Shown here piece after piece: positions 1-64,000 of a DNA stretch of 64,000 bases. The stretch comes from Mobula hypostoma (lineage: Eukaryota). Under the pieces are notes generated by a model. The model did not search any database. It saw nothing but the letters and a program-made list of their open reading frames with translations, and had not been told where the DNA came from. Each line of letters starts with the position of its first letter. The first letter of the stretch is position 1. The DNA is taken from contig NC_086124.1 in NCBI RefSeq assembly GCF_963921235.1, forward strand, positions 27,962,001-28,026,000. The letters are read 5' to 3'. Position numbers and translations under genes: made by a program.

Positions 1-383
1 GGTATGTTTCGTGCTATCATAGAGGTCAATTCGTATTCAAAAAAAGCATAGATATGGTGTCTTCGCAACTACACGTAAACTTAGGATTCTTGTGTCAGAG
101 ATGCATTGTTACAAATGAAACTGGGTTCACAGCTTTTAGGAAATGCATTGTTATGAATTCAATCTAAAGTACTTTGTCAAAGAGCAGAAGGCTGCTGGCT
201 GAAGTCATTTATTTAAGTGTAAATGAATCGTTTATCGTTTACTCTAACAATCGTGAGAATACGGTGAGCTCGGATGCCAATTTCACCAGACTGCAGTTTG
301 GAAGCATTTAGTGTGGGCGGGGCCCTCGAAGATGTGGGGCCGGTAGCATATGGTACTTTTGCTAGTAGGTTAATCCAGCCCTG
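1..383 (-). mobile_element. 5' end of a hAT-family DNA transposon (paralog of 33934-34319)
   Basis: The minus strand starts cagggctggattaacc at 383, a hAT-like terminus, abutting a CR1 fragment. In the paralog the same sequence leads into a hAT transposase pseudogene. Confidence 0.6.
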
Positions 384-610
384 TGTGCACTCTCTGGTTG
401 GAAACTCTCCTGAACAAATTTGACGAGCTCTATCCCATCTCATCCTTCTACAGTATGGGAGTCCCAGTGAATATGTGCAAAGTTAAAACCTTATGTTTCT
501 TGCAATAGCCTATGACCTCTCTACAGATTTGTTCCTCTGCATCCCTCGGACTGTTGGGTGGTCTGTAATATAGTCCTATTATCGTGGTCAGACCTTTCTC
601 ATTTCTCAGT
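384..610 (-). mobile_element. CR1 LINE endonuclease fragment
   Basis: Minus-strand translation LWVELRNEKGLTTIIGLYYRPPNS and DGIELVKFVQESF, typical of the CR1 ORF2 APE domain. Confidence 0.8.
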
Positions 611-619
611 TCCACCCAC

Positions 620-928
620 AACACCTCACCAGATGAGTTCTCCAGTGAAGCCAATCCCGAGACCGGCGAGTCGGCACCTGTCAGAGACTGCGCGTGCGCT
701 CGTCATCCGGCCGCCCGCCGCTGATTGGCTGCCGCGGCTTCCCGCCAGAGACCCCCCCCGCCCTCTCTCCGGCGCGTGACTCCGCCGGCGGCCGGGCTGC
801 TCCCTCGCTCTATTCGGCGTTGAGGAGCGGAGGAGCGGGGCTGGGACTGGGGCTGGGGCGGTACGTTGGGCGGGGAGGTTGCCTCCTCCTGCCTCCAGCC
901 GCTCTTTGCTTTTGGCACAGTCGCAACC
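620..928 (+). promoter_or_regulatory. CpG-island promoter, copy 1, with CRE half-site (cgtcatc 701-707) and inverted CCAAT/Y box (ctgattgg 721-728)
   Basis: Locally very GC- and CpG-rich in an AT-rich background. The motifs sit about 200 bp upstream of a Kozak ATG (accATGg, 929). The core is identical in the paralog at 34624-34684. Confidence 0.7.
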
Positions 929-1004
929 ATGGGTCGATATTGCACTGCCTGGGCGCTCCTCCTGCTCCTCGCCGCTCGTTTGGGGACTCGCAGCTCGGCG
1001 GCCG
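929..1004 (+). CDS. Signal-peptide (leader) exon, copy 1: MGRYCTAWALLLLLAARLGTRSSAA-G, phase-1 donor
   Basis: ATG at 929 in Kozak context, hydrophobic core, small residues at the cleavage site, and donor G|GTGAGT at 1004/1005. Seven nucleotide differences from the WA leader at 34893-34968. Confidence 0.8.
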
Positions 1005-1154
1005 GTGAGTCGATTCCTGTCGCGGGGATCACCGCGCTTGGTGCAGATTGTGGGATCCTGCACAGTTCGCATTGCTGGGGTCATCAACCGGGTCGGGGGT
1101 GGGGTGTTATGGGTTGGATCTTGTTGTTTAAGGGTTAAACTTCCTGGTAAGACC

Positions 1155-2127
1155 TGTCACGTATCCCGTGATGGGAATAAAGAACCAGCAGAAATAGAAA
1201 ACGCTTTGGAGTCCAGTATTACTATTCACTAGTAATATTTATTAGAAACTACTCAATACAGTAATATAAATGTAGATAAATCAAACAGGTTAGCAATGAT
1301 TATTTATGTAAATAAGTATATCAGTAAGTGTGGAGATATAGGTGAAAAACCAAGCTTCTTCAAGTCTAAGGGTAAAAAGATACTGTCTTACGATGATGAG
1401 TAAAGTTCAGTTCAGATCATGGTGTTCAGTTGAGTAGTGATGGAGAGAGAGGGAGGGAGAGAATTGGGTCTTCAGGTGAGCTGACACCGTTGATCTCCTC
1501 GTTGTCCTCCGAAATCCTTTAAAGTCACAGACTGTGACTTCAACAAAGGGGACCAGTTTTCTGTGGTGGAGCTATCACCCAGGCAAGGGTGGACACATGG
1601 CCAACTCCCCACCGGTCACTGCCTTTTCTTTTCACTGCAGGAGCCACTGATCGATCTGCCTGATCGATCCTCCAAAAACCCACTTTTTCTGCCGGCATTA
1701 CAAAGCTCATTCAGTGTCCAAAACACATGTCTGAGGTCTATATCATCTGACCTTCTATTTATCTCACTGTACTGAGTATCAACTGTTATTCAAGTTACTC
1801 CCCCTTCCCTTCTCTGTGTAAGAAATGCAAGCAGGCAAATGTCTTTGAGAAGTATCAACATGCTGCTGAAAAATCATAACATTGATTGTCCATCAAATAA
1901 GGCTGCCTTCAGTCACCATAGCAACTTACGAGCTGCTTGGTGCCATCTCCAACTCAGCAGAAATCCAAAAGTTAGCCAGTTCTTTCTCGTGCCTTAAAGT
2001 GACAGTCCAACAGTTAGTCTTTGTCTCTCTCTCTCTCTCTTTTCAAAACAACATGTCGGTGTTAAATAACTCTCTCTCTCTCTTTTCAAAAGCACAGTTT
2101 ATAGGGGTCATTCAGGACCCCATCACA
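1155..2127. mobile_element. Solo LTR (Gypsy-like), inserted into a CR1 fragment
   Basis: TG...CA termini (tgtcac...tcaca) flanked by a 4-bp TSD gacc (1151-1154, 2128-2131). It splits the CR1 motif ctggtaagacc/acacttggagtattg. Also present in copy 2. Confidence 0.8.
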
Positions 2128-2600
2128 GACCACACTTGGAGTATTGTGTTCAGTTCTGGTTGCCTCATTACAGAGCCACATTTAATATCAGGATATTTAA
2201 ATTGGGATGTAGAAGCTTTAGAGAGTATGCTGAGGAGATTTACCAGGATTAGAGAGCCTATCTTGTGAGGTTGAGCAAGCTAGGGATTTGCTCTTTGAAG
2301 CGAAGGAGCATGAGAGGTGACTGAACAAAGATGTACAAGATAAGAGGCATTGATAGGGTGGACAGTGGAAGACTTTGCCCCAGAGTGGCAATGGCTAACA
2401 TGAAGGGGCATAACTTTAAAGTGTTTAGAGGGGGAATGTCAGAGGTAGTATATTTAGGTGTGGAACCTGGCACTGCCAAGGTTGTCATAAGGACACTTAA
2501 GAGACTCTTATAGGCACAGAGGTGACAGAATACTGGAGGCTTCTGTGTGAGGGAAGGGTTTGATTGATCGAAGGGTTGGCACAACAATGTGGACTGAAGA
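2128..2600 (+). mobile_element. CR1 LINE 3' RT/tail fragment
   Basis: RPHLEYCVQFW-type and RRFTR motifs, degenerate. Confidence 0.8.
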
Positions 2601-2945
2601 GCTGGTACTGGTCTATGCACATGGTTGGTGGGATCTTGCTGTGGACACTCAGGGATGGGGAGGGAGGAGTTGTGTAGTGGGATCTTGCCGTGCACTTGTT
2701 GGGTGGGGGCTGTGCTATGGATTGAATGGGAATTTGTTTGATTGTGCCTTGCCCGTGTTGCATGAACGCTTACCACGTGTTGACTGGATGGGGATTGTTG
2801 TAGTGTTACAGACTTGTACAACACACAACTGGACCCCTTTGCCCACCGTGTGTTTGCTGACGTTTTTGCCCATCTCCGCTCATCCCTCCCTCCCCCCCAA
2901 CACACATTAGGACCATATCCTGATGTTAAAGGTACTTCGAATATA

Positions 2946-5900
2946 ATTACAAAATAGGCTGAAGGAACTAGAAAAAAAACACAAATTGAATTTGGCACAG
3001 GATACATTAGAGGAAATTTTAAAAATTAGGAATGAAATTAATAGTTTGGCCACACAAGAAATCAGGAAAAATTTAATGTTTCTGAAGCAGAGACATTATG
3101 AAAGTGGATCTAAATCTATGAAAATACTGGCATGGAAACTGAAAAAAAAATAGCAGAAAATACAATTCATAGAATTAGGGATCCAAGAACAAAAATAAAA
3201 AAATAAGGCAAGTGAAATTCAAGAAGCTTTTGAAGTGTTTTACAATACTCTACGTTCCAAAGTTCCAGGGGGAAGCATAACCCAAATGGACACCTTCCTG
3301 AATTCGCTAGTTATCCTCTTTAAGCGAAGAACAAAATAGAACGATGACTACTGACATAACTGAAGTTGAACTAAAAGCTGAAGTTAGTAGGCTTAAATTA
3401 AGCAAGTCACCAGGATCAGATGGGTATAAGGCAGAGTGGTATAAAGAATTAAAAAATGAGTTAATTCCTGTCTTACTCCCCACACTGAACTGGGCTCTAA
3501 AATAGGCACAAATGCCACCCAGCTGGAAGGAAATGATAATCCCAGCTATACCGAAAGAAGGCAAGGATAAAATGGAATGTGGGTCATTTAGACCAATATC
3601 CGTTCTGAATGTAGATCAGGGATCAGCAACCTTTTTGCCTCTGTGGGCCGGATCGCGTATTAATAAGCGGACGGTGGGCCAGATAAATGACATAAAAAAC
3701 TTGAAATATGGGAATTATCCATTTAAATACATCTAGTTATGTTTTGCCTCAAATTAATGAATAACGCATGCTAGAAAATCATTTGTGCTTAACCAAGGAT
3801 GCCAATTAGCAATCAAAGAACTCAGTTTGGTTCTTCTGTCCCACCATTGCTGGTGCCCCATCAGTTGTGATGCTAATTAGCTTCGACACGTTAAGTTTAA
3901 TTCTGACATCATTTTCAGCAAAGCTTCAAAATTGTCTGCCCCAGTAACTGTGTCCTTCATAGGAATTATTGAATAAATTCTTCAAAAATTTGAAAACTTG
4001 AGGTCACTCCTCGCACAAACACTGCAAGTTGAGCAGTGTCTCTCAAGTCTGTACTCTCATTATGCGCAATTGAAAAAAAAATGCAATTCGTTGCGGGCAT
4101 CCCTTTAACAACTTTTAACATCTGCTGACATTTCTTCAACTCGTCGTGTGATCATTCTTGCTGACACGCTGATAGATGCAAATAAAGATTTCTTTTCAGG
4201 ACGAACAATATCCACTACTGTCCGTAAACATTCATTGACAAACTCTCCATTTGTAAAAGGCTTAATCTTTTCTGCAGTATGTTTTGAGACTTCGTAGCTG
4301 GCATGGGTATTTCCTTCATTCTCACTGCTTTTTCAGCATTCAGCGTCTACCTTCCTGCGTTTTGCATTCATTTTGCAAGTATCTCAATATTTGCTCACGG
4401 CCGGTCAAAATACCTTTGAGGGCCGGATCTGGCCCACGGGCTGTAGGTTGCCTACCCCGATGTAGATTATAGATTATTTACCTCCATCATGGCCAAACGA
4501 TTAGAAGAGTTTCTACCCATACTGATACATAGGGATCAGACAGGATTTATGCAACAACGCTATACGGAAGACAATGAATGAAGGACACTTCACGTTATGG
4601 ATCATATGCAAAAAAATAAATTTGAAGCAATAGTGATAAGCGTGGACACTGAAAAGGCATTTGATGTGGTTAATTGGAATTTTCTTTACAGAGGTTTACA
4701 TAGATTTAGTTTCCATGACGCAGTATTAAAACTATACAGGCACTATATGACAATCCTACTGCTAGGATTAAAATCAATGGATATTTATCAAATAGTTTTA
4801 CCCTAGAAAGGGGTACAGACAGGGTCGTGCATGGTCACTGCTACCCTTTGCATTATATCTGGAACCATTAGCTCAATACATCAAACGAAATGAAGATATC
4901 AGGGGAATTACTAGTAAAGGGACAGAGCATAAATTGACCTGTTACCTGGATGACATTTTGATCTATCTAGGGCAACCAACATACTCTTTACCTAAATTGA
5001 TGCAATCCTTTGAACAATATGGTCAATTATCAGGATACAAGATCAACATAGATAAAACCCAATTACTTTCATATAACTATAGCCCACCAAGAGAAATTGG
5101 AAGTAGATATCCCTGGACATGGCAAATAGTCTTTCAAATATTTCGGCATCATTATGCCAAAAGATTTGGCAAAATTATCAGAATGCAATTATCAGTTTAT
5201 ATAAAAAATTAAGGAAGATATAACAAGAGGGAACCTAATTCCTTTTTTTAGTCTCAGTTCAAGGATTGAATCTATTAAAATGAATATACTGCCTAGACTA
5301 TTATATCTCTTTCAAACTCAATCAACAGAGATTAATCAAAATCAATTCAATGAATAGAACAAGATGTTATCAACATATATATGGTACGGTAAAAGGCCTA
5401 GATTTTGTCTCAAAACTTTGCAATTAGCCAAGGAAGGGGGGGGGATGGGGCCTACCTTCTCTTAGAGATTATTATTTTGCCGCACAGTTGAGAGCTGTGA
5501 TATGTTGGTGCAACCCATCATATGACACTCAATGGAAAAACATTGAGGAGGGGATACTTCCCATCCCCATGCAGGCAATTTTGGCTGATAACCTACAAAG
5601 GCACATAAATACTATTGATAACCCATGGGTGAAATGGACTCTTAAAATATGGAAAACTATTATAAAAGAATATAAACTAGAGGGAGATATTGCAATTCTT
5701 AAATGGTGTGCATATGACTTGGATTTTACGCCAAATACACTGGATGCTGGATTTAAGGACTGGACAGCTAAAGGAATAACAGTTCTTTGCAATATAATGA
5801 AAGAAGGAACACTGTTCAGTTTTGAAATGCTTAACAGAAACACATTAGAAAAACAAGACTTTTATCAGTATTGACAGATGCGACAGTATGTTAATAGGAT

Positions 5901-6854
5901 GGTTAAAAATGTAACCAAGGTAAGTACATGTTTGATAGAGCTATTTAGAAAAGCATATAATTCAGATAATGGTAGTAGAATCATTTCAAGAGTGTACAAG
6001 GATTTGTCAAATCTTAAAACACATATGACTTCATATATCAAAACAAAATGGGAGAAGGAAGGAGGGATAATTATATCTGAGGAAGAATGGACAATAATAT
6101 GGAGGTATCAATGGAAGTGTACCAGTTCACAGAAATGGAGGGAGTTCGGATGGAAAATCTTGATAAGATATTTTGTTACACCCTCTCAGATATCCTATTA
6201 TGATGGTAACCTCCCTGTTTGCTGGAGAAATCGTGGAAACCAAAATGCAAACCATTATCATATTTTCTGGGAATGCCCCGTTATCAAAGACTATTGGAGT
6301 GGGATACACAATGCCCTACGAGACATTTTTAAATTTTAAATACCCTTAGAAAGTAAGACCATATATTTTGGGTATATACCTCAAGAATAGTTGAAAAGAG
6401 ATAAATATTTAATGAATATACTGCTGGTGGCTGGTAAAAAGACTCTTACCAGTAAATGGTTATCACAGGAGAGCCCAACTTTAAACTCATGGATGGAAAT
6501 TACAATGAACATTTACAAAATGGAGAAGATACCAGCATCTGTTGGTCTTAAGTTGGAACAATTTGATTCATACTGGGAAAAAATGGTTTAACTACATTAC
6601 ACCTCATAGACCTGATTTTATTCTCACAGATCAATGAATATGTTGTAAAAAAAAGATCACTCCCTACTTGCACATAGTTTTCTCCTTTTGCTTGTTCTTC
6701 CTTTCCTCTCTTTTCTATAAGTGCATACCTCAGATGAATATTATGTGGAGATTTGTGGCATATATGACTATATAATATACAATATCTGAAATACACCTTA
6801 TGGTAATGTTTGTTTGATGATGAACTTCAATAAAAAATAAATTACAAAAAAAAA
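2946..6854 (+). mobile_element. 5'-truncated L1-clade LINE (ORF2 RT to C-terminus, decayed) with poly(A) tail
   Basis: RT motifs ([27 protein letters not shown]), C-terminal HIFWEC zinc motif, AATAAA plus poly(A) at 6828-6854. 14-bp TSD gtact(t/c)gaatata at 2932-2945 and 6855-6868. Empty site at 37678-37691 in the paralog. Confidence 0.92.
3617..4459 (-). mobile_element. Internally deleted hAT/Charlie element nested in the L1
   Basis: Termini cagggatcagcaacc / ggttgcctaccccg, perfect 8-bp TSD atgtagat (3609-3616, 4460-4467), transposase remnants on the minus strand. Confidence 0.85.
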
Positions 6855-9589
6855 GTACTTTGAATATACTATACTTCTACACTTTGCCCATTTACGTGTC
6901 TGTCCAAATACCTTTTAAATGTAGTGATTGTGCCTGTTTCCACAGCCTCCACTAACAGCTGATTCTAGTTATCAACGATTCTTTATATAAGAAAAAAGGT
7001 CTATCCCATTGGATCCCCTTTAAAGCTCCTTCCTTTCACCTGAACTCTGTGCCCTCTCTTTTTCATTGCTTGTGGATTGATTGGGATGTTGTTGTGTAAC
7101 TGTTGAGTGAGATCTTGCCATGTACAGAAGGTTGGACCTTGTCACAGAGTGGAATAGTGTATGTGCTTTGTGCATGTATATAAATGGGCGAGTTATTTCT
7201 AGCCGAGTCATTAGACGCACTACATAAAGAATAGGAAATTTTCTCAATATCCCAGGGCTAATACTTAGCCCACTATCAACATCCAAAACATATGCTTTTG
7301 GTCTCGATTTCCTGCCTGTTCTCTATAACTCATGACTCTGTATAGATCTCAAACATCTATCTTCGTCTTAATTATATTCAATGGCCCGAGCTTCTTAGCT
7401 TTCTACGCCTTGTATTTTCACTTGCTTCATTCATGAGTTCAAGTCTTTTGCCTCATTCAATATGAGAGGCTGATCAGTAAACACTCAATATGAAATCTAA
7501 TCATTTAACTCCAAGACCTGGGCCTCAATACCCCCTTGTGCAACACACCTACATGAAACGTTGCTGTAGAAAAGCAGCATGAATCAACAAAAACCCTCAC
7601 TGTCCCGGTCATGCTCTTTTCTCACTGCTGCCATCGGGTAGAAGGTACAGGGGCCTCAGGACTTGCGCCACCAGGTTCAAGAACAGTTAGTATCCCTCAA
7701 ACTTCAGGCTCTTGAACAAGAGGGGATAGCTACACTCACTTAAGGACTCTGTTATATTGTTATTTCATGCTCATTATTTATTGCTATTTATTTGTATCTG
7801 CATTTGCAGGATTTATTTACAGTTAACAGTTCCTGATGTTTGCAGTTGCTGTTCTATAGATTTGCCAAGTATGTCCACAGATGAGCTACAGCAGCAAAAG
7901 ATCACGAACATATACTGAGTGTCTATTTTATTCAGTACAGGAGATATCTAATAAAGTGGCCACTGAGTGTGAGTTGGTGTTTGTGTTTAATGTCCATACT
8001 CAAGGTCTGCTCTCCAGTTGCACTGGAATTCCTCACTATTGACCAAGACCTCACTCCTGTCAACATCATGTGGTAAATGATGTACAGGAGGCACTCCGCG
8101 TTAAAAATATTTACCATCTGAAGTAGCATGTCATTTTCAGCCTAAGAAGACATACTCATAAAAACATTGGTATAATGAAAGTAATTCTAGTATTCACAGT
8201 ACATTTATTATCACAGTGTATATACAGAAAACAATTCTGCAGGGTATAGCATTCTTTGCTGAAGCAACGCAGATTGCATAGATTGTCCTGATCAAACGAC
8301 TCAAAAATGGCTTTTTAAAAAAAAAAGTAACCAGTATCCAGGCACATATCCAATATGAACTGCAGAGTATTCCAAAATGAGTCTCCAATTGACCCTTGCA
8401 ATGTTGATCCCAAGACTCCTGCATTTCCCTCCGACAGCAGGTGGTGAGGGGGAGAGGAAAACCAATCATACACCGGCAGGTTGAATCAAGGTTGAATATC
8501 TGCTCGTCCTCGATGCTCATCCTCATTGACTTCAACCTTGCTGAATGCTTCAACTGGAGAAAAGCAATGGAGTTAGTCATGGGCTCGTACCCTTGATGCC
8601 TCAGTTGAAGAAAAGCAACAGTCTCGATCATGTTTCTAGGCCACACACTGTTCCAAACCTGACTGAATTTCCTTGGAGACAGCAAAGCACTAGATTGCTC
8701 AACCAGTCCAAAAACACACCATCAAAATGTAAATTATAGGTTCCAATGGCACGCCGATTAATAGTGGAACCTCACTTGGAAGATGATGAAGTAAAAGAAG
8801 CATATTTGTGAACTGTCAGCAGGACATTGTCGTTGTTCATGCTGTTCGCTGGGTCATCTTGTGTGAACTAAACTGGAATCATAACGTCACTGTTGTGAAA
8901 CACTTTATGATCCCTCTTGGGTTGTAAGAGATCTCCATTACAGCGCCAGCTGGCGAACTGGGTCTTCCTTTATTACTCAACTAGATTCAACTCCATGTCT
9001 TAAAGAGAGATTAGCTTTGTTTGTCATGTCGAACATACAGTTAAATGCGTCATTTCCATCAATGGCCAACACTGTCCAATGATGCGCTGGGGGGTTGGGT
9101 GGGGTCACACTTCCTGAGGCAACAGCTTACTCACAATTTACTAATCCTAACCCGTATGCCCTTGAGACACAGGACAGTGTTCAGGTACACCACAAGAAAC
9201 TGTTGGCTGTGTTTCTGGAAGTTAGAATGAGGGATGTTAATCCAGAGGGTGTGGAACAGTAAAATCTGGGGGTAACAACAGCTTAGGTGGGGGTTTTGCT
9301 AGGTGGAAGGCAGGGTGGAGTGAATGATGATCAGCTCGCGGACAGAGTTGGTTTTTGTGAGCATGCCACACATGTGATTTAAAATGTAGGGAGTTAACAA
9401 CAACATCAAGTCTACAAACTGGTTCAGGTTCTGATACTTGGAGACAGATAGAGTCAGTGTCTGAGACTGAGGAAGTGACGCGGACCAGCAGCAAAAAAAA
9501 AAACGAGTCCAGCTATTTGCTATGAATACACTAAGAAATGGTTTTCAGGGCTGTTTCAGGATTTAAGCTTCAGAATTTTATTTATTTAT

Positions 9590-10176
9590 TTATTGTGATA
9601 CAGCATGGAATAGGTCCTTCTGGCCCTTTGAGCCACACCACCCAGCAGTTCCCAATTTAATCTTAGCCTAATCACGAGACAATTTACGATGACCAATTAA
9701 CCTATCAATCGGTACATCTTTGGAATATGGGAGGAAACCCATGGGGCATGGGGAGAACATATAAACTTATAGGCAGTGGCAGGAATTGAACCCAAGTCAC
9801 CTGTACTATAAAGCATTGTGCTAACCACTACACTACTGTGCTACCCCATCTTGATCTTTAACAGTTCAGACCAGGAATTTGGTGAGCATTTTCATGAACT
9901 GTTTCCTCTCACAGACGGCATGGTAGTGCAACTCTTTACAGTGCCTGTGATTGAGGTTCATTTCCTGCTGCAGTCTTTATAGCATTTGTATGTTCTCCCT
10001 ATGACCCCATGGGTTCTCTCCCACATTCCAAAGACACACATTAGGGTTAGTAAGTTGTGGGTTGGCGATGGAAGCGTGCTGACACTTATGGCTGTCCTGC
10101 ATAATTCTCAGATTGTGGTAGTTGATACAAACGATGCACTTCATGGTATGTTTCAATGTACATGTGACAAATAAAA
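9590..10176. mobile_element. Head-to-head pair of tRNA-derived V-SINE/HE1-like SINEs (minus 9590-9848, plus 9917-10176)
   Basis: tRNA-like A/B boxes (gtagtgtagtggttagcac...gggttcaattcc), central ttctcccc...tcccacattccaaagac domain and tgtgacaaataaa tail. The same pair occurs at 40545-41133. Confidence 0.75.
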
Positions 10177-12266
10177 CTGATTTGCAATGAGATACAGAAC
10201 CTTTGAGTACAGTATTCGCAACCTGTTTTTATTCTGCATCCTAATGCAATGATACTCGCCCTGCTTTCTGCATTTTGCCCAAACATCTGTCTATCCTTCC
10301 TAATAATCTGACTGCATGCTACTTTTGTTGTTTTAACACCTTTCATATCCTGAGTCCCTTTACTCGGTTTCCCATCCCTGTGCTAAATTAGTGTCAACCC
10401 TCCCCAACAGCTCTAACAAACCAGCGTGAGAGAATATTTGTCCCTCTCAGGGTCATGTGCAATGTACAGGTCACCCCTCCTTGATTTGGATTTCTAGCAT
10501 CTGCAGATTCTTTTTTCCTGTTTGTGAAATGAATGTGCTTGACTATGGCCGTACCTTAGCAGCTTGAACTGAGAAAATATAAAAAAAATACGACCGTAAT
10601 AGTAAATAAGTAATAAATACCGAAAAGATGTGGTGAGGAAGTGAGGGGTTCTTGAAATCTTGTCACAGGTTGTGGTAACAGTTCAGTGAAGGGGTAAGTG
10701 AAGTTGTGAGGTTGTACCCTTTGGTTCAAGAGCCTTGTGCTTGGGGGGTAATTACTGTCCTGAACCTGATGGTATGAGTTTTGAGGGTCTTATACCTTCT
10801 TCCTGATGGCAGCAGCAAAAAGAGAGCATGACCTGGGTGATGGTTTGCCTGGGGAAGGATGCTGCTTTCTTGCGACAGCACACAGTGTTGATGTGCTCAA
10901 TGGAGAAAACAGTTTTATTCCTGATGGACTTGGCCATATATACTGCTTTTTGTAGGAATCTCCCTTTAAGGATATTGGTGTTCCTTGCCAGAACGTAATG
11001 CATTCAGTTATTATGCGTTCCACCACACAAGGATAGAAATTTGCTGAAGTTTCAGATTTGATGCAAGGAATGCATCGGTCAGGACTGCATTCTTTGCAGG
11101 TGGAAGATTGAGGCAAGATTTGATGGAAGTGTAACCCTCAGATTCAGTCGGCGACGTAAGTCGAGGGAAGACAATCTCTGGCCCCGCCAAATGTGTGAAC
11201 TTTGAGGTGCAAAACCTCTTGTTTGTGTGGATGCTGTGTGGTTCTCCTGTTACAAATCAGTACCACAGAATAATGGACTGTACACCATAGGCAATTAAAT
11301 GATTTAGCTGTTTGATTCTTAATTTGACTAAAGGGTTAGTAAAGAAAAACAAAAAGAAAAGAGCCCATTTTAATGAAACAGTCTAATGTGTGCAAGTTGG
11401 AGTTCACGGTTTCCCTCCTGCTGGTCCTCCATCGATTTCCCTGGCCGTCGTCGACTTCTGGCCCCACTCCAAGGCCACTGCTTTCTGGTGTCTACGAACT
11501 CTTCTTTCTGGCATCTTCTCTCTCCATCTTTTGCCGATAACAAAGCCCAGATTACCTCGGTGGCAGGCATACAGCATGAAAACACACTCTCCTCATTGGA
11601 CGGCCAACATCTCTAACCATAACCCAAACACTGCTTCTACAGAAAGACCATGACATTAGCAGTGAAACTTTTCCCAGGGTGTTACTCTTTCCCCACCCTC
11701 CCCCCACCAAATTTAGTGATGTCCTCATGACATTGAGATAATGTACCAACCCTGCGTGCAAAGAACAAAGTTCATCCCAGGTGTAAAAGGCAGTGACATA
11801 GATCCTCTGAATGATCTCCTCACTCTCCCGTACAAGCTGAAGTTCTTGCAGCTGCTGCTCCCGATCCATAGCACAGTCTTGCAGTATCTGCAGCTGGATG
11901 CACCTCACGCACATGTAGTCGCCCAAGGGGCTCCCAAGACTCCAACATCAGGAGTGAATAACCCACAAAGGCCTTTTAAACTATAGTAAGTATGTCTGAC
12001 ACAACAAGAAGAAAGAGAAACATAACAAACTCAGACAGACAAGTTACCCAGAGCCAGTGCCTCTTCTGTGCCGACGACTCCTTTGAGCCAGTGCTTGACA
12101 ATCTACTTCCTCCTGTAGCCCGTCCCAACAATCAGCGCTCCAACAATGCTGGCTCCGCTTGTGCAAGCATTCACATGTTGTGTTATGGCCAGGAGCCTGG
12201 AATTGAACATACCTGTAAGCGAAACTCTGAAAAATATAATAATTTCTTCTTTGAATGTCATTCCAG

Positions 12267-12581
12267 AGCCCAATATCAGGCTGGTAGGCGGCAGCGATCG
12301 TTGTTCCGGGAGAGTGGAGGTGTGGCACAGTGCACAGTGGGGAACGGTATGCGACGATGGATGGGGCACTGACGACGCCAAGGTTGTCTGCAGTCAGTTG
12401 GGTTGTCCCCCTGCCGCAGTAGCAATACAGGGGGCACACTTCGGGCAAGGCAGCGGGAATATCTGGATGGATGATGTTGCGTGCAATGGAAAGGAATCCA
12501 CCCTTGAGGAATGTTCCTTTGGAGGGTGGGGCATTCATAACTGCAATCACGGAGAGGATGCGGGAGTGAATTGTACAGAAG
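12267..12581 (+). CDS. Group-B scavenger receptor cysteine-rich (SRCR) domain exon 1 (CD163/DMBT1/WC1-type)
   Basis: Acceptor ttccag| at 12266 and donor G|GTAGGC at 12581. 315 nt, phase 1-1, open frame: [46 protein letters not shown]...[26 protein letters not shown]...[13 protein letters not shown]. Eight Cys in one exon defines group B. Confidence 0.95.
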
Positions 12582-12999
12582 GTAGGCATAGAAGAAAGAA
12601 CCTCTTTGTTTCTGCTTTCTCTCTGTTGGGATTAACAAAGACTCTATTTTTATAATTAGACCAGCCACTCTAGTTGCTGTGGGTAAAATGATGAGAACTT
12701 ATGTACTGATGCTTGACGTTTTTGAGGCAGGCATAACTTAATTAACATTTTTTCTGCGTCACTTAAAATGCTGGAGTGTTTCATTTGGCAAATTTTTATG
12801 TTCTGGTTGGTCGTGCATACAGGTGCTGATTCCAGCTTCATATAGGATAAGACGTATCAGATCAGAAAATATAAGGAATGACCGGTAATAAATCTGTATG
12901 CAAAACAGTGAATTGTAACTATTTATTAACAGCATTTAGTTCGTTTTCTGAGGTTCACGTAGGAACTCTATTTCATAAACTACGTGTAAACCTTCAGGG

Positions 13000-14004
13000 C
13001 AGGGGTGGCCAATGTTTCAGATTGCATGCGTCATTTTTTTCAGGCATGAGTTCAGGTGCGCCATACAACTCTTGTACCCCCATTCAATTCTTGTAAAAAT
13101 ATGTTAATATAGACATATTTAGCATTTTTACATGATATATTGATTTAATATAAAACAAGATAAACATTACTTACCTTAATGAGACTTTTAACAAATATAT
13201 TTTGTCTTCTTTTGATTTCTTCCTTTTTCTTAATCACATAGTCTTTCCGTAACTCAGACCAAAGCACTAGCTTCAGTTTTCCTTCGATTTCAGTCTGATG
13301 TTGTGTTTTATAGTGTCTATTAAGATCATGTCTTCTATTGTGTGAGGAAGTGTTTTCACAAACAATGCACAACAATTTTCCTGATGAATCCGCTATAAAT
13401 AAGAACTCATTTCCCCTCTGTTCATTGAATTCACACTTACTATCACTTTCTGCTTTTCTTTTGCACTGTGATGGGTCACTGAATGTAAAAACAAAACTTA
13501 GTTTTCGAAAAAGTACACAATTGCAAATGTTCACGAAGGACGAACAAAGCATAACGTCGTAGCACATGAGTGTCAATTGTAAACTGACTGGCAAAAACCT
13601 GCGACCCACCGCTGGTGCAGACGCCTGGCGTCTCAAGATCAAACAAGTATCAAACATTTATTGAACAGTTATGGAACAACTGCAGAACAAAAGTCCTTCT
13701 TTTCTAGTTTGACTCATTGAACATTTTTTTAAAATTGAAAACAGATTAATGTGAAAGAAGATAACATTTGCCAAAAGATGTGCACGAAATAATAAAATAG
13801 CTAAAAATAATTGCTATGTTTTAGGTTTATTCTCATTGAAACCCATTTCTAGATCTAAGCTACTTGAATTCCTGTTATAGTTTTTTTTTCTACAAATCAG
13901 TTTTTAGTTAACACTTTTTGCATGAGTAGGCTTACTTTTTTATAATTATCACTGGGGTGCAATGCACCACTTTTGGTGCATGCGCTGTCGGTTGGCCATC
14001 CCTG
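13000..14004 (-). mobile_element. Deleted hAT/Charlie-type element with BED zinc-finger remnant
   Basis: TIRs caggggtggccaa / ttggccatccctg, 8-bp TSD ctt(c/t)aggg. The minus-strand ORF carries LLCIVCE...DLNRHYKTQH. Empty site near 17450 in the second SRCR unit. Confidence 0.85.
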
Positions 14005-14639
14005 CTTTAGGGTGTTCTGCACAAGAACTCCCAAGTCCCTTTGCATCTCAGATGTTTCGATTTTACTCTGTTTAGAAAATAGTCTGCAGAATTATTTCTA
14101 CTGATGAAGTGCAAGACCATGCATTTTCCAACATTGTATCTAATTTGTTGTTTCCATGCCCATACTCCCAAACTGTCTAAGTCCATCTGAATTCACTCTC
14201 TTTTGAGTTCTATTACCAACCTAATTTTCCCAGTCTACCTGCATATTAAAATTTCCCCTTACTATCATAACATTTCCCTTTTGGTACACCATTTCTATTT
14301 CTGTTGTATTCTGCAGCCTACATTCCAGTTACTGTTTGGGGAGCTGCATATACTGCCATCAGGGTCCATTTCCATTGCAGTTTCATTATTGAACTGACAA
14401 GGATACAACATCTTCCGATCCTATGTCATACCTTTCCCAGTATTTGATGCCATTCTCTAACAGCAGAGCGATGACACGCCCCCAACCTATGTTCATACCC
14501 TTTCGATACAATGTACAATGGAAATTCAGCTACCCACCAAACAACCTTTCAGCAACAAATCGGTGATGTCCACAAGATCGTATGTGACAATTTGTAAAAG
14601 CGCCGTGTTGTTGTGCTCAATAGACGTTGAGAACAGTAT

Positions 14640-15470
14640 TGTAACCTATAGACAATAACCTATCCCTCAACGTCAGCAAGACGAAGGAATTGGTTGTTGA
14701 CTTCAGAAGGAGTAGTGGACCGCACAACCCAATTTACATCGGTGATGCGCAAGTGGAACAGGTCAAAAGCTTTAAGTTCCTCGGGGTCAATGTCACAAGT
14801 GACCTGACCTGGTCCAACCAAGTCGAGTTCACTGCCAGGAAGGCCCACCAGTGCCTTTACTTCCTGAGAAAACCGAGGAAATTTGGCCTGTCCCCTAAAA
14901 ACCTCACTAATTTTTATAGATGCACCGTAGAAAGCTTTCTTCTAGGGTGCATCACAACCTGGTATGGAAGTTGTCCTGTCCAAGACCGAAAGAAGCTGCA
15001 GAAGATTGTGAACATGGCAGAGAAACCAATCTTCTGTCCTTGGACTCACTTCACACTACACGCTGTCAGAGCTGTGCTACTGGAATAATCAAGGACACGA
15101 CCCACCCAGCCAACACAGTTTTCGTCCCTCTTCCCTCCGGGAGAAGGCTCAGGAGCTTGAAGACTCGTACGGCCAGATTTGGGAACAGCTTCTTTCCAAC
15201 TGTGATAAGACTGCTGAACAGATCCTGACCTGGATCTGGGCCGTACCCTCCAAATATCCGGACCTGCCTCTCGTTTTTTTTTGTACTACCTCACTTTCCA
15301 TTTTTCTATTTTCTATTTATGATTTATAAATTAATTTTTTAATATTTACTAATTTTTACTATTTTTAATATTTAATATTTGTAATCCAGGGAGTGGGAAG
15401 CGCAGAATCAAATATCGCTGTGATGATTGTACATTCTAGTATCAATTGTTTGGAGACAATAAAGTATAAA
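14640..15470 (+). mobile_element. L2/Rex-Babar-type LINE 3' fragment
   Basis: KTKELVVDFRR...VEQVKSFKFLGV...LYFLRK...FYRCTVES and RFGNSFFPTVIRLLN, followed by an A/T-rich tail. Confidence 0.8.
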
Positions 15471-15479
15471 GTAACCATT

Positions 15480-16490
15480 TTTGATTCTGCATCCCTAATG
15501 CACTGATATTCACTCTGCTAGTAGCTTTTTTTTGTTCGATCATCTGCCCGCCTTTCCTACCAGACTGACTGCACGCTATCTTTGCTGTTTTACCATCCGC
15601 GCTGTCCTGACCGCATTCCCTTTAGTTTCCACCCCCCTGCAAAATTAGTTTGAACCCTCCCCAATAGCTCTAAGAAACCAGTGTGCGAGAATGTTGTTGG
15701 CTTCAGTTGCAACCCTTCCCTTCTGTACAGGTCATGCTTCCCGTAGAAGAGATCTGAATGATCCAAGAACCTGAAGCACTTCACTCCCAGCTCCAAATTC
15801 TCAGCCATGCATGTATCTGCCAAATCATTCTGTTTCTACCGTCTGTGGCGCGTGACGCAAGAAACAATCCTGAATGTGTTGCGTCTCGGCATTTTGTCCG
15901 GCTCTTTAAATCCTCATTGCGGAACCTCTTTGTACCAAGATTTCAGGCTGCTCTCCCTCCCACTGCACAATGCTATGGATGCGATCCGAGTCCATAGCAC
16001 CTGGGAGGGAGCAACAGACCATCCGTGTGTCCCGTTTACGTCAACAAACTTTTTTTTCGATTACTCTGACTATTGAGTCCCCCATCTCAACCGCTCCCGA
16101 CTCTCCCTCTTTCCCTTCTGCAATGCATTGTCAGTGCAACCCACCTGGTCTCCGTGGCATTCTCCTGAGAGGTTATTTCAAAAAATAGTATCCAAAATGA
16201 TATACTTATTATTCAGGGAATTTACCCAAGAGCTGCTGTGAGCTCACTGTCTACTCACCATCTAATTCCTTCCCCTGACAGTCACTCAGTTATCAGACTC
16301 CTGCAGCTCTGATGGATGATCTCCTCACTCTCCCGTAGAAGCCGAAGGTCTTGCAGCTGCTGCTCCCGATCCATAGCACGGTTTTGCAGTATCTGCAGCT
16401 GGACGCACCTCACATACTTGTAGTTGCCCGTGGGGCTCCCAAGACTTCAACATCCAACGCGAATAACACGCAAAGGCCTTCTAAACTACA
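15480..16490 (-). mobile_element. CR1 ORF1/ORF2-junction remnant forming the SRCR intron; paralogous copies at 20210-21220 and partly at 10200-10480 and 11740-11990
   Basis: Minus-strand CR1 ORF1 coiled-coil-like text (CVRCIQLQILQD...EQQLQELQLVRESEEII), repeated in each SRCR unit. Confidence 0.65.
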
Positions 16491-16729
16491 CTAAATACCC
16501 CCCTCAAGTTACCCAGAGCCAGTGCCTCTTCTGTGCTGAAGACTCCTTTGAGCCAATGCCTGGCAATCCACTTTTACCACTGGCCTATCCCAACAGTCAG
16601 TGCTGCAACAATGGTGGCTCCGCTTGTGCAAACATTGACATGCTGTGTAATGGATAGGAATGCGGAACAGAACATACCTGAAGCGAAACTCCAAAAAATA
16701 CAGTAATTTCTCTTTCAATGTCATTACAG

Positions 16730-17044
16730 TGCCCGAAATAAGGCTGGTAGGCGGCAGCGATTGTTGTTCAGGGAGAGTGGAGGTGCGGTACAATGCACAG
16801 TGGGGAACGATATGCGACGATGGATGGGGCACTGAAGACGCCAAGGTTGTCTGCAATGAGTTGGGTTGTCCCTCTGCTGCAGCAGCAATACCGGGAGCAC
16901 ACTTCGGGCAAGGCAGCGGGAATATCTGGATGGATGATGTTGCGTGCAATGGAAAGGAATCCGCCCTTTGGGAATGTTCCTTCCGAGGATGGGGGAGTCA
17001 TAACTGCGGTCACAGAGAGGATGCAGGAGTGATTTGTTCAGAAG
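16730..17044 (+). CDS. Group-B SRCR domain exon 2
   Basis: Acceptor tcattacag| at 16729 and donor G|GTAGGC at 17044. 315 nt, phase 1-1, open frame, about 90% nt identity to exon 1. The eight canonical Cys are present plus one extra (DCCSG). Confidence 0.95.
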
Positions 17045-19125
17045 GTAGGCATAGAACAAAGAACCTCTTTGTTTCTGCTTTCTCTCTGTTGGGATTAACA
17101 AAGTCTCTATATTTTAGTAATTAGGCCAGCCACTCTAGTTGCTGTGGGTGAAACGATGAGAATTTTTGTACTGATGCTTGACGTTGTTGGGCAGGCACAA
17201 CTTAATTAACATTTGTTCTGTGTTGCTTAAAGTGCTGGAGTGTGTCATTTGGCAAATTTTTATGTTCTAGTTGGTCGTGCATACAGGTGCTGATTCCAGA
17301 TTCATATAGGGTTAGAGGTATCAGAGCAGAAAGTATTAGGAATGACCGGTAATAAATCTGTATGCATTGAATTGTAACTATTTGTTAACGGCATTTCGTT
17401 AGCTTTCTGGGGTTCAGGTAGGAACTCCATTTCATAAACTGCATATAAACCTTTAAGGTGCTCTGCAGAAGAACTTCCAAGTCCCTTTGCATCTCAGATG
17501 TTTCGATTTCACTCTGTTTAGAAAATAGTCTGCAGAATTATTTCTACTGATGAAGTGCAAGACCATGCATTTTCCAACATTGTACTGAATTTGCCGTTTC
17601 CATGCCCATACTCCAAAACTGTCTGAGTCCTTCTGAATTCACACTCTTTTCAGTTCTATTACCAACCTAATTTTCCCAATCTACCTGCATGTTAAAATTT
17701 CCCCTTACTATCATAACATTTCCCTGTTGGTACGCCATTTCTATTTCTGTTGTATTCTGCAGCCTACATTCCAGTTACTGTTTGGGGAGCTGCATATACT
17801 GCCATCAGGGTCTTTTTCCATTGCAGTTTTGTTACTCAATCGACAAAAATTCAATATCTTCCAATCCTATGTCACATCTTTCTCAGTATTTGATACCATT
17901 GTCTAACAGCAGAGCGATGCAGCGCCCTCAGCCTATGTCCATCCCCTTTCAATACAATGTACAATGGAAATTCAGCTACCCACCAAACAATCTTTCAGCA
18001 ACGAATCGGTGATGTCCACAAGTTCATACATGACAATTTGTAAAAGTGCAGTAAGATCATCTAGCTTATTTCTTGTATTCTGTTGAATGAGATCTAAGGC
18101 TTTGAGTATAGTGCTTGCAACCTTTTTTTATTCTGCAGCCTAATGCACTGGTAATATACTCACCCTGCTGGCTGCATTTTGTCCGATCATGTAGTTGCCC
18201 TTCCTAACAGTCTGACTGCCTGCTACTTTTGTTGTTTTAACACCCTTCATATCCTGAGTCCCTTCACTCAGTTTCCTATCCCCATGCTAAGTTAGTTTCG
18301 ACCCTCCCCAACAGCTCTAACAAGCCAGCCCGAGAGAATATTTGCCCATCTCGGTGTCAAGTGCAACCCCTCCCTTTTGTACAGGTCATCTCTCCTCCAT
18401 TTGGATTCCAGCATCCGCAAATTTTCTCCTGTTTGTGAAACGAATGTGCTTGGCTATGGCCGTACCTTAGGATATACCAGCTTGATCTCAGAAAATATAA
18501 AAATTCTACAATAATAGTAAATAAGTAATAAATACTGAAAATATGGGGTGAGGAGGTGAGGAGTCCTTGAAATCATGTCCGCAGGTCGTGGCAACAGTTC
18601 AGTGAAGGGGCAAGTTTTAACATTAAAACCTGACGCAGTGTGAAATCTCTTGCTGCTGATTTGTTTCTAAATCCCCTCACACATAACGTACAGAAACCGA
18701 TTAGTGAAAAGCACCAGAAATATGGTGAATTAAAAGGAATTCAAAGACTATGTAAGATGAGGAGGGTATTCGTTGTACGAACAGAAACATGTACAACTGG
18801 TACCATCCCAATGTCACTATATAATAGCATTATATATTTTGACAGACAGCAATAATAATGCAAATCTGCAGAAAGCCAAAAGTTCAAATAGGACTAGAAT
18901 AGCGCAAAAATTCTTAGCAATTGAAAAATGAGTATACTTAACTCTGCCAGTACCTCAGGTTTTACCAGCTTGTCCTGAGATATTAGTTTAAATAATAATA
19001 ATAATTATCAGGTCGCTAGATAGACAGATGGGTGTTTTGTTAAGTGGGTGAAATTAAAAAATATATTGTAAATAAAGGAAGAAATAAATAAATTAATAAA
19101 AATCTGATTGATAAAGAAATAAATA

Positions 19126-19279
19126 CAGGTTGACCTTCACTAATCCGACTACCTGTAATCTGGTTCCTTCGATAATCCGGCACTGATTATGCTTAATGTG
19201 ATCCTTCTGTAATTCGGCATTTTCACTAATCCGGCACTCCTCAGGTCCCAATGGTGCGGGATTAGTGAAGGCCGACCTG
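19126..19279. mobile_element. Tc1/mariner (pogo/Tigger-like) MITE
   Basis: TIRs caggttgaccttcactaatccg / cgggattagtgaaggccgacctg flanked by TA dinucleotides (19124-25, 19280-81). Confidence 0.85.
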
Positions 19280-20189
19280 TACTTATTTTGAGACATGAGT
19301 TGCAGCATCCATGGAAGTGATTCCATAGTTTGGGTTCAGATTCACAATTCCTGAACAACTATCGGAGTATGTACTGTGACATGACCGGATAACCCTATTA
19401 ATTGTGTGCACCAGGCTTGTCCTGCGGTTTCAGGCGATGATATGAAGAGAAAATTCTGTTCTAACTATCGGCAGTCTGAGACAGCTGCCAATGATCAGGT
19501 TAGGGCCCTGATATGGGTGCTGACAATATCTTCAGAATTTCGATAGCAAAGTCCAACATCTCAGTCCAGAAAACCGTTTGTGAATTCAATCATAAGATAT
19601 GATGGCTTATAACTGCTTTACGTAAACCCAAGTTTGGCGTTAAAGATTACGGGAAGAAGGCAAGGGAATGTAGTTCAAAGTGAGAATATATCATCTATGA
19701 TGAGTTGCACAGTAGATTAAATGGCCATACTGGCTTAATTATTCTCCTGTTTCTGATTGACGTTTGCCCGAAGATAAAGCCCATAAGTCGCTCGCTGTCT
19801 GGGTGGTGAGAATTGAGCATTCTGTGGTTTCCAGTGACCCAGATTCAGTATTAAATCCGGAACAACGAATTACAGTTATTGGCATGTTTGCTGCTCGTCC
19901 TTATTGTTGTTGACATGACAACATACAGAGACAAATTTCTTCGTCATGTTAGAGCACAATATCCCTTTATACGACTACATTCGCTGGCTGACGAAAGGCG
20001 TGTGTGTAGGTGATTCTACTGTACCGCATGTGATGTGGGTTATGATACTATTGCCTTGTATGTGGACTGCTGTCAGCACAACAACTTATCACGTTCCTGT
20101 GGAGGGAGAGCAGAACTGGGATATTCACTGACATCTGTCTCTGAAGGCGTGATCATGTGTAAGCACACTCTACTCTTATACTTTATAAG

Positions 20190-21398
20190 AAGTTGTGAAC
20201 AGTATTGTAACCCTTTTTGATTCTGCATCCCTAATGCACTGATGCTCTGCTGGTAGCTTTTTTGTTCGATCATCTGCCTGCCCTTCCTACCAGATTGCCT
20301 GCACGCTATCTTTGCTCTTTTACCACACGCAATGTCCTGACCCCATTCCCTTTGGTTTCCACCCCCCTGCAAAATTAATTTAAACCCTCCCCAATAGCTC
20401 TAAGAAACCAGTGTGTGAGAATATTGGACTCCATCGGCTTCAGCTGCAACCCTTCTCTTCTGTACAGGTCATGCCTCCCCCAGAAGTGATCTGAACAATC
20501 CAAGAACCTGAAGCACTTCACCCCCTGCGCCAAGTTCTCAGCCACACATGTATCTGCATTCTGTATCTACCGTCCCTGGCACATGCCGCAGGCAGTAATC
20601 CTGAATATGGTGCATCTCAGCATTCTGTCTAGCTCTTTAAATCCTCTCTGCTTAACGTCTTTGTACCAAGACTTCTGGCTGCTCTCCCTCCCCTCCACAA
20701 TGCTATGGACGTGATCCGTGTCGTCTATTACCCAGGCACTTGTGAGGCAACAGACCATCCATGTGTCCCGTTCACATCAACAGAGTCCTCCAACTCAAAC
20801 GCTCCCAACTCTCCCTCTTTCCCTTCTGCAATCCATGGTCAGTGCAACCCACCTGGTGTCCGTGGCATTCTCCTGAGAGGTTATCTCAAAAAGTAGTATC
20901 CACTATGTTATATTTTTATTATTTAGGGTAGTTACCCAAGAGCTGCTGTGAGCTAACTACCTATTCATCCTCCAATTCCTTCCCCTGACAGTCACTCAGT
21001 TATTAGACTCCTGCACCTTAGATTCCCAGAGCATCTGATGGATGATCTCCTCACTCTCCCTTACAAGCCGAAGGTCTTGCAGCTGCTGCTGCTGATCCAT
21101 AGCACGGCCTTGCAGTATCTGCAGCTGGACACACCTCACATACATGTAGTTGCCTGTGGGGCTCCCAAGACTTCAACATCCAATGTGAATAACATGCAAG
21201 GGCCTTCTAAACTACACTAAGTACCGCTCTCAAGTTACCCAGAGCCAGTGCCTCTTCTGTGCTGAAAACTCCTTTGAGTCAATGCCTGACAATCCACTTT
21301 TACCACTGGCCTATCCCAGCAATCAGTGCTGCAACAATGGTGGCTCTGCTTGTGCAAACATTCACATGCTGAGTTATGGGTTGGAATGCAGAACAAGA
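20190..21398 (+). repeat. Third SRCR repeat unit, truncated just before its exon
   Basis: Colinear with 15470-16670, the intron preceding SRCR exon 2. Similarity stops at ggaatgcagaacaaga, about 60 nt before the expected acceptor, and is replaced by LINE sequence. Confidence 0.85.
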
Positions 21399-21869
21399 GA
21401 GGCAATAAGGATGAGATACTTGTTTTGTCAGGTTGGTCGTCTGAGTGCTACTGGTACCGTGTAACCCAGTACTAGCTGTTGCACAGTCGGGTGGTCAGCG
21501 ACTAAACTGGCTCCCCCACCAGGCTTCCCTGGTGAAGAGGGTGGCTAGACACCCTGCAGGATGAAAAACAAGACCTGTCAAAGGGCGGATGAACCCTCTT
21601 GTAGGGTCAACGGCCTTCTAGCAAACACGTGCCGTGAAGCGCAGAAAGGGCATCCCTTGCATCGAAGCTTTGTCTGGCCATTCACTGCAACAGAACTTCC
21701 CCCAGCCGTCTTGGACACCACCATGCCACTGGATCTGGGAGGGGATGTCGAGAGGGTGGGTCTGGACCTGTGCACCCCATACTCACCTAAATGCATTCAC
21801 GCACATGCTGTTCCCTTCTGAGGAGTGAGGTACCACCCCACTAACTGACTGAAAGGAACCATCATCATC

Positions 21870-23440
21870 CTATGGGATGGATAGCGAGAGAGAGAGAGGG
21901 GGAAGGATGAGACGGGCTACATGCGAGTGTTCTGAAAGAGGTGCCTATAGATATCGTAGAGATATTGATCATGATCTTTAAAGAATCACGAGATTCTGGA
22001 ATGATTCTAGAGTACTGGAAAATTACAAATGTCACTCCACTCTTCAAGAAGGGAGAGAGGCGGTGAAAGGAAATGGTAGGCCAGTTAGTCTGACCTCAGT
22101 AGTTGGGAAGATGTTGGAGCAGATTGTCAAGGAGGAGGTTTTGTAGGTACTTGGAGGCACATGATAAAATAGGCCATGGTGTCCTTAAGGGGATATCTTG
22201 CCTGACAAATCTGTTGGAATTCTTTGAGGAAATAACAGGCAGGATAGACAATGGGGTGTCAGTGGATATTGTGTACTTTGATTTTCAGAAGGCCTTTGAC
22301 AAGGTGTCAGACATAAAGCTGCTTAACAAGATAAGAGGCCATGGTATTACAGAAAGTTACTAGCATGGATAACTCAGTGGCTGATTGGCAGGAGGCAAAG
22401 AGTTTGAATGATGGGAGCCTTTTCTGATTAGCTGCCAGTGACTGTTGGTGTTTCACAGGGTCCTGTGTTGGCACTGCTTCTTACATTATATGTCAATAAT
22501 TTGGATGATGGAATTGATAGCTTTGTTGCAAGTTTTGCAGATGAGACAAAAATAGGTGGAGAGGTATGTAGTTTTGAGGAAGTAGAGAGAATACAGAAGG
22601 ACAGACAGGTTAAGAGAATGGGCAAAGAAGTGGCAGATGGAATAAAGTGTCAGGAAATATATGATCATGTACTTTGGGAGAAGAAATAAAAGGGTGGACT
22701 ATTTTCTAAGTGTAGAGAAAATTCAAACATCTGAGATGAAAAGGGACTTGGGAGTCCTTGTGCAGGTTTCCTGAAGATTAAATGGCAGGTTGAATCATAG
22801 ATGAGGAAGGCAAATGCAATGTGAACATTCATTTCAAGAGGTCTCTTATATAAATGCAAGGATATAATGTTGAGGCTTTTAAAAAAACATTGGCGAGGCC
22901 TCACTTGGACTATTGTAAGCAGTTTTAGGCCTCTGATCTTAGAAAGAATAAATGTGTTGACATTGGAAAGTGTTCAAAGGAGGTCCAGGATTGAGACCCT
23001 TGTGATATAAAGTGTATTTGATGGCTCTGTGCCTGTGTTTACTCGAATTCAGAAGAATTACAGGTGACCAAATTGAAACTTGTTGAATGTTGAAAGGCTT
23101 CTTTCAAGTGGAGGTGGAAAGGATGTTTCTTGTGGTGGAAAGTCTAAGACCAGAGGACACAGCCCCATAATAGAGAGGTGTTCTTTTTGAATGGAGATGA
23201 GGAGAAATTTCTTCAGTGGTGAATCTGTGGAATTTATTGCAACAGCCAGATGTGGTATCCAAGTCTATAGGTATATTTAAGGCAGAGGCTGACAGATTCT
23301 TGATTAGTCAGGGCCTGAAGGGATATAGGAAGAACGCAGGAAATTGGGGCTGAGAGGAAATTGAATCCGCCATGATGAAATAGTGGAGCAGACTTTTGGG
23401 CCAAATGGCCTAACTCTGCTCCTATATCTTATGCTCTTAT
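21870..23440 (+). mobile_element. CR1 LINE RT region and 3' tail, decayed
   Basis: VTPLFKKG, SCLTNLLEFFEE, VDIVYFDFQKAFDKV, GVSQGPVL and FADETKIGG motifs with stops and frameshifts. Confidence 0.9.
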
Positions 23441-23994
23441 GATAGGAGACAGGAAGCAGAGGGTGGGGGTTGAAGGTTGTGTCTTGGAATGGCGACTGGT
23501 GACTAGTTGGCTGCCACAGGGTTGGTCACAAATCCACCAGGCCTGATCACTAAGGTCGTGGATGACACAAAATGATGCATTCTGGGAAGGCAAACCAACA
23601 TGGAACTGTACTGTCAATGGTCGGGTGAGAAAGGATCATTTACAAGGGACCTGAGGATCAACGTTTTTATTTACACAGAGGGTGGTAAGTAGATGGAATG
23701 ATCTGTCAGAGGAAGTGGTTGAGGCAGGTACAATAGTATCACTGAAGAGCTATTTGCATAGATTTGCTTGCAATGAATGTCAGTTTTATATCTAGAGCAT
23801 TTTTAGTATAGTGTGCATCATTGGGATGGTATGGATTGTACGGATATTGGCCAAATTCAGGAAATTGGGAGAAGCTGAGTGGGCACCATGGATTACACCG
23901 ATTGGCGGGCTGAAAGGCCTGTATGTGTGTGCTGACTTACTCTATGACTCTAAAACTCCATGATATGAGGCAGAAGTTGTCCTCAGCTAATAAT

Positions 23995-24260
23995 GAATAA
24001 GAGAGAGTGGAGGGTCAGAAACATGAAATGACAGAGAGGGGGACAGTAACAGAGAGAAAGGCAGACAGAGAGAGGGAGGTGAAGGTGGAAAGACAGGTTG
24101 GATGACAGAGGGAGAGAAGAGGGGGAGGGAGACAAGGGGGGGAAGAGAGGGAGAGGATACAGAGTGGGGGTGATGGGGAGATGTAGGGGTGGCAGAGCAG
24201 GGGGGAAGACAGGGAGGGTGAGAGAGAGAGAGAGGTAAACTGAGCAGCTGAGAGACAGAG
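23995..24260. repeat. Purine-rich (GA/GGA) low-complexity tract
   Basis: Nearly pure A/G run on the plus strand. Confidence 0.8.
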
Positions 24261-26441
24261 AAACGTACCCTAATTTGTAACACTAACCCCTATCACTAAC
24301 TCTTAAGCCCTCAAGCCCTGACCCTGACCTGGTCTTTAATCTTATCTCATCTCCGGTTGTCATGTTACTCCTTTCAGTCTTTTCTATCTTCTTCCCATTG
24401 GGGGGGGAAGGGAGAAAGTCCGTGGTGGGTGTCATCTCTGAGGGGCATAAATTGGGTGAATACACACAGCCCTTTTTTTCCCAGGATTGGGGAATCAAGA
24501 ACTGGAGGACAAAGTTTTAGGTGAGAGGGGAGAGATGTAATAGGAACCTGAGGGGCAATTTTTCCACACAGAAGGTGTCCATATGTGGAACCAGCTGCCA
24601 GAGTTTGGGATAGAATGGTTGAGGCAAGTACATTAACAATGTTTAAAATATGTCTGGACAGCTACATAAGGCATAAGTCATAGGAGCAGAATTAAGCCAT
24701 TCAGTCCATTGAGATTGTTCTACCATCCAGTATTAGCTCTGTTATTTTCTCAACCCTATTTTCCCGCTTCCTCCCATAACATTTGATGCCATTTCTGATC
24801 AAGAATCTATCAATTCTGCTTTAAATATACCCAATGACTAGTCCTCCACAGCCGACTTTGGCAATGAATTCCACAGATTCACCATGGTCTAGCAAAAGAA
24901 ATTTCTCCTCATCTCTGATTTAAAGCCTCTTCTTCTAAGGTTGTGACCCCTGGTGCTAGACCCCCTCACTATTGGAAACTCCCTCTCCATGCCCACTCCA
25001 TCCTGGCCTTTCAATATTTGATAGGTTTCAATGAGAAGCCCCATCCCAATCGTTCTTCTAAACTGCGGTGAGTACGTGCCTAGAGCTATCAAATGCTACA
25101 TGGATAGGAAAGGTTAACAGGGAGATGGAGCAAGCACTACAAATGGGATTAGCTTAGACGGGACCTGGGTCAACACAGGCCAGCTGGGAAGAAGGACCTG
25201 TTGTCGTACTGTATGACTCTATAATAGACTCAATCATATTCTGAAAGGGGAGGAAGGGAGAAGACCTGTTAGGTCTTCAATGAAGGTTGGGACAAGCAGT
25301 TTGGCCATTTTGAGGGAAACCAACCACTGCTGGAGTTCATACAAAACAGGCTGCTGCGCCGGCTGGAGCTGGACATCGACAGTTCCTTCATTCTAGAAAG
25401 AGGTCACCGAACTTTAGCGCTGCCGAAACCAAACCAGAACAGAGCGGTTCTCATTCGGTTCCTGAGATTTCGGGATTGGGAGTTTGTTTTCCGCTTCACT
25501 GAACAGCGTAATATCACATATGAGGGAAACAAGTTTTTCTTCACTCAGGACTTCTCTGCTGAGACCATGTGATAGCGAAATGAGTTCAACATGGTCAGAA
25601 GAATGTTCGTTGAAAAAGGAACTTTCCGCGGATTTCAACATAATCCATGCAAGTTGACGGTCCTTCACAATGGGAAAATACACCTGTTTTCATCACCAAA
25701 AGAGGCGGAAGATTTTCATAGAGGACACGCCTGAGGGGTCTGATGAAGGCAGTGGTGAGATTTGTTTACTTCCGTACCCATGAGAACCAGCTGATACTGA
25801 CTGCTTAACAGATATAAGCGGACACTGAGTTCCAGAAGACATCTTTTTATTCTTCCTTTATTTTTCTTTTAGCCTCTTTTATTCTATTCTTGAAAAAATA
25901 CTGTATTTAAGAGGTTGTTTATGCCACCAGAATTGCTTTATTATTTTGCCTATTTTTATTATTTATAATATTTTTGTTTGTCGAACCCTTTATTCTATTG
26001 AGATGGAACTCCATGGACCTGAATGAACATTTATAATAGGAAATACTGGCACACAGTTCAGTGGCTACTTTGATTTTATTTTTATGCTAAGTGGGTTGAG
26101 TATATAATGTTGAAGATATAATAAGGTGCATGGTTGATGGACACCACTAGTTGCCTATGGAGTTAGCTGCTCCTCCATAGAGTGGATCAGCACAAGCCCT
26201 ATAGTTTTTTGTTTTGAGTAAGGGAGGAGGAATTCAAGAGTTCAAATGTCTATATGTGTAAATGTATATGTGTTTTTTGTTTTTCTTTATGTATGTCATG
26301 CACCCAACACAGCAGTAATATTTTTTTCTCCTTTTCCTGGTATAATTGACATGTACTATATATGGAACAAACGAGCACTCAGAATATCTTTAATATAAAA
26401 GTCACAAGCTGGAATGTTAGGGACTAAAGAAGTTAACCAAA

Positions 26442-26712
26442 CTGACACACATCAAAGTTGCTGGTGAACGCAGCAGGCCAGGCAGCATCTCTAGGAAGAG
26501 GTACAGTCGACGTTTCGGGCTGAGACCCTTCATCAGGACGAAGGGTCTCGGCCCAAAACGTTGACTGTACCTCTTCCTAGAGTGTCCTGACGAAGGGTCT
26601 CGGCCCGAAACGTCGACTTTACCTCTTCCTAGAGATGCTGCCTGGGCTGCTGTGTTCACCAGCAACTTTGATGTGTGTTGCTTGAGTTTCCAGCATCTGC
26701 AGAATTCCTCGT
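26442..26712. mobile_element. Palindromic Penelope-derived insertion carrying minimal hammerhead-ribozyme motifs
   Basis: Inverted arms (acacatcaaagttgctggtgaac / gttcaccagcaactttgatgtgt). 10-bp direct repeat gttaaccaaa at 26432-26441 and 26713-26722 splits the L1 ORF2 start. CTGANGA...GAAACGTC cores on both strands. Confidence 0.75.
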
Positions 26713-28449
26713 GTTAACCAAATTGAAACAGGTTATAAATAGGATTAAACAGCTTAAGTCCAAAATAATTTTTCTTCAAGAAACCCATCTGACAGTCTCA
26801 GATATTAAATTGGTACGGAATAGATGGCCTGGCCAAATAATATATGCAACATACAACAACTATGCTAGAGGAGTACTTATTCTTATTCATAGAATGATAC
26901 TATTTCAAATTATGAAAACAATCCAAGACTTAGCCAGACCGTATGTTATTAAGCAAGGTAATATCCTTTCTTTCACATTAAACCTAGTCAGTATATATGG
27001 CCCAAATGAGGATAATCCTAAATTTTTTGAAGATTTTTTCCTTACTGTGTCCACTTTACGAGGCTTTTATATCATTGGAGGAGACTTTAATTGTACTTTA
27101 AACCCAGCAATGGCACAAACTAGAAAATTACTAAAACAATACTTTATGGATATAAATTTGGTTGAAGTATGGAGAGAACAAAACCCTAGCAAAATAGACT
27201 ATCTTGGCATTCAAGTACATGTAAATCTCGTTCTCGTATTGATTATTTTCTTGTTTCAAGAGAGCTCTTATCAAAGATTAAAAGTTGCTAGTATGATAGC
27301 ATAGCAGTAAGCGACCATGCTGCGATTTCATTAAGTATTCATATAGAGAAATTTATTCACAGTCCCCCTAACTGGTGATTTCAGGTGAGATGGCTACAAA
27401 ACCCAGACTTTGTTAAATTTGCAGGAACTAAAATAGATAGTTATTTGAGTTAAATACAGATCAAACTAGTGCCAGCACAAGATAGGAGGTGTTCAAGGCA
27501 TCTTTTAGAGGAGAAATCATTAGTTATACAAGCTCCAAGGCCAAACAACAAAAAATAGAGATGGAAACTTTGGAAAAACAAATTAAATCTTTAGAGATAG
27601 AACTAAATGAAAGCGATGATCCAACAAAACAAAGAGATCTGTTACTTTTGAGAGCCAAATATAATAAATTATTTGCTGATAAAGCTGCAAAAAGTTTAAT
27701 GTGGCTGAAGCAATCTTATTATGATCAAGGAGGAAAAAGCTGGGAAACTTTTGTCATGGAGAATTAAAAAAATACCATCTGATGGAGCAATTAACAGTAT
27801 AATCTCTTCAGGAAGCCTAACAGTAGACCCATTGGAAATTAATAACAGTTTTTGAGAATGTTATGAATATTTATATAGATCAGAATGCCCCCAAGCCTCA
27901 GAAGAACAGGATATCTTTCTTGATCAGTTTCAATTCCAGACACTGACAGAAGATGCAAAAAAGGAGTTAGACAGACGTATAACAATTGAAGAGATATCAC
28001 AGGTTATCCAAAATATTAACTGTGGTAAAGCGCCAGGGCATGACAGCCTACGAATTGAATTCTACAAAACATTTCAAGAAAAATTACTAGTCCCAGTCTT
28101 AAATATGTATGATGAATCTTATTGGAATGGAACTCTTCCACCCTCTTTAAGGCTGGCAATGATAACGCTGATCTTGAAACCAGGCAAACCACCTGCAGAA
28201 TGTTCCTCATTTCGACCGATAAGTCTAATTGGATCGGACACAAAAATACTTTGTAAAGCCTTAGCAAGAAGATTAGATCCTTATACCCCACATCTAGTTC
28301 ATAATGATCAGAATGGTTTTTTTACAAAAACGGTAAGGAATCCATAATATTAGAAGAGTTCTTAACATAATTCATGAAAAATTTGACGCTAAAGATAAAG
28401 CAGTATTATCACTGGATGCTCGGCAGGCCTTCGATAGAATAGAATGGGA

Positions 28450-29112
28450 GGAAAAAATGGCAGTGCGACGCAGCGCGCGCGGCCTCTCCGGTGAAATGAT
28501 ATAATATTTGTTAAATAGGGGGGTGTGCACAATTCTGATTTGATGGAGACAGACGTGAGAAGCACTGAGGAACAACTGGAGAAATTTCTGAAATGCCCAG
28601 TTCGCTGGCGCTGCTACTGTGCGATCAAGAATCTCCGGAGGCTAGGCCCTAAATCCTCGGCTTTGCCTGTTGCTGGCGGCTGGGGCTGGGGTCGAAGCGC
28701 TTGGCAGAGGTGGTGCTTGGTGCTTGGTGTTGGAGGGCTGGTCGGAGGCTTGAAGTTTTCGGACGACTCAGAGTCGGACTGTGGTCGGGTGCTTCCAGGA
28801 TGCTGCATTGGCAAGTTTGTGGTGCTGAAAGCATGGCAGGGAGAGCTTTCTTCCTTCTCCCGTCTGTGTGAGATCGTGGGACTTTCGAGAGACTTTGAAC
28901 TTTTTTTTACTGTGCCCATGGCCTGTTCTTCATCGAGTTATGGTATTGCTTGCACTGTTGTAACTATATGTTATAATTATGTAGTTTTTGTCAGTTTTTC
29001 AGTCTTGGTTTGTCTTGTGTTTCTGTGATATCACACCGGAGGAACATTGTATCATTTCTTAATGCATGCATTACTAAATGACAATAAAAGAGGACTGCGT
29101 GTCCTCACAATC
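28450..29112 (+). mobile_element. Non-autonomous retroposon (SINE-like, LINE-type 3' tail) inserted in L1 ORF2
   Basis: Interrupts the L1 reading AFDRIEW.../...LFNVLPRF. GC-rich head, AATAAA and short repeat tail. Confidence 0.6.
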
Positions 29113-30839
29113 TAATTTATTTAATGTATTGCCTAGATTTCGATTTGGAAAGAACTTCCTGAAAAGGATTCAGATGTTGTATACAAATCCGATAGCCAGT
29201 GTCTTAACAAATGGTATAGTTTCCAAACCAGTCATCTTGGAGCAATTTATTCGCCAGGGATGTCTTTTGTCACCGATGTTGTTTATACTGGCCATAGAAC
29301 CCTAGGCTATGGCAATAAGAATGCAGGCAGGCCTGTTGAGCATCCAGCTAGGAGAACAAGAACATAAAATATCCTTAAATGCTGATGATGTGATTCTTTT
29401 TTTTTAAACGAATTTATCCGTCTGTATTCCAAACTTAATGCAACAGATTGAATTGTTTGGGCAGTTCTCTGGTTATAACATTAACAACTCAAAATCATCA
29501 ATACTATTTTTGAACAAAGAAGAAAGATTGAAACCAGTCATAAAAACCCCATTTATAAATGAAAAGGAAGGACTTACCTGCCCTTGTGTCAAAATTACCT
29601 CTGAAATTAAAACGATCGTCCTAACAAACTATAATCCACTAGTGGGCGAAGTGAAGGAGACGTTGGATCGATGGATAACAATGCCCATATCAATGATTGG
29701 CCGTATAAACATGATCAAAATGAATATATTACCAAAATTTTTATACCTTTTTCAATCACTTCCTCTCCCACTACCAAAATCAGTTTTTGATAAGCTTAAT
29801 AGTATTTTTGGTAAATTCATTTGGAATAATAAAAAATCTAGACTGAGACTTAGGATGCTATACCCGCCTTATGACAGGGGAAGGCTATGGCTCCCGAACC
29901 TGAAATGGTATTATTGGTCTGCTCAGTTACGTTCTGCATTGTTTTATTTCTCATTGGAGGCCCTTCCAGCCTGGATGAATATTGAACAGGCATCAGTACC
30001 AAACCTCCCATTAAAGCTCTATCTATACTCTGCAGACCCAAGAAATCTGAAAAGAACAGCCGAGAACCCTTGCCTCAAAAATACTATTGACATCTGGTAT
30101 AAAGCACATCAGCATATTAAAGATATTCCTCCCATTTCTCGCTTCTCCCCAATATGGGGAAATACTTAACAGGGCAGGAAGAGCAGATGGTGGTTTCAGA
30201 ATCTGGGCAGACAAATGTGTGCAGTAAATAGAGGACCTTTATATGAATGGTAATCTTATTAAATTTGATCAATTGTGTCAGGCATACCATATTCCTAAAA
30301 AACACTTTTTAAAATATTTGCAACTGAAACATTTCATACTATCAAAATATAAGCATTTAATATCTGAGCCACCACTATCACATCTTGAAAATTTCATACT
30401 TTTAAACCTAAAGGTCAGATTTCTTTACTCTATACAGCTTTGATGTCATATGATAAGGAGTCCACCATAGACAGGCTAGGGGCATGGAGACTGGATGTTC
30501 AAGAGGACATACAAAAAACTGAGTGGGAAATGGCATGCTTAAAAGCCCAAAAACAATCAATTAACACGAGAATGAAGCTATTACAATACAAATGGTTAAT
30601 GAGAACTTACATTACCCTGGTCAGACTGAATCGTTGGTCCCCTGACATCCTGGATGCTTGTGTTAAATGTTTAGAAGAAAACGGTACTCTGTTTCACTGT
30701 GTATGGGACTGTCCAAAATTTAAAAAATATTGGAAAACAGTTGTTTAGACTATACCTGAGATTGTTGGAATAAAGATGCCTCACTAAGCAAAAATGTATG
30801 TACTAGGTGTATATATCCAAAGAACTTTACTGTTAGTTC

Positions 30840-31620
30840 AAAACATCATTGATGACGGCAGAAAGGAAACCACAATCCTTAAAGAAAGAGAACATTTGAG
30901 ATGTCCTGGAATGGAAAGCCTCATCCTGGGAGCAGATGCGGCGGAGACGGAGGAACTGGGAACAGGGAATGGCATTTTTGCATGTGGCGGGGTAGAATGG
31001 AAAGCCTCGTCCTGGGAGCAGATGCGGCGGAGACGGAGGAACTGGAAATAGGGATGGCATTTTTGCATGTGGCGACCCTCACCCCAGCTTACTGTGGATG
31101 TGTCCATACATGGCCTCCTCTACTGCCATGATGAGGCTAAACTCAGGTTGGAGGAGCAACACCTCATATACCGTCTGGGTAGTCTCCAGCCCCTTGGTAT
31201 GAGCATCAAATTCTCCAACTTCCGGTAATCCGGTAATTCCCTCCCCCCTCCCTTCCCCATCATGATTTCACTTAACCCCCTCCCCCACCTGCCTATCACC
31301 TCCCTCATGGTTCTGCCTCCTTCTACTACCCATTGTGTTTTCCCCTATTCCTTCTTCACCTTTCCTGCTTATCACCTCTCTGCTTCCCCTCCCCCACCCC
31401 TGTATCTTTCCCCTTACTGGTTTTTCACCTGGAACCTACCAGCCTTCTCCTTCCCACCCTCCCCGCACCTTCTTTATCGGGCCTCTGCCCCTTCCCTCTT
31501 CAGTGCTGATGAAGGGTTCCGGTCTGAAACGTTGACTGATCTTTTCCATGGATGCTGCCCGACCTCCTGAGTTCCTCCAGCGTGTTGCTTTGACCCCAGC
31601 ATCTGCAGAGTATTTAGTAT
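30840..31620. mobile_element. Penelope-like element remnant (inverted RT C-terminal piece plus plus-strand GIY-YIG end and pseudo-LTR)
   Basis: Minus strand NAIPCSQFLRLRRICSQDEAFH, present twice as an 86-bp tandem (30909-30988, 30995-31074). Plus strand LRLEEQHLIYRLGSLQPLGM. Tail ctgatgaagggttccggtctgaaacgttgactg. Confidence 0.85.
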
Positions 31621-31629
31621 TTGTAATTA

Positions 31630-34319
31630 GTCTCAAGCTGTCAATAATGGCAAGAAGTGTTCAGCTTTTAAACTTCTGAGAAGACGTTTGAGATTCAAAA
31701 AGTGGATCAAGAGTACTGGAACCACTGAAATCATCATACGTGCGATTTTGCTTGTGTTTTCTTCGAGTTTGCTGTTGATAATCTTCACACTCAGATCCAT
31801 GGCTTTTTGCTCAATGTCTGAAAATGTGGACCAAATAATTTGAATATATCCATGCAAGGATTCATAGAGTGCACATGCTGTGTTCAAGTCTTGGCCAGAA
31901 GATTGCAAAGAAGCACTGGTCATTTGAAAACGCTGTCATACTTGATCCCACAATATGACCATTATTTCTGTTTCAAAATTCATCATGGTTGAAAGTAGTC
32001 CATGAGCCTGTTGTCGACACTTTGCCTTCTGATCATTGTTATTTGAAATGTCATCCAAGACTTGTTTTATTGCAGAAAAGCTATGTAAAACTGCTTTTGT
32101 TGCAACTGCACGAGCTGACTACCTGGTATCTGACATTCTTTTCACAATGGGGAAGTGAGCACCACCATCAGATAATGCAGCAGAAAGGAGATCCCACTGA
32201 TAAGTAAAAGCAGAAAAAATGTGTACAGGCTTTCTACAAATTGAAAGAAAATTAATGCTTCTCGACAACATTCAGCAGCACATTTTCCAACCAAATTTAG
32301 TGAATATGCAAAACACGGAATGTAATCCGCAAACTCATTCAGCTCTTTAATTCTGCCACTATACTTGCCACTCATGTCACTGGCATTGTCATAAGTTTGA
32401 CTATGGCAGTCTTTAATATCAATGTCATTTTCCTTTAAAAAGTCATGTAAACTTTGAGTGAGCTGTTCAGCACTATGACCTTCCATATCCAAAAACTTCA
32501 CAAATCTTTCAACCGGTCCAGGTGGCAAAACGTAACGCACAGTCAAAGTCAGCTGGTCCACATTCGATATATCTGGAGTAGAATCCAATGGAACCGAATA
32601 ATACTTGTATTTCTTCACTTCACCGATAATGTGATCCAGAATACTGAATCCAATCAGACTGATGAATTCCTCACATGATCTTTTAGAAAGGTATGATTTA
32701 TGTCCCCTTACTTGGTTTGCATGAGCATTTATATGCTCTGCCAGAAAAGGGTCAAAGTTGGCCAGTAATTCTAACAACCCCAAGTAATTTCCATTATGAG
32801 GAGAGCCAATGAAATGAAAAGCCGCATTCTTCTAAAAACTTTACAACTTCAATTATTCACTCCAGAAGTGTGCGCCAATACTTTTGTTCAGTCTCCATGT
32901 CTTTCACAAGTTGGAAATCGACACGCTTGGCTTTGTTTTTGTGCATCAACAGTGAAATTAAGGCTTGTCTATGTGAGGAATTTTCTTCATGTCGATGTAA
33001 TAAATTGCTTGCATTTTTCCAGTCATTAAACCCCTCTTCACTAAACTTTGATGAACATCCTGAAGTCATAACCTTGCATGGGAAACAGAATAGGCTTCCT
33101 TTGCTTTCTGAATAGCATAACCAATTTCTTGCATGTTGCTTGTTTGTAGGTTTATGAACATTTGTAAAATAAGACTTCTGACAGTGCTGAGGTTTCTTTT
33201 CATTGTCATACAACCGCATGGATGAAGAGAAGCCACTCTCAGCATGTTGACATTCATCACTTCCCTTGGCTATCCAATATTCACGATCACAATAATCTAG
33301 ATTATATGGCCATTCATCAATATCATTAGAGCACTTGGTCTTTTCACTTGTTCTTTCACATTCAATGGACGCTGGCTGTTGCTGTATCATGCCTTCTGTG
33401 GCGCTAGTACTAGTTGTTCCTATATTTCCAGCTTCAGCCATTATAGCACCATCACCATCTCCATGAACACCAAAATATTCTGTCAATTTAGGTGTTTTTG
33501 ATATCATAAGTTGGTCTCTTCTTTCTTCTTTCGCTGTACGTTTAGCACTTCCAGAAGCATGATGACGTCCAGTATCTCTGGCTCTATTGCTCATTGCTAT
33601 CTATATGAAAACAACAGCGTTAAAAGATCATCGTTGTTGTGGCGTGGATGAAATCACAGAGCGTTGTGCTCCCGGTAGGTACAAGGCAGTTTCTTTATTC
33701 GACAAAACAAGGTTACAGCAGGCAGAGACCCCTGGCAGAACATGTCTAACCACCTTGTGATTGAGGCTCGATATTTATTTGCTGAACACAAAGGACAGTT
33801 CATAGTTACAAGTATAGACAATTCTTTGAAGTTTTCACATCTTATGATTAAATTCATTCTACCAGCACCAGTATGCCTAAGCTGGCATTCACAGCCTTTT
33901 GGAATGCAAGTTAAAATCCATAATACATTATTTGGTATGTTACGTGCTAACATAGAGGACAAATCATATTCAAAAAAGCATAGATATGGTGTCTTCGCAA
34001 CTACACGTAAACTTAGCATTCTTGTGCCAGAGATGCATTGTTACAAATGACACTGGGTTCACAGCTGTTAGGAAATGCATTGTTATGAACTCAATCGACA
34101 GTACTTTGTCAAAGAACAGAAGGCTGATGGCTGAAGTCATTTATTTAAGTGTAAATTAATTGTTTACTGAAAAATCACTCTAACAGTTGTGAGAATATGG
34201 TGAGTTCGGATGCCAATTTCACCAGACTGCAGCTTGGAAGCATTTAGTGCGGGCGATGCCCTCGTAAATGTGGGGCCCATAGCATATGCTACTTTTGCTA
34301 CTAGGATAATCTGGCCCTG
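31630..34319 (-). pseudogene. hAT transposase pseudogene (TTF zinc finger/DUF4371 type) within a hAT element whose 5' end is at 34319
   Basis: Broken ORFs 32857-33594, 32142-32783 and 31633-31923 with RNWLCYSESKGSLFCFPCK, FSEEGFNDWKNA, YYSVPLDSTPDISNVDQL and QTYDNASDMSG. Terminus cagggccagattatcc. Confidence 0.85.
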
Positions 34320-34569
34320 TGTGCTCTCTGTCTTTGGAAACTCTCCTGAACAAATTTGACGAGCTCTATCCCATCTCATCCTTTTACAGTATGGGAGTCC
34401 CAGTGAATATGTGCCAAGTTAAAACCATCTACCTTATGTTTCTTGCAATAGCCTGTGATCTCTCTACAGATTTATTCCCCTGCATCCCTCGGACTGTTGG
34501 GTGGTCTGTAATATAGTCCCATTATTGTGTTCATACCTTTCTTATTTCTCAGTTCCACCCACAACACCT

Positions 34570-34892
34570 CACTAGATGAGTTCTCCAGTGAAGCCAATCC
34601 CGAGACCAGTGAGCCGGCACCCGCCAGAGACTGCGCGTGCGCTCGTCATCCGGCCGCCCGCCGCTGATTGGCTGCCGCGGCTTCCCTCCAGAGACACCCC
34701 CCTGCCCTCTCTCAGGCGTGCGACTCCGCCAGTGGTCGGGCCACTCCCTCACTCTCTTCGGCGTTGTCGCAAAAGGAGGAGTGAAGCTGGGGCTGGTACT
34801 GGGACTAGGGCGGTACGGTGGGCGGGGAAAATGGCGGGGGCGTCACCTCCTCTTGCCTCCCGCCGCTGTTTGCATTTGGGACCGTCGAAACC
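34570..34892 (+). promoter_or_regulatory. CpG-island promoter of WA with CRE half-site (34644-34650) and Y/CCAAT box (34664-34671)
   Basis: GC/CpG-rich, motifs identical to copy 1, about 220 bp upstream of the ATG at 34893. Confidence 0.7.
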
Positions 34893-34968
34893 ATGGGTCG
34901 ATATCGCGCCGCCTGGGCGCTCCTCCTGCTCCTTGTCGCTCGTTCGGGGACTCACAGCTCGGCGGCCG
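34893..34968 (+). CDS. WA: MHC W-category alpha chain, exon 1 (leader) MGRYRAAWALLLLLVARSGTHSSAA-
   Basis: Kozak ATG, signal-peptide profile, phase-1 donor G|GTGAGT. It is the only leader-like exon found upstream of the alpha1 exon, and it joins in frame. Confidence 0.8.
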
Positions 34969-35144
34969 GTGAGTCGATTCCTGTTGTGGGGATCACCGCT
35001 GTTGCTGCAGATTGTGGAATCTTGCAGAGTTCGCATTGCTGGGGTCATCAACTGGGTCGGAGGTGGGGTGTTAGGGGTTGGATCTTGCTGGCCCCGTACT
35101 ATTTTGGGTCTTGTTGTTTAAGGGTTAAACTTCCTGGTTAGACC

Positions 35145-36122
35145 TGCCACGTACCCCGTGACGGGAATAAAGAACCAGCAGAAATAGAAAACACTTTGGA
35201 GTCCAGTATTACTATTAACTAATAATATTTATTAGTAACTACGCAATACAGTAATATAAATGTAGATAAATCAAACAGGTTAGCAATGATTATTTATGTA
35301 AGTAAGTATATCAGTAAGTGTGGAAATATAAGTGAAAAACCAAGCTTCAAGTCTAGGGGTAAAAAGATACTGTCTTACGATGATGAGTAAAGTTCAGTTC
35401 AGATCATGGTGTTCAGTTGAGTAGTGATGGAGAGAGAGAGAGGGAGAGAATTGGGTCTTCAGGTGAGCTGACACCGTTGATCTCCTCGTTGTCCTCCAAA
35501 ATCCTTTAAAGTCACAGACTGTGACTTCAACAAAGGGGACCAGTTTTCTGTGGTGGAGCTATCACCCAGGCAAGGGTGGACACATGGACAACTCCCCACC
35601 AGTCACTGCCTTTTTTTTTCACTGCAAGAGTCACTGATCGATCTGCCTGATCGATCCTCCAAAAACCCACTTTTTCTATGGGCACAACAAAGCTCATTCA
35701 GTGTCCACAACACATGTCTGAGGTCTATATCATCTGACCTTCTATTTATCTCACTGTACTGAGTATCAACTGTCATTCAAATAACTCCTCCTTCCTTTCT
35801 CTGTGTAAGAAATGCAAGCAGGCAAATGTCCTTGAGAAGTATCAACACGCTGCCGAAAAATCATAACATTGATTGTCCATCAAATAAGGCTGCCTTCAGT
35901 CACCATAGCAACTTATGAGCTGCTCGGTGCCGTCTCCAACTCAGCAGAAATCCAAAAGTTAGCCAGTTCTTTCTCGTGCCTTAAAATGACAGTCCAACAG
36001 TTAGTCTTCGTCTCTCTCTCTTTCTTTTTCTCTCTCTTTTCAAAACAACATGTCGGTGTTAAATAACTCTCTCTCTCTTTTGAAAAGCACAGTTTATAGG
36101 GGTCGTTCAGGACCCCATCACA
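35145..36122. mobile_element. Solo LTR, ortholog of 1155-2127
   Basis: TG...CA ends, TSD gacc at 35141-35144 and 36123-36126. Confidence 0.8.
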
Positions 36123-36218
36123 GACCACACTTGGAGTATTGTGTTCAGTTCTGGTTGCCTTATTACAGAGCCACGTTTAATATCAGGATATTTAAAATGG
36201 GATGTGGAAGCTTTAGAG

Positions 36219-36962
36219 CAGCGGTCCCCAACCACTGAGCCGCAGATCATGTGCTACCGGGCTGTGAGGAAACAATATGAGTCAACTGCACCTTTCCTCA
36301 TTCCCTGTCACGCACTGTTGAACTTGAACATAGGGTTGCCAACTGTTCCGTATTTGCTGGGACATCCTGTATATTGGGCTAAATTGGTTTGTCCCATACG
36401 GGACCGCCTTGTCCTGTATTTCCCCTGCTAAGGTAGAGCATTCTTATGAAACCTTTCATGCCAAAATGGTTTGAAGCGAAGAAGCAATTACCATTAATTT
36501 ATATGGGAAAACTTTTTGAGCGTACCCAGATCCAAAAAATAACCTACCAAATCATACCAAATAACACATAAAACCGAAAATAACACTAACATATAGTAAA
36601 AGCAGGAATGATATAAATACACAGCCTATATAAAGTAGAAGTAATTTATGTACAGTATAGTCGGGAAGATGAAGGCAAAACCGATTTGTCGAAAAAAATC
36701 GACACTTACGTGCATGCGCACACAGGTTCCCGCGCAAGGCTTCATGGTCATGGTAGTCTTCCTTGGGGTAATGTGTCCTGGGATTTGACTGCTACTTTCG
36801 TCCCTTATTTGGGAGTGAGAAAGTTGGCAACCCTAACTGTAACAGACATGTTGAGGTGAGTTTAACCCTACCTGAACCCCCCCCCCCCCCCGGTTGGCCG
36901 ATCCACAAGAATATTGTCAATATTAAACCAGTCTGCGGTGCAAAAAAGGTTGGGAACCCCTG
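36219..36962. mobile_element. hAT MITE with a second nested hAT MITE (tagggttgccaac termini, about 36332-36838)
   Basis: Termini cagcggtccccaacc / ggttgggaacccctg, perfect 8-bp TSD ctttagag (36211-18, 36963-70). Empty site at 2216-2223 in copy 1. Confidence 0.88.
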
Positions 36963-39900
36963 CTTTAGAGAGTATGCTGAGGAGATTTACCAGGATTAGA
37001 GAGCATGTCTTGTGAGGTTGAGCAAGCTAGGAATTTGCTCTTTGAAGCGAAGGAGCATGAGAGGTGACTTAAAGATGTAGAAGATAAGAGGCATTGATAG
37101 GGTGGACAGTGGAAGACTTTGCCCCAGAGTGGCAATGGCTAACATGAAGGGGCAAAACTTTAAGGTGTTTAGAGGGGGAATGTCAGAGGTAGTATATTTG
37201 GGTGTGGAACCTCGCACTGCCAAGGTTGTCATTAAAGACATTGAAGAGACTCTTATAGGCACAGAGGTGACAGAATACTGGAGACTTCTATGTGAGGGAA
37301 GGGTTAGATTGATCAAAGGGTTGGCACAACAATGTGGACCGAAGAGCTGGCACTGCGATCTGCTGTTCTATGCACATGGTTGGTGGGATCTTGCTGTGGG
37401 CATGTAGGGATGGGGAGGGAGGAGTTGTTTAGTTGCATTTGTTGTGTGGGGGCCGTGTTATGGATTGAATAGGAATTTGTTTGATTGTGCCTTGCCCATG
37501 TTGCATGGACGCTTGCCACGTGCAGACTGGCTGGGGGTATTTTAGTGTTATAGACTTTTACAACACACAACTGGACCCTTTTGCCCACCATGTGTTTGCT
37601 GACATTTTTCTCCATCTATGCTAATCCCATCCCCCCCCCCCCCGCACCACCATTAGGACTGTATCCTGATGATACATGTACTTTGAATATACTTATACAC
37701 CTTGCCCCTTTACGTGTCTGTCCAAATACCTTTTAAATGTAGTGATTGAGCCCATTTCCACAGCCTCCGCTGGCAGCTCATTCTAGATATCAACCATTCT
37801 TTATGTAAGAAAAAAGGTGTACCCCCTCGGATCCCCTTTAAAACTCCTTCTTTTCACTTGAAATCAGTGCCCTCTTATTTCCATTTTGTATGGATCGGTT
37901 GGGATGTTGTTGTGTAACTGCTGAGTGGGATCTTGTCATGTACACAAGGTTGGACCTGATCACAGAGTGGGATTGTGTTTGTGCTTTGTGCATGTATATA
38001 GATGGGTGAGTTATTTTTGGGTGAGACATTAGACACGCTACATACAGAGTAGGGAACTTTTCTCAATATCCTAGGGCCAATGCTTATCCCACTATCAATG
38101 TCCAAAACATACGATTTTGTTCTCGATTTCCTGCCTGTACTCTATCACTCATGACTCCCTATAGATTGCAAACATCTCTCTTCATCTTAATTATATTCAA
38201 TGGCCCGAGCTTCTTAGCTTTCTATGCCTTGTATTTTCACTTGCCTCGTTCACGAGTTCAAGTCTTTTGCCTCGTTCAATATGAGAGGCTGATCAGTAAA
38301 CACTCAATATGAAATCTAATCAGTTAACTCCAAGACCTGGGCCTCAATACCCCCTTGTGCAACACACCTACATGAAACGTTGCTGTAGAAAAGCAGCATG
38401 AATCATCAAAAACCCTCACTGTCCCAGTCATGCTCTTTTCTCACTGCTGCCATCGGGTAGAAGGTACAGGGGCCTCAGGACTCGCACCACCAGGTTGAAG
38501 AACAGTTAGTATCCCTCAAACTTCAGGCTCTTGAACAAGAGGGGATAGCTACACTCACTTAAGGACTCTGTTATATTGTTATTTCATGCTCATTATTTAT
38601 TGCTATTTATTTGTATCTGCATTTACACTGTTTATTTACAGTTAACAGTTCCTGATGTTTGCAGTTGCTGTTCTATAGATTTTCCAAGTATGTTTGCAGA
38701 CAATGAATCTGAGGGTTGTATGTGGTGACATCGATGTACTCTAATAATCAATTTTATTTTGACTTTGAGATCAGAGGAGAATGTCCAAACTGGTTTCAGC
38801 TGACTCAACAGTAACTCAAATAACCATGTGTTACAATAGTTGTGTGCAGACGAACATCCCTGAATGCACAAACTGTCAAACCTTGAAGTGGATGACCTAT
38901 AGCAGCAAAACATCATGAACTCAGTGTTTATTTTATTAGGTACAGGAGATATGTAATAAAGTGGCCACTGAGTGTGAGTAGGTGTTTGTCTGCGTTCATG
39001 TTTAATGTTCATACCCAAGGTCTGGTATCCAGTTGCATTGGAATTCCTCACCATTGACCAAGACCTCACTCTTGTCAACATCATGTGGTAAATGAAGTAC
39101 AGGAGCCACTCCACTTTAAAAATATTCACATGAGGTAGCATGTCATCTTCAGCCTAAGAAGTCATACTCATAAAAAAATATTGGTATGATGCAAATAATT
39201 CTGATATTCAAAGTACATTTATTATCAAAGTGTATATACGGAAAAACATCTCTGCAGGGTATAGGATTCTTCACTGAAGCGACCCAGATCGCATAGATTG
39301 CCCTGATCAAAGTGCTCAGAAATGACTTTTTAAAAAAAAAAGGAGTAACCAGAATCCAGGAACATATCCAATATGAACCGCAAAGTCTCCCAAAATGAAT
39401 CTCCAATTGATCCTTGCAATGTTGATCCCAAGACCCCTGCATTTCCCTCCGACAGCAGCTAACAAGAGGGAGAGGAAGACCAATCATACACCGGTTGAAC
39501 TTCTGCTCTTCCTTGATCATCCTCGTTGACTTCAACCTTACTCAATGCTTCAGATGGAGAAAAGCAAGTGTCGATCATGTTTCCAGGCCACACATCCTGC
39601 TCCAAACCTCACTGAATTTCCTTGGAGACAGTAAAGCACCAGATTGCTCAACTAGTCCAAAAACACGTCATCAAAATGTAAATTGCAGGTTCCAATGGCA
39701 CGCCGATTAATAGTGGAACTTCATGTGAAATACGAAGGAGTAAAAGAAGCATATTGGTGAACTGTCAGCAGGACGTCGACATTGTTGTGTTGTTTGCTGG
39801 GCCATCTGTGTGAACCAAACTGGAATCATAACGTCACTTTTGTGAAACACCTGATCCCTCTTGGGTTGTAAGAAATTTCCATTACAGTGCCAGCTGATGA

Positions 39901-40544
39901 CCTGGGTCTTCCATTATTATTTAACTAGATTCGACTCCGTCCTAAAGAGAGATCAGCTTCGTTTTGTCAAGTGTACATTGAGTATACAGTTACGTGCGTT
40001 GTTTCCATCAATGGCCAACACAGTCCAATGATGTGCTGGGGGGTGGTGGGGGTCACACTTCCTGAGGCAACAGCTTACTCACAATTTACTAATCCTAACC
40101 CGTATGTCTTTGAGACACAGGACAGTGTTCAGGTACACCACAAGAAACAGTTGGCTGTGTTTATGGAAGGTAGAATGAGGGATGTTAATCAGGAGGGTGT
40201 GGAACAGTAAAATCTGGGGTAACAACAGCATGGGTGGGTGTTTTGCCAGGTGGAAGGCAGGATGGAGTGAATGATGATCAGCTCGTGGACAGAATTGCTT
40301 TTTGTGAGCATGCCACACAAGTGATTTAAAATGTAGGGAGTTAACAACAACATCAAGTCTACAAACTGGTTCCGGTTCAGATACTTGGAGACAAATAGAG
40401 TCAGTGTTTGAGACTGAGGCAGTGATGGGGACTAGCAGCAAAAACAGCCGAGACCAACTATTTGCTATGAAACACTAAGAAATGCTGTTTAGGGCTGTTT
40501 CAGGATTTAAGCTTCAGAATTAATTAATTGATTGATTGATTGAT

Positions 40545-41133
40545 TGTGATACAGCATGGAATAGGTCTGTCTGGCCCTTCGATCTGCACCACCCAGCAGT
40601 TCCCAATTTAATCTTAGCCTAATCACATGACAATTTACAATAACCAATTAACCTATCAACTGGTACATCTTTGGAATATGGGAGGAAACCCATGGGGCAT
40701 GGGCAGAACATATAAACTCCTTACGGGCAGTGACAGGAATTGAATCCAAGTCGCCTGTACTATAAAGCATTGTGCTAACCACTACACTACCATGCTACCC
40801 CATCTTGATCTTTAACAGTTCAGACCAGGAACTTGGTGAGCATTTTCATGAACTGTTTCCTCTCACAGACGGCATGGTAGTGTAACTCTTTACAGTGCCT
40901 GTGATTGGTTCAATTCCTGCCGCAGTCTTTATGGCATTTGTATGTTCTCTCCATGACCATGTGGGTTCTCTCCCATATTCCAAAGACGTACACATTAGGG
41001 TTAGTAAGTTGTGGGTTGGCGCTGGAAGCATGGTGACACTTATGGCTGTCCAGCACAATCCTCAGACTGTGTTGGTAGTTGACACAAACAATGCATTTCA
41101 CTATGTGTTTCAATGTACATATGACAAATAAAA
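40545..41133. mobile_element. Head-to-head V-SINE/HE1-like pair, paralog of 9590-10176
   Basis: Same architecture. Further family copies near 44790-45100, 45480-45715 and 58095-58352. Confidence 0.75.
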
Positions 41134-41569
41134 TAATTTCTATTCTTTACTTTTAATCTCTGTTAGCTTCACCAAAGAGCATTTTGCAGACATTACTTTG
41201 GTGCTGTTTGCGAGACCCTCTCACATGTGAACAACGAGCATATTTCCTTGCTGAGTGACAGTGACTGCTTTGATAGGGTCTGGGGAGGATTTGGGTCTGT
41301 GAACCTCCTGTACCTAATAAAGTGCATGTTCATGGTCTTCTGCCGCAGTAGCTCATCCACTTCAAGCTTCAACATGTTGGCCTGAAACTGCTGCAGTAGG
41401 TCTACAGTGGAGACATTCTCACTGGCTCTCCACTCAGTCTTGCAGCACCTGGACAACAGCAATACCTACATCAGGCTGCAGTTTTAGAAGTTGACAAGGA
41501 TGCATACAGGATTGAGAAAGATCAGCTGGTTGAGTGGTGTCGCAACAACAACCTTGCAGTCGATGTCAC

Positions 41570-42310
41570 AAAGTGTGTGTCCTATCATTGTACACCAAGA
41601 TTGGTCTGTCCTTGACACTCCCCACCATTCACAGTGTGTGTGTATCCTGTCATTGTGGAGTGAAGTCCCATTGTCCCTTGACACTCCCCAACATTCACTG
41701 TGTGTATCCAGCCTTTCTATACTGAGGTCCCCCGTTCCCTAATACTTTACATCATTTGCGGTGTGTGCCCTAGCTTTGTAAACCAGGTTCGCTATGACTC
41801 TCGACATCCTCTACAATTCACACTGTATGTCCTACCATTCTACACAACCTGTCCCTGGATGCACCACACCATTCATGGTGTGTGTCCTACCCTTGAACAC
41901 CGACTCGCTCTGTCTCTTGACACTCCTCACCAGTCACGTAGTCTCTCCTACCCTTGTATACGGAAGTCCATTTGAACCCCGGCTCTCCTCACCACTCATG
42001 GTGCCTTCCCCCATACACTGTGGTGCCTCTGTTCCTTGACAATCCCACCATTCCATGTACGTATCCTATCCTTGTACACTGAGATCCCTCTATCCCTCAA
42101 CACTCCCTATCATAAGCAGTGTTTGCCCTACCATTGTACACTGAGATCCTTCTATCCCTTGACACTCCCCACTATTTATGGATAGTATCTTTTGCCCTTG
42201 TACAGTGAAGTTTCACTATCCCTTGACACTCCTCATCATTTACTGTGTGTCCAACCCTTCAACACTGAGGTTTCTCTGTCCTTAGATACGCCACACCATT
42301 TACAATGTGT
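41570..42310. repeat. Degenerate minisatellite, unit about 60 bp, roughly 12 copies
   Basis: Recurring gtgtgtcctacc(a/c)ttgtacactgag...tcccttgacactcc(c)caccattca motif. Confidence 0.75.
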
Positions 42311-42484
42311 GCCAACTGAACCTTTTGACCATTTTTGCATGTTTTTATGCTGCCACATGATTGGCTAATTAGGTATTTGTATTGAGTACATGTACCTAAT
42401 TGTATGTGTAGTTTAAACATTAGTTGCAAGAATTGATAATGTGAGTTAAAAATCTTTTTTTACAATGATCTTTTTATTTCTCAG

Positions 42485-42739
42485 AGACAGACAAGTTGGC
42501 AGTCACCTTCTTCGTTACAGATGACCCCAGCCTGCCAGAGGGTGGAGCTGAGTTGAAGACCCAGGAGAGAAGTATAGCTTACTATGACACCACATCACCG
42601 AGTGTTCAGTTTCACTTGTCTGGCTTAGACCCATTCCGTTTACCTATGGATAAGCTATTAGCAGGAAATGTGCTCGCATGGGTAAAGTACCTGATGAGCG
42701 GGGCGATGTTATTAACCAACAACTCTCTTCCCCCAAATG
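42485..42739 (+). CDS. WA: MHC W-category alpha chain, exon 2 (alpha1 domain)
   Basis: Acceptor tttttatttctcag|, donor G|GTGAGT, 255 nt, phase 1-1, open frame (TDKLAVTFFVTDDPSLPEGGAELKTQERSIAYYD...LLTNNSLPPN). Class II alpha1-like length and position. Confidence 0.8.
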
Positions 42740-44349
42740 GTGAGTCAAGATAGGAACGTGAGCAGCTCAGTGTACTGACTACCATCAGTCCAATAAAGCG
42801 TCCCCAGTATGGATTTAGCTCACAGTACAGGTCCTTTGGCCCACCATGTTGTGATGACCTTTCAAACTACACCAAGATCAACCTAACCCTTTCACTTACA
42901 CAGTCCTCCAATTTCCTTTCATTTGTGTGCCTTTCTAAGAGTTTCTTAAATGCCCCTAATTTATCCACCTCCTCCACCACCCCTGGCCGGGTGTTCCACG
43001 CACCCACTAACCAGAGTTTTATAGAGCTGCAACATTACCACTCAGCTCTTGAACTCAAAACTCTTCATCCGACGTTACACCTCCTGACTCCTCTCCTGGT
43101 ACTTTCCTCCAAACACAAAGTTATTCCATATTATATTAGCCATTTCCACCCTGTGAAAAAGTCTTTGGATATCCACTCTATCTATACCTCTTATTATCTT
43201 GTACACCTCTATCAAGTCACTGCTCATCCTCCTCCTCTCTGACAAGATAAGCCCTAGCATACTCAATTTATCCACATGAGACATGTTTTCTAATCCAGAC
43301 ACCATCCTCTACACTCTCTCTAAAGCTCTGCATCTTTCCTATAGTGAGGCGACCAGACCTAAACCCAAAACACCAAGTATGGTCTAAACATTTCCATGTG
43401 GCTCTTGAACTCAAACCCCAAACTGACACAGGCCAACACATTACCTGCCTTCTTAAGATTCATTTCACTGACTACTTTCATTAGAAATTTGAGTTAAGAG
43501 CGTGTGCACAAATGGCTGGCACTGTGGTGCACTGGCATAATTAATCCTTTGTTGTATTAGGGTACTACTGGCAGTTAGTTCCGTGGCTCCATCAAATAGA
43601 TGATATGAACATTGATTGTCAAATGGCAGATGATTAACAAGCTTCCGCTTTATCTGCTTGCAGTAGAATGTTTCTGGCTGTCTTCTTTACTCTGCAGAAA
43701 CACTGAATTTCAAAAGTAAATTTTATATTGTTGGCATTGCTGAAGGGAATTACATGGACTTGGTTCGCTATCTTCCCACTATGGTTGTGTTGCCGGCAGT
43801 GAGTCGGCAGTCCCAGTAAACAGTGGATCATGTACTCTTCTTGCTGCTGCTATCATGAAGAAGTACAGGAGCCTCAGGACTGACACCACCATATTCAGGA
43901 ATACTGTAGCTATTACCCCATCAACCATCAGACTCCTGAATCAGTGGTAATAACTTCACTTGCCCCATCGCTGAAATGTTCCCACACCTATGGAGTCGCT
44001 TTCCAGGACGCTTCATCTCATATTTTTGATATTTATTGCTTATTTATTTCTTGTTATTATTTTTTTCTTCTGTATTTGCACAGTTTGCTGTGTTTTACAG
44101 ACAGGTTGTTTGTCCACCCTGTTGGGTGTGGTCTTCCATTGATTCATTTATGGTTATTGGATTTACCAAGCATGCCCACGAGAAATCAAATCTCAGGGCT
44201 GTATATAGTGAAATGTATGTGCTTTGATAATAAATTTACTTTGAACTGTAGAACTTTGAAAGAAAATATGACTGAAGTGGATTAATAGATATTAATCATC
44301 ATCTAGTGCAATTGACATTTACAAAAAAATCTTTAATTTGTTGTTTTAG

Positions 44350-44631
44350 AAATCGGTGAGCTCTATCTGTACTCAGAGAAACCAGCTGTCTTCGGGGAGG
44401 TAAACACTTTGACCTGTTTCGTCAGCGGCTTTTTCCCACCGGCCGTAATTGTAACGTTGCAGAAGAACAAGAAGCCTGTCAATGGCGAAGTTAACTCCTC
44501 ACACCTCTCATTTGGCAAAGATTGGCGATTTCAAGTGCTCCACTACACATACATCCAGCCAGCAAACGGTGACGTATACTCTTGTAGAGTGCTCCATAAC
44601 ATCAGCAAAGAGGAAAAAGTAGTTTACTGGG
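44350..44631 (+). CDS. WA: MHC W-category alpha chain, exon 3 (alpha2 Ig-C1 domain with beta-2-microglobulin-type residues)
   Basis: 282 nt, phase 1-1, canonical splice sites. LYLYSEKP...NTLTCFVSGFFPPAVIVTLQKN...HLSFGKDWRFQVLHYTYIQP...YSCRVLH...VVYW. The LSFGKDWRF motif matches b2m LSFSKDWSF, and Leu replaces the C-strand Trp as in b2m. Confidence 0.92.
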
Positions 44632-46167
44632 GTAAGAGAATTGAACCATGCTGTTATGGTTATTATTCTATAGATTTGCTGAGTATGTCTACAGGAAAAT
44701 CAACCTCAGGGTTGTATATGGTGATGTATATGTACTTTGATAATAAAATTACTTTTTGAACTTTGAAATGCTCTGGGGTAAATGATAAAGGGCAGCACAG
44801 TAGCATGATGGTTGGCGCAGTGCTTTACAACACCAACTAAAATTGAGATTCGATTGCTGTCTGTAAGGAGTTTGTATGTTCTTACCGTGACTGCATAGGT
44901 TTTGTCCAAGTGCTCTGCTTTCTTCCTACATTCCTAAGATTGGGTTAAAGTTACTGAGTTGTGGGCTTGCTCTGTCGGCACCAGCAGAATGGCGGTATTT
45001 GTGGGCTGCCCTCAGCACAATCCTCACTGATATGATTTGATGCAAAAATGATGCATTTCTCTGAATGTTTTGATCTTTCAATGTACATGTGACAAATAAA
45101 GCTAATCTCTGAAATCCAGCTCATTGCCTGCAGTGCTGACTGACAATGTTTTCCAGTGGAAGTGTTGTTGAGATCAGGATTTTAGCAAGTACGAGGACAA
45201 GCTTCCGTTAGCACATTTCAGCTGGCGTTGTACCACTCCAACCCGAGCTGGAGCCTAGCAATAGATTCAATAATGAGGGGTAGTGTTGAAGCACTCCATC
45301 CTGGATGAGATTGGTTTTAACCCTCTTGTTGCTCTGTTAGGCCAGTGGGAGGAAAAGCAGCCCAGGTTCCTGCTTACACTCAGTATTCAGCAATTCCCAG
45401 TGGAACGTGAAGGATGCAACGTGACTATTTGGGCTTTATGTCGATCAACCCCATTGCTCATGTTGCTTTTTTTTTAGTGATGCAGCTCGGAAAGGGCCGT
45501 TCCAGCCGCAGTGCTCAGCAGCTCCTGATTTTTAACAATGACAGATTAACCTACCAATTGGTACGTCATTAGACTGTGGGAGTAAACTGGAGCACCTGGA
45601 GGAAACCCAGTCCATCATGGGGAGAACATACCAACTACTTGCAGACAGCTGCAGGAATTAAACCCCGTCACTGGTATTGTAAAGTGTTGTGCCAACCTCT
45701 GCATTACTGTGCCATTGTTAGTTGACAGCCATTTAATCACAAAGTCACAGAAAAGTACAGCACAGAAGCAGGACCTTTGCCCCATCTAATCTGCCCACTC
45801 CCTTTGACCGTAGCCCTACCATCCCTGTATCTTTCCAAACTTCTCTTAAACACCGAAATCGAGCTTGCATCCACCACTTCTGCTGGGAGCTTGTTCCACA
45901 CTCTCACAGCTGTCTGAGTGAAGAAGTTTCCCCTCATGTTCACCTTTTACCCTTCATCCATGAGCTCCAGTTGTAGTCCCATCCAACCTCAGGGAAAAAA
46001 GCCTGCTTGCATTTATCCCATCTATACCTGTTGAAAAGTATTTTCAGCCGAGAATGGGGAACACGAGAAACCCAAGAGGACAATTTAGTTTCGCCAGCTC
46101 ATCTTTGTTCAAACTGATTTTAAAACTAGTTCCTTGTTTAAAATATAATTGTGTGCTTTGTTCACAG

Positions 46168-46340
46168 AACCAGAAGAACAAAGTCGTGCTGAAGGACTGG
46201 ATACAAGCCAGATTGCTGTTTTGATCTGTGGGCTGATTATAGGAATACTTGGCACAGCAGCTGGATTCTACTTATGTTTTTCGTTGCTACTGTCTGGCTG
46301 GAGCTCTTTGATAATTCGGATCAATACTCCTTCTCAATGA
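46168..46340 (+). CDS. WA: MHC W-category alpha chain, exon 4 (connecting peptide, TM, short tail, stop)
   Basis: Acceptor ttgttcacag|, phase 1. EPEEQSRAEGLDTSQIAVLICGLIIGILGTAAGFYL... has the class II alpha TM Cys/Gly pattern. TGA at 46338-46340. The spliced ORF is 76+255+282+173 = 786 nt, or 261 aa. Confidence 0.88.
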
Positions 46341-49300
46341 AAAAATAATCCCTGCATTATTTCCCAGTGGTCTGTACCTTGCTTTGTCGCAGTTTTGTGC
46401 ACTCAGATTTGTAATGCATCATTCTCTTCCATCTTAGGGTATTGACTTCAAATTCCGCTTTCGAATTTTGGTATCTTTTATTTCATCTGTCAGTCGTCCA
46501 TTTTAATGCACCGTCTGCTAAATGCAGCAGCAATCTCCTTCAGACAGATAAGATCACAGGTAGGTCGGGTCCAAAAATGAATGGCACATTCACCTTCATA
46601 AATCAAAGTATTGAGTACAGGAGTTGGGATGTTATGGTGAAGTTGCACAAGACATTGGTGAAGCTTAATTTGGAGTATTGTGTTCAGTTCTGATCACCAA
46701 CCTACAGGAAAGATATCGATAAAACTGAAAGAACGCAAAGAAAATTCACAAGGACGTTGCTGGAAGTTGCAGACCTGAATTAGAAGGAAAAGTTGAATAG
46801 GTGAAGACCATATTCCCTAGAGCATAGGAGACCAAAGGAGTTTTGAGAGAGGTGTATAAAATTATGTTGGGTGTAGATGAGATAATTGCAAGCAGGCCTT
46901 TTCCACTGAGAACTAGAGGTCATGGCTTAAGGGTGGAAGTGAAATGTTTAAGGTAAAGCTTTTCACACAGTGGGTGGTGAGAATGTGGACAGAACAAGCT
47001 GCCAAGGGAAATGGTGGATGATAGTTTGGTTTCAGCATTTAAGAGAAATTTGGATAAATATGGGTGGGAGGGGTATGGAGGGCTATGGACCAGGTGTGGT
47101 TCGATGGGACTAGATAAAATAGCAGTTCATTACAGACTAGGTGGGCAAAGGAGCCTTCTTCTGTGCTGCAGTGGTCTGACACATCTGCTTCTTCAACCAT
47201 TCTGCATCTCTGTTAGGGGAATTAATTTGCTATGGAAATCCAACTCAAGTTGGTCACAAATACTATGGACATGGACTTTGAAATGACTAGGGAATACCTT
47301 TATTCATGAATAAGGTAGAATGACTTGCTAACAGTGAGATCGCCAAGTCTTCCAAAGAATAATAGTCATAGCCTTTTTTATACATACACACAGAAATTCA
47401 ATTACATCAGTCAATGTTTAAAACAAATCAATCCTGTGAGCCTTATCAATTCCCAGGAAAATGCTAGAGACAGCCTCTTGTCTGCCCACAGCACACAGGG
47501 ATGGGTTATTAAACATCCCTGAAACTAAGATGGATTATTGCAAACATGCTGAGAGCCCAGGCTGAATGCTGAATCTTTATCCATGATATATAGAAGGTTA
47601 ATTAAATCCTTGGATCCAGTAAATTGTTAAATGTACAAAGGTATAGTTTGTTTTATGTGTTAGTATCTGACAAATGAAGGAAAAACTAGGACACTTATTG
47701 TAATTGTCAGAAACTTGACAGCCCCCAGGGTCCTCCGTACAATTTATGACCTTCAGTGTCTTCATTTTGTTCTTGCAATTGTGTTATGCACTAAGGTCAG
47801 CACTAGGCATATTGCTAATTAAAGGAAGGTGCAGAATATCTCAGATAGCTTAACGTTTTATTCAGAATTTTCTTCCAGACCGACCTACTTCTGCCCTTCT
47901 GCTCTGCTGTGCCACAAAGCGTTCATAAACCATTTCCTTACCACCAATTTCCCTATTTTCACTTCTCTTTGTGAAGTTGGTGAGATGCATTTCTGTATGT
48001 GTGAGCCATTACTGTTGTTGTAACTTAAAGCTAATCATTAAAAATAAGTCTGTGCTGTTTGTGGAGAATAAAAGGTTTGTTTTGCACAAAATCTGCAGTT
48101 CCTCATTTTTGCAACTACGGCTTCTGTAAATTACCATTTTCTTTTCCTGGATAGCTGGGTAGGTGTTTGATGGTAGGAAATTGCACGTTATCCTGCGCTT
48201 CAGACAAATGTGAATCCTGTTTAGTATCTTAGTGTTTGAGTCTTGCCAAATGATCATGCTGTTATTTACAACATACAAAAGGCACACAATGGTCTGGGAT
48301 TTTCAAAACTATCAACAACTTCAAATTAAAATGCAATTGCTATAGTCTACAAATCACTCAATTCCTGGGGCGGGGGGTGAGGGGGTGTTGCACCATTCTC
48401 AGAAATCCCCTATTGTGCCCATAGAGATTGCATGCTCCCTTTCCGTGGAAGCATTTGCACAAATGTAATACTGGAAGAGGGATAGTTAGTCAGCTCAAGC
48501 AGAGACCTTGACTGCCTGTTGCCTGGACCCGTGAATGGCCATTTTGGCTAGGCCCAGGAACGAGCCTACTGAGAGATATCTGAGTGACCCACCACGCCGC
48601 CGCCGCCCCCCCCCACAATACTGCGTGATTGTAGTTGATGAGCACAAGCATGACGTGCAGCCAGAACTTGAGCAGCAGCTTCTTCAGACATTCAAACCTC
48701 TCACACTCCACGTACATTCCGTGGCCATCTGCTCGTTCATACAAATATCTAACGAATCAATCATATTGCAGCAACTTAATGTATAAAACATGCAGAAATG
48801 TTCAAGAGGTTCAGTTGTTATTCAGACCAAACATCAGAATGGTGTTGAAATGTGATCCAAGTGACTTTGACGGTGAAATGAATGCTGGTGCCAGACGGGT
48901 GGTTCGAGTATCTCAGAAGCTGCTGAGAAAAGCTTTCCCCAACCATTGAGCACATCTACATGAAATGCTGTCGCAGGAAAGCAGCATCTATGATTAGGGA
49001 ATCCCACCACCCAGGACATGCTCTCTTCTCACTGCTGCCATCATAAAGAAGGTACAAGAGCCTCAGGATAACTTCACTTCCCCATCATTGAAATGTTGCT
49101 ACCACCAGTGGACTAATTTTCAAGAACTCTTCAGCTCACGTTTTTGATATTTATTCTTATTTATTATAATTTCTTTTTTGTATTTGCAGAATTTGTCTTT
49201 TGCCCAAGTTGATCTGGTCTTTTATTGATTGTGGGTGTTTTATGTCGGTTGAAAAGAAATCCCAGTGTTGACGTGTATTTTGATAATAAATTTATTTTAA

Positions 49301-49849
49301 AATTTGACCTCTGTTGGATTTTCATGCACAACAGTTTACAGAGAATGGTGTGAAAAAGAAAAAAAATCCAGTGACCGTCAGTTCTGTGTGCAAAAACGCC
49401 TTGTCAATCAGAGGGTTCAGAAGAGCATGGCCATACTGTTTCAAGCTGACAGGAAGGTGACAGTAATTTAAATAACCACACGTTACAACAGTGGGGTGCA
49501 GAAGAGCATCTCTGAATGCACAGCGTGTTCAACCTTGGTCAAGAGCAGCAGAAGACCACAAATATGCACTCAGTGGCCACTTTATTAAATACAAACAGCA
49601 TCTAATAAAGTGGCCAATGAGTGTACTTTAGTTTTATGAATCATCTTGCTGTTGGATGACAAAGTGTGTTCAGATTTTATTTGAATCTACAAACATTCTT
49701 CATTCTTACAAGCAGGCGTGGCAACAGGAAGATTTTGCTCAGAGGTTACTTGTTCCCTTAAGGATGTAGGATTCAGCATCTCTCAATAACCTCTCTGCAG
49801 GCGTTGACAACACTGGTCTCCAGCACTGCAGTTAAACAAAAGCACAAGA

Positions 49850-50370
49850 AATACTGGAATCCGGAGCAATAGACACACAAAATGGTGGTGGAACTCTGCA
49901 GGTTAGGCGGCATCTATGCAGGGAAATAAACAGTGGATGTTTCAGGCTGGGAGCCTTCATCAGGACTGGAAAGGAGAGGAGGAGTGTGAGCTGTCAGGCA
50001 ATAGGTGAAGCCAGAGAGAGCTGGTGGGTTGGGGAGTGGGGATGGTGACAAGCTGGGAGGTGATAGGTGGAAAAGGTAACCGCTGAAGAAGCAAGAATCT
50101 GATAGGAGAGAATAGTTGACCATAGTGGGAAGGGAAGGAGGAGGAACACCAGAGGGAGGCAATGGGCAAATGAGGATAAGGGAACAGGTAAAAGTGGAGC
50201 CAGAATATGGAATAGACAAGGAAGAAGTGTGGGGAGGGCAATTTCCTAGCTAGAAAAATCAAAATTTACGCCATAAGGTTGGAGCCCCCATGTGGAACAC
50301 AGGGGTTGCTCCTCCAACTTGAGTTTAACCTCATCATGGCAGTAAGGAAGTCATGGACAGACATGTTGGA
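49850..50370 (-). mobile_element. Penelope-like element 3' remnant; others at 52260-52500 (-), 56830-57220 (+), 59270-59420 (+) and 60330-60740 (-)
   Basis: GIY-YIG-terminal motif (LKLEEQPLCSTWG-like), pyrimidine-rich spacer, and ctgatgaagg...gaaac tail followed by gatgctgcctgacc. Confidence 0.75.
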
Positions 50371-52599
50371 ATGGGAATCGTCATCATCATCACGTGCCAT
50401 GTTGTAGGACATGGATGTTGTAGGTCATAGGTTCTTGGCAAATTCTACAGAAGTGCCCATTGCTTTCTTCTGGGCAGTTGTTTTACAAAACATGACTCCA
50501 GCCACTATTAATACTCCCCAGGGATTGTTTGCCTGGCTATTGCCAACTGGCAATGGTCACATATGTTATGTACCAGCTGCTCATATGACCATCCACCACC
50601 CGCCCCTATGGCTTCATGTGACCCTGATCATGGGGCTAAGCAAGTGCTACACCATACCCAAAGGTGACCTGCAGGCTACTAGAGGAGAGAAGCATCTTAC
50701 ACCACCTTTGATAGAGATGTATCTACACTCCCACCACCCCCCAGGAATGGGAATAGGAAGTCAAATTAAAATGGTTTAAACTCAAGGTAAAGAGCTGCAT
50801 TACAAAGCAGTCAGATTCCAATACACCTCAGGCCAACAAGAATGAGACGGTGGATATCAGATGTTCGACTGCCAGCAGGTTGTGAATTTGACATTTTGTT
50901 TTAAGCTTCTGTTGTGCATTCAGAGGCAAGTCCTGGCAACTCGCCGATTTCTTCTTGCAGACGGTGGACCCCACTCTGTGAGCAGACTTCTGAGAAGAAA
51001 CAAGAAGAGGGTTGATGAAGATACGGACTGTGGAATATTAAGGTAGCACCAGTCAACAGTATGTAATACTTAAGGATATAATTCAGGATATAAGAGATTA
51101 GTCAGACTACACTTGGAGTATTGTGAGCATTTTTGTACCACAAACTCAATAATGGATGTACTAGCATTGGTATTGGAGTGGCCCCAGATGAGGTTCACGA
51201 GAATAATCCTGGGAATGAAAGAGTTAATGCATGAGGAGCATTTGAAGGCTCTGGGTCTATAGTCACTGGAGTTTAGAAGGATGGGGGAGGGGTGGGTGGG
51301 ACCTGGTTGGAGTGGATGTGAGACCTGGGGGAGTCTAGGTCCAGAGGGCTCAGACTCAGAGTAGAAGGATGTCCTTTTAGAACAGAGATAAGGAGGAATT
51401 TCTTTCACCAGGGGGTTGTGAATCTGTGGAGTTCATTGCTACAGGTGGCCGTGGAGGAGAAGTCATTGGGTATATTTAAAGCTGAGCTTGATAAGTTCTT
51501 GATTAGTAAGAGTGTCAAAGGTTATGGGGAGAAAACAGGAGAATGGAGTTGAAAGGGATGATAAATCAGCCATGATGGAATGGCGAAGTAAACATGATGG
51601 GCTGAATGGCCTAATTCTGCTCCTCTGTCAAATGGTTACAGCCTCCTGACCCCAAGTTCCTGTGTGCATAGTCTGCCCTAGTTAGCTTTTCTGATGTTTA
51701 CCAGATACAAAATGGGGTGTATGAGATGTCCATGGAGGGCTAGCACTGCTGGTGAAGGAACTTGTCGTGTCACTTCTTGGGCAACTCACTCACATTGGTC
51801 CCTGACTGACACTCAGCTCTCACCTGCGGCTCCAAGTAGCTGTATAGGTGTGACAGCGGCCACACCCCAGTACATTGCTTCGATGGACAGGTTAAAGCAG
51901 GTGAGGTTAGCCGGCGGCCTCATACCACAGTGAGATAGGAACATGCCCATCCGAGCACGCAAAGAGATGCGGACTGAGTGGATGAGGTCAACAGTGAGAT
52001 TCAACAGCTAGGAAAGCAGTTCTGTGACACTTCATGGAGAGGAAAGGGCACAAAAAGGTACAGAAGAAGTCATGGTCGTCCACTGCAATGAAGGAAGACT
52101 TCAGCTGTGACAACTACTCATACCACTGGTGCAGGACTTTCAAGTTTGAGAGAGTGCAGCTGCCCCAGTGTAGCGGTTTTTCCACTTTAAAAACTCTCCT
52201 GCACTGGTTTCAAACTCATCATCAGATATGACAGATATCCAAACAATCATATAGATACAAGGCTAACAAGAGAAGATCTGCAGATTCTGGAAATCCAAGC
52301 AAAATGCTTGGAGGAACTCAGCAGGCCAGGCAGTGTCTATGGAAAAGAGTAAACAGTCGACGTTTTGGGCCAAGACCCTTCAACAGGAGTGGAGAAAAAA
52401 AGATGAGGAGTAGAGTTCTGCTGAAGAATAGGTAAAAATGTTTACTCTTTTCCATAGACGCTGCCTGTCCTGCTGAGTTCCTCCAGCATTTTGTGTGTGC
52501 TATCCAGATACAAGGTATTACTGACACTGTTGAAGTGATTGCACAGCAAAGAATTTGCATTGTCTTAATGTAATTTCCCCCCATATCAAACAGGATTAA

Positions 52600-55500
52600 C
52601 GGTTACTCTTGATGACACAGACGTTGGTGGACAGTGTAGTAGGTTGTTGTAGGTTACAGCTGGACATTGGCAGGATGCAGAGCTGGGCTGAGAAATGGCA
52701 GATGGAGTTCAGCCCAGAAAACTGAAGTGGTTCACATTGGAAGGTCGAATTTGAAGGCAGAGTAAAAGGTTAATGGCAGTATTCTGAGCAGTGTGGAGCA
52801 ACAGAGGGATCTTTGGGTCCACGTCCACTGAAATCTCAAAGTTGCCATGCAAGTTGAAAGGGTGGTTAAGAAGGCATATGGTATGTTGGCCTTCATTAGT
52901 CGAGGGAGTGAGTTCAAGAGCTGAGAGGTAATGATGCAGGTCTACAAAACCCAGGTTAGACCACACTTGAAATGGTGTGTTCAGTCCAGGTCTCTTCATT
53001 AGAGCATAGAACATAGAAACCTACAGCATATTACAGGCCCTTCAGCCCACAATGTTGTGTCAACCATGTAACCTACTCTAGATAATGCCTTGAATTTCCC
53101 TACCGCATAGCCCTGCATATTTCTGAGCACCATGTACCTATAAGGCCCTATATGTATCTGCATCGACAACCGTTGCTGGCAGAGCATTCCAATCACCCAC
53201 TGCTCTCTGCATGAGAAACTTAGCTCTGACATCCCCCTTGTACCTAATTCTAAGCACCTTAAAACCAAATCCCCTTGTGTTAACCACTACAGCCCTGGGA
53301 AAAAGCCCCAGCTATCCACATGATCAATGCCTCTCATCATCTTATACTCCTCTATCAGGTCACCTATCATCCTCCATCGTTCCAAAGAGAAAAGGCCAAG
53401 TTCACTCAATGTATTCTCATAAGGTCTGCTCTCCAATCCAGGCAATATTCTTGTAAATCTCCTCTGCACTCTTTGTATAGTATCCACATCCTTCCCGTAG
53501 TGAGGTGGGCAGGATTGAACACAGTACTCCAGGTGGGTCTGTAGTTTTAAAATTACCTCACGGCTCTTGAACTCAATCCCATGGTTGGTGAAGGCCATCA
53601 CACCATACACCTTCTGCTGTCAACCTGCCCAGCAGCTTTGAGTGTTCCATGGACACGGACCCCAAGATCTTGCTGATATTCCACACTGCCAAGTGTCCCA
53701 CCATTAATATTATATTCTGTCTTCAAATTTGACGTACTGAAATGAACGACCACACCTCTCTGGGATGAACTCCATCTGCCACTTCTCAGTCCGGTTCTGC
53801 ATCCTATCAAAGTCCTGCTGTAACCTCTGACAACCCTCCAGACTATCCACAACACCCCCAACCTTTGTGACATCTGCAGACTTACTAACCCGCTCTTCTA
53901 CTTCCTCATCTAGGTCATTTATAAAAACCAGAAAGAGGAAAGGTCCCAGAATAGATCCCATCCTCACCATCCTCCATGCAGAATACGAACCATCTACAAC
54001 CACACTTTACCTTCTGTGGGCAAGTTAGTTCTGGGTCCACAAAGCAAGGTCTCATTGGATCCCATGGCTTATTACATTCTAAATGAGCCTTGCATGGGGA
54101 ACCTTATTAAATACCTTACTGAAATTCATATACACTACATCCACTGCTCTACCTCCATCAATGTGTTTTGTTACAACCTCAACGAATTCAGTCAGGCTCG
54201 TAAGGCATGACCTGCCCTTGACAAAGCTATGCTGATGATCCTTAATTAGATTATGTCTCTCCAAATGCTCATAAATCTTTCCTCTTGGGATCTTCTCTAA
54301 AAGCTTGCCCTCCACTGAAGTAATGCTCACTGGTCTATAATTTCCTGGGTTATCTCTACTCTCTTCCTTGAACAAGGAAACAACATTTTCAACCCTCCAA
54401 TCCTCTGGTACTTCTCCCATCCCTATTGATGATGCAAAGATCATCACCAGAGCCTCAGCAATCTCCTCCATCACTTCCCACAGTAGCCTGGGGTATATAT
54501 CGTCCAGTCCCGGCGGCTTATCTAACTTAATACCTTTCAACAACTACAGCACATCCTCTCTCTTAATGTCTATACACTCAAGCGTTTCATTCTGCTGTAA
54601 GTCATCCCCACAATTGCCAAGGTCCTATTCACTGGTGTATGCTGAAGCAAAGTATTCATTATGTAGCTCAGCTACCTCCTCCGGCTCTGTGCATACATGA
54701 TCGGTCCTATTCTCACACAGTCCATCCTTATGCTCTTCACATACTTGTAGAACGCTTTAGGCTTTTCCTTAATCCTGCTCGTTAAGGCCTTCTCATGGCC
54801 ACTTCTAGCTCTCCTAATTTCATTCTTGAGCTCTTTCCTAGCAACCTTGTAATTTTCTATAGCTCTATCCTAGTTTCTTGAATCATTCATAAGACTTTCT
54901 TCTTAACTGGATTTTCCACATCCTTTGTACACCATGGTGCTTTTACCCTACCGTCCTTTTCCTGCCTCAATGGAACATACCTATACAGAACGCCATTTAC
55001 ATGTTCCCTGAACAATTGGCACATTTCTGCCATGTATTTTCCTCAGAACATCTGCTCCCAATTTATATTCCCCAGTTCCTGCTTAATAGCATTGTATTTC
55101 CCCTACCCCAATTAAATATTTTCCCAAATTGTCTGCTCCTATCCCTCTCCATCTCTATTGTAAAGGAGGTAGAGTTCTGACCACTTCCTCCAAAATGCTC
55201 TCCAACCAAGAGATCACATACCTGAACAAGTTAATTTCCTGATACAAGATCAAGTACAACCTCTCCTCCAGTTGGCATATCTACATATTGCAACAGGAAA
55301 CCTTCCTGAACACACCTAACAAACTCCACCCCATATAAACTCCTTGCTCTAAGGAGATGCCAGTCAATATTAGGAAAGTTAAAATCACCCATCACAACAA
55401 CCCTACTATTATTGCACCATTGCAGAATCTGCCTCCATGTCTGCTCCTCAATGTCTCTGTTAGTATGGGGGGGGGGGTCTATAAAACATTTAGCAGGGTT

Positions 55501-56700
55501 ATCACCCCCCTCCTGTTTCTGACGTCCACCCACAGTGACTCAGTAGACAATCCCACCATGATATCCTCCTTTTCTGCAGCTGTGGTACTATCCCTGATTA
55601 GCAATGCCACTCTCCCACCTCTTTTGTCTCCCTCTCTGTCCTTTTTGAAACATTTGAAGCCCAGCACTCTCAGCAGCCACTCCTGCCCCGAGACAGCCAA
55701 GTATCTGTAATGGCTACAACGTCATAGTTCCACACTCTAAGATAATTCGCCTTGTTTATGATACTCCTTGCAGTAAAATAGACACATCTCAAACCATCTG
55801 GCTGAGTCAATCTTTGCTCTATCATCTGCTTATCCTTCGTCACAAACTACAAGCTGTGTCTACTTGTGTGCCAACCACTCCATCCTCTGCCTCTTCACTT
55901 CGGTTCGCACCCTCCCGCAAAATTAGTATGAACCCTCCCCAAGAGCATTAGCAAACCTCCCTCCCAGGATATTGGTTCCCCTCTAACTCAGGTACAACCT
56001 GTCCCACGTACAGGTCACTGCTCCCCAGAAAAGGTTCCAATGATCCAAGAACTTGAAACCCTGTCCTTGCACCATCTCCAAAGCCGCTCTGTGATATCTT
56101 CTTATTCTGACCTTTCCTAGCTCATGGCACTGGGAGTAATCCAGAGATGACCACCTTGGAGGTCCTGCTCTTCAGCCGCCTTCCTAACTCCCTAAACTTA
56201 CTGTGCAGGACCTCTACCCTCTCCTACCTATGTCATTAGTACCAACATGTACCATGACCTCCGGCTGCTCACCTTCCCCTTCAAGAAGAATGTAGAAAGT
56301 TTAGAGAGAGTGCAGGGGAAATTTACCAGAATGCTGCATAGATTGGAGAGCATGTCTTATGAGAATATGTTGAGTGAGTTAGGGCTTTTCTCTTCACAGC
56401 GAAGCAAGATGAGAAGGATGAGAAAGGTGTATAAGAGGCAATGGTCGAGCGGATAGCCAGAGACTTTCCCAGGGCAGAAATGGCAAATATGAAGGGGCAT
56501 AATTTTAGGTGACTGGAGGAAAGTATAAGGGGGGCTTAGGGGTAAGTTTATATTTTAAAACACAGGAAGTGGTGAGTGTGAGGAATTCCCTGCTAGGCGT
56601 GGAGGTAGAAGCAGAAACATTAGGGATATTGAAAAGACTCTGAGGCACACAGATGAAAGGAAAATATAGGGCTATGTTGGAGGGAAGGATAAGTCTGATC
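52600..56700. mobile_element. Nested CR1 LINE fragments (mostly minus strand 53000-55990; plus-strand pieces at both ends)
   Basis: APE (VVVMGDFNFPNIDW) and RT (NPGNYRPVSITS, SCLTSLTEF, VDVVYMNFSKVFNKVPH) motifs, decayed. Confidence 0.9.
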
Positions 56701-57229
56701 TTAGAGTCGGTTATAAGAGTAGACTACAACATGGGCCTGTACTGTGCTACAGCGTTATATGGTGTGTTCTATTTCGAAAATGTTGCCTTTCAGAAGGAGA
56801 CCAATCCATGGACAACTGTACCTTGTGCTAGTATTTCATCCACCTGCCCTGACTCTGACATCAACAGGGAATTTCACAACAATGAATCCTAGCTCTATCG
56901 TCACCCAATTGTTAGCAGATCTGGATTTATTGGATGGGGATCAGGAGTATTAATTCCTACTTCCGGTAATTTTTCTCCATCCCCCTCCTTTCTCCATTTC
57001 CCATTCTGGTTCCCTCTTACCTGTTCCTTTCTCCACCCCTGTCCACCATCTCCTTCTGACACCCCTTCCTCCTTCCCTTTCTCCTCTCCTTTCTTAGCAC
57101 ATTCCTTCTTCTTCAACCCTTTACCCCTTTCCTTCCAGCTTCTCACTTCATCCCCCATGCCCCCCACCCAGCCACCTTCCCCGTCAACTTGTCTCACCTA
57201 TCATCAGTCCGCTTGCAGTTCTTCCCCCC

Positions 57230-57908
57230 AAAATTGGATTGATAAACCAATTGTCTATTCTTGCCATGTGCTTGAAGGAATGGAAGCTGCCATTTTGTGA
57301 AACTCCTCTATAGGCACCATTTTGTGAACTGTTTGATGAACTGATTCTTGCTGTGAGATAATTTAATCAGAGCAATTGAACGCAGAAACAAGGAGTCGCT
57401 GCTATTGAACTGCTAAACCTGAGATCATAGATAGACTGCGTGTTGTGTACAATGGCATTATCTCTGCTCAGTGTTCGGGCGACCTGGTTTGAACCAGTGT
57501 CGAAGAGAACAAAAGAAGTCATCTAAGGCATGAAGTTGTGTAGCCCTTGTTCTACATCCTATGGGAATCTGTTACAGGTCAGTCGGAAGACCTTGAGCAA
57601 ACAAGATGGAAATGCATCATTTGAATTGTTGAGCAAGACTAAGAGTTAGGAGCTTCAAATACAAAATGGCGAGATCTCTAGAGACTAACCATCACAATGA
57701 GGAATCTCCATGCTGTGAGCTGGGAGAAGAAAGAATCAGAAGTCAGGTCAACAGGAGATCCTCTATATATGTAAAAGTGGTCTGAGTGAGTATTGAGGGA
57801 ACAGTAGAATTCATATTTTAAGTCAATATAGTTACGTGGTTGTTTGCGCAGAGATAATAAAGTGCGAGCTTTGATTAATTAAGAGTTGTGTAGTGAATTC
57901 CGTAACTT
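57230..57908. mobile_element. Probable solo LTR
   Basis: Non-coding block with repeated gccattttgtgaa motifs, AATAAA near the end and an LTR-like U5 ending gtgaattccgtaac. Termini and TSD not resolved. Confidence 0.35.
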
Positions 57909-59609
57909 AGATCAGTTAATGAAAACACAGGAAAGCAGCATCCATCATCATGCACCCCAACCATCCAGCCCAGGCTCTCTTCTCATTACTACTATTGGGC
58001 AGGAGGTACAGGAGCCTCAAATCCCACACAACCATCAGGAACAGTCACTATCCCTCAACTGTCAGGCTGCTGAATCAATTGTGGACAACTTTTTTAAATA
58101 GCGATACAGCATGGAGTAGGTCCTTCTGGCCCTTTGAGCCACACTGCCCAGCAATCCCCCGATTTATGAACAATGACTAATTAACCTACCAACCGGTATG
58201 TCTTTGGACTGCGGAAGGAAACCAGGCCACCCGGACAAAACCCATGCACTCACCAGGAGAACATACAAATTCCTTACGGGCAGTGACAGGATTTGAACCC
58301 GGGTTGCCTTTACTGTAAAGAATTGTGCTAACCACTGCACGACTGTGCTGCCCCTCTTTTACTTAGAGACTTCATTGAACTAATTCCACACCTACAGACT
58401 CACTTTCAAGGACTCTGCAACTGGGCCCCAGAATTATTTATTTATTTTATTTGCACAATTTGTCTTCTTTTGCACATTGTTTATTGGTCAGCTTTTGATT
58501 ATGTATCATTCTTCATAAATTTGATTGTATTTATTTTCCTGTTTATGGGGTGGCATGTATGTACTTGGATAATGAATTTAATCATAAGACATAGAAGCAG
58601 AATTAGGCCATTCAGCCTATTGAGTCTGTGCTGGCTATTCCATTCCAGCTGATCTATTATCCATCTCAACCCCATTCTCCTGCTTTCTCCCCATGATCTT
58701 TGATGCCCTTACTAAACTTTAATAAATTTTAATTTTAACAAATTGCAATAAAAATTACAAATTTACTCTGACTTTGGTGGTTACACCGCTCAGAAGAGGC
58801 CACATGAAAATAATATGCACAGCACGGAAGACACAATCAAGATGCTGATTTGATGACACAATCAATCTAGAAAGGGGCATCTACCAATTATATCGTACTT
58901 CCTGCCTATAATTTGAATGAATAAAGGTATGTTTTAGAAACAAAGAACTGTTCAACATAGGAAAAGGCCATTTGGTTTACAATATTTGTACTGATCACAA
59001 TACCAAATTACACTAACTCCCTGTAAATGGTCTACACTCAATTATTAGATACACCTGTACGTTAGTGCAAATATATAATCAGCCAACCATTCATCAACTC
59101 AATGCATAAAAGCGTGCAGACATGGTCAAGAGGTTCAGTTGTTGATCAGGACAAACACCAGACTGGGGAAGAAGTGCGATCTAAGTAACTTTGACCACGG
59201 CCTATCTCTGAAAGTTAAAACTCTTTAATCCAGCACCCTTGGGACCTGAGTGGTGCTGACTACACAAAATATCTCTTCAGACCTGATGACTGGTCTTGGC
59301 CCGAAATGTCAACTGTTTATTCCCCTCCATAGATGCTGCCTGACCTACTGAATTCTTGCAGCGTTGTGCGCATGTGTCTGTGTGCGTTGCTCTGGATTTC
59401 CACCACCCGCAGAATCTTTTGAGTTTAGAAACTGTCCCCTGGTCATTTGCCTCTGACCAGGGGTACGATTCTTTCAGACACTCCCAAGTCACATGAGGGT
59501 TCCAAGAACCATTGTCAACCCGGAGTTATACTGATGGCTGAAAGATCATTGGGAGTTTAATTAGCTACAGGTTAGTGCAGATCAGAATCTGGTTAATATC
59601 ACTGATATA

Positions 59610-60144
59610 AACTCAGTGTCCACTTTATTAGATACACCTGCTTGTTAATAGAAACATCTAATCAGCCAATCATGAGGCAGCTCGATGCATGCAGACACTA
59701 TCAAGAGGTTCAGTTGCGCAGACTAAACATTAGAATGGGGAAAGACGTGATCTAAGTGAGTTTGACTGTGGAATGATTGTTGGTTCCAGACGGGGTAGTT
59801 TGAGGGTCTCAGAAACTGCTGATCCGCTGGGATTTTCACATACAACAGTCTCTAGAGTTTACAGAGAATGGGGTTAAAACCAAACAAACAAAGAAAACAT
59901 CCAGTGGAGTAGCAGTTCTGTGGGTGAAAATGCCCTGTTAATGAGAGAAGTCAGAGGAGAATGGCCAGATTGGTTTAAGCCGACAGTAACTCAAATAACC
60001 ACCCATTACTACAGTGCATCTCTGAGTGCACAACATGTTGAACTTTGAAATTGATGGGCTGCAGCAGCAGAAGACGATGAACATACACACAGTGGCCCCT
60101 TTATTAGGGGTGTATGAGGAACATAATAAAGTGGCCACTGAGGG
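59610..60144 (+). mobile_element. Tc1-derived non-autonomous element; many partial copies (about 7870-7975, 38700-38980, 48790-48960, 49380-49623, 59030-59200, 61810-61950, 62660-62958, 63860-64000)
   Basis: TIR cactcagtggccactttattag, TA TSDs, transposase N-terminal remnant LSEFDCGMIVG...SETADPLGFSHTTVSRVYREW. Confidence 0.85.
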
Positions 60145-61093
60145 TATAATGGCTCCACATCTTGCCTGTTCACTTGTCTGCCAAAATGGTCTTAAACATT
60201 GCTATCGTATCTCGTTTCACCACCTCCCCGGTACCCCTGGTGCCGACCGCTCTCGGTGTAGAACAGTTCTCCTCACAAATATCCATTAACGTTTCCTCTC
60301 TCACCATGAATCTGCACCATCGAACATTTGATAAACACAAGGGGTTCTGCAGATGCTGGAAAATCCAGAGCAACAAACATAAAATGCTGGAGGAATTCAG
60401 CAGGTGAGGCAGCAACGATGGAGGGGAACAAACAGTCAATGTTTCAGGTCAAGAACCTTCGTCAGGACCGGAGTGGAAGGAGACAGAAGTAAGAATAAAG
60501 TGGGGTGAGGGAAAGGAATACATGACACTGGGATAGTGAGTAGCATCCAACCTGATGGCATGAATATTGATTTCTCTAACTTCTGGTAATATCTCTCCCC
60601 TTCCCATCCTATATTTATCCATTCCCCACTCTGGCTACCCATTACCCCTTCACTTCTCCTCACCTGCCCAGTGCCTCCCTATGGTGTCCCTCCACCTTCC
60701 TTTTCTTCCAAGGTCCAATCTCCTCTGCCATCAGATTAGGTGAGTGTGGGGAGCTGATTGAATGTCTCTAGTGTGTAGGTGTGGGGTGGGGGGTGGTTAA
60801 TTGGAGCTAATGGGAATGTTGGAAGAACAAAGTTGGATAAATGTAATTGGATATTTGATGGTCAGTATGAACTAACGGTCTGTTTCCTGTTTGAATTACT
60901 TCTTGTTCTCTGACCTGCCCTTGTGTTATACCACACTTAGTGTAGATCTTGGTGTGATAACCCTTGCTGAATCATTGGGTCTCGGATGACCAGATTGGGT
61001 ATTTGGCCCATTGGATACCTGCAGCTTCTTTTATGAAATGCATGAAGGAAAGGAGTTTCCCGGACCGATGAGTATGTGCAAAAATATTCCTAC

Positions 61094-61195
61094 CTTTCCA
61101 CTTGACGATTCCTCCGGACACTGCCATCAGAATGCCAATTATTCCAGCGATTACTCCAATCACATATCCATAGACTGGTTTGGTATTCTTGGGAA
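61094..61195 (-). CDS. WB: MHC W-category beta chain, connecting peptide/TM exon
   Basis: Acceptor tgattttcctag|, donor G|GTAGGA, 102 nt, phase 1-1. VPKNTKPVYGYVIGVIAGIIGILMAVSGGIVKWK is a Gly-patterned TM followed by basic residues. The downstream cytoplasmic exon was not identified. Confidence 0.85.
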
Positions 61196-63039
61196 CTAGG
61201 AAAATCAGTAAAACTGGGGTCAGAAGATATTACAGCAGAGAGCAGTTTGGTCTCAGTTGGTCAGAATATATTACAGCAGACAGTTTAGATGAATATTGTG
61301 GGGTGATCTCATTCAATCCTATCAAATATTGAAAGGCCAAAATAGTTTGGACACAGAGAGGGTGTTCCAAATACTGGGAGAGTCTCGGACCAGAGGACAC
61401 AGCCTCAGAATAGGACAGAAATAAGGAGGAATTTCCTTAGCTAAATCCCTGGAATTCATTACCACATATTGCTCTGGAGGCCAAGTCATTGGCTATATTT
61501 AAGGGTGAAGTTTATAGGCTCTTAATTTTTAAGGGTGTCAAAGGTTATGGGGAGAAGGCAGAAATATCGGGTTGAGAGGATAACAAATCAGTCATGATCA
61601 CATGCCAGAACAGACCCAATAGGCCAAATAGACAAATTCTGCTCCTATAATTTATGATCTTATGATGATCAGCATGGACCAGTTGGGCTGAAGGGCCCAT
61701 ATCTGTATAACTCCATGACTGATGTAGAAAGAGGAGCTACTAGTCCTCACCAAGTTACAGTAGGATTCTGTTCCTGAGAACCATTTGTAACCTGAATGGG
61801 TTGAAAATGTGAACCCAATCACCCAATCATGTGGCAGCAACTCGACGCAAAAAAAGCATGCAGACATGGCCAAGAGGTCCAGTTGTTGTTGAAACCAAAC
61901 ATCAGAATGAGGAAGAAGTGTGATCTCAGTGACTTTGATTATGGAATCTGGTCAAAATGGTACCTGCGTACAATGTCTACTCGGTCGACATCTATCAGAA
62001 AATTCATGAAAATGGTTATTTCACTTCTTTTACGTCTGCTTCTCATCTTAAACGTGTTTCTGGAACTGTTACGCATCTGTGATTTACAGTCTGAAGATCA
62101 ACAGAGTGACTTAGTGCTTTGCTGTTTCAATGAAAGTGAGTGCAAGCTCGAACGGCCTTAAAGTGAAATAGTTTAGAGATGGTGCACCAGCCAATGATAG
62201 ACTCCATTTCACCGATTAAAGCATCGAGGAAAATTGAAATCAAGATGAGTGCAGAAAGGTGAGTGAGGGTTTAGCACTGACTGCTGTTTGATTGCAGGGA
62301 GGGATCTCTCTGTTGTCAGATGAGTTGTGTAGTACCTTTCACTCACTGTTGCCGGAGGGTAGGCCTCTGTGTTTCAGTAGTCTCTCTATCTCTATCTCCC
62401 AACACTGGTCAGAGGATAATACTGGGGCTCTGCGGCAATTATTTCTCGTTATTGTGTGGCGTGTTTTGTTAGTTCTTTGTGTGAAAGAAAGGAGTTTGGG
62501 GTTTGATGTTCTTGTTCTTGACAGCTTTTTTTTGTGTGGTGTGGGTTTTGATGTTTATCTTTGAATGATTTCTGTGCATTTATTTGTACTGTGGCTATCT
62601 GGAGAAGAAGAATCTCGGAGTTGTATACTGAGTACATAATTTTTTAATAAATGAACCTTTGAACGATTGTTGATGCCTGACGGGGTGATTTGAGTATCTC
62701 AGAGACTGTTGAGCTTCTGGGATTATCAGGCACGAGTCTCTAGAGTTTACAGTGAATACTGTGAGAAAAAAAAGACAACACCAAACATCTATTGAGTGGC
62801 AGTTGTGGGCGAAAACACCTTGTCAGTGAGATTTCAGAGGAGAATGGCCAGACTGGTTCACGCTAGTGGATGGGCTACAGCAGCATAAGACCATGACCTT
62901 ACACTCAATGGTCACTTTATTATGTAGAGGAAGTGCCTAATAAAGTGGCCACTGAGTGTATAATATAGTGTTGGACAGAGTGTGAACCAGATCATCACCA
63001 GTACACTGGACCCCAAATTATTCAGACTCTGAGCCTTAC

Positions 63040-63321
63040 CCCAAACTGCATGCAGCTTTCCAGGGACGCTCAAATGCTTGATTTCACAAGTGTAAGTGTC
63101 ACCCTTCCCGGGGTCAATGTTGACCTGTTGCCGGACTTGGAATGTCCCATCCCGGTTGGGTAAAATGCTTGTATTTAGCACTTCCCGATCGATTCCTTCA
63201 CCATTCCGCAGCCACATTACGTGGATATCCTTGGGATAAAATCCATGCACTTGGCATGTCAGGGCCAAGGTATTCTCTCTGTTCTTCATGTGTCTTGAGG
63301 TTATTGTGATAGTCGGCTTCG
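63040..63321 (-). CDS. WB: MHC W-category beta chain, beta2 Ig-C1 exon (class I alpha3-like residues)
   Basis: Acceptor tttctgtccactgcag|, donor G|GTAAGG, 282 nt, phase 1-1. KPTITIT...LALTCQVHGFYPKDIHVMWLRNG...ILPNRDGTFQ...YTCEIKHLS...AVW. LPNRDGTFQ has the class I alpha3 Pro and Gly (RPAGDGTF), not the class II beta2 Trp (NGDWTF). Leader and beta1 exons lie beyond 64000. Confidence 0.85.
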
Positions 63322-64000
63322 CTGCAGTGGACAGAAACACATTGAAGCTGAACTTGGTTACAGGATCAGAAAAAGTAAAGAGTAACGGAATTTCAAAGTT
63401 CAAAGTATGCTTATTATTAAAACATCTATACATTATACAGCCTTGAGATTCCACCATGATAGAATGGCAGACTAGACTCGATGGACTAAATGGCCTATCT
63501 CTGAAGGCTAAAACCCTTTAATCTTGCATCCTTGGGACCTGACTGACACTGGACCATAGAAATTGTCTCCTTTAGTCCTAGTCTCGGCCCAAAATGTGTG
63601 TGTGTGTGTGTGTTGCTCTGGATTTCTACCACTTGAAGAATCTTTAGTGTTTAGATACTGTCCCCTGGGTCATTTGCCACTGACCAGGGGAATGGTTCTT
63701 TCAGACACTCCCAATTCACACAAGGGTTTCAAGAACTGTTGGCAACCCAGAGTTTCTGTAAGGTGGAAATACTGCTGGCCAAGAAATCAAAAGTTGAATT
63801 GGGAGGTTAATTAGCTACAGGTTAGTGCAGATCAGAATCAGGTTTGATATCAATAACATACACCCAGTGTCCACTTTACTAGGTACACCAGCTCATTAAT
63901 AAAAATATCTAATCAGCCAATCATGTGGCAGCAATGCAATGCATCAAAGCATGCTGGCATGGTCAAGAGGTTCAGTGGTGACAGACCAAACATCAGAATG

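What the first reader, a model, noticed from the sequence alone, without database searches (positions are those of the whole stretch)
620..17124. Chimeric gene: a duplicated MHC W-alpha promoter and leader exon fused to SRCR exons
Seen in the sequence: the promoter, leader exon and about 6 kb of intron 1 of the WA gene are duplicated. The downstream copy continues into MHC alpha1/alpha2/TM exons. The upstream copy switches abruptly at about 10176 into an SRCR repeat array with two intact 8-Cys exons. The leader donor (phase 1) joins SRCR1 in frame (gcc g|ag ccc). The private L1 in this copy has already decayed, yet the leader and both SRCR exons keep open frames and canonical splice sites. Inference: exon shuffling placed a pattern-recognition SRCR module under an MHC-type promoter. 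I know of no description of such a gene, but cannot search.
Basis: partly seen in the sequence, partly recalled or inferred. Interest (0 to 1): 0.88.

Follow-up and report, generated by a model that had tools for sequence, protein, structure and literature searches.

The report
MHC-W leader fused to SRCR exons
In this devil-ray locus the promoter and signal-peptide exon of a W-category MHC alpha gene sit in front of two scavenger-receptor (SRCR) exons, and related manta and devil-ray genomes carry annotated genes with the same join, so the chimera is a real gene type, though whether this short copy is expressed is unproven.

Summary
Observation confirmed. Window 1-10183 is a copy (84-91% identity) of 33934-41139: the CpG-island promoter, leader exon and 5' part of intron 1 of an intact WA_DS10-like MHC gene. 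At about 10180 the upstream copy switches sharply into a fragment of a 4.5-kb-unit SRCR array, which ends at 21395. The fragment holds two intact 315-nt, phase 1-1 SRCR exons.

The chimeric-gene reading has outside support. Spliced in silico, leader + SRCR1 + SRCR2 + a mini-exon at 20468-20511 gives a 249-aa ORF. It is colinear from Met1, at about 91% identity, with RefSeq XP_072102772.1 (Mobula birostris, 251 aa) and with the N-terminus of XP_062891224.1 (M. hypostoma, 2164 aa, 20 SRCR domains). Both show the predicted join SSAA|EPNIRLVGG. In both species a minus-strand C1-set gene starts about 7.8 kb upstream of the leader, which is the WA position of a head-to-head WA/WB pair.

Not shown: splicing or expression of this copy. 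RNA contigs show a related leader spliced at the same donor and SRCR-to-SRCR joins. They differ from the window by 3-4% and fit the long-array relative. This copy is truncated and carries about 2.5 times more private amino-acid changes.

Verdict: a real chimeric gene family. This copy is either a short secreted form or a decaying duplicate. Other first-stage notes already flagged this stretch.

The parts
1..10180 (+). Upstream copy of the WA 5' region: flank, CpG-island promoter, leader exon and 5' part of intron 1
   Evidence: Self-BLAST against 33934-41139 at 84-91% identity; alignment
640..928 (+). CpG-island promoter and 5'UTR, with an inverted CCAAT (Y-box-like) CTGATTGG at 721-728
   Evidence: GC 0.71 and CpG o/e 0.90. 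The wider 620-1100 stretch has 50 CpG, against 44 in the downstream copy. A 62-nt perfect block at 682-744 is shared by both copies
929..1004 (+). Leader (signal-peptide) exon coding part, 25 codons plus 1 base, donor GT at 1005
   Evidence: It matches 22/25 residues of the first 25 of XP_062891224.1. A 206-nt RNA contig of run X1 aligns to 843-1004 and stops exactly at the donor
2949..6855 (+). LINE insertion private to the upstream copy, reading frame broken
   Evidence: Absent from the downstream copy; RVT_1 fragment and split ORFs
10180..10203 (.). Breakpoint joining WA intron 1 to an SRCR-array intron
   Evidence: Three-way alignment: WA homology ends near 10180 and SRCR-unit homology follows, with no shared repeat
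10182..21395 (+). Fragment of a tandem SRCR unit array, about 2.4 units, broken at both ends
   Evidence: Internal repeats of 4.5-4.7 kb; homology ends at 21395, about 60 bp before the expected third exon
12267..12581 (+). SRCR exon 1 (group B type, 8 Cys, phase 1-1)
   Evidence: Pfam PF00530 E = 6e-34; splice sites
16730..17044 (+). SRCR exon 2 (8 Cys plus an extra Cys at residue 11, phase 1-1)
   Evidence: Pfam PF00530 E = 9e-36; splice sites
20468..20511 (+). Candidate terminal mini-exon (...GHASPRSDLNNPRT, stop TGA at 20509-20511), homologous to the C-terminal tail of XP_072102772.1
   Evidence: tblastn of the tail; good acceptor and in-frame stop. No AATAAA or ATTAAA follows within 2 kb
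33934..41139 (+). Downstream copy of the same 5' region, continuing into the intact WA gene
34893..46340 (+). Intact WA_DS10-like gene of 261 codons: leader 34893-34968, alpha1 42485-42739, alpha2 44350-44631, CP/TM/CY 46168-46340
   Evidence: C1-set Pfam hit; residue-level match to DS10 rows of the W-category paper's datasets

Best explanation
This is a genuine chimeric locus belonging to a devil-ray/manta gene type. In that type the 5' end of a W-category MHC alpha gene (CpG-island promoter, 5'UTR, signal-peptide exon and first part of intron 1, in the WA position of a WA/WB pair) has been joined to group-B SRCR exons of a DMBT1-like array. The join is a non-homologous break inside intron 1.

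The WA leader ends in phase 1 and every SRCR exon is phase 1-1. Splicing therefore puts the MHC signal peptide directly on SRCR domains and yields a secreted SRCR protein. The signal peptide is cleaved off, so the only MHC contribution is where and when the gene is expressed.

In M. hypostoma the gene carries 20 SRCR domains. The copy in this window is cut after the second SRCR exon. Its largest product would be a secreted two-SRCR protein of about 249 aa, like the 251-aa RefSeq model of M. birostris.

Shown here:
- the anatomy of the locus;
- the colinear annotated homologues;
- the head-to-head C1-set neighbour in the relatives.

Inferred:
- that this copy is transcribed and spliced that way (my estimate is about 45%);
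- that WA was the donor of the 5' end;
- any ligand-binding role.
For: - Duplication, breakpoint and exon anatomy.
- The in-silico spliced ORF of 249 aa is open to a stop. It aligns from Met1 with XP_072102772.1 (91.1% over 235 aa) and XP_062891224.1 (90.6%), with the identical join SSAA|EPNIRLVGG.
- XP_062891224.1 has 20 SRCR domains. It has isoforms X1-X4, three of which start with the leader.
- In both relatives a minus-strand C1-set gene starts about 7.8 kb upstream of the leader. This matches the head-to-head WA/WB layout described in PMC8713811.
- The CpG island of the upstream copy is undecayed: 50 CpG, o/e 0.91. Twelve sites keep CpG here where the other copy has TG/CA, against 6 the other way.
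- RNA contigs: a leader 96% like this one stops exactly at donor 1004. SRCR coverage is exon-shaped, with zero depth in the flanking intron.
- The breakpoint lies in the middle of an SRCR unit, about 1 kb past an exon position. This shows the SRCR array was truncated at its 5' side. A separate M. birostris SRCR-array gene has a different leader, MTYLL....
Against: - No read or contig shows 1004>12267 or 12581>16730 for this copy.
- The RNA contigs differ from the window by 3-5 letters per 117. They carry V15 in the leader, like the M. hypostoma protein. They show SRCR-to-SRCR joins (12579>12265, 17044>16731) that this two-exon copy cannot make. They therefore most likely come from the long-array relative.
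- The array is broken at 21395 and no poly(A) signal follows the candidate last exon.
- dN/dS is 0.78 between the SRCR exons and 1.0 between the leaders.
- This copy has 14 private amino-acid changes against 5 and 6 in the two relatives, including an unpaired Cys in SRCR2.
- Promoter conservation is not exceptional compared with the intron.
- The RefSeq models are automatic predictions whose evidence I could not inspect.
Confidence: 0.6

Rival explanations
1. Dead partial duplicate. Segmental duplication in the W-gene cluster copied the 5' end of the long-array chimeric gene (leader plus the first two SRCR units) and truncated it. The copy is silent or makes no useful product, and its frames are open only because it is young or is repaired by gene conversion.
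For: - The array is broken at both ends.
- dN/dS is near 1.
- Private changes run 2.5 times higher than in the relatives, and SRCR2 has an extra Cys.
- No exact-match RNA contigs were found.
- Under neutrality all exons stay intact with 6-14% probability at 2-3% divergence.
- Mosaic divergence of 2.5% at 1260-2220 against 7-16% elsewhere suggests gene conversion.
- Other W genes of this cluster were judged pseudogenes by earlier follow-ups.
Against: - Four consecutive coding pieces, all splice sites and the stop are intact.
- The CpG island shows no methylation decay.
- A two-SRCR model of the same length is annotated in M. birostris.
Confidence: 0.3
2. Read-through fusion. Transcripts from the upstream promoter splice leader > SRCR1 > SRCR2 > WA alpha1 > alpha2 > TM, giving a W-alpha chain with two N-terminal SRCR domains.
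For: All exons are phase 1, so the chain is in frame. In M. birostris a 2637-aa model next to XP_072102775.1 combines SRCR domains with a C1-set domain. An earlier first-stage note proposed this reading.
Against: - It needs a 25-kb intron that skips an intact promoter and leader and several sense-strand LINEs.
- No RNA evidence exists.
- The M. birostris model could not be read and may be an ab initio chain.
- The M. hypostoma gene ends in its own acidic tail, not in WA exons.
Confidence: 0.05
3. Reverse history. The MGRY leader and its promoter are native to the SRCR gene, and the WA gene acquired them.
For: Leader sequences of shark and skate WA_DS10 could not be recovered from the paper's supplement, where the OCR was empty. 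The WA origin of the leader therefore rests on position only.
Against: - The break lies inside an SRCR unit, so the array lost its own 5' end.
- The leader sits head-to-head with a C1-set gene in two species, the usual WA place.
- Another SRCR-array gene on the same chromosome has a different leader.
Confidence: 0.1
4. Assembly mis-join at about 10.2 kb in a highly duplicated region.
For: The region is rich in paralogous copies. I could not lay DNA reads across the junction.
Against: The junction has no shared repeat on which an assembler could switch. Two independent assemblies of related species place the same leader upstream of the same SRCR exons in one gene model.
Confidence: 0.03

Closest known systems
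RefSeq predicted proteins XP_062891224.1 (Mobula hypostoma 'DMBT1-like' isoform X1, 2164 aa) and XP_072102772.1 (Mobula birostris 'M130-like', 251 aa)
   Same: Same leader type. Identical leader-to-SRCR1 join. Same order of an SRCR1-type then an SRCR2-type domain. The M. birostris model has the same short tail exon. About 91% identity from Met1.
   Different: The window copy is not identical to either. It has 14 private changes, and its array stops after two exons. M. hypostoma has 20 SRCR domains and an acidic C-terminal tail that is absent from the window. The models carry automatic names, and I found no paper noting their MHC-type 5' end.
DMBT1 / gp340 / SSC5D-type secreted multi-SRCR proteins
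   Same: Tandem group-B SRCR domains, each on its own phase 1-1 exon, with a secreted product. The best distant hits are DMBT1-like proteins.
   Different: Pfam finds no SID spacers, CUB or ZP domains here or in the M. hypostoma protein. The domains abut directly, and the 5' exon comes from an MHC-W gene.
FCRLS (Fc receptor-like scavenger; PMC7940838)
   Same: A precedent for an immune-gene chimera made by joining Ig-superfamily receptor gene parts to a type-B SRCR exon from a neighbouring gene (abstract).
   Different: FCRLS keeps Ig domains in the protein. Here only the promoter and the cleaved signal peptide come from the MHC gene, so the chimera is regulatory and not a new domain combination. 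The families and lineages are unrelated.
W-category MHC alpha chain, WA_DS10 lineage (Okamura et al. 2021, PMC8713811)
   Same: The downstream gene of the window is one. It shares its promoter, leader and 6 kb of intron 1 with the chimera.
   Different: The chimera has no alpha1, alpha2 or TM exons. It is not an MHC molecule.

Membership tests
SRCR superfamily, group B domain | Match to the SRCR domain profile over its full length | tested here: met
   PF00530 E = 6e-34 and 9e-36, profile positions 1-100 of 100
SRCR superfamily, group B domain | Eight conserved cysteines, with the whole domain on one exon (criterion from my own knowledge of the family) | tested here: met
   SRCR1 has 8 Cys; SRCR2 has 8 plus one extra. 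Each is a single 315-nt phase 1-1 exon
DMBT1 orthologue | SRCR domains separated by SIDs, followed by CUB and ZP domains (criterion from my own knowledge) | tested here: not met
   Pfam finds only SRCR in the window exons and in P0393 and P0390. The domains abut directly
Mobula WA-leader/SRCR chimeric gene (XP_062891224.1, XP_072102772.1) | MGRY...SSAA leader joined directly to EPNIRLVGG of an SRCR1-type domain, followed by an SRCR2-type domain | tested here: met
   In-silico splice of 929-1004, 12267-12581 and 16730-17044 aligns from residue 1 at 90.6-91.1%
Mobula WA-leader/SRCR chimeric gene (XP_062891224.1, XP_072102772.1) | The join is made in RNA at this locus | tested here: inconclusive
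   One X1 contig stops at donor 1004 with 29 unlaid letters that were not displayed. It differs from the window by 7 letters and a 14-nt insertion. No 12581>16730 joint was listed
Mobula WA-leader/SRCR chimeric gene (XP_062891224.1, XP_072102772.1) | Head-to-head C1-set (WB-like) gene upstream of the leader | not testable with these tools
Seen in both relatives. The window starts only 928 nt before the ATG.
W-category MHC alpha chain (for the donor gene at 34893-46340) | Class II-type exon plan: leader, alpha1, C1-set alpha2, CP/TM/CY | tested here: met
   Four phase-1 exons giving 261 codons; C1-set E = 6e-19
W-category MHC alpha chain (for the donor gene at 34893-46340) | Trp at position 61 of alpha2 (beta2m-like) and no Trp at Ig position 37 (F/L instead), per PMC8713811 | tested here: met
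   alpha2 reads ...SFGKDWRFQVL... and ...VIVTLQKN..., with L where class II has W. Criteria. I placed the positions by eye against the paper's DS10 rows
W-category MHC alpha chain (for the donor gene at 34893-46340) | Closest to a named WA lineage | tested here: met
   alpha1, alpha2 and TM closely match the little skate and houndshark DS10 rows, e.g. FFxTDDPSLP, LYSEKP, CFVSGFFPPA, SQxxVLICGxIIGILG. This was a comparison by eye, not a tree

The most novel reading that the evidence does not exclude
Devil rays and mantas have put a secreted multi-SRCR pattern-recognition gene under the promoter of a W-category MHC alpha gene. That promoter sits back-to-back with a WB gene and carries an X-box-like / CRE-like / Y-box arrangement. 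An innate binder would then be switched on by the same programme as this little-understood MHC class. The short two-SRCR copy in this window would be a separately expressed member.
Probability: 0.2. Interest if true: 0.7.

Novelty: new variant of a known kind. Interest (0 to 1): 0.5.

Why it matters
This is a clean natural case of promoter and signal-exon capture. Phase-1 compatibility let an MHC gene's 5' end drive a scavenger-receptor array, and the arrangement is kept in at least two or three mobulid genomes. If the shared promoter works as in the WA/WB pair, the SRCR gene is a ready-made reporter of how W-category MHC genes are regulated, a topic that the founding paper does not mention at all (the word 'promoter' has no occurrence in it). 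It also shows that the RefSeq names 'DMBT1-like' and 'M130-like' hide a lineage-specific chimera. Several models in this region start at an intronic ATG or end in cryptic mini-exons. For this window alone the stakes are smaller, because the copy may be a decaying duplicate.

Tried and rejected
- Leader peptide search in the 5.8-billion protein set, limited to 57-182 aa: nothing found.
- Search of 1.84 billion cluster representatives with SRCR1: 33,424 hits, but none above 69% identity and none with the leader or WA exons.
- Exact look-up of an ORF spanning the 10180 junction, to find independent contigs: not on record.
- Test for selective conservation of the promoter: the 62-nt perfect block is not exceptional, since the intron has perfect runs of 58-89 nt. 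I dropped it as evidence.
- Open frames as proof of selection: rejected after the simulation.
- Recovering shark and skate WA_DS10 leader peptides from the paper's supplement: panels A-C were lost in OCR.
- DNA of the Mobula loci: the files were too large and only gene tables came back. No shared-breakpoint test or lineage dN/dS was therefore possible.
- The 2637-aa M. birostris SRCR + C1-set model could not be retrieved.
- The P0001 model (start MARS..., tail EAEGLAAAATDP) turned out to use an intronic ATG and a cryptic exon that recur in every array unit. I do not count it as evidence of gene structure.


Full report
**1. What is in the sequence**

A self-comparison of the window shows that 1-10183 is a second copy of 33934-41139, in five colinear blocks of 84-91% identity. 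The upstream copy has a private 3.9-kb insertion (2949-6855). It contains reverse-transcriptase fragments in several frames, so it is a broken LINE. The downstream copy has a private 0.7-kb piece. The match begins at window base 1, so the duplication may be longer than the window shows.

Both copies contain a GC-rich promoter with an inverted CCAAT box (CTGATTGG at 721-728). Both also contain a 76-nt coding leader that ends in a GTGAGT donor in phase 1.

The downstream copy runs on into alpha1 (42485-42739), a C1-set alpha2 (44350-44631) and a CP/TM/CY exon (46168-46340). All are phase 1 and together give 261 codons. Its alpha2 has the beta2m-like Trp (KDW) and Leu in place of the Ig-core Trp. 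These are the two hallmarks named in PMC8713811. Its alpha1, alpha2 and TM closely match the little-skate and houndshark WA_DS10 rows of that paper's datasets. It is therefore a WA_DS10-like gene.

**2. The junction and the SRCR fragment**

A three-way alignment shows WA-intron homology ending at about 10180. Homology to an SRCR array unit starts immediately after. The two parents share no repeat at that point. This fits a non-homologous break and gives an assembler nothing to switch on.

The stretch 10182-21395 is about 2.4 units of a 4.5-4.7-kb tandem repeat. It is broken about 1 kb downstream of an exon position on the left. On the right it is broken about 60 bp upstream of the third exon.

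It holds exactly two SRCR exons, 12267-12581 and 16730-17044. Each is 315 nt with AG/GT borders and phase 1-1. Pfam SRCR gives E = 1e-34 to 1e-35.

**3. Tests for selection within the window**

These tests are weak or negative.
- The two SRCR exons differ by 32 nt and 20 aa, with dN/dS 0.78. Their flanks differ by 10-17%.
- The two leaders give dN/dS 1.0.
- The promoter's 62-nt perfect block is matched by longer perfect runs in the intron. Divergence is mosaic: about 2.5% at 1260-2220 and 7-16% elsewhere, which suggests gene conversion.
- A neutral simulation keeps the leader and both exons intact in 14%, 6% and 1% of trials at 2%, 3% and 4.5% divergence.

One positive sign remains. The CpG island of the upstream copy is as good as that of the working WA gene (50 against 44 CpG, o/e 0.91 against 0.86). 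At 12 sites it keeps CpG where the other copy has TG/CA, against 6 the other way. This suggests it has stayed unmethylated in the germ line.

**4. RNA**

Four small runs of 'organism A', kept as Logan contigs, were laid on 12000-17500.
- Coverage is exon-shaped on both SRCR exons, with zero depth in the adjoining intron.
- Every contig differs from the window by 3-5 letters per 117.
- The joins seen are SRCR-to-SRCR 'goes back 315' (12579>12265, and 17044 > A > 16731).
- No 12581>16730 join was listed.

These transcripts come from a longer, closely related array.

Laid on 640-1500, run X1 has one 206-nt contig on 843-1004.
- It carries 7 mismatches and a 14-nt insertion.
- Its alignment stops exactly at the donor, and 29 more letters were not displayed.
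- Its 972 C>T changes codon 15 from Ala to Val.

Depth is zero in the promoter and in the first 130 nt of the intron, so this is not DNA carry-over. A leader of this type is therefore transcribed and spliced at this donor. The contig is not this copy's exact sequence, and its splice partner is unknown to me.

**5. Related proteins: the decisive evidence**

The first search found XP_072102775.1 of Mobula birostris (P0001). It has two SRCR domains orthologous one-to-one to the window's. However, it starts at an in-frame intronic ATG (MARS...) and ends in a cryptic exon found in every array unit.

Searching with an alignment led by a long protein lifted the length filter. Cluster look-up followed. 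Together they returned:
- XP_062891224.1, -226.1 and -227.1 of M. hypostoma ('DMBT1-like' isoforms X1, X3 and X4; X1 is 2164 aa with 20 SRCR domains);
- XP_072102772.1 of M. birostris (251 aa).

All of these begin with an MGRY...SSAA leader followed directly by [21 protein letters not shown]....

The window's in-silico product aligns from Met1 at 90.6% and 91.1% over 235 aa. The 18-aa tail of the M. birostris model (KGHASPRR...) has a homologue at 20468-20511 with a good acceptor and an in-frame TGA. The window can thus encode a 249-aa protein colinear with that model. No AATAAA or ATTAAA follows that exon within 2 kb. One lies 307 nt after the SRCR2 donor, where read-through would add 26 residues.

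**6. Context in the relatives**

Only gene tables were available, not DNA.
- The M. birostris gene spans 47 kb. It is followed after 1154 bp by a 2393-aa SRCR model, so the array continues there.
- The M. hypostoma gene spans 128 kb.
- In both species a minus-strand gene with a C1-set domain starts about 7.8 kb upstream of the leader. This is the head-to-head WA/WB layout that PMC8713811 reports for sharks, teleosts and coelacanth.

An earlier first-stage note on the preceding window calls the exon at 929-1010 'divergently transcribed'. That fits, but I could not read that DNA. These results make an assembly artefact very unlikely. They also favour WA as the donor of the 5' end. Two further points agree with this. 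The break cuts an SRCR unit in mid-intron. Another SRCR-array gene on the same M. birostris chromosome has a different leader, MTYLL....

**7. Status of this copy**

Against the two relatives it has 14 private amino-acid changes, where they have 5 and 6. These include three in the 25-residue leader and an Arg-to-Cys change that leaves an odd cysteine in SRCR2. It is therefore either an older paralogue, the orthologue in a more distant mobulid, or a copy under relaxed constraint.

Earlier follow-ups on this genome describe a large W-gene cluster in a devil ray with several pseudogenes. Another SRCR array lies 3.78 Mb upstream and may be the long-array gene of this genome.

My estimates:
- about 0.8 that the WA-leader/SRCR gene type is real and expressed in mobulids;
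- about 0.45 that this particular copy is transcribed and spliced as predicted;
- about 0.3 that it is a silent relic.

**8. Mechanism**

The MHC part contributes regulation and a cleavable signal peptide only. The mature product would be two (here) or twenty (M. hypostoma) abutting group-B SRCR domains. That makes it a secreted DMBT1- or SSC5D-like binder, though without SID, CUB or ZP parts.

The promoter stretch CCTGTCAGAGACTG ... CGTCA ... (15 nt) ... CTGATTGG resembles the X1/X2/Y order of class II promoters as I recall it. That is a lead from memory, not a test.

**9. Novelty**

I found no paper describing such a chimera. FCRLS (PMC7940838) is the nearest published analogue of an SRCR exon joined to an Ig-family immune gene. 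The proteins themselves are already in RefSeq under automatic names. What is new is the recognition of their MHC-W 5' end. I rate it a new variant of a known kind, with interest 0.5.

Noticed in passing
window 34893-46340 (+) and 46168-64000 (-): An intact WA_DS10-like gene of 261 codons. On the opposite strand, tail-to-tail, lie a C1-set exon (within 62915-63517) and a TM-like ORF (60975-61229), presumably WB.
   Followed up: partly
window 12185-12266, 16651-16729; P0001, P0391, P0288: An in-frame ATG (MARS.../MAPLVQ...) lies just upstream of SRCR exons in each array unit. RefSeq models of M. birostris, M. hypostoma and Hemitrygon akajei use it as the start codon. These are probably annotation artefacts that lack a signal peptide.
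   Followed up: partly
window 15731-15775, 20468-20511; 16338-16376, 21064-21102: Every array unit carries two cryptic mini-exons with in-frame stops (GHAS...PRT* and EAEGLAAAA.DP*). The M. birostris gene models use them as last exons. In the third unit the acceptor of the second one is changed from TAG to TAC.
   Followed up: partly
window 1260-2220 vs 35250-36218: The duplicated intron is only about 2.5% diverged here, against 7-16% in neighbouring blocks. This looks like a gene-conversion patch between the two WA 5' copies.
   Followed up: partly
window SRCR exons vs P0390, P0393, P0391, P0001: Both window SRCR exons share Gly33 and Lys75, where all four Mobula proteins have Asp/Ser33 and Asn75 in both domains. 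This points to concerted evolution within arrays.
   Followed up: partly
window 32860-33600 (-): A 247-aa open frame with no Pfam match lies just upstream of the downstream WA 5' copy. It may be transposon-derived.
   Followed up: no
M. birostris GCA_030028105.1, gene next to XP_072102775.1: A 2637-aa model combines many SRCR domains with a C1-set domain. It is either a predicted read-through into a W gene or a real SRCR-Ig fusion. The sequence was not retrievable.
   Followed up: no
window 927-975, runs X2 and X8: RNA contigs (depth 44 and 24) match the leader coding part but have a different 5'UTR. This is a third expressed leader variant, presumably from another W-cluster gene.
   Followed up: no

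What the first reader, a model, noticed from the sequence alone, without database searches (positions are those of the whole stretch)
929..46340. Possible SRCR-SRCR-WA read-through fusion (scavenger receptor domains on an MHC alpha chain)
No TM or terminal exon for the SRCR module is visible between 17045 and the WA promoter; that interval is almost all transposon sequence. The next strong phase-1 acceptor on the same strand is WA alpha1 (42485). The WA leader at 34893 is a first exon with no evident acceptor, so a read-through transcript would skip it. Splicing 929-1004, 12267-12581, 16730-17044, 42485-42739, 44350-44631, 46168-46340 gives an uninterrupted 1416-nt ORF (471 aa): leader-SRCR-SRCR-alpha1-alpha2-TM. 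The phase compatibility is seen directly. That the transcript is actually made is pure hypothesis, since phase 1-1 is generic for Ig and SRCR exons.
Basis: inference. Interest (0 to 1): 0.8.

Follow-up and report, generated by a model that had tools for sequence, protein, structure and literature searches.

The report
Duplicated MHC-W leader capturing SRCR exons
In a devil-ray MHC "W-category" locus, a second copy of the alpha-chain gene's promoter and signal-peptide exon lies upstream of two stray scavenger-receptor (SRCR) exons; these could in principle splice into the alpha chain, but nothing shows that they do, and the normal alpha-chain gene is intact on its own.

Summary
The exon arithmetic is correct. 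The six exons have AG/GT borders and join into a 1416-nt ORF of 471 aa: leader, two group-B SRCR domains, W-alpha alpha1, a beta2-microglobulin-like C1-set alpha2, and TM. The open frame carries no information, because every exon is phase 1-1 and all cassette combinations (261, 366, 366, 471 aa) are open.

- Window 1-10176 is an 85-91% identical copy of 33934-41133. It copies the WA core promoter, the leader and about 7 kb of intron 1.
- The "SRCR leader" is therefore a duplicated WA leader.
- The SRCR exons are a 2.5-unit fragment of an SRCR exon array, broken about 65 bp before its third exon.

No fusion is supported:
- RNA-like contigs showed only SRCR>SRCR joints from paralogous arrays.
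- The manta model, 95% identical, is a canonical 261-aa WA with the proximal-type leader.
- About 17 WA relatives lack SRCR.
- A stingray retrocopy and the sawfish locus are also canonical.

One lead remains open. The manta annotation holds a 2,637-aa model with SRCR domains followed by C1-set. I could not retrieve it.

Verdict: this is a partial duplication that created an exon-shuffling intermediate, and the fusion stays unproven. The scan noted the same stretch before as s1-141921.

The parts
1..10176 (+). Distal copy (A) of the WA 5' region: core promoter, leader exon and about 7 kb of intron 1. It carries a 3.9-kb insertion at 2950-6854 relative to the proximal copy and probably continues upstream of the window.
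   Evidence: Self-BLAST: 1-2223~33934-36218 (90.2%), 2215-2949~36962-37695 (87.9%), 6855-7874~37678-38693 (91.1%), 7880-10176~38891-41133 (85.2%).
721..743 (+). Conserved core-promoter block with a Y box (CTGATTGG), distal copy.
   Evidence: The block is shared by both ray copies and by the sawfish WA/WB bidirectional promoter in L001.
929..1004 (+). Leader exon 1 (76 nt, phase-1 donor GTGAGT), a duplicate of the WA leader.
   Evidence: 20 of 25 aa and 69 of 76 nt are identical to 34893-34968, and the first 12 intron bases after the donor are identical. The MGRY..AWALLLLL motif is shared with WA proteins of manta and stingrays.
10186..21395 (+). Fragment of an SRCR exon array: 2.5 repeat units of about 4.4 kb.
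   Evidence: Unit-to-unit matches: 10186-10699~18086-18615, 11808-12994~16313-17453, 14005-14606~17451-18052, 15471-16669~20207-21395.
12267..12581 (+). SRCR exon 1 (group B, 8 Cys, phase 1-1).
   Evidence: PF00530 E 6e-34; splice borders.
16730..17044 (+). SRCR exon 2 (group B, phase 1-1, with an extra Cys at domain residue 11).
   Evidence: PF00530 E 9e-36. Best solved relatives are CD163, PIT54, CD5L, CD6 and DMBT1. It is 89.8% identical in nucleotides to exon 1, with dN/dS 0.78.
18086..21395 (+). Third SRCR unit, truncated about 65 bp before the place where its SRCR exon should start.
   Evidence: Three-unit alignment. No third SRCR exon anywhere in the window by tblastn.
26675..30748 (+). 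Decayed LINE in sense orientation (endonuclease, RT, zf-RVT ORF fragments).
   Evidence: Pfam Exo_endo_phos, RVT_1 and zf-RVT; all hits are below the curated cut-offs, as expected for a decayed element.
32142..33594 (-). Transposase-like ORFs (DUF4371, hAT-type).
   Evidence: Pfam DUF4371, E 7e-5.
33934..41133 (+). Proximal copy (A') of the WA 5' region; it carries the working WA promoter and leader.
   Evidence: Same self-BLAST matches as for copy A. The Y-box block is at 34664.
34716..34892 (+). Possible 5' extension of the leader-2 exon if the acceptor at 34713-34715 is used by a read-through transcript. The resulting 253-nt exon (34716-34968) breaks the frame.
   Evidence: Pyrimidine tract plus CAG|G, present only in the proximal copy. 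Joined translation stops at residue 333. This is an inference; no RNA evidence.
34893..34968 (+). Leader exon 2, the canonical WA first coding exon.
   Evidence: One residue different from the leader of the manta WA protein P0011, against five differences for leader 1.
42485..42739 (+). WA alpha1 exon.
   Evidence: phmmer hits only WA-type chains of sharks and rays; splice borders.
44350..44631 (+). WA alpha2 exon (C1-set, beta2-microglobulin-like).
   Evidence: PF07654 E 2e-19. Every PDB hit among the 60 listed matches through a beta2-microglobulin sequence, alone or in engineered MHC class I/CD1/MR1 fusions.
46168..46340 (+). WA connecting peptide / TM / cytoplasmic exon with the stop codon.
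   Evidence: ORF and homology to P0011.
63074..63262 (-). C1-set exon of the downstream WB gene, tail-to-tail with WA.
   Evidence: tblastn of alpha2: 35% identity, E 4e-10. Earlier notes s1-142106 and s1-144949.

Best explanation
The locus is a canonical W-category alpha-chain (WA) gene: proximal promoter, leader at 34893, then alpha1, alpha2 and TM, giving 261 aa. A partial segmental duplication sits upstream of it.

At least 10 kb of the WA 5' end exists as a second copy that is 9-15% diverged. It contains the conserved Y-box core promoter, the leader exon and about 7 kb of intron 1. Directly behind this copy lies a 2.5-unit fragment of a group-B SRCR exon array, broken just before its third exon. 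About 12.5 kb of LINE and hAT debris follows.

The distal leader plus the two SRCR exons therefore form a 5' gene fragment without a 3' end of its own. It is an exon-shuffling intermediate.

The WA protein is made from the proximal leader, as in the manta. If the distal promoter fires, its transcripts have three options: end in transposon sequence, retain the intron after 17044, or splice onward into WA. In the last case the in-frame 471-aa product follows automatically from phase-1 symmetric exons and is not evidence of design.

Shown: the duplication, the truncated array, the intact canonical WA and the WA origin of the distal leader. Inferred: which promoter is used, and the fate of distal transcripts.
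For: - Duplication of 1-10176 against 33934-41133 at 85-91% identity.
- Leader 1 belongs to the WA leader family (the MGRY..AWALLLLL motif in manta, Hypanus and Hemitrygon WA). Leader 2 is one residue from the manta leader.
- The core-promoter block with the Y box is conserved between sawfish and both ray copies.
- The SRCR region is a repeat-unit fragment whose third unit breaks about 65 bp before its exon. No further SRCR, TM or WA-like exon lies between 17045 and 42485.
- The two SRCR exons are no more conserved than their introns (89.8% against 82-91%), and dN/dS is 0.78.
- The window's WA built from leader 2 is 95.4% identical over its full length to the 261-aa manta model P0011. That is the longest product of its gene and no gene overlaps it.
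- None of the 5, 10 and 11 WA relatives, covering lengths 152-675 aa, has an SRCR domain.
- The Hemitrygon protein P0015 is encoded by an intronless 786-bp retrocopy with leader-alpha1-alpha2-TM only.
- The sawfish WA locus L001 has no SRCR exon.
- RNA-like contigs over the SRCR exons carry only SRCR>SRCR joints and fixed differences from the window.
Against: - The distal promoter core, ATG, signal peptide and donor are all intact, and both SRCR exons are intact with all 8 cysteines. The distal unit is therefore not visibly dead.
- No terminal exon for it exists in the window. The mini-exon that ends the manta model P0016 lacks its AG in unit 3 here. That makes splicing into alpha1 the simplest productive outcome.
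- In the manta annotation, a 2,637-aa model with SRCR...SRCR then C1-set starts 308 bp behind the two-SRCR model P0016. An SRCR array chained to an Ig C1 domain is thus at least predicted in the sister species.
- Expression of the proximal and distal leaders was not measured here.
Confidence: 0.55

Rival explanations
1. There is a real SRCR-SRCR-WA isoform. The distal copy acts as an alternative promoter and first exon of one long WA gene, and the SRCR exons are cassette exons. The result is a 471-aa membrane alpha chain that pairs with WB and carries two pattern-recognition SRCR domains on the N-terminus of alpha1.
For: - All exons are on the same strand and phase-compatible, and the ORF is open.
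- The distal core promoter, leader and donor are intact.
- There is no other 3' exon for the SRCR module.
- The manta has a predicted 2,637-aa SRCR...C1-set model next to the homologous SRCR pair.
- N-terminally FLAG-tagged WA still reaches the cell surface with WB in Okamura et al. 2021 (PMC8713811), so an N-terminal addition is tolerated in principle.
Against: - No 17044>42485 joint and no 12581>16730 joint was seen in the contigs laid.
- No SRCR domain occurs in any WA relative of 152-675 aa.
- The manta WA gene's longest product is 261 aa.
- The SRCR exons evolve about neutrally.
- The array is a broken fragment.
- The 25-kb 'intron' holds a sense-oriented LINE, 19 AATAAA motifs, an internal promoter and a good acceptor at 34715 that would break the frame.
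- Only about 6 residues separate the last SRCR cysteine from the first alpha1 strand.
Confidence: 0.18
2. The distal unit is a stand-alone gene for a small secreted two-SRCR protein (CD5L-like or DMBT1-like). It is driven by the captured WA promoter and ends by intron retention or a cryptic polyadenylation site shortly after SRCR2.
For: - Reading through the donor at 17044 adds 26 residues and a stop at 17122-17124. An AATAAA lies at 17351.
- The manta annotation has a separate 248-aa two-SRCR model, P0016, made of SRCR1-like and SRCR2-like domains in the same order.
Against: - P0016 starts at an intronic ATG and ends in an intron-derived mini-exon. It therefore looks like a split piece of an array model and not an RNA-supported gene.
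- No contig coverage was seen over 17100-17299 in any run.
- The same donor and downstream sequence follow SRCR1, where they must be spliced.
Confidence: 0.12
3. The distal unit is transcriptionally silent or makes only nonsense transcripts. It would then be a dead by-product of duplication, and the intact ORFs simply reflect its young age.
For: - Near-neutral divergence of the SRCR exons and of the leader.
- The truncated array.
- No locus-specific RNA contig was found. The best SRCR1 contig, with 1 mismatch in 101 nt, aligns two bases into the acceptor AG, as expected if the preceding exon ends in ..AG like an SRCR exon and not ..CG like leader 1. The contig's 23 upstream letters were not shown, so this is an inference from alignment coordinates.
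- SRCR2 carries a private Arg>Cys change that is absent from all RNA contigs.
Against: The conserved promoter block is as well kept in the distal copy as in the proximal one: the distal copy keeps the sawfish-like TTCCCGCC, while the proximal copy has TTCCCTCC. There is no stop or frameshift in 706 nt of coding exons at about 10% divergence.
Confidence: 0.3
4. The array is collapsed or misjoined in the assembly. In reality it continues with many SRCR exons, as in the manta model, and the break at 21395 is an artefact.
For: In the manta, a long SRCR model begins exactly where the window's third unit breaks. Tandem 4.4-kb units are hard to assemble.
Against: The window has no N runs. The sequence beyond the break runs on without gaps into ordinary transposon sequence. 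No read-level test was possible.
Confidence: 0.07

Closest known systems
W-category MHC alpha chain (WA) of Okamura, Dijkstra et al. 2021 (PMC8713811)
   Same: The proximal gene has the class II alpha layout: leader, alpha1, a C1-set alpha2 and CP/TM/CY, with one exon per part. Its Ig domain is beta2-microglobulin-like. A WB gene lies nearby, and there are multiple WA/WB copies, as in the great white shark cluster.
   Different: A duplicated promoter and leader, plus two SRCR exons, lie 18-34 kb upstream on the same strand. The paper mentions no SRCR. The local WB is tail-to-tail, not the head-to-head arrangement typical of the family.
Group B SRCR exon arrays (CD163/M130, WC1/SCART, DMBT1, CD5L)
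   Same: Eight-cysteine SRCR domains, each on a single phase 1-1 exon, inside tandem repeat units. The best solved relatives are CD163, PIT54, CD5L, CD6 and DMBT1.
   Different: There are only two exons plus a broken third unit. There is no TM or cytoplasmic exon, and no CUB or ZP domain. The signal peptide is borrowed from an MHC gene.
Young chimeric genes made by partial duplication and exon shuffling (for example jingwei in Drosophila, TRIM5-CypA in primates; from general knowledge)
   Same: The promoter and first exon of one gene have been placed in front of domain exons of another, with compatible intron phases.
   Different: Transcription and function of the chimera are not shown here. 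The donor gene remains intact immediately downstream on the same strand, so read-through into it is possible.
Manta (Mobula birostris) gene models: P0016 (248 aa, two SRCR) and its downstream neighbour (2,637 aa, SRCR...C1-set)
   Same: P0016 has an SRCR1-like and then an SRCR2-like domain. The second is 91.5% identical to the window's SRCR2. The first, aligned together with the translated intron upstream, is 85% identical. Its neighbour chains SRCR domains to a C1-set domain.
   Different: The manta array goes on for roughly 20 or more domains, whereas the window's stops after two. The manta models start at intronic ATGs. I could not establish whether they are orthologous to this locus, or whether the C1-set domain is WA alpha2.

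Membership tests
W-category MHC alpha chain (WA) | Class II alpha-type architecture: signal peptide, membrane-distal domain, C1-set Ig domain, CP/TM/CY, one exon each | tested here: met
   Exons 34893-34968, 42485-42739, 44350-44631 and 46168-46340 give 261 aa. C1-set E 2e-19.
W-category MHC alpha chain (WA) | Ig-like domain resembles beta2-microglobulin rather than class II alpha2 | tested here: met
   Every PDB match among the 60 listed aligns to a beta2-microglobulin sequence, alone or in engineered fusions (E about 1e-25 to 1e-18). NCBI names the Hemitrygon homologue 'beta-2-microglobulin-like'.
W-category MHC alpha chain (WA) | Sequence clusters with published WA sequences | tested here: inconclusive
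   The alpha1 exon hits only a small set of shark and ray chains that NCBI names class II alpha-like. I made no direct comparison or tree with the sequences of PMC8713811. Earlier follow-up notes call neighbouring copies WA.
W-category MHC alpha chain (WA) | Linked WB partner gene | tested here: met
   A C1-set exon lies on the minus strand at 63074-63262. Notes s1-142106 and s1-144949 describe WB there. The orientation is tail-to-tail, not the usual head-to-head.
Group B SRCR domain | About 100 residues, 8 conserved cysteines, one exon per domain, phase 1-1 | tested here: met
   PF00530 full-length matches. Eight Cys in each domain, plus one extra in SRCR2. 315-nt exons with phase-1 borders.
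Membrane SRCR receptor (CD163 / WC1 type) | Own TM and cytoplasmic exons after the SRCR array | tested here: not met
   No such exon is recognisable between 17045 and 42485, and the array breaks at 21395.
Expressed fusion (chimeric) gene SRCR-WA | Transcript with the junctions 1004>12267, 12581>16730 and 17044>42485 | tested here: inconclusive
   Contigs of three RNA-like runs laid on 12100-18099 show no 12581>16730 joint and no 17044>onward joint, only paralog-type SRCR>SRCR joints.
Expressed fusion (chimeric) gene SRCR-WA | The same architecture in annotated proteins of relatives | tested here: not met
   No SRCR Pfam domain in any WA relative of 152-675 aa. The one candidate, the 2,637-aa manta model, lies outside the searchable length range, and its C1-set domain is not shown to be WA.

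The most novel reading that the evidence does not exclude
Mobula rays make W-category MHC alpha chains with scavenger-receptor (SRCR) domains on the N-terminus of the ligand-binding alpha1 domain. This would be a two-domain version at this locus and a domain-array version in the manta's 2,637-aa SRCR...C1-set model. It would join an innate pattern-recognition module to an MHC-type heterodimer by exon shuffling into intron 1.
Probability: 0.1. Interest if true: 0.85.

Novelty: new variant of a known kind. Interest (0 to 1): 0.4.

Why it matters
W-category MHC molecules were described only in 2021, and their ligands and function are unknown. A natural WA chain carrying SRCR domains would be an unprecedented MHC architecture and a strong clue to what these molecules do.

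What is actually shown is more modest but still useful. It is a clean, datable example of how such a chimera could arise. The promoter, signal-peptide exon and 5' intron of an MHC gene were duplicated and now sit in front of phase-compatible domain exons from an expanding SRCR array, with the parent gene still intact downstream.

It is also a caution for annotation. In loci built of phase 1-1 exons, long in-frame 'fusions' come for free, and gene predictors may chain them.

Tried and rejected
1. RNA evidence.
- Both run searches found only small 'RNA?' Logan-contig runs.
- The single read-laying run covered 12100-18099. It showed exon-confined coverage, but from paralogous arrays: joints 17044>16731 and 12579>12265, and fixed differences giving C11R, P54S, K75N and R95G.
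- It gave no information on 17044>42485. I do not treat this as evidence of absence.

2. Manta and stingray DNA. Look-ups for P0005, P0010, P0011, P0012, P0013, P0015 and P0016 returned gene tables but no DNA, because the files are too large. Only the sawfish locus L001 gave DNA.

3. The 2,637-aa manta model could not be retrieved. The length window of the search for homologous proteins needs a query of at least 1,507 aa, and no such related protein id was available. I did not try to get around that limit.

4. The spliced 471-aa and 261-aa proteins have no single reference, so they were not sent to the protein databases, structure prediction or complex prediction. They were analysed only in local scripts.

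5. Other searches:
- A search for further SRCR, alpha1, alpha2 or TM-like exons in the window found none.
- Rfam gave no match.
- Tandem repeats in 17-35 kb showed nothing relevant.
- The literature search found no paper on an SRCR-MHC fusion or on the Mobula MHC.

6. Rejected: that the leader at 929 is an SRCR-family leader copied to WA. It carries the motif shared by stingray, manta and devil-ray WA leaders.

7. Rejected: that the manta SRCR...C1-set model simply overlaps the manta WA gene P0011. Overlapping genes are listed by the look-up, and none overlaps P0011.

Full report
**Observation**

Each internal exon is preceded by AG and followed by GT. Joined, they give a 1416-nt open frame of 471 aa that ends at the TGA at 46338-46340.

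- Pfam confirms two full-length SRCR domains (PF00530, E 6e-34 and 9e-36) and a C1-set domain for the alpha2 exon (E 2e-19). The alpha1 and TM exons have no Pfam family.
- A full-library phmmer search with the alpha1 exon returns only seven proteins. Five are real matches, and all five are short class-II-alpha-like chains of sharks and rays.
- Every PDB match among the 60 listed for alpha2 aligns to a beta2-microglobulin sequence, alone or in engineered fusions. That is the hallmark of the W-category alpha chain (Okamura et al. 2021, PMC8713811).

The open frame itself is no evidence. All exons are symmetric phase 1-1 and each is open on its own. The combinations leader1-alpha1, leader1-SRCR1-alpha1, leader1-SRCR2-alpha1 and leader1-SRCR1-SRCR2-alpha1 are all open, at 261, 366, 366 and 471 aa.

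**What the locus really is**

A self-comparison shows that window 1-10176 is a copy of 33934-41133. The matches are:
- 1-2223 ~ 33934-36218, 90.2%
- 2215-2949 ~ 36962-37695, 87.9%
- 6855-7874 ~ 37678-38693, 91.1%
- 7880-10176 ~ 38891-41133, 85.2%

The match starts at window base 1, so the copy probably extends further upstream. The "SRCR leader" at 929-1004 is therefore a duplicate of the WA leader at 34893-34968. The two share 69 of 76 nt and 20 of 25 aa, both exons are 76 nt long, and the first 12 intron bases after the donor are identical.

The direction of the copying is clear. The MGRY..AWALLLLL leader is shared by WA proteins of manta, Hypanus and Hemitrygon, so it is a WA leader and not an SRCR leader.

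A core-promoter block of about 30 nt with a Y box (CTGATTGG) is conserved between the sawfish WA/WB bidirectional promoter (locus L001) and both ray copies, at 721 and 34664. In both ray copies a transposon fragment occupies the place where the sawfish has the WB leader.

**The SRCR module**

Behind the distal copy lies a block of about 4.4-kb repeat units (10186-21395):
- Unit 1 carries SRCR1.
- Unit 2 carries SRCR2.
- Unit 3 (18086-21395) stops about 65 bp before the point where its SRCR exon should begin.

tblastn finds no third SRCR exon and no further alpha1, alpha2 or TM-like exon anywhere in the window. Beyond the break there is a decayed sense-strand LINE (endonuclease, RT and zf-RVT fragments, 26675-30748) and a transposase-like element on the minus strand (32142-33594). 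The SRCR part is thus a broken piece of a longer array, without a TM exon or any terminal exon.

The two SRCR exons are 89.8% identical. Their flanking introns are 82-91% identical, and dN/dS is 0.78. Selection on the exons is therefore not visible, although all eight cysteines are kept. The closest solved relatives are CD163, PIT54, CD5L, CD6 and DMBT1.

**Relatives**

Earlier follow-up notes of this scan identify the genome as the lesser devil ray and describe a cluster of WA/WB copies around this window. I checked this only through the 95% match to manta proteins.

- The window's WA built from the proximal leader (261 aa) is 95.4% identical over its full length to a 261-aa Mobula birostris protein (P0011). 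P0011's leader differs at one residue from leader 2 and at five from leader 1.
- P0011 is the longest product of its gene, and no other gene is called within 10 kb of it.
- Searches covering candidate lengths of 152-485 aa and 212-675 aa found 10 and 11 WA relatives. None has an SRCR domain.
- Hemitrygon P0015 is encoded by an intronless 786-bp gene inside another gene. It is a retrocopy, and so a fossil of a canonical leader-alpha1-alpha2-TM mRNA.
- The sawfish WA locus has no SRCR exon in intron 1 or in the 10 kb upstream.

**The one positive lead**

The closest relative of the SRCR exons is the manta protein P0016 (248 aa). Its first residues are the translation of the intron just upstream of SRCR1 (window 12185-12266). 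It continues with an SRCR1-like and then an SRCR2-like domain. It ends in 12 residues that map to an intron piece about 390 bp upstream of each SRCR exon, at 11833, 16338 and 21064.

In the window, only the unit-2 copy of that piece has an AG acceptor. The unit-3 copy, the one a transcript leaving SRCR2 would meet, does not.

In the manta, a gene on the same strand starts 308 bp behind P0016. Its 2,637-aa product has Pfam hits for SRCR...SRCR and then C1-set. The 308-bp spacing matches the distance from that intron piece to the intronic ATG before the next SRCR exon. The annotation has therefore probably split one long array into two models.

I could not retrieve this protein or its DNA. Whether the C1-set domain is WA alpha2, whether the chain has RNA support, and whether the locus is orthologous to this window or to the SRCR array 3.78 Mb upstream (note s1-144944) all remain open. 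It does not overlap the manta WA gene P0011 (overlapping genes are listed by this tool).

**RNA**

Two run searches found only small runs whose library type is not on record (listed as 'RNA?'). About 12% of the words of 12000-17300 are held, which is about the size of the two exons, and 4-7% of the WA stretch.

I laid four runs on 12100-18099. In the three RNA-like runs:
- Coverage sits on the SRCR exons and on transposon pieces. It is zero in the intron bins 12700-12899, 16500-16699 and 17100-17299. This looks like RNA.
- The contigs over SRCR2 all differ from the window at the same sites, giving C11R, P54S, K75N and R95G. They also differ from P0016.
- The only SRCR joints are 17044>16731 (with an A in place of the window's T at 16730) and 12579>12265. 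These are SRCR-to-like-SRCR junctions, as expected from long paralogous arrays.
- No 12581>16730 joint and no joint or listed loose end leaving 17044 for elsewhere was reported.
- The best SRCR1 contig (1 mismatch in 101 nt) aligns from 12265. This fits a preceding exon ending in ..AG (SRCR type) and not ..CG (leader 1). The contig's upstream letters were not shown, so this is an inference from alignment coordinates.

So there is no evidence that this locus's SRCR module is transcribed. This is not evidence of absence.

**Mechanistic considerations (inferred)**

If the distal promoter fires, leader 1 will splice to SRCR1 and SRCR2. The transcript then faces 25 kb containing a sense LINE, 19 AATAAA motifs and the proximal promoter.

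It also meets a good acceptor that exists only in the proximal copy: a pyrimidine tract followed by CAG|G at 34713-34715. That acceptor would include a 253-nt exon and shift the frame, with a stop at residue 333.

Retaining the intron after 17044 would add 26 residues and a stop. Splicing to alpha1 would give the 471-aa chain, with only about six residues between the last SRCR cysteine and the first alpha1 strand. N-terminally FLAG-tagged WA does reach the cell surface with WB (PMC8713811), so an N-terminal addition is not excluded.

**Verdict**

The fusion is unproven, and I judge it unlikely to be a major or selected product.

- About 0.18: a detectable fusion transcript exists.
- About 0.1: the strong version, a functional SRCR-bearing W chain in Mobula.

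The best-supported reading (0.55) is a partial duplication of the WA 5' end that captured a truncated fragment of an SRCR array. This left an exon-shuffling intermediate upstream of an intact canonical WA gene. It is a new variant of a known kind of event at a little-studied locus. The same stretch was already noted in this scan as a chimeric promoter/leader-SRCR unit (s1-141921), and my duplication analysis agrees with that reading.

Noticed in passing
Manta (Mobula birostris) 40.55-Mb contig of GCA_030028105.1, directly downstream of the P0016 gene (no DNA held): A 2,637-aa gene model whose Pfam hits run SRCR...SRCR and then C1-set. It starts 308 bp after a 248-aa two-SRCR model that begins at an intronic ATG. 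It is probably one long array split by the annotation, and it is chained to an Ig C1 domain of unknown identity.
   Followed up: partly
Hemitrygon akajei 214-Mb contig of GCA_048418815.1 (protein P0015; no DNA held): A full-length 261-aa WA protein is encoded by a 786-bp, apparently intronless gene that lies inside a 729-aa Ig-domain gene. It looks like a processed WA retrocopy with an intact ORF.
   Followed up: partly
window 16762 (SRCR2, domain residue 11): The window has TGC (Cys, a ninth cysteine). All RNA contigs, SRCR1 and the manta protein have Arg at this position, which looks like a private CpG-type change in this copy.
   Followed up: partly
window 13900-15500: A high-copy repeat inside the SRCR1-SRCR2 intron is very heavily represented in the RNA-like runs (summed word depth up to about 44,000), with many contigs ending at 15472/15473. 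It is likely an active or abundantly transcribed transposon family.
   Followed up: no
L001:9600-10010 (Pristis pectinata), and window 640-760 and 34580-34700: The compact bidirectional WA/WB promoter of the sawfish has 280 bp between the two called genes. It shares a block of about 30 nt containing a Y box with both ray copies. In the rays a LINE-like fragment replaces the WB leader side.
   Followed up: partly
Proteins P0136-P0138 (Carcharodon carcharias, Cetorhinus maximus): WA-like models of 345-439 aa, two of which (P0136, P0137) carry extra Ig_2/Ig_3 hits beside C1-set. These may be merged WA/WB models or genuine extra-domain isoforms in lamniform sharks.
   Followed up: no
window 30909-31074: An 86-bp unit repeated 1.9 times (95% match) just 3' of the decayed LINE.
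   Followed up: no

Follow-up and report, generated by a model that had tools for sequence, protein, structure and literature searches.

What kind of MHC gene is one whose exons follow the plan of a class II alpha chain and whose Ig domain looks like beta-2-microglobulin (b2m)? Such a gene lies in the 64-kb stretch of Mobula hypostoma DNA analyzed here, which is called the window below and whose first letter is position 1. A class II build with a b2m-like Ig domain is the mark of the W-category, a third kind of MHC described in 2021 (Okamura et al., PNAS 2021; PMC8713811). An earlier note on this DNA had placed the gene in that category and cited this paper; the paper does say what the note ascribed to it, and the placement agrees with five features of the alpha2 domain, with the ranking of b2m in similarity searches and with alignment to the published WA_DS10 sequences. 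It is thus very probable that this devil ray (Mobula) has at the locus an intact WA alpha chain gene that belongs to the WA_DS10 lineage, and the gene is a further member of a family already known.

The gene consists of four exons (Table 1) separated by introns that are all of phase 1, and its splice sites are all canonical: the acceptor of exon 2 is tttatttctcAG, exon 3 has the acceptor ttgttttAG and the donor G/GTAAGA, and exon 4 follows gttcacAG and ends with the stop codon TGA. The reading frame is intact, and the CDS of 786 nt encodes 261 aa plus the stop, which reproduces both the length and the exon plan of the intact four-part gene proposed before. Exon 1 encodes the signal peptide MGRYRAAWALLLLLVARSGTHSSAA plus the first base of the E26 codon, and this peptide has one difference from the N-terminus of P0011, a 261-aa protein of Mobula birostris. 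P0011 aligns with the spliced product over residues 1-261 without a gap and at 95.4% identity, the 12/261 substitutions being one in the leader, four in alpha1, two in the 94 residues of alpha2 and five in the connecting peptide, transmembrane and cytoplasmic parts; the gene spans 11.4 kb in M. hypostoma versus 14.4 kb for P0011. The junctions between exons 1 and 2 and between exons 2 and 3 are predicted from homology to annotated proteins. When 1.84 billion representatives were searched with the alpha1 exon, only elasmobranch proteins of the alpha1, Ig and transmembrane (TM) build were retrieved, apart from P0003 and P0006, which are bacterial repeat proteins and were discarded as spurious. 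Because of this search and the gap-free match to P0011, a chance assembly of open frames is excluded.

Table 1. Coordinates of the WA gene, its promoter region and the neighboring WB gene in the window
Feature	Position	Strand	Remark
Promoter, leader exon and first 1.25 kb of intron 1	33934-36218	+	duplicated at window 1-2223
Promoter block	34625-34686	+	62 nt, identical in both copies (copy-to-copy alignment)
CRE-like half site CGTCA	34644-34648	+	within the 62-nt block
Inverted CCAAT/Y-box-like CTGATTGG	34664-34671	+	15 nt beyond CGTCA, about 225 bp upstream of ATG
Exon 1, ATG and signal peptide	34893-34968	+	76 nt, donor G/GTGAGT
Exon 2, alpha1 membrane-distal domain, residues 26-110	42485-42739	+	255 nt, donor G/GTGAGT
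Exon 3, alpha2 b2m-like C1-set Ig domain, residues 111-204	44350-44631	+	282 nt
Y118 codon	44370-44372	+	LYLYS motif, aligns with b2m Tyr of QVYS
W169 codon	44523-44525	+	HLSFGKDWRF motif, aligns with b2m Trp
Exon 4, connecting peptide, TM, short cytoplasmic tail and stop	46168-46340	+	
3' UTR, at least first 167 nt	46341-46507	+	mismatch-free contig X1 record 4
WB TM-like open frame	60975-61229		lies in this interval
WB beta2 Ig exon, candidate partner	63040-63321	-	carries ...LPNRDGTFQ...

To which lineage of the W-category does the gene belong? Its alpha1, alpha2 and TM segments can be aligned with the WA_DS10 entries in Datasets S1-S3 (PMC8713811), and the alignment with the WA_DS10-like rows of little skate is free of gaps in all three. 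The exon plan is like that of WA_DS10 of banded houndshark and of the WA_DS10-like genes of little skate and cloudy catshark, and so are the opening of alpha1 (FFxTDDPSLP...YYDTT), the alpha2 pattern EIGExxLYSEKP...NSSHLSFxxDWRF...YSCxVxHxISxE..YW and the connecting peptide and TM pattern EPE...DxSQ..VLICGxIIGILGxAxG, with all the WA- and b2m-type residues present in the ray gene. A homologue on a 159,043-bp catshark contig, P0007, has an alpha1 string identical to the authors' WA_DS10-like entry and, judged by this sequence and by the contig that it shares with that entry, is the cloudy catshark WA_DS10-like gene of Okamura et al. (PMC8713811). In a maximum-likelihood tree of WA proteins and teleost class II alpha chains, the gene pairs with that of M. 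birostris (99/96) within a myliobatiform WA clade (100/99), and the WA clade is separated from conventional class II alpha by a long branch (100/100). The host sets the gene apart from published WA_DS10, since the supplementary text covers sharks and skates (PMC8713811) and the order of the myliobatiform rays is absent from it. In addition, the alpha1 helix is three residues shorter than in most WA_DS10 sequences, a deletion common to the Hemitrygon copies. The WA_DS10 lineage is thereby extended to myliobatiform rays, and two ray sublineages are revealed together with a rearranged locus.

Even if the gene is a true WA gene, it might be a silent or pseudogenizing copy, WA_DS10-type transcripts coming from a paralogue in the cluster. 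We regard this as quite improbable, although it is the alternative that survives best. The evidence for expression is weak. It comes from contigs, of depth 2-4, assembled from same-species runs that were guessed to be RNA. Two of them, 72 nt in exon 3 (44473-44544) and 244 nt in exon 4 plus 3' UTR (46264-46507), are free of mismatches and fit the window copy. Another one (record 12) fuses 44548-44630 to 46167-46274 exactly at the predicted splice sites of exons 3 and 4, but mismatches the window at 6 of its 191 nt and may therefore stem from an allele or a paralogous WA gene. Several of the contigs show about 5% divergence from the window, and no 31-mer of the alpha1 exon was found in the three runs. 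The promoter and leader are duplicated in a rearranged locus, and in a stingray the diagnostic Trp is gone from the paralogue P0015, which also would suit a copy in decay. Against this stand the intact frame, the canonical splice sites, the retention of all the diagnostic residues, and the small number of differences from M. birostris, above all in alpha2.

Could the gene, on the other hand, simply encode a class II alpha chain, be it conventional or non-classical (DAA- or DM-like), with a superficial resemblance to b2m? The class II character of the chain is real. Domain order, fold and the TM glycine string are those of class II alpha chains (HLA-DR, -DP, -DQ and -DM; teleost P0021-P0025), and the class II alpha-like architecture claimed before was borne out by the four exons, by the secondary structure of the AF2 model and by Foldseek, which superposed the model of the full chain onto the alpha chains of DM, DP and DR with TM-scores of 0.66-0.74 by target. 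The TM pattern is C225-G226xxxG230xxG233xxxG237, and the string at 226-237, GLIIGILGTAAG, follows the GxxxGxxGxxxG pattern common to P0021-P0025 and known as the TM motif of class II alpha chains (PMC13399432). The class II alpha consensus has the TM Cys as CxxG (PMC13399432). The class II alpha-like TM proposed in the earlier note stands by its glycine string, with the qualification that Cys and the first Gly are directly adjacent here. The product is a predicted type I membrane glycoprotein with a TM helix of class II alpha type. Also, P0011, which has the same four-part build, bears the NCBI name 'RLA class II histocompatibility antigen, DP alpha-1 chain-like', a class II DP name that hides its W-category identity.

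The Ig domain, however, tells another story. Pfam recognizes it as a C1-set domain (1.9e-19), and a PDB search with the Ig exon gave b2m in all of the best 60 matches (70-72 bits), with 43% identity to human b2m. The affinity of alpha2 was judged from like-for-like bit scores and Foldseek ranks. With phmmer, the window alpha2 reached 70-72 bits with b2m vs 42-47 bits with class II alpha of teleosts. A WA alpha2 profile scored 78-81 vs 50-65 bits, and b2m leads by 15-30 bits. The matches of a profile of alpha2 plus TM were WA proteins along with five class II alpha chains of teleosts; neither b2m nor elasmobranch DAA was among them. Among Swiss-Prot AlphaFold structures, b2m accounts for 28 of the best 30 Foldseek matches of the alpha2 model (37-44% identity), the TM-score to b2m structures being 0.81-0.88; HLA-DM alpha at rank 4 and H2-M alpha at rank 14, both at 36% identity, are what a class II reading can draw from that list.

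The residues point the same way. Published WA alpha2 hallmarks are W61, L55, F/Y57, Y8, which is the partner of P57 in WB and class I, and F/L37 in place of the Ig Trp, and the Trp at position 61 gave the W-category its name (PMC8713811). All five are found here as W169, L163, F165, Y118 and L147, and they are conserved among 17 homologues, Y118 invariantly and W169 in 16/17. L163 and F165 align with the Leu and Phe of b2m DLSFSKDW, and L147 (VTLQ) stands 14 residues after C133, an offset at which teleost class II alpha has Trp. Other key residues are C133, N159, C189 and the terminal W204. The b2m-type interface residues listed in the earlier note (Tyr in strand A, LSFGKDWRF, Leu for the C-strand Trp) were therefore confirmed; the terminal Trp that it added is present but not specific to b2m, because the conventional class II alpha chains P0021 and P0023 have one too. 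The domain shares with b2m the Tyr of strand A, the Leu that stands where other Ig domains have Trp, the L/F/W of the D-E region and the Trp at the C-terminus.

The alpha1 domain gives the class II reading little help. No match to PF00993 (MHC_II_alpha) was found by Pfam in alpha1 of the window or of P0011, while the teleost class II alpha P0021 matches it at 3.3e-24. The AF2 model has four strands followed by two helices (pLDDT 75-82), identity to a WA-type protein of Amblyraja is 52%, and there is an N-glycosylation site at N104. Residues characteristic of class I, e.g., V30, were described in the first half of WA alpha1 (PMC8713811); position 30 is Glu here and in every DS10-lineage row, and L24-P25-E26 and Y41-D42 are like the class I rows. 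Overall identity to class II alpha is 21-26%. Given the missing PF00993 match, the Leu where class II alpha invariably has the C-strand Trp, the b2m/WA-type interface, the lead of b2m in bit scores, the long and fully supported branch of the WA clade and the direct match to the published WA_DS10 rows, the class II alpha reading is largely refuted and has in our view very little probability left.

The reverse idea, that the Ig exon belongs to an ordinary b2m gene and that what look like alpha1 and TM exons are open frames arisen by chance, might appeal to the PDB matches, to the possibility of splicing a leader exon to the Ig exon in frame, both being of phase 1, and to truncated homologues named 'beta-2-microglobulin-like' by NCBI, but it is refuted, with hardly any probability remaining, by the contig in which the Ig and TM exons are fused at the splice sites, by 17 elasmobranch proteins in which alpha1 and TM are kept in order and in frame (junctions PPN/EIGE and YW/EPE), and by the 95% identity with the M. 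birostris protein along the full 261 residues. Indeed, b2m is a soluble single domain of about 100 aa, while the Ig domain of the ray is one exon between those of alpha1 and TM. It is to be noted that homologues of this gene carry names such as 'class II ... alpha chain-like' or 'beta-2-microglobulin-like', just as had been anticipated, and that such public names hide W-category genes.

What would a WA alpha chain of the DS10 lineage do? Most likely, the product is a non-classical MHC molecule of low polymorphism. By analogy with the family, it would form a heterodimer with a W-category beta chain, be expressed on the cell surface and possibly bind some ligand. Its alpha1 domain would provide one half of the MHC platform (four strands and a helix), and W169, L163 and F165 may press on the underside of the alpha1/beta1 sheet in the way that W60, L54 and F56 of b2m do in class I. 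Y118 might form a bond with the Pro that is conserved in WB beta2, and the GxxxG glycines may pack the TM helices of WA and WB together.

A segment at the 5' side of the gene is duplicated. The two copies have 90.2% identity over 2291 bp by blastn within the window, whose edge truncates the second copy; the leader in that copy lies around 929-1010. The 62-nt block is the only perfectly conserved block of the promoter, and CTGATTGGCT occurs twice in the 64 kb, at both of the duplicated copies, against 0.21 expected. A promoter function of CGTCA and CTGATTGG is inferred from their sequence. A CRE half site 15 nt before a Y box resembles the X2-Y portion of the SXY enhanceosome module known from MHC promoters. 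It is conceivable, though unlikely, that the gene was uncoupled from an ancestral head-to-head WB gene after duplication of promoter and leader and that the X2-Y-like block drives its expression. If so, W-category genes of rays would be under CIITA/NLRC5-type control, which would give them a functional link with antigen presentation.

Is there a beta chain nearby? The published WA/WB pairs of shark, teleost and coelacanth are head-to-head, and in the catshark DS10/DS1 pair the start codons are separated by 272 bp (PMC8713811). In contrast to that catshark pair, the WB gene of the ray is tail-to-tail with the WA gene, about 14.5 kb apart, and the WA gene has a duplicated promoter and leader. 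A divergent WB leader was looked for on the minus strand over about 900 bp ahead of the WA ATG, and no convincing signal-peptide ORF was found there. Owing to the tail-to-tail arrangement, the neighboring WB stays a candidate partner only; a complex prediction of alpha2 with its beta2 domain scored 0.09, which counts neither way. An intact WA gene beside a WB gene nevertheless provides material for expression and structural work. P57 and G61 are described for the WB beta2 domain (PMC8713811), and the beta2 exon in the window has Pro and Gly at the sites 57 and 61, complementary to the WA residues.

The WA gene consists of four exon-sized open frames, all with canonical splice signals (see table). 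Its introns are of phase 1 throughout and the spliced exons amount to 786 nt, or 261 amino acids, so that the intact gene with a product of this length claimed by the earlier note is borne out. The exon 1 product is a typical signal peptide. The exon 1-exon 2 and exon 2-exon 3 junctions are predicted from homology, and the homologue junctions PPN/EIGE and YW/EPE coincide with the predicted splice sites. Over residues 1-261 the product aligns without gaps, at 95.4% identity, to P0011, an NCBI-annotated protein of Mobula birostris. The window is free of N and contains only one WA gene of this kind; the only other Ig match of the WA protein in it lies at 63074-63262 on the reverse strand. When the alpha1 exon was searched against 1.84 billion representative proteins, seven matches were obtained, five of them from elasmobranchs (Amblyraja, Heterodontus, Pristiophorus, Hemitrygon and Scyliorhinus) with the order alpha1, Ig and transmembrane (TM) as in the window gene; the other two, bacterial repeat proteins, were set aside as spurious.

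Features of the WA gene and of the neighbouring WB gene (slash, exon boundary)
Feature	Position	Strand	Remarks
WA exon 1	34893-34968	+	ATG; 76 nt; donor G/GTGAGT
WA exon 2	42485-42739	+	255 nt; acceptor polypyrimidine tract + AG; donor G/GTGAGT
WA exon 3	44350-44631	+	282 nt; acceptor ttgttttAG; donor G/GTAAGA
WA exon 4	46168-46340	+	acceptor gttcacAG; stop TGA
WB beta2 exon	63040-63321	-	282 nt; phase 1-1; ...LPNRDGTFQ...
WB TM-like frame	about 60975-61229	-	open frame (VIGVIAGIIGILMAVSGG), downstream of the beta2 exon

The alpha2 domain of WA has been defined by W61, L55, F/Y57, Y8 and F/L37, the last of which replaces the Ig Trp (Okamura et al., 2021; PMC8713811). All five are present in the window protein, as W169, L163, F165, Y118 and L147 (C133 + 14), respectively; thus the beta-2-microglobulin (b2m)-type residues read earlier from the sequence, a strand-A Tyr, LSFGKDWRF and Leu for the C-strand Trp, are indeed there. 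Among 17 aligned homologues Y118 is invariant, L147 and W169 are nearly so, and L163 and F165 differ in few copies, the sole exception at W169 being the Hemitrygon paralogue P0015. This protein and P0018, also from Hemitrygon akajei, have Arg for the diagnostic Trp (KDRRF) and YPC for YSC, and in P0018 a portion of the C strand is missing as well; from their sequences, both appear to be WA paralogues that are decaying or have taken on a new function. The terminal Trp, to which the earlier note had also pointed, is present but does not discriminate, as class II alpha carries one too. The TM segment C225-GLIIGILGTAAG has the glycine string typical of class II alpha chains, GxxxGxxGxxxG, in line with the class II alpha-like Cys-Gly pattern of the earlier note, but its Cys stands directly before the first Gly, likewise in the little skate DS10-like row, and not in the CxxG spacing of the CxxGxxxGxxGxxxG string that is also found in W-category alpha chains (PMC13399432, 2026).

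Judged by sequence, the nearest solved relatives of the Ig exon, a C1-set domain (Pfam, 1.9e-19), are b2m. The 60 PDB sequences that match it best are all b2m itself or fusions with it, with 70-72 bits for free b2m, and 39 of 90 aligned positions (43%) are identical to human b2m; a profile of the 17 WA alpha2 domains scores 78-81 bits against b2m. With the same programs, five conventional, PF00993-positive teleost class II alpha chains (P0021-P0025) gave 42-47 bits against the single alpha2 sequence and 50-65 bits against the profile. Modelled alone (pLDDT 88), alpha2 retrieved b2m in 28 of the 30 best Swiss-Prot entries of Foldseek (37-44% identity, TM-score 0.81-0.88), the remaining two being DM alpha chains (36% identity).

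No Pfam match was found for WA alpha1. AlphaFold2, run with P0011 (95% identical) as the first row, the spliced window protein having no single reference, predicts four strands and then two helices (pLDDT 75-82), which in the model is the fold of half of an MHC platform. As a whole, the modelled chain can be superposed on HLA-DM, -DP, -DR and -DQ alpha (TM-score 0.66-0.74 by target, 180-190 columns, 21-26% identity), and its best 16 matches among Swiss-Prot AlphaFold models are all class II alpha chains. The class II alpha-type exon plan (leader, alpha1, alpha2, TM) proposed earlier is retained.

To which lineage does this gene belong? The alpha1 row of cloudy catshark "WA DS10L 159K" (PMC8713811, Datasets S1-S3) is the sequence of the catshark protein P0007, whose gene lies on a contig of S. 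torazame that, at 159,043 bp, is equal in size to BFAA01007584 of the same paper. The alpha1, alpha2 and TM rows of the little skate WA_DS10-like chain are highly similar to the window protein and align with it gap-free. In a maximum-likelihood tree of 22 proteins, comprising WA and conventional teleost class II alpha chains, the window gene pairs with M. birostris (99/96) within a five-member myliobatiform subclade (100/99), to which a 3-residue alpha1 deletion is common and whose sister is a second myliobatiform subclade (Hypanus, Hemitrygon); a long, fully supported branch lies between all WA and conventional class II alpha. Together, the catshark identity, the skate rows and the tree identify the gene as a WA of the DS10 lineage, and the earlier assignment to the W-category of Okamura et al. 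is supported. The family was described in 2021, and NCBI already lists the orthologue, with a class II name. PMC8713811 deals with sharks and skates, and its supplements name neither a stingray nor a manta; the window gene is locally peculiar in that it comes from a ray, carries the alpha1 deletion, has had its promoter and leader duplicated and has a WB gene tail-to-tail with it. It had also been expected that pipelines would mislabel WA as class II alpha or b2m-like, and both kinds of label occur: besides the orthologue, the N-terminally truncated WA models P0005 (Hemitrygon akajei) and P0017 (Scyliorhinus canicula) are called 'beta-2-microglobulin-like' in NCBI. Full-length WA models bear the names of various mammalian class II alpha, even beta, chains, and none of the NCBI names of the WA homologues found carries a W-category label.

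WA and the WB gene are arranged tail-to-tail, their 3′ ends about 14.5 kb apart. The WB beta2 exon encodes Pro and Gly of the Pro57/Gly61 type of class I and WB, whereas in conventional class II beta Pro is not conserved at the first of these sites and the second is an invariant Trp; therefore, residues complementary to those of WA adjoin the WA gene. By analogy with its family, WA would pair with a WB chain: its b2m-type Trp, Leu and Phe would touch the alpha1/beta1 sheet from below, Y118 would form a bond with the Pro of WB beta2, and the glycines of the TM segment would mediate helix packing. Differences from M. birostris number 4 of 85 residues in alpha1, 2 of 94 in alpha2 and 5 of 57 in the connecting peptide, TM and cytoplasmic tail; by this comparison of two species, alpha1 shows little sign of the hypervariability of a classical groove.

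The segment 33934-36218, which comprises the promoter and leader as well as 1.25 kb of intron 1, recurs at 1-2223 with about 90% identity; the duplication is at least 2.3 kb long, its first copy being cut by the window edge. Within it, a 62-nt promoter block (34625-34686 and 682-743) is identical between the copies, against a divergence of about 10% in its flanks. The block contains a CRE-like CGTCA and, 15 nt downstream, CTGATTGG; its inverted CCAAT is CTGATTGGCT, a 10-mer which occurs in the 64 kb at these two sites only (0.21 expected). No clear RFX/X1 half site was found in the WA promoter. The arrangement of CGTCA and CCAAT resembles the spacing of X2 and Y in MHC SXY modules such as that of the HLA-DRA promoter, and the block may, as a lead from sequence, be the X2-Y-like part of such a module. 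Spacing in SXY modules is tightly constrained (PMC4374748).

Evidence of transcription comes from low-depth contigs of three same-species runs (X1-X3) guessed to be RNA. A 72-nt contig on exon 3 and a 244-nt contig from exon 4 into the 3′ UTR, up to 46507, have no mismatches. A third, of 191 nt, fuses 44548-44630 with 46167-46274, which is the predicted exon 3-exon 4 splice; because it has six mismatches, it may derive from an allele or paralogue. No 31-mer of the alpha1 exon was found in the three runs. Thus, given the mismatched junction contig and this absence, transcription of the window copy itself is likely rather than certain. The contigs at 44352-44630 and 46167-46274 form two classes, window-identical or about 5% divergent, which points to transcripts from another, closely related WA allele or paralogue. 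Within 42200-47800, summed contig depth reaches thousands at 42950-43320, 43700-44250, 44630-45190, 45570-46130 and 46500-47060; depth as high as this identifies these stretches, which lie in introns 2 and 3 and in the flank downstream, as members of abundant interspersed repeat families, and the WA exons occupy the low-depth gaps between them.
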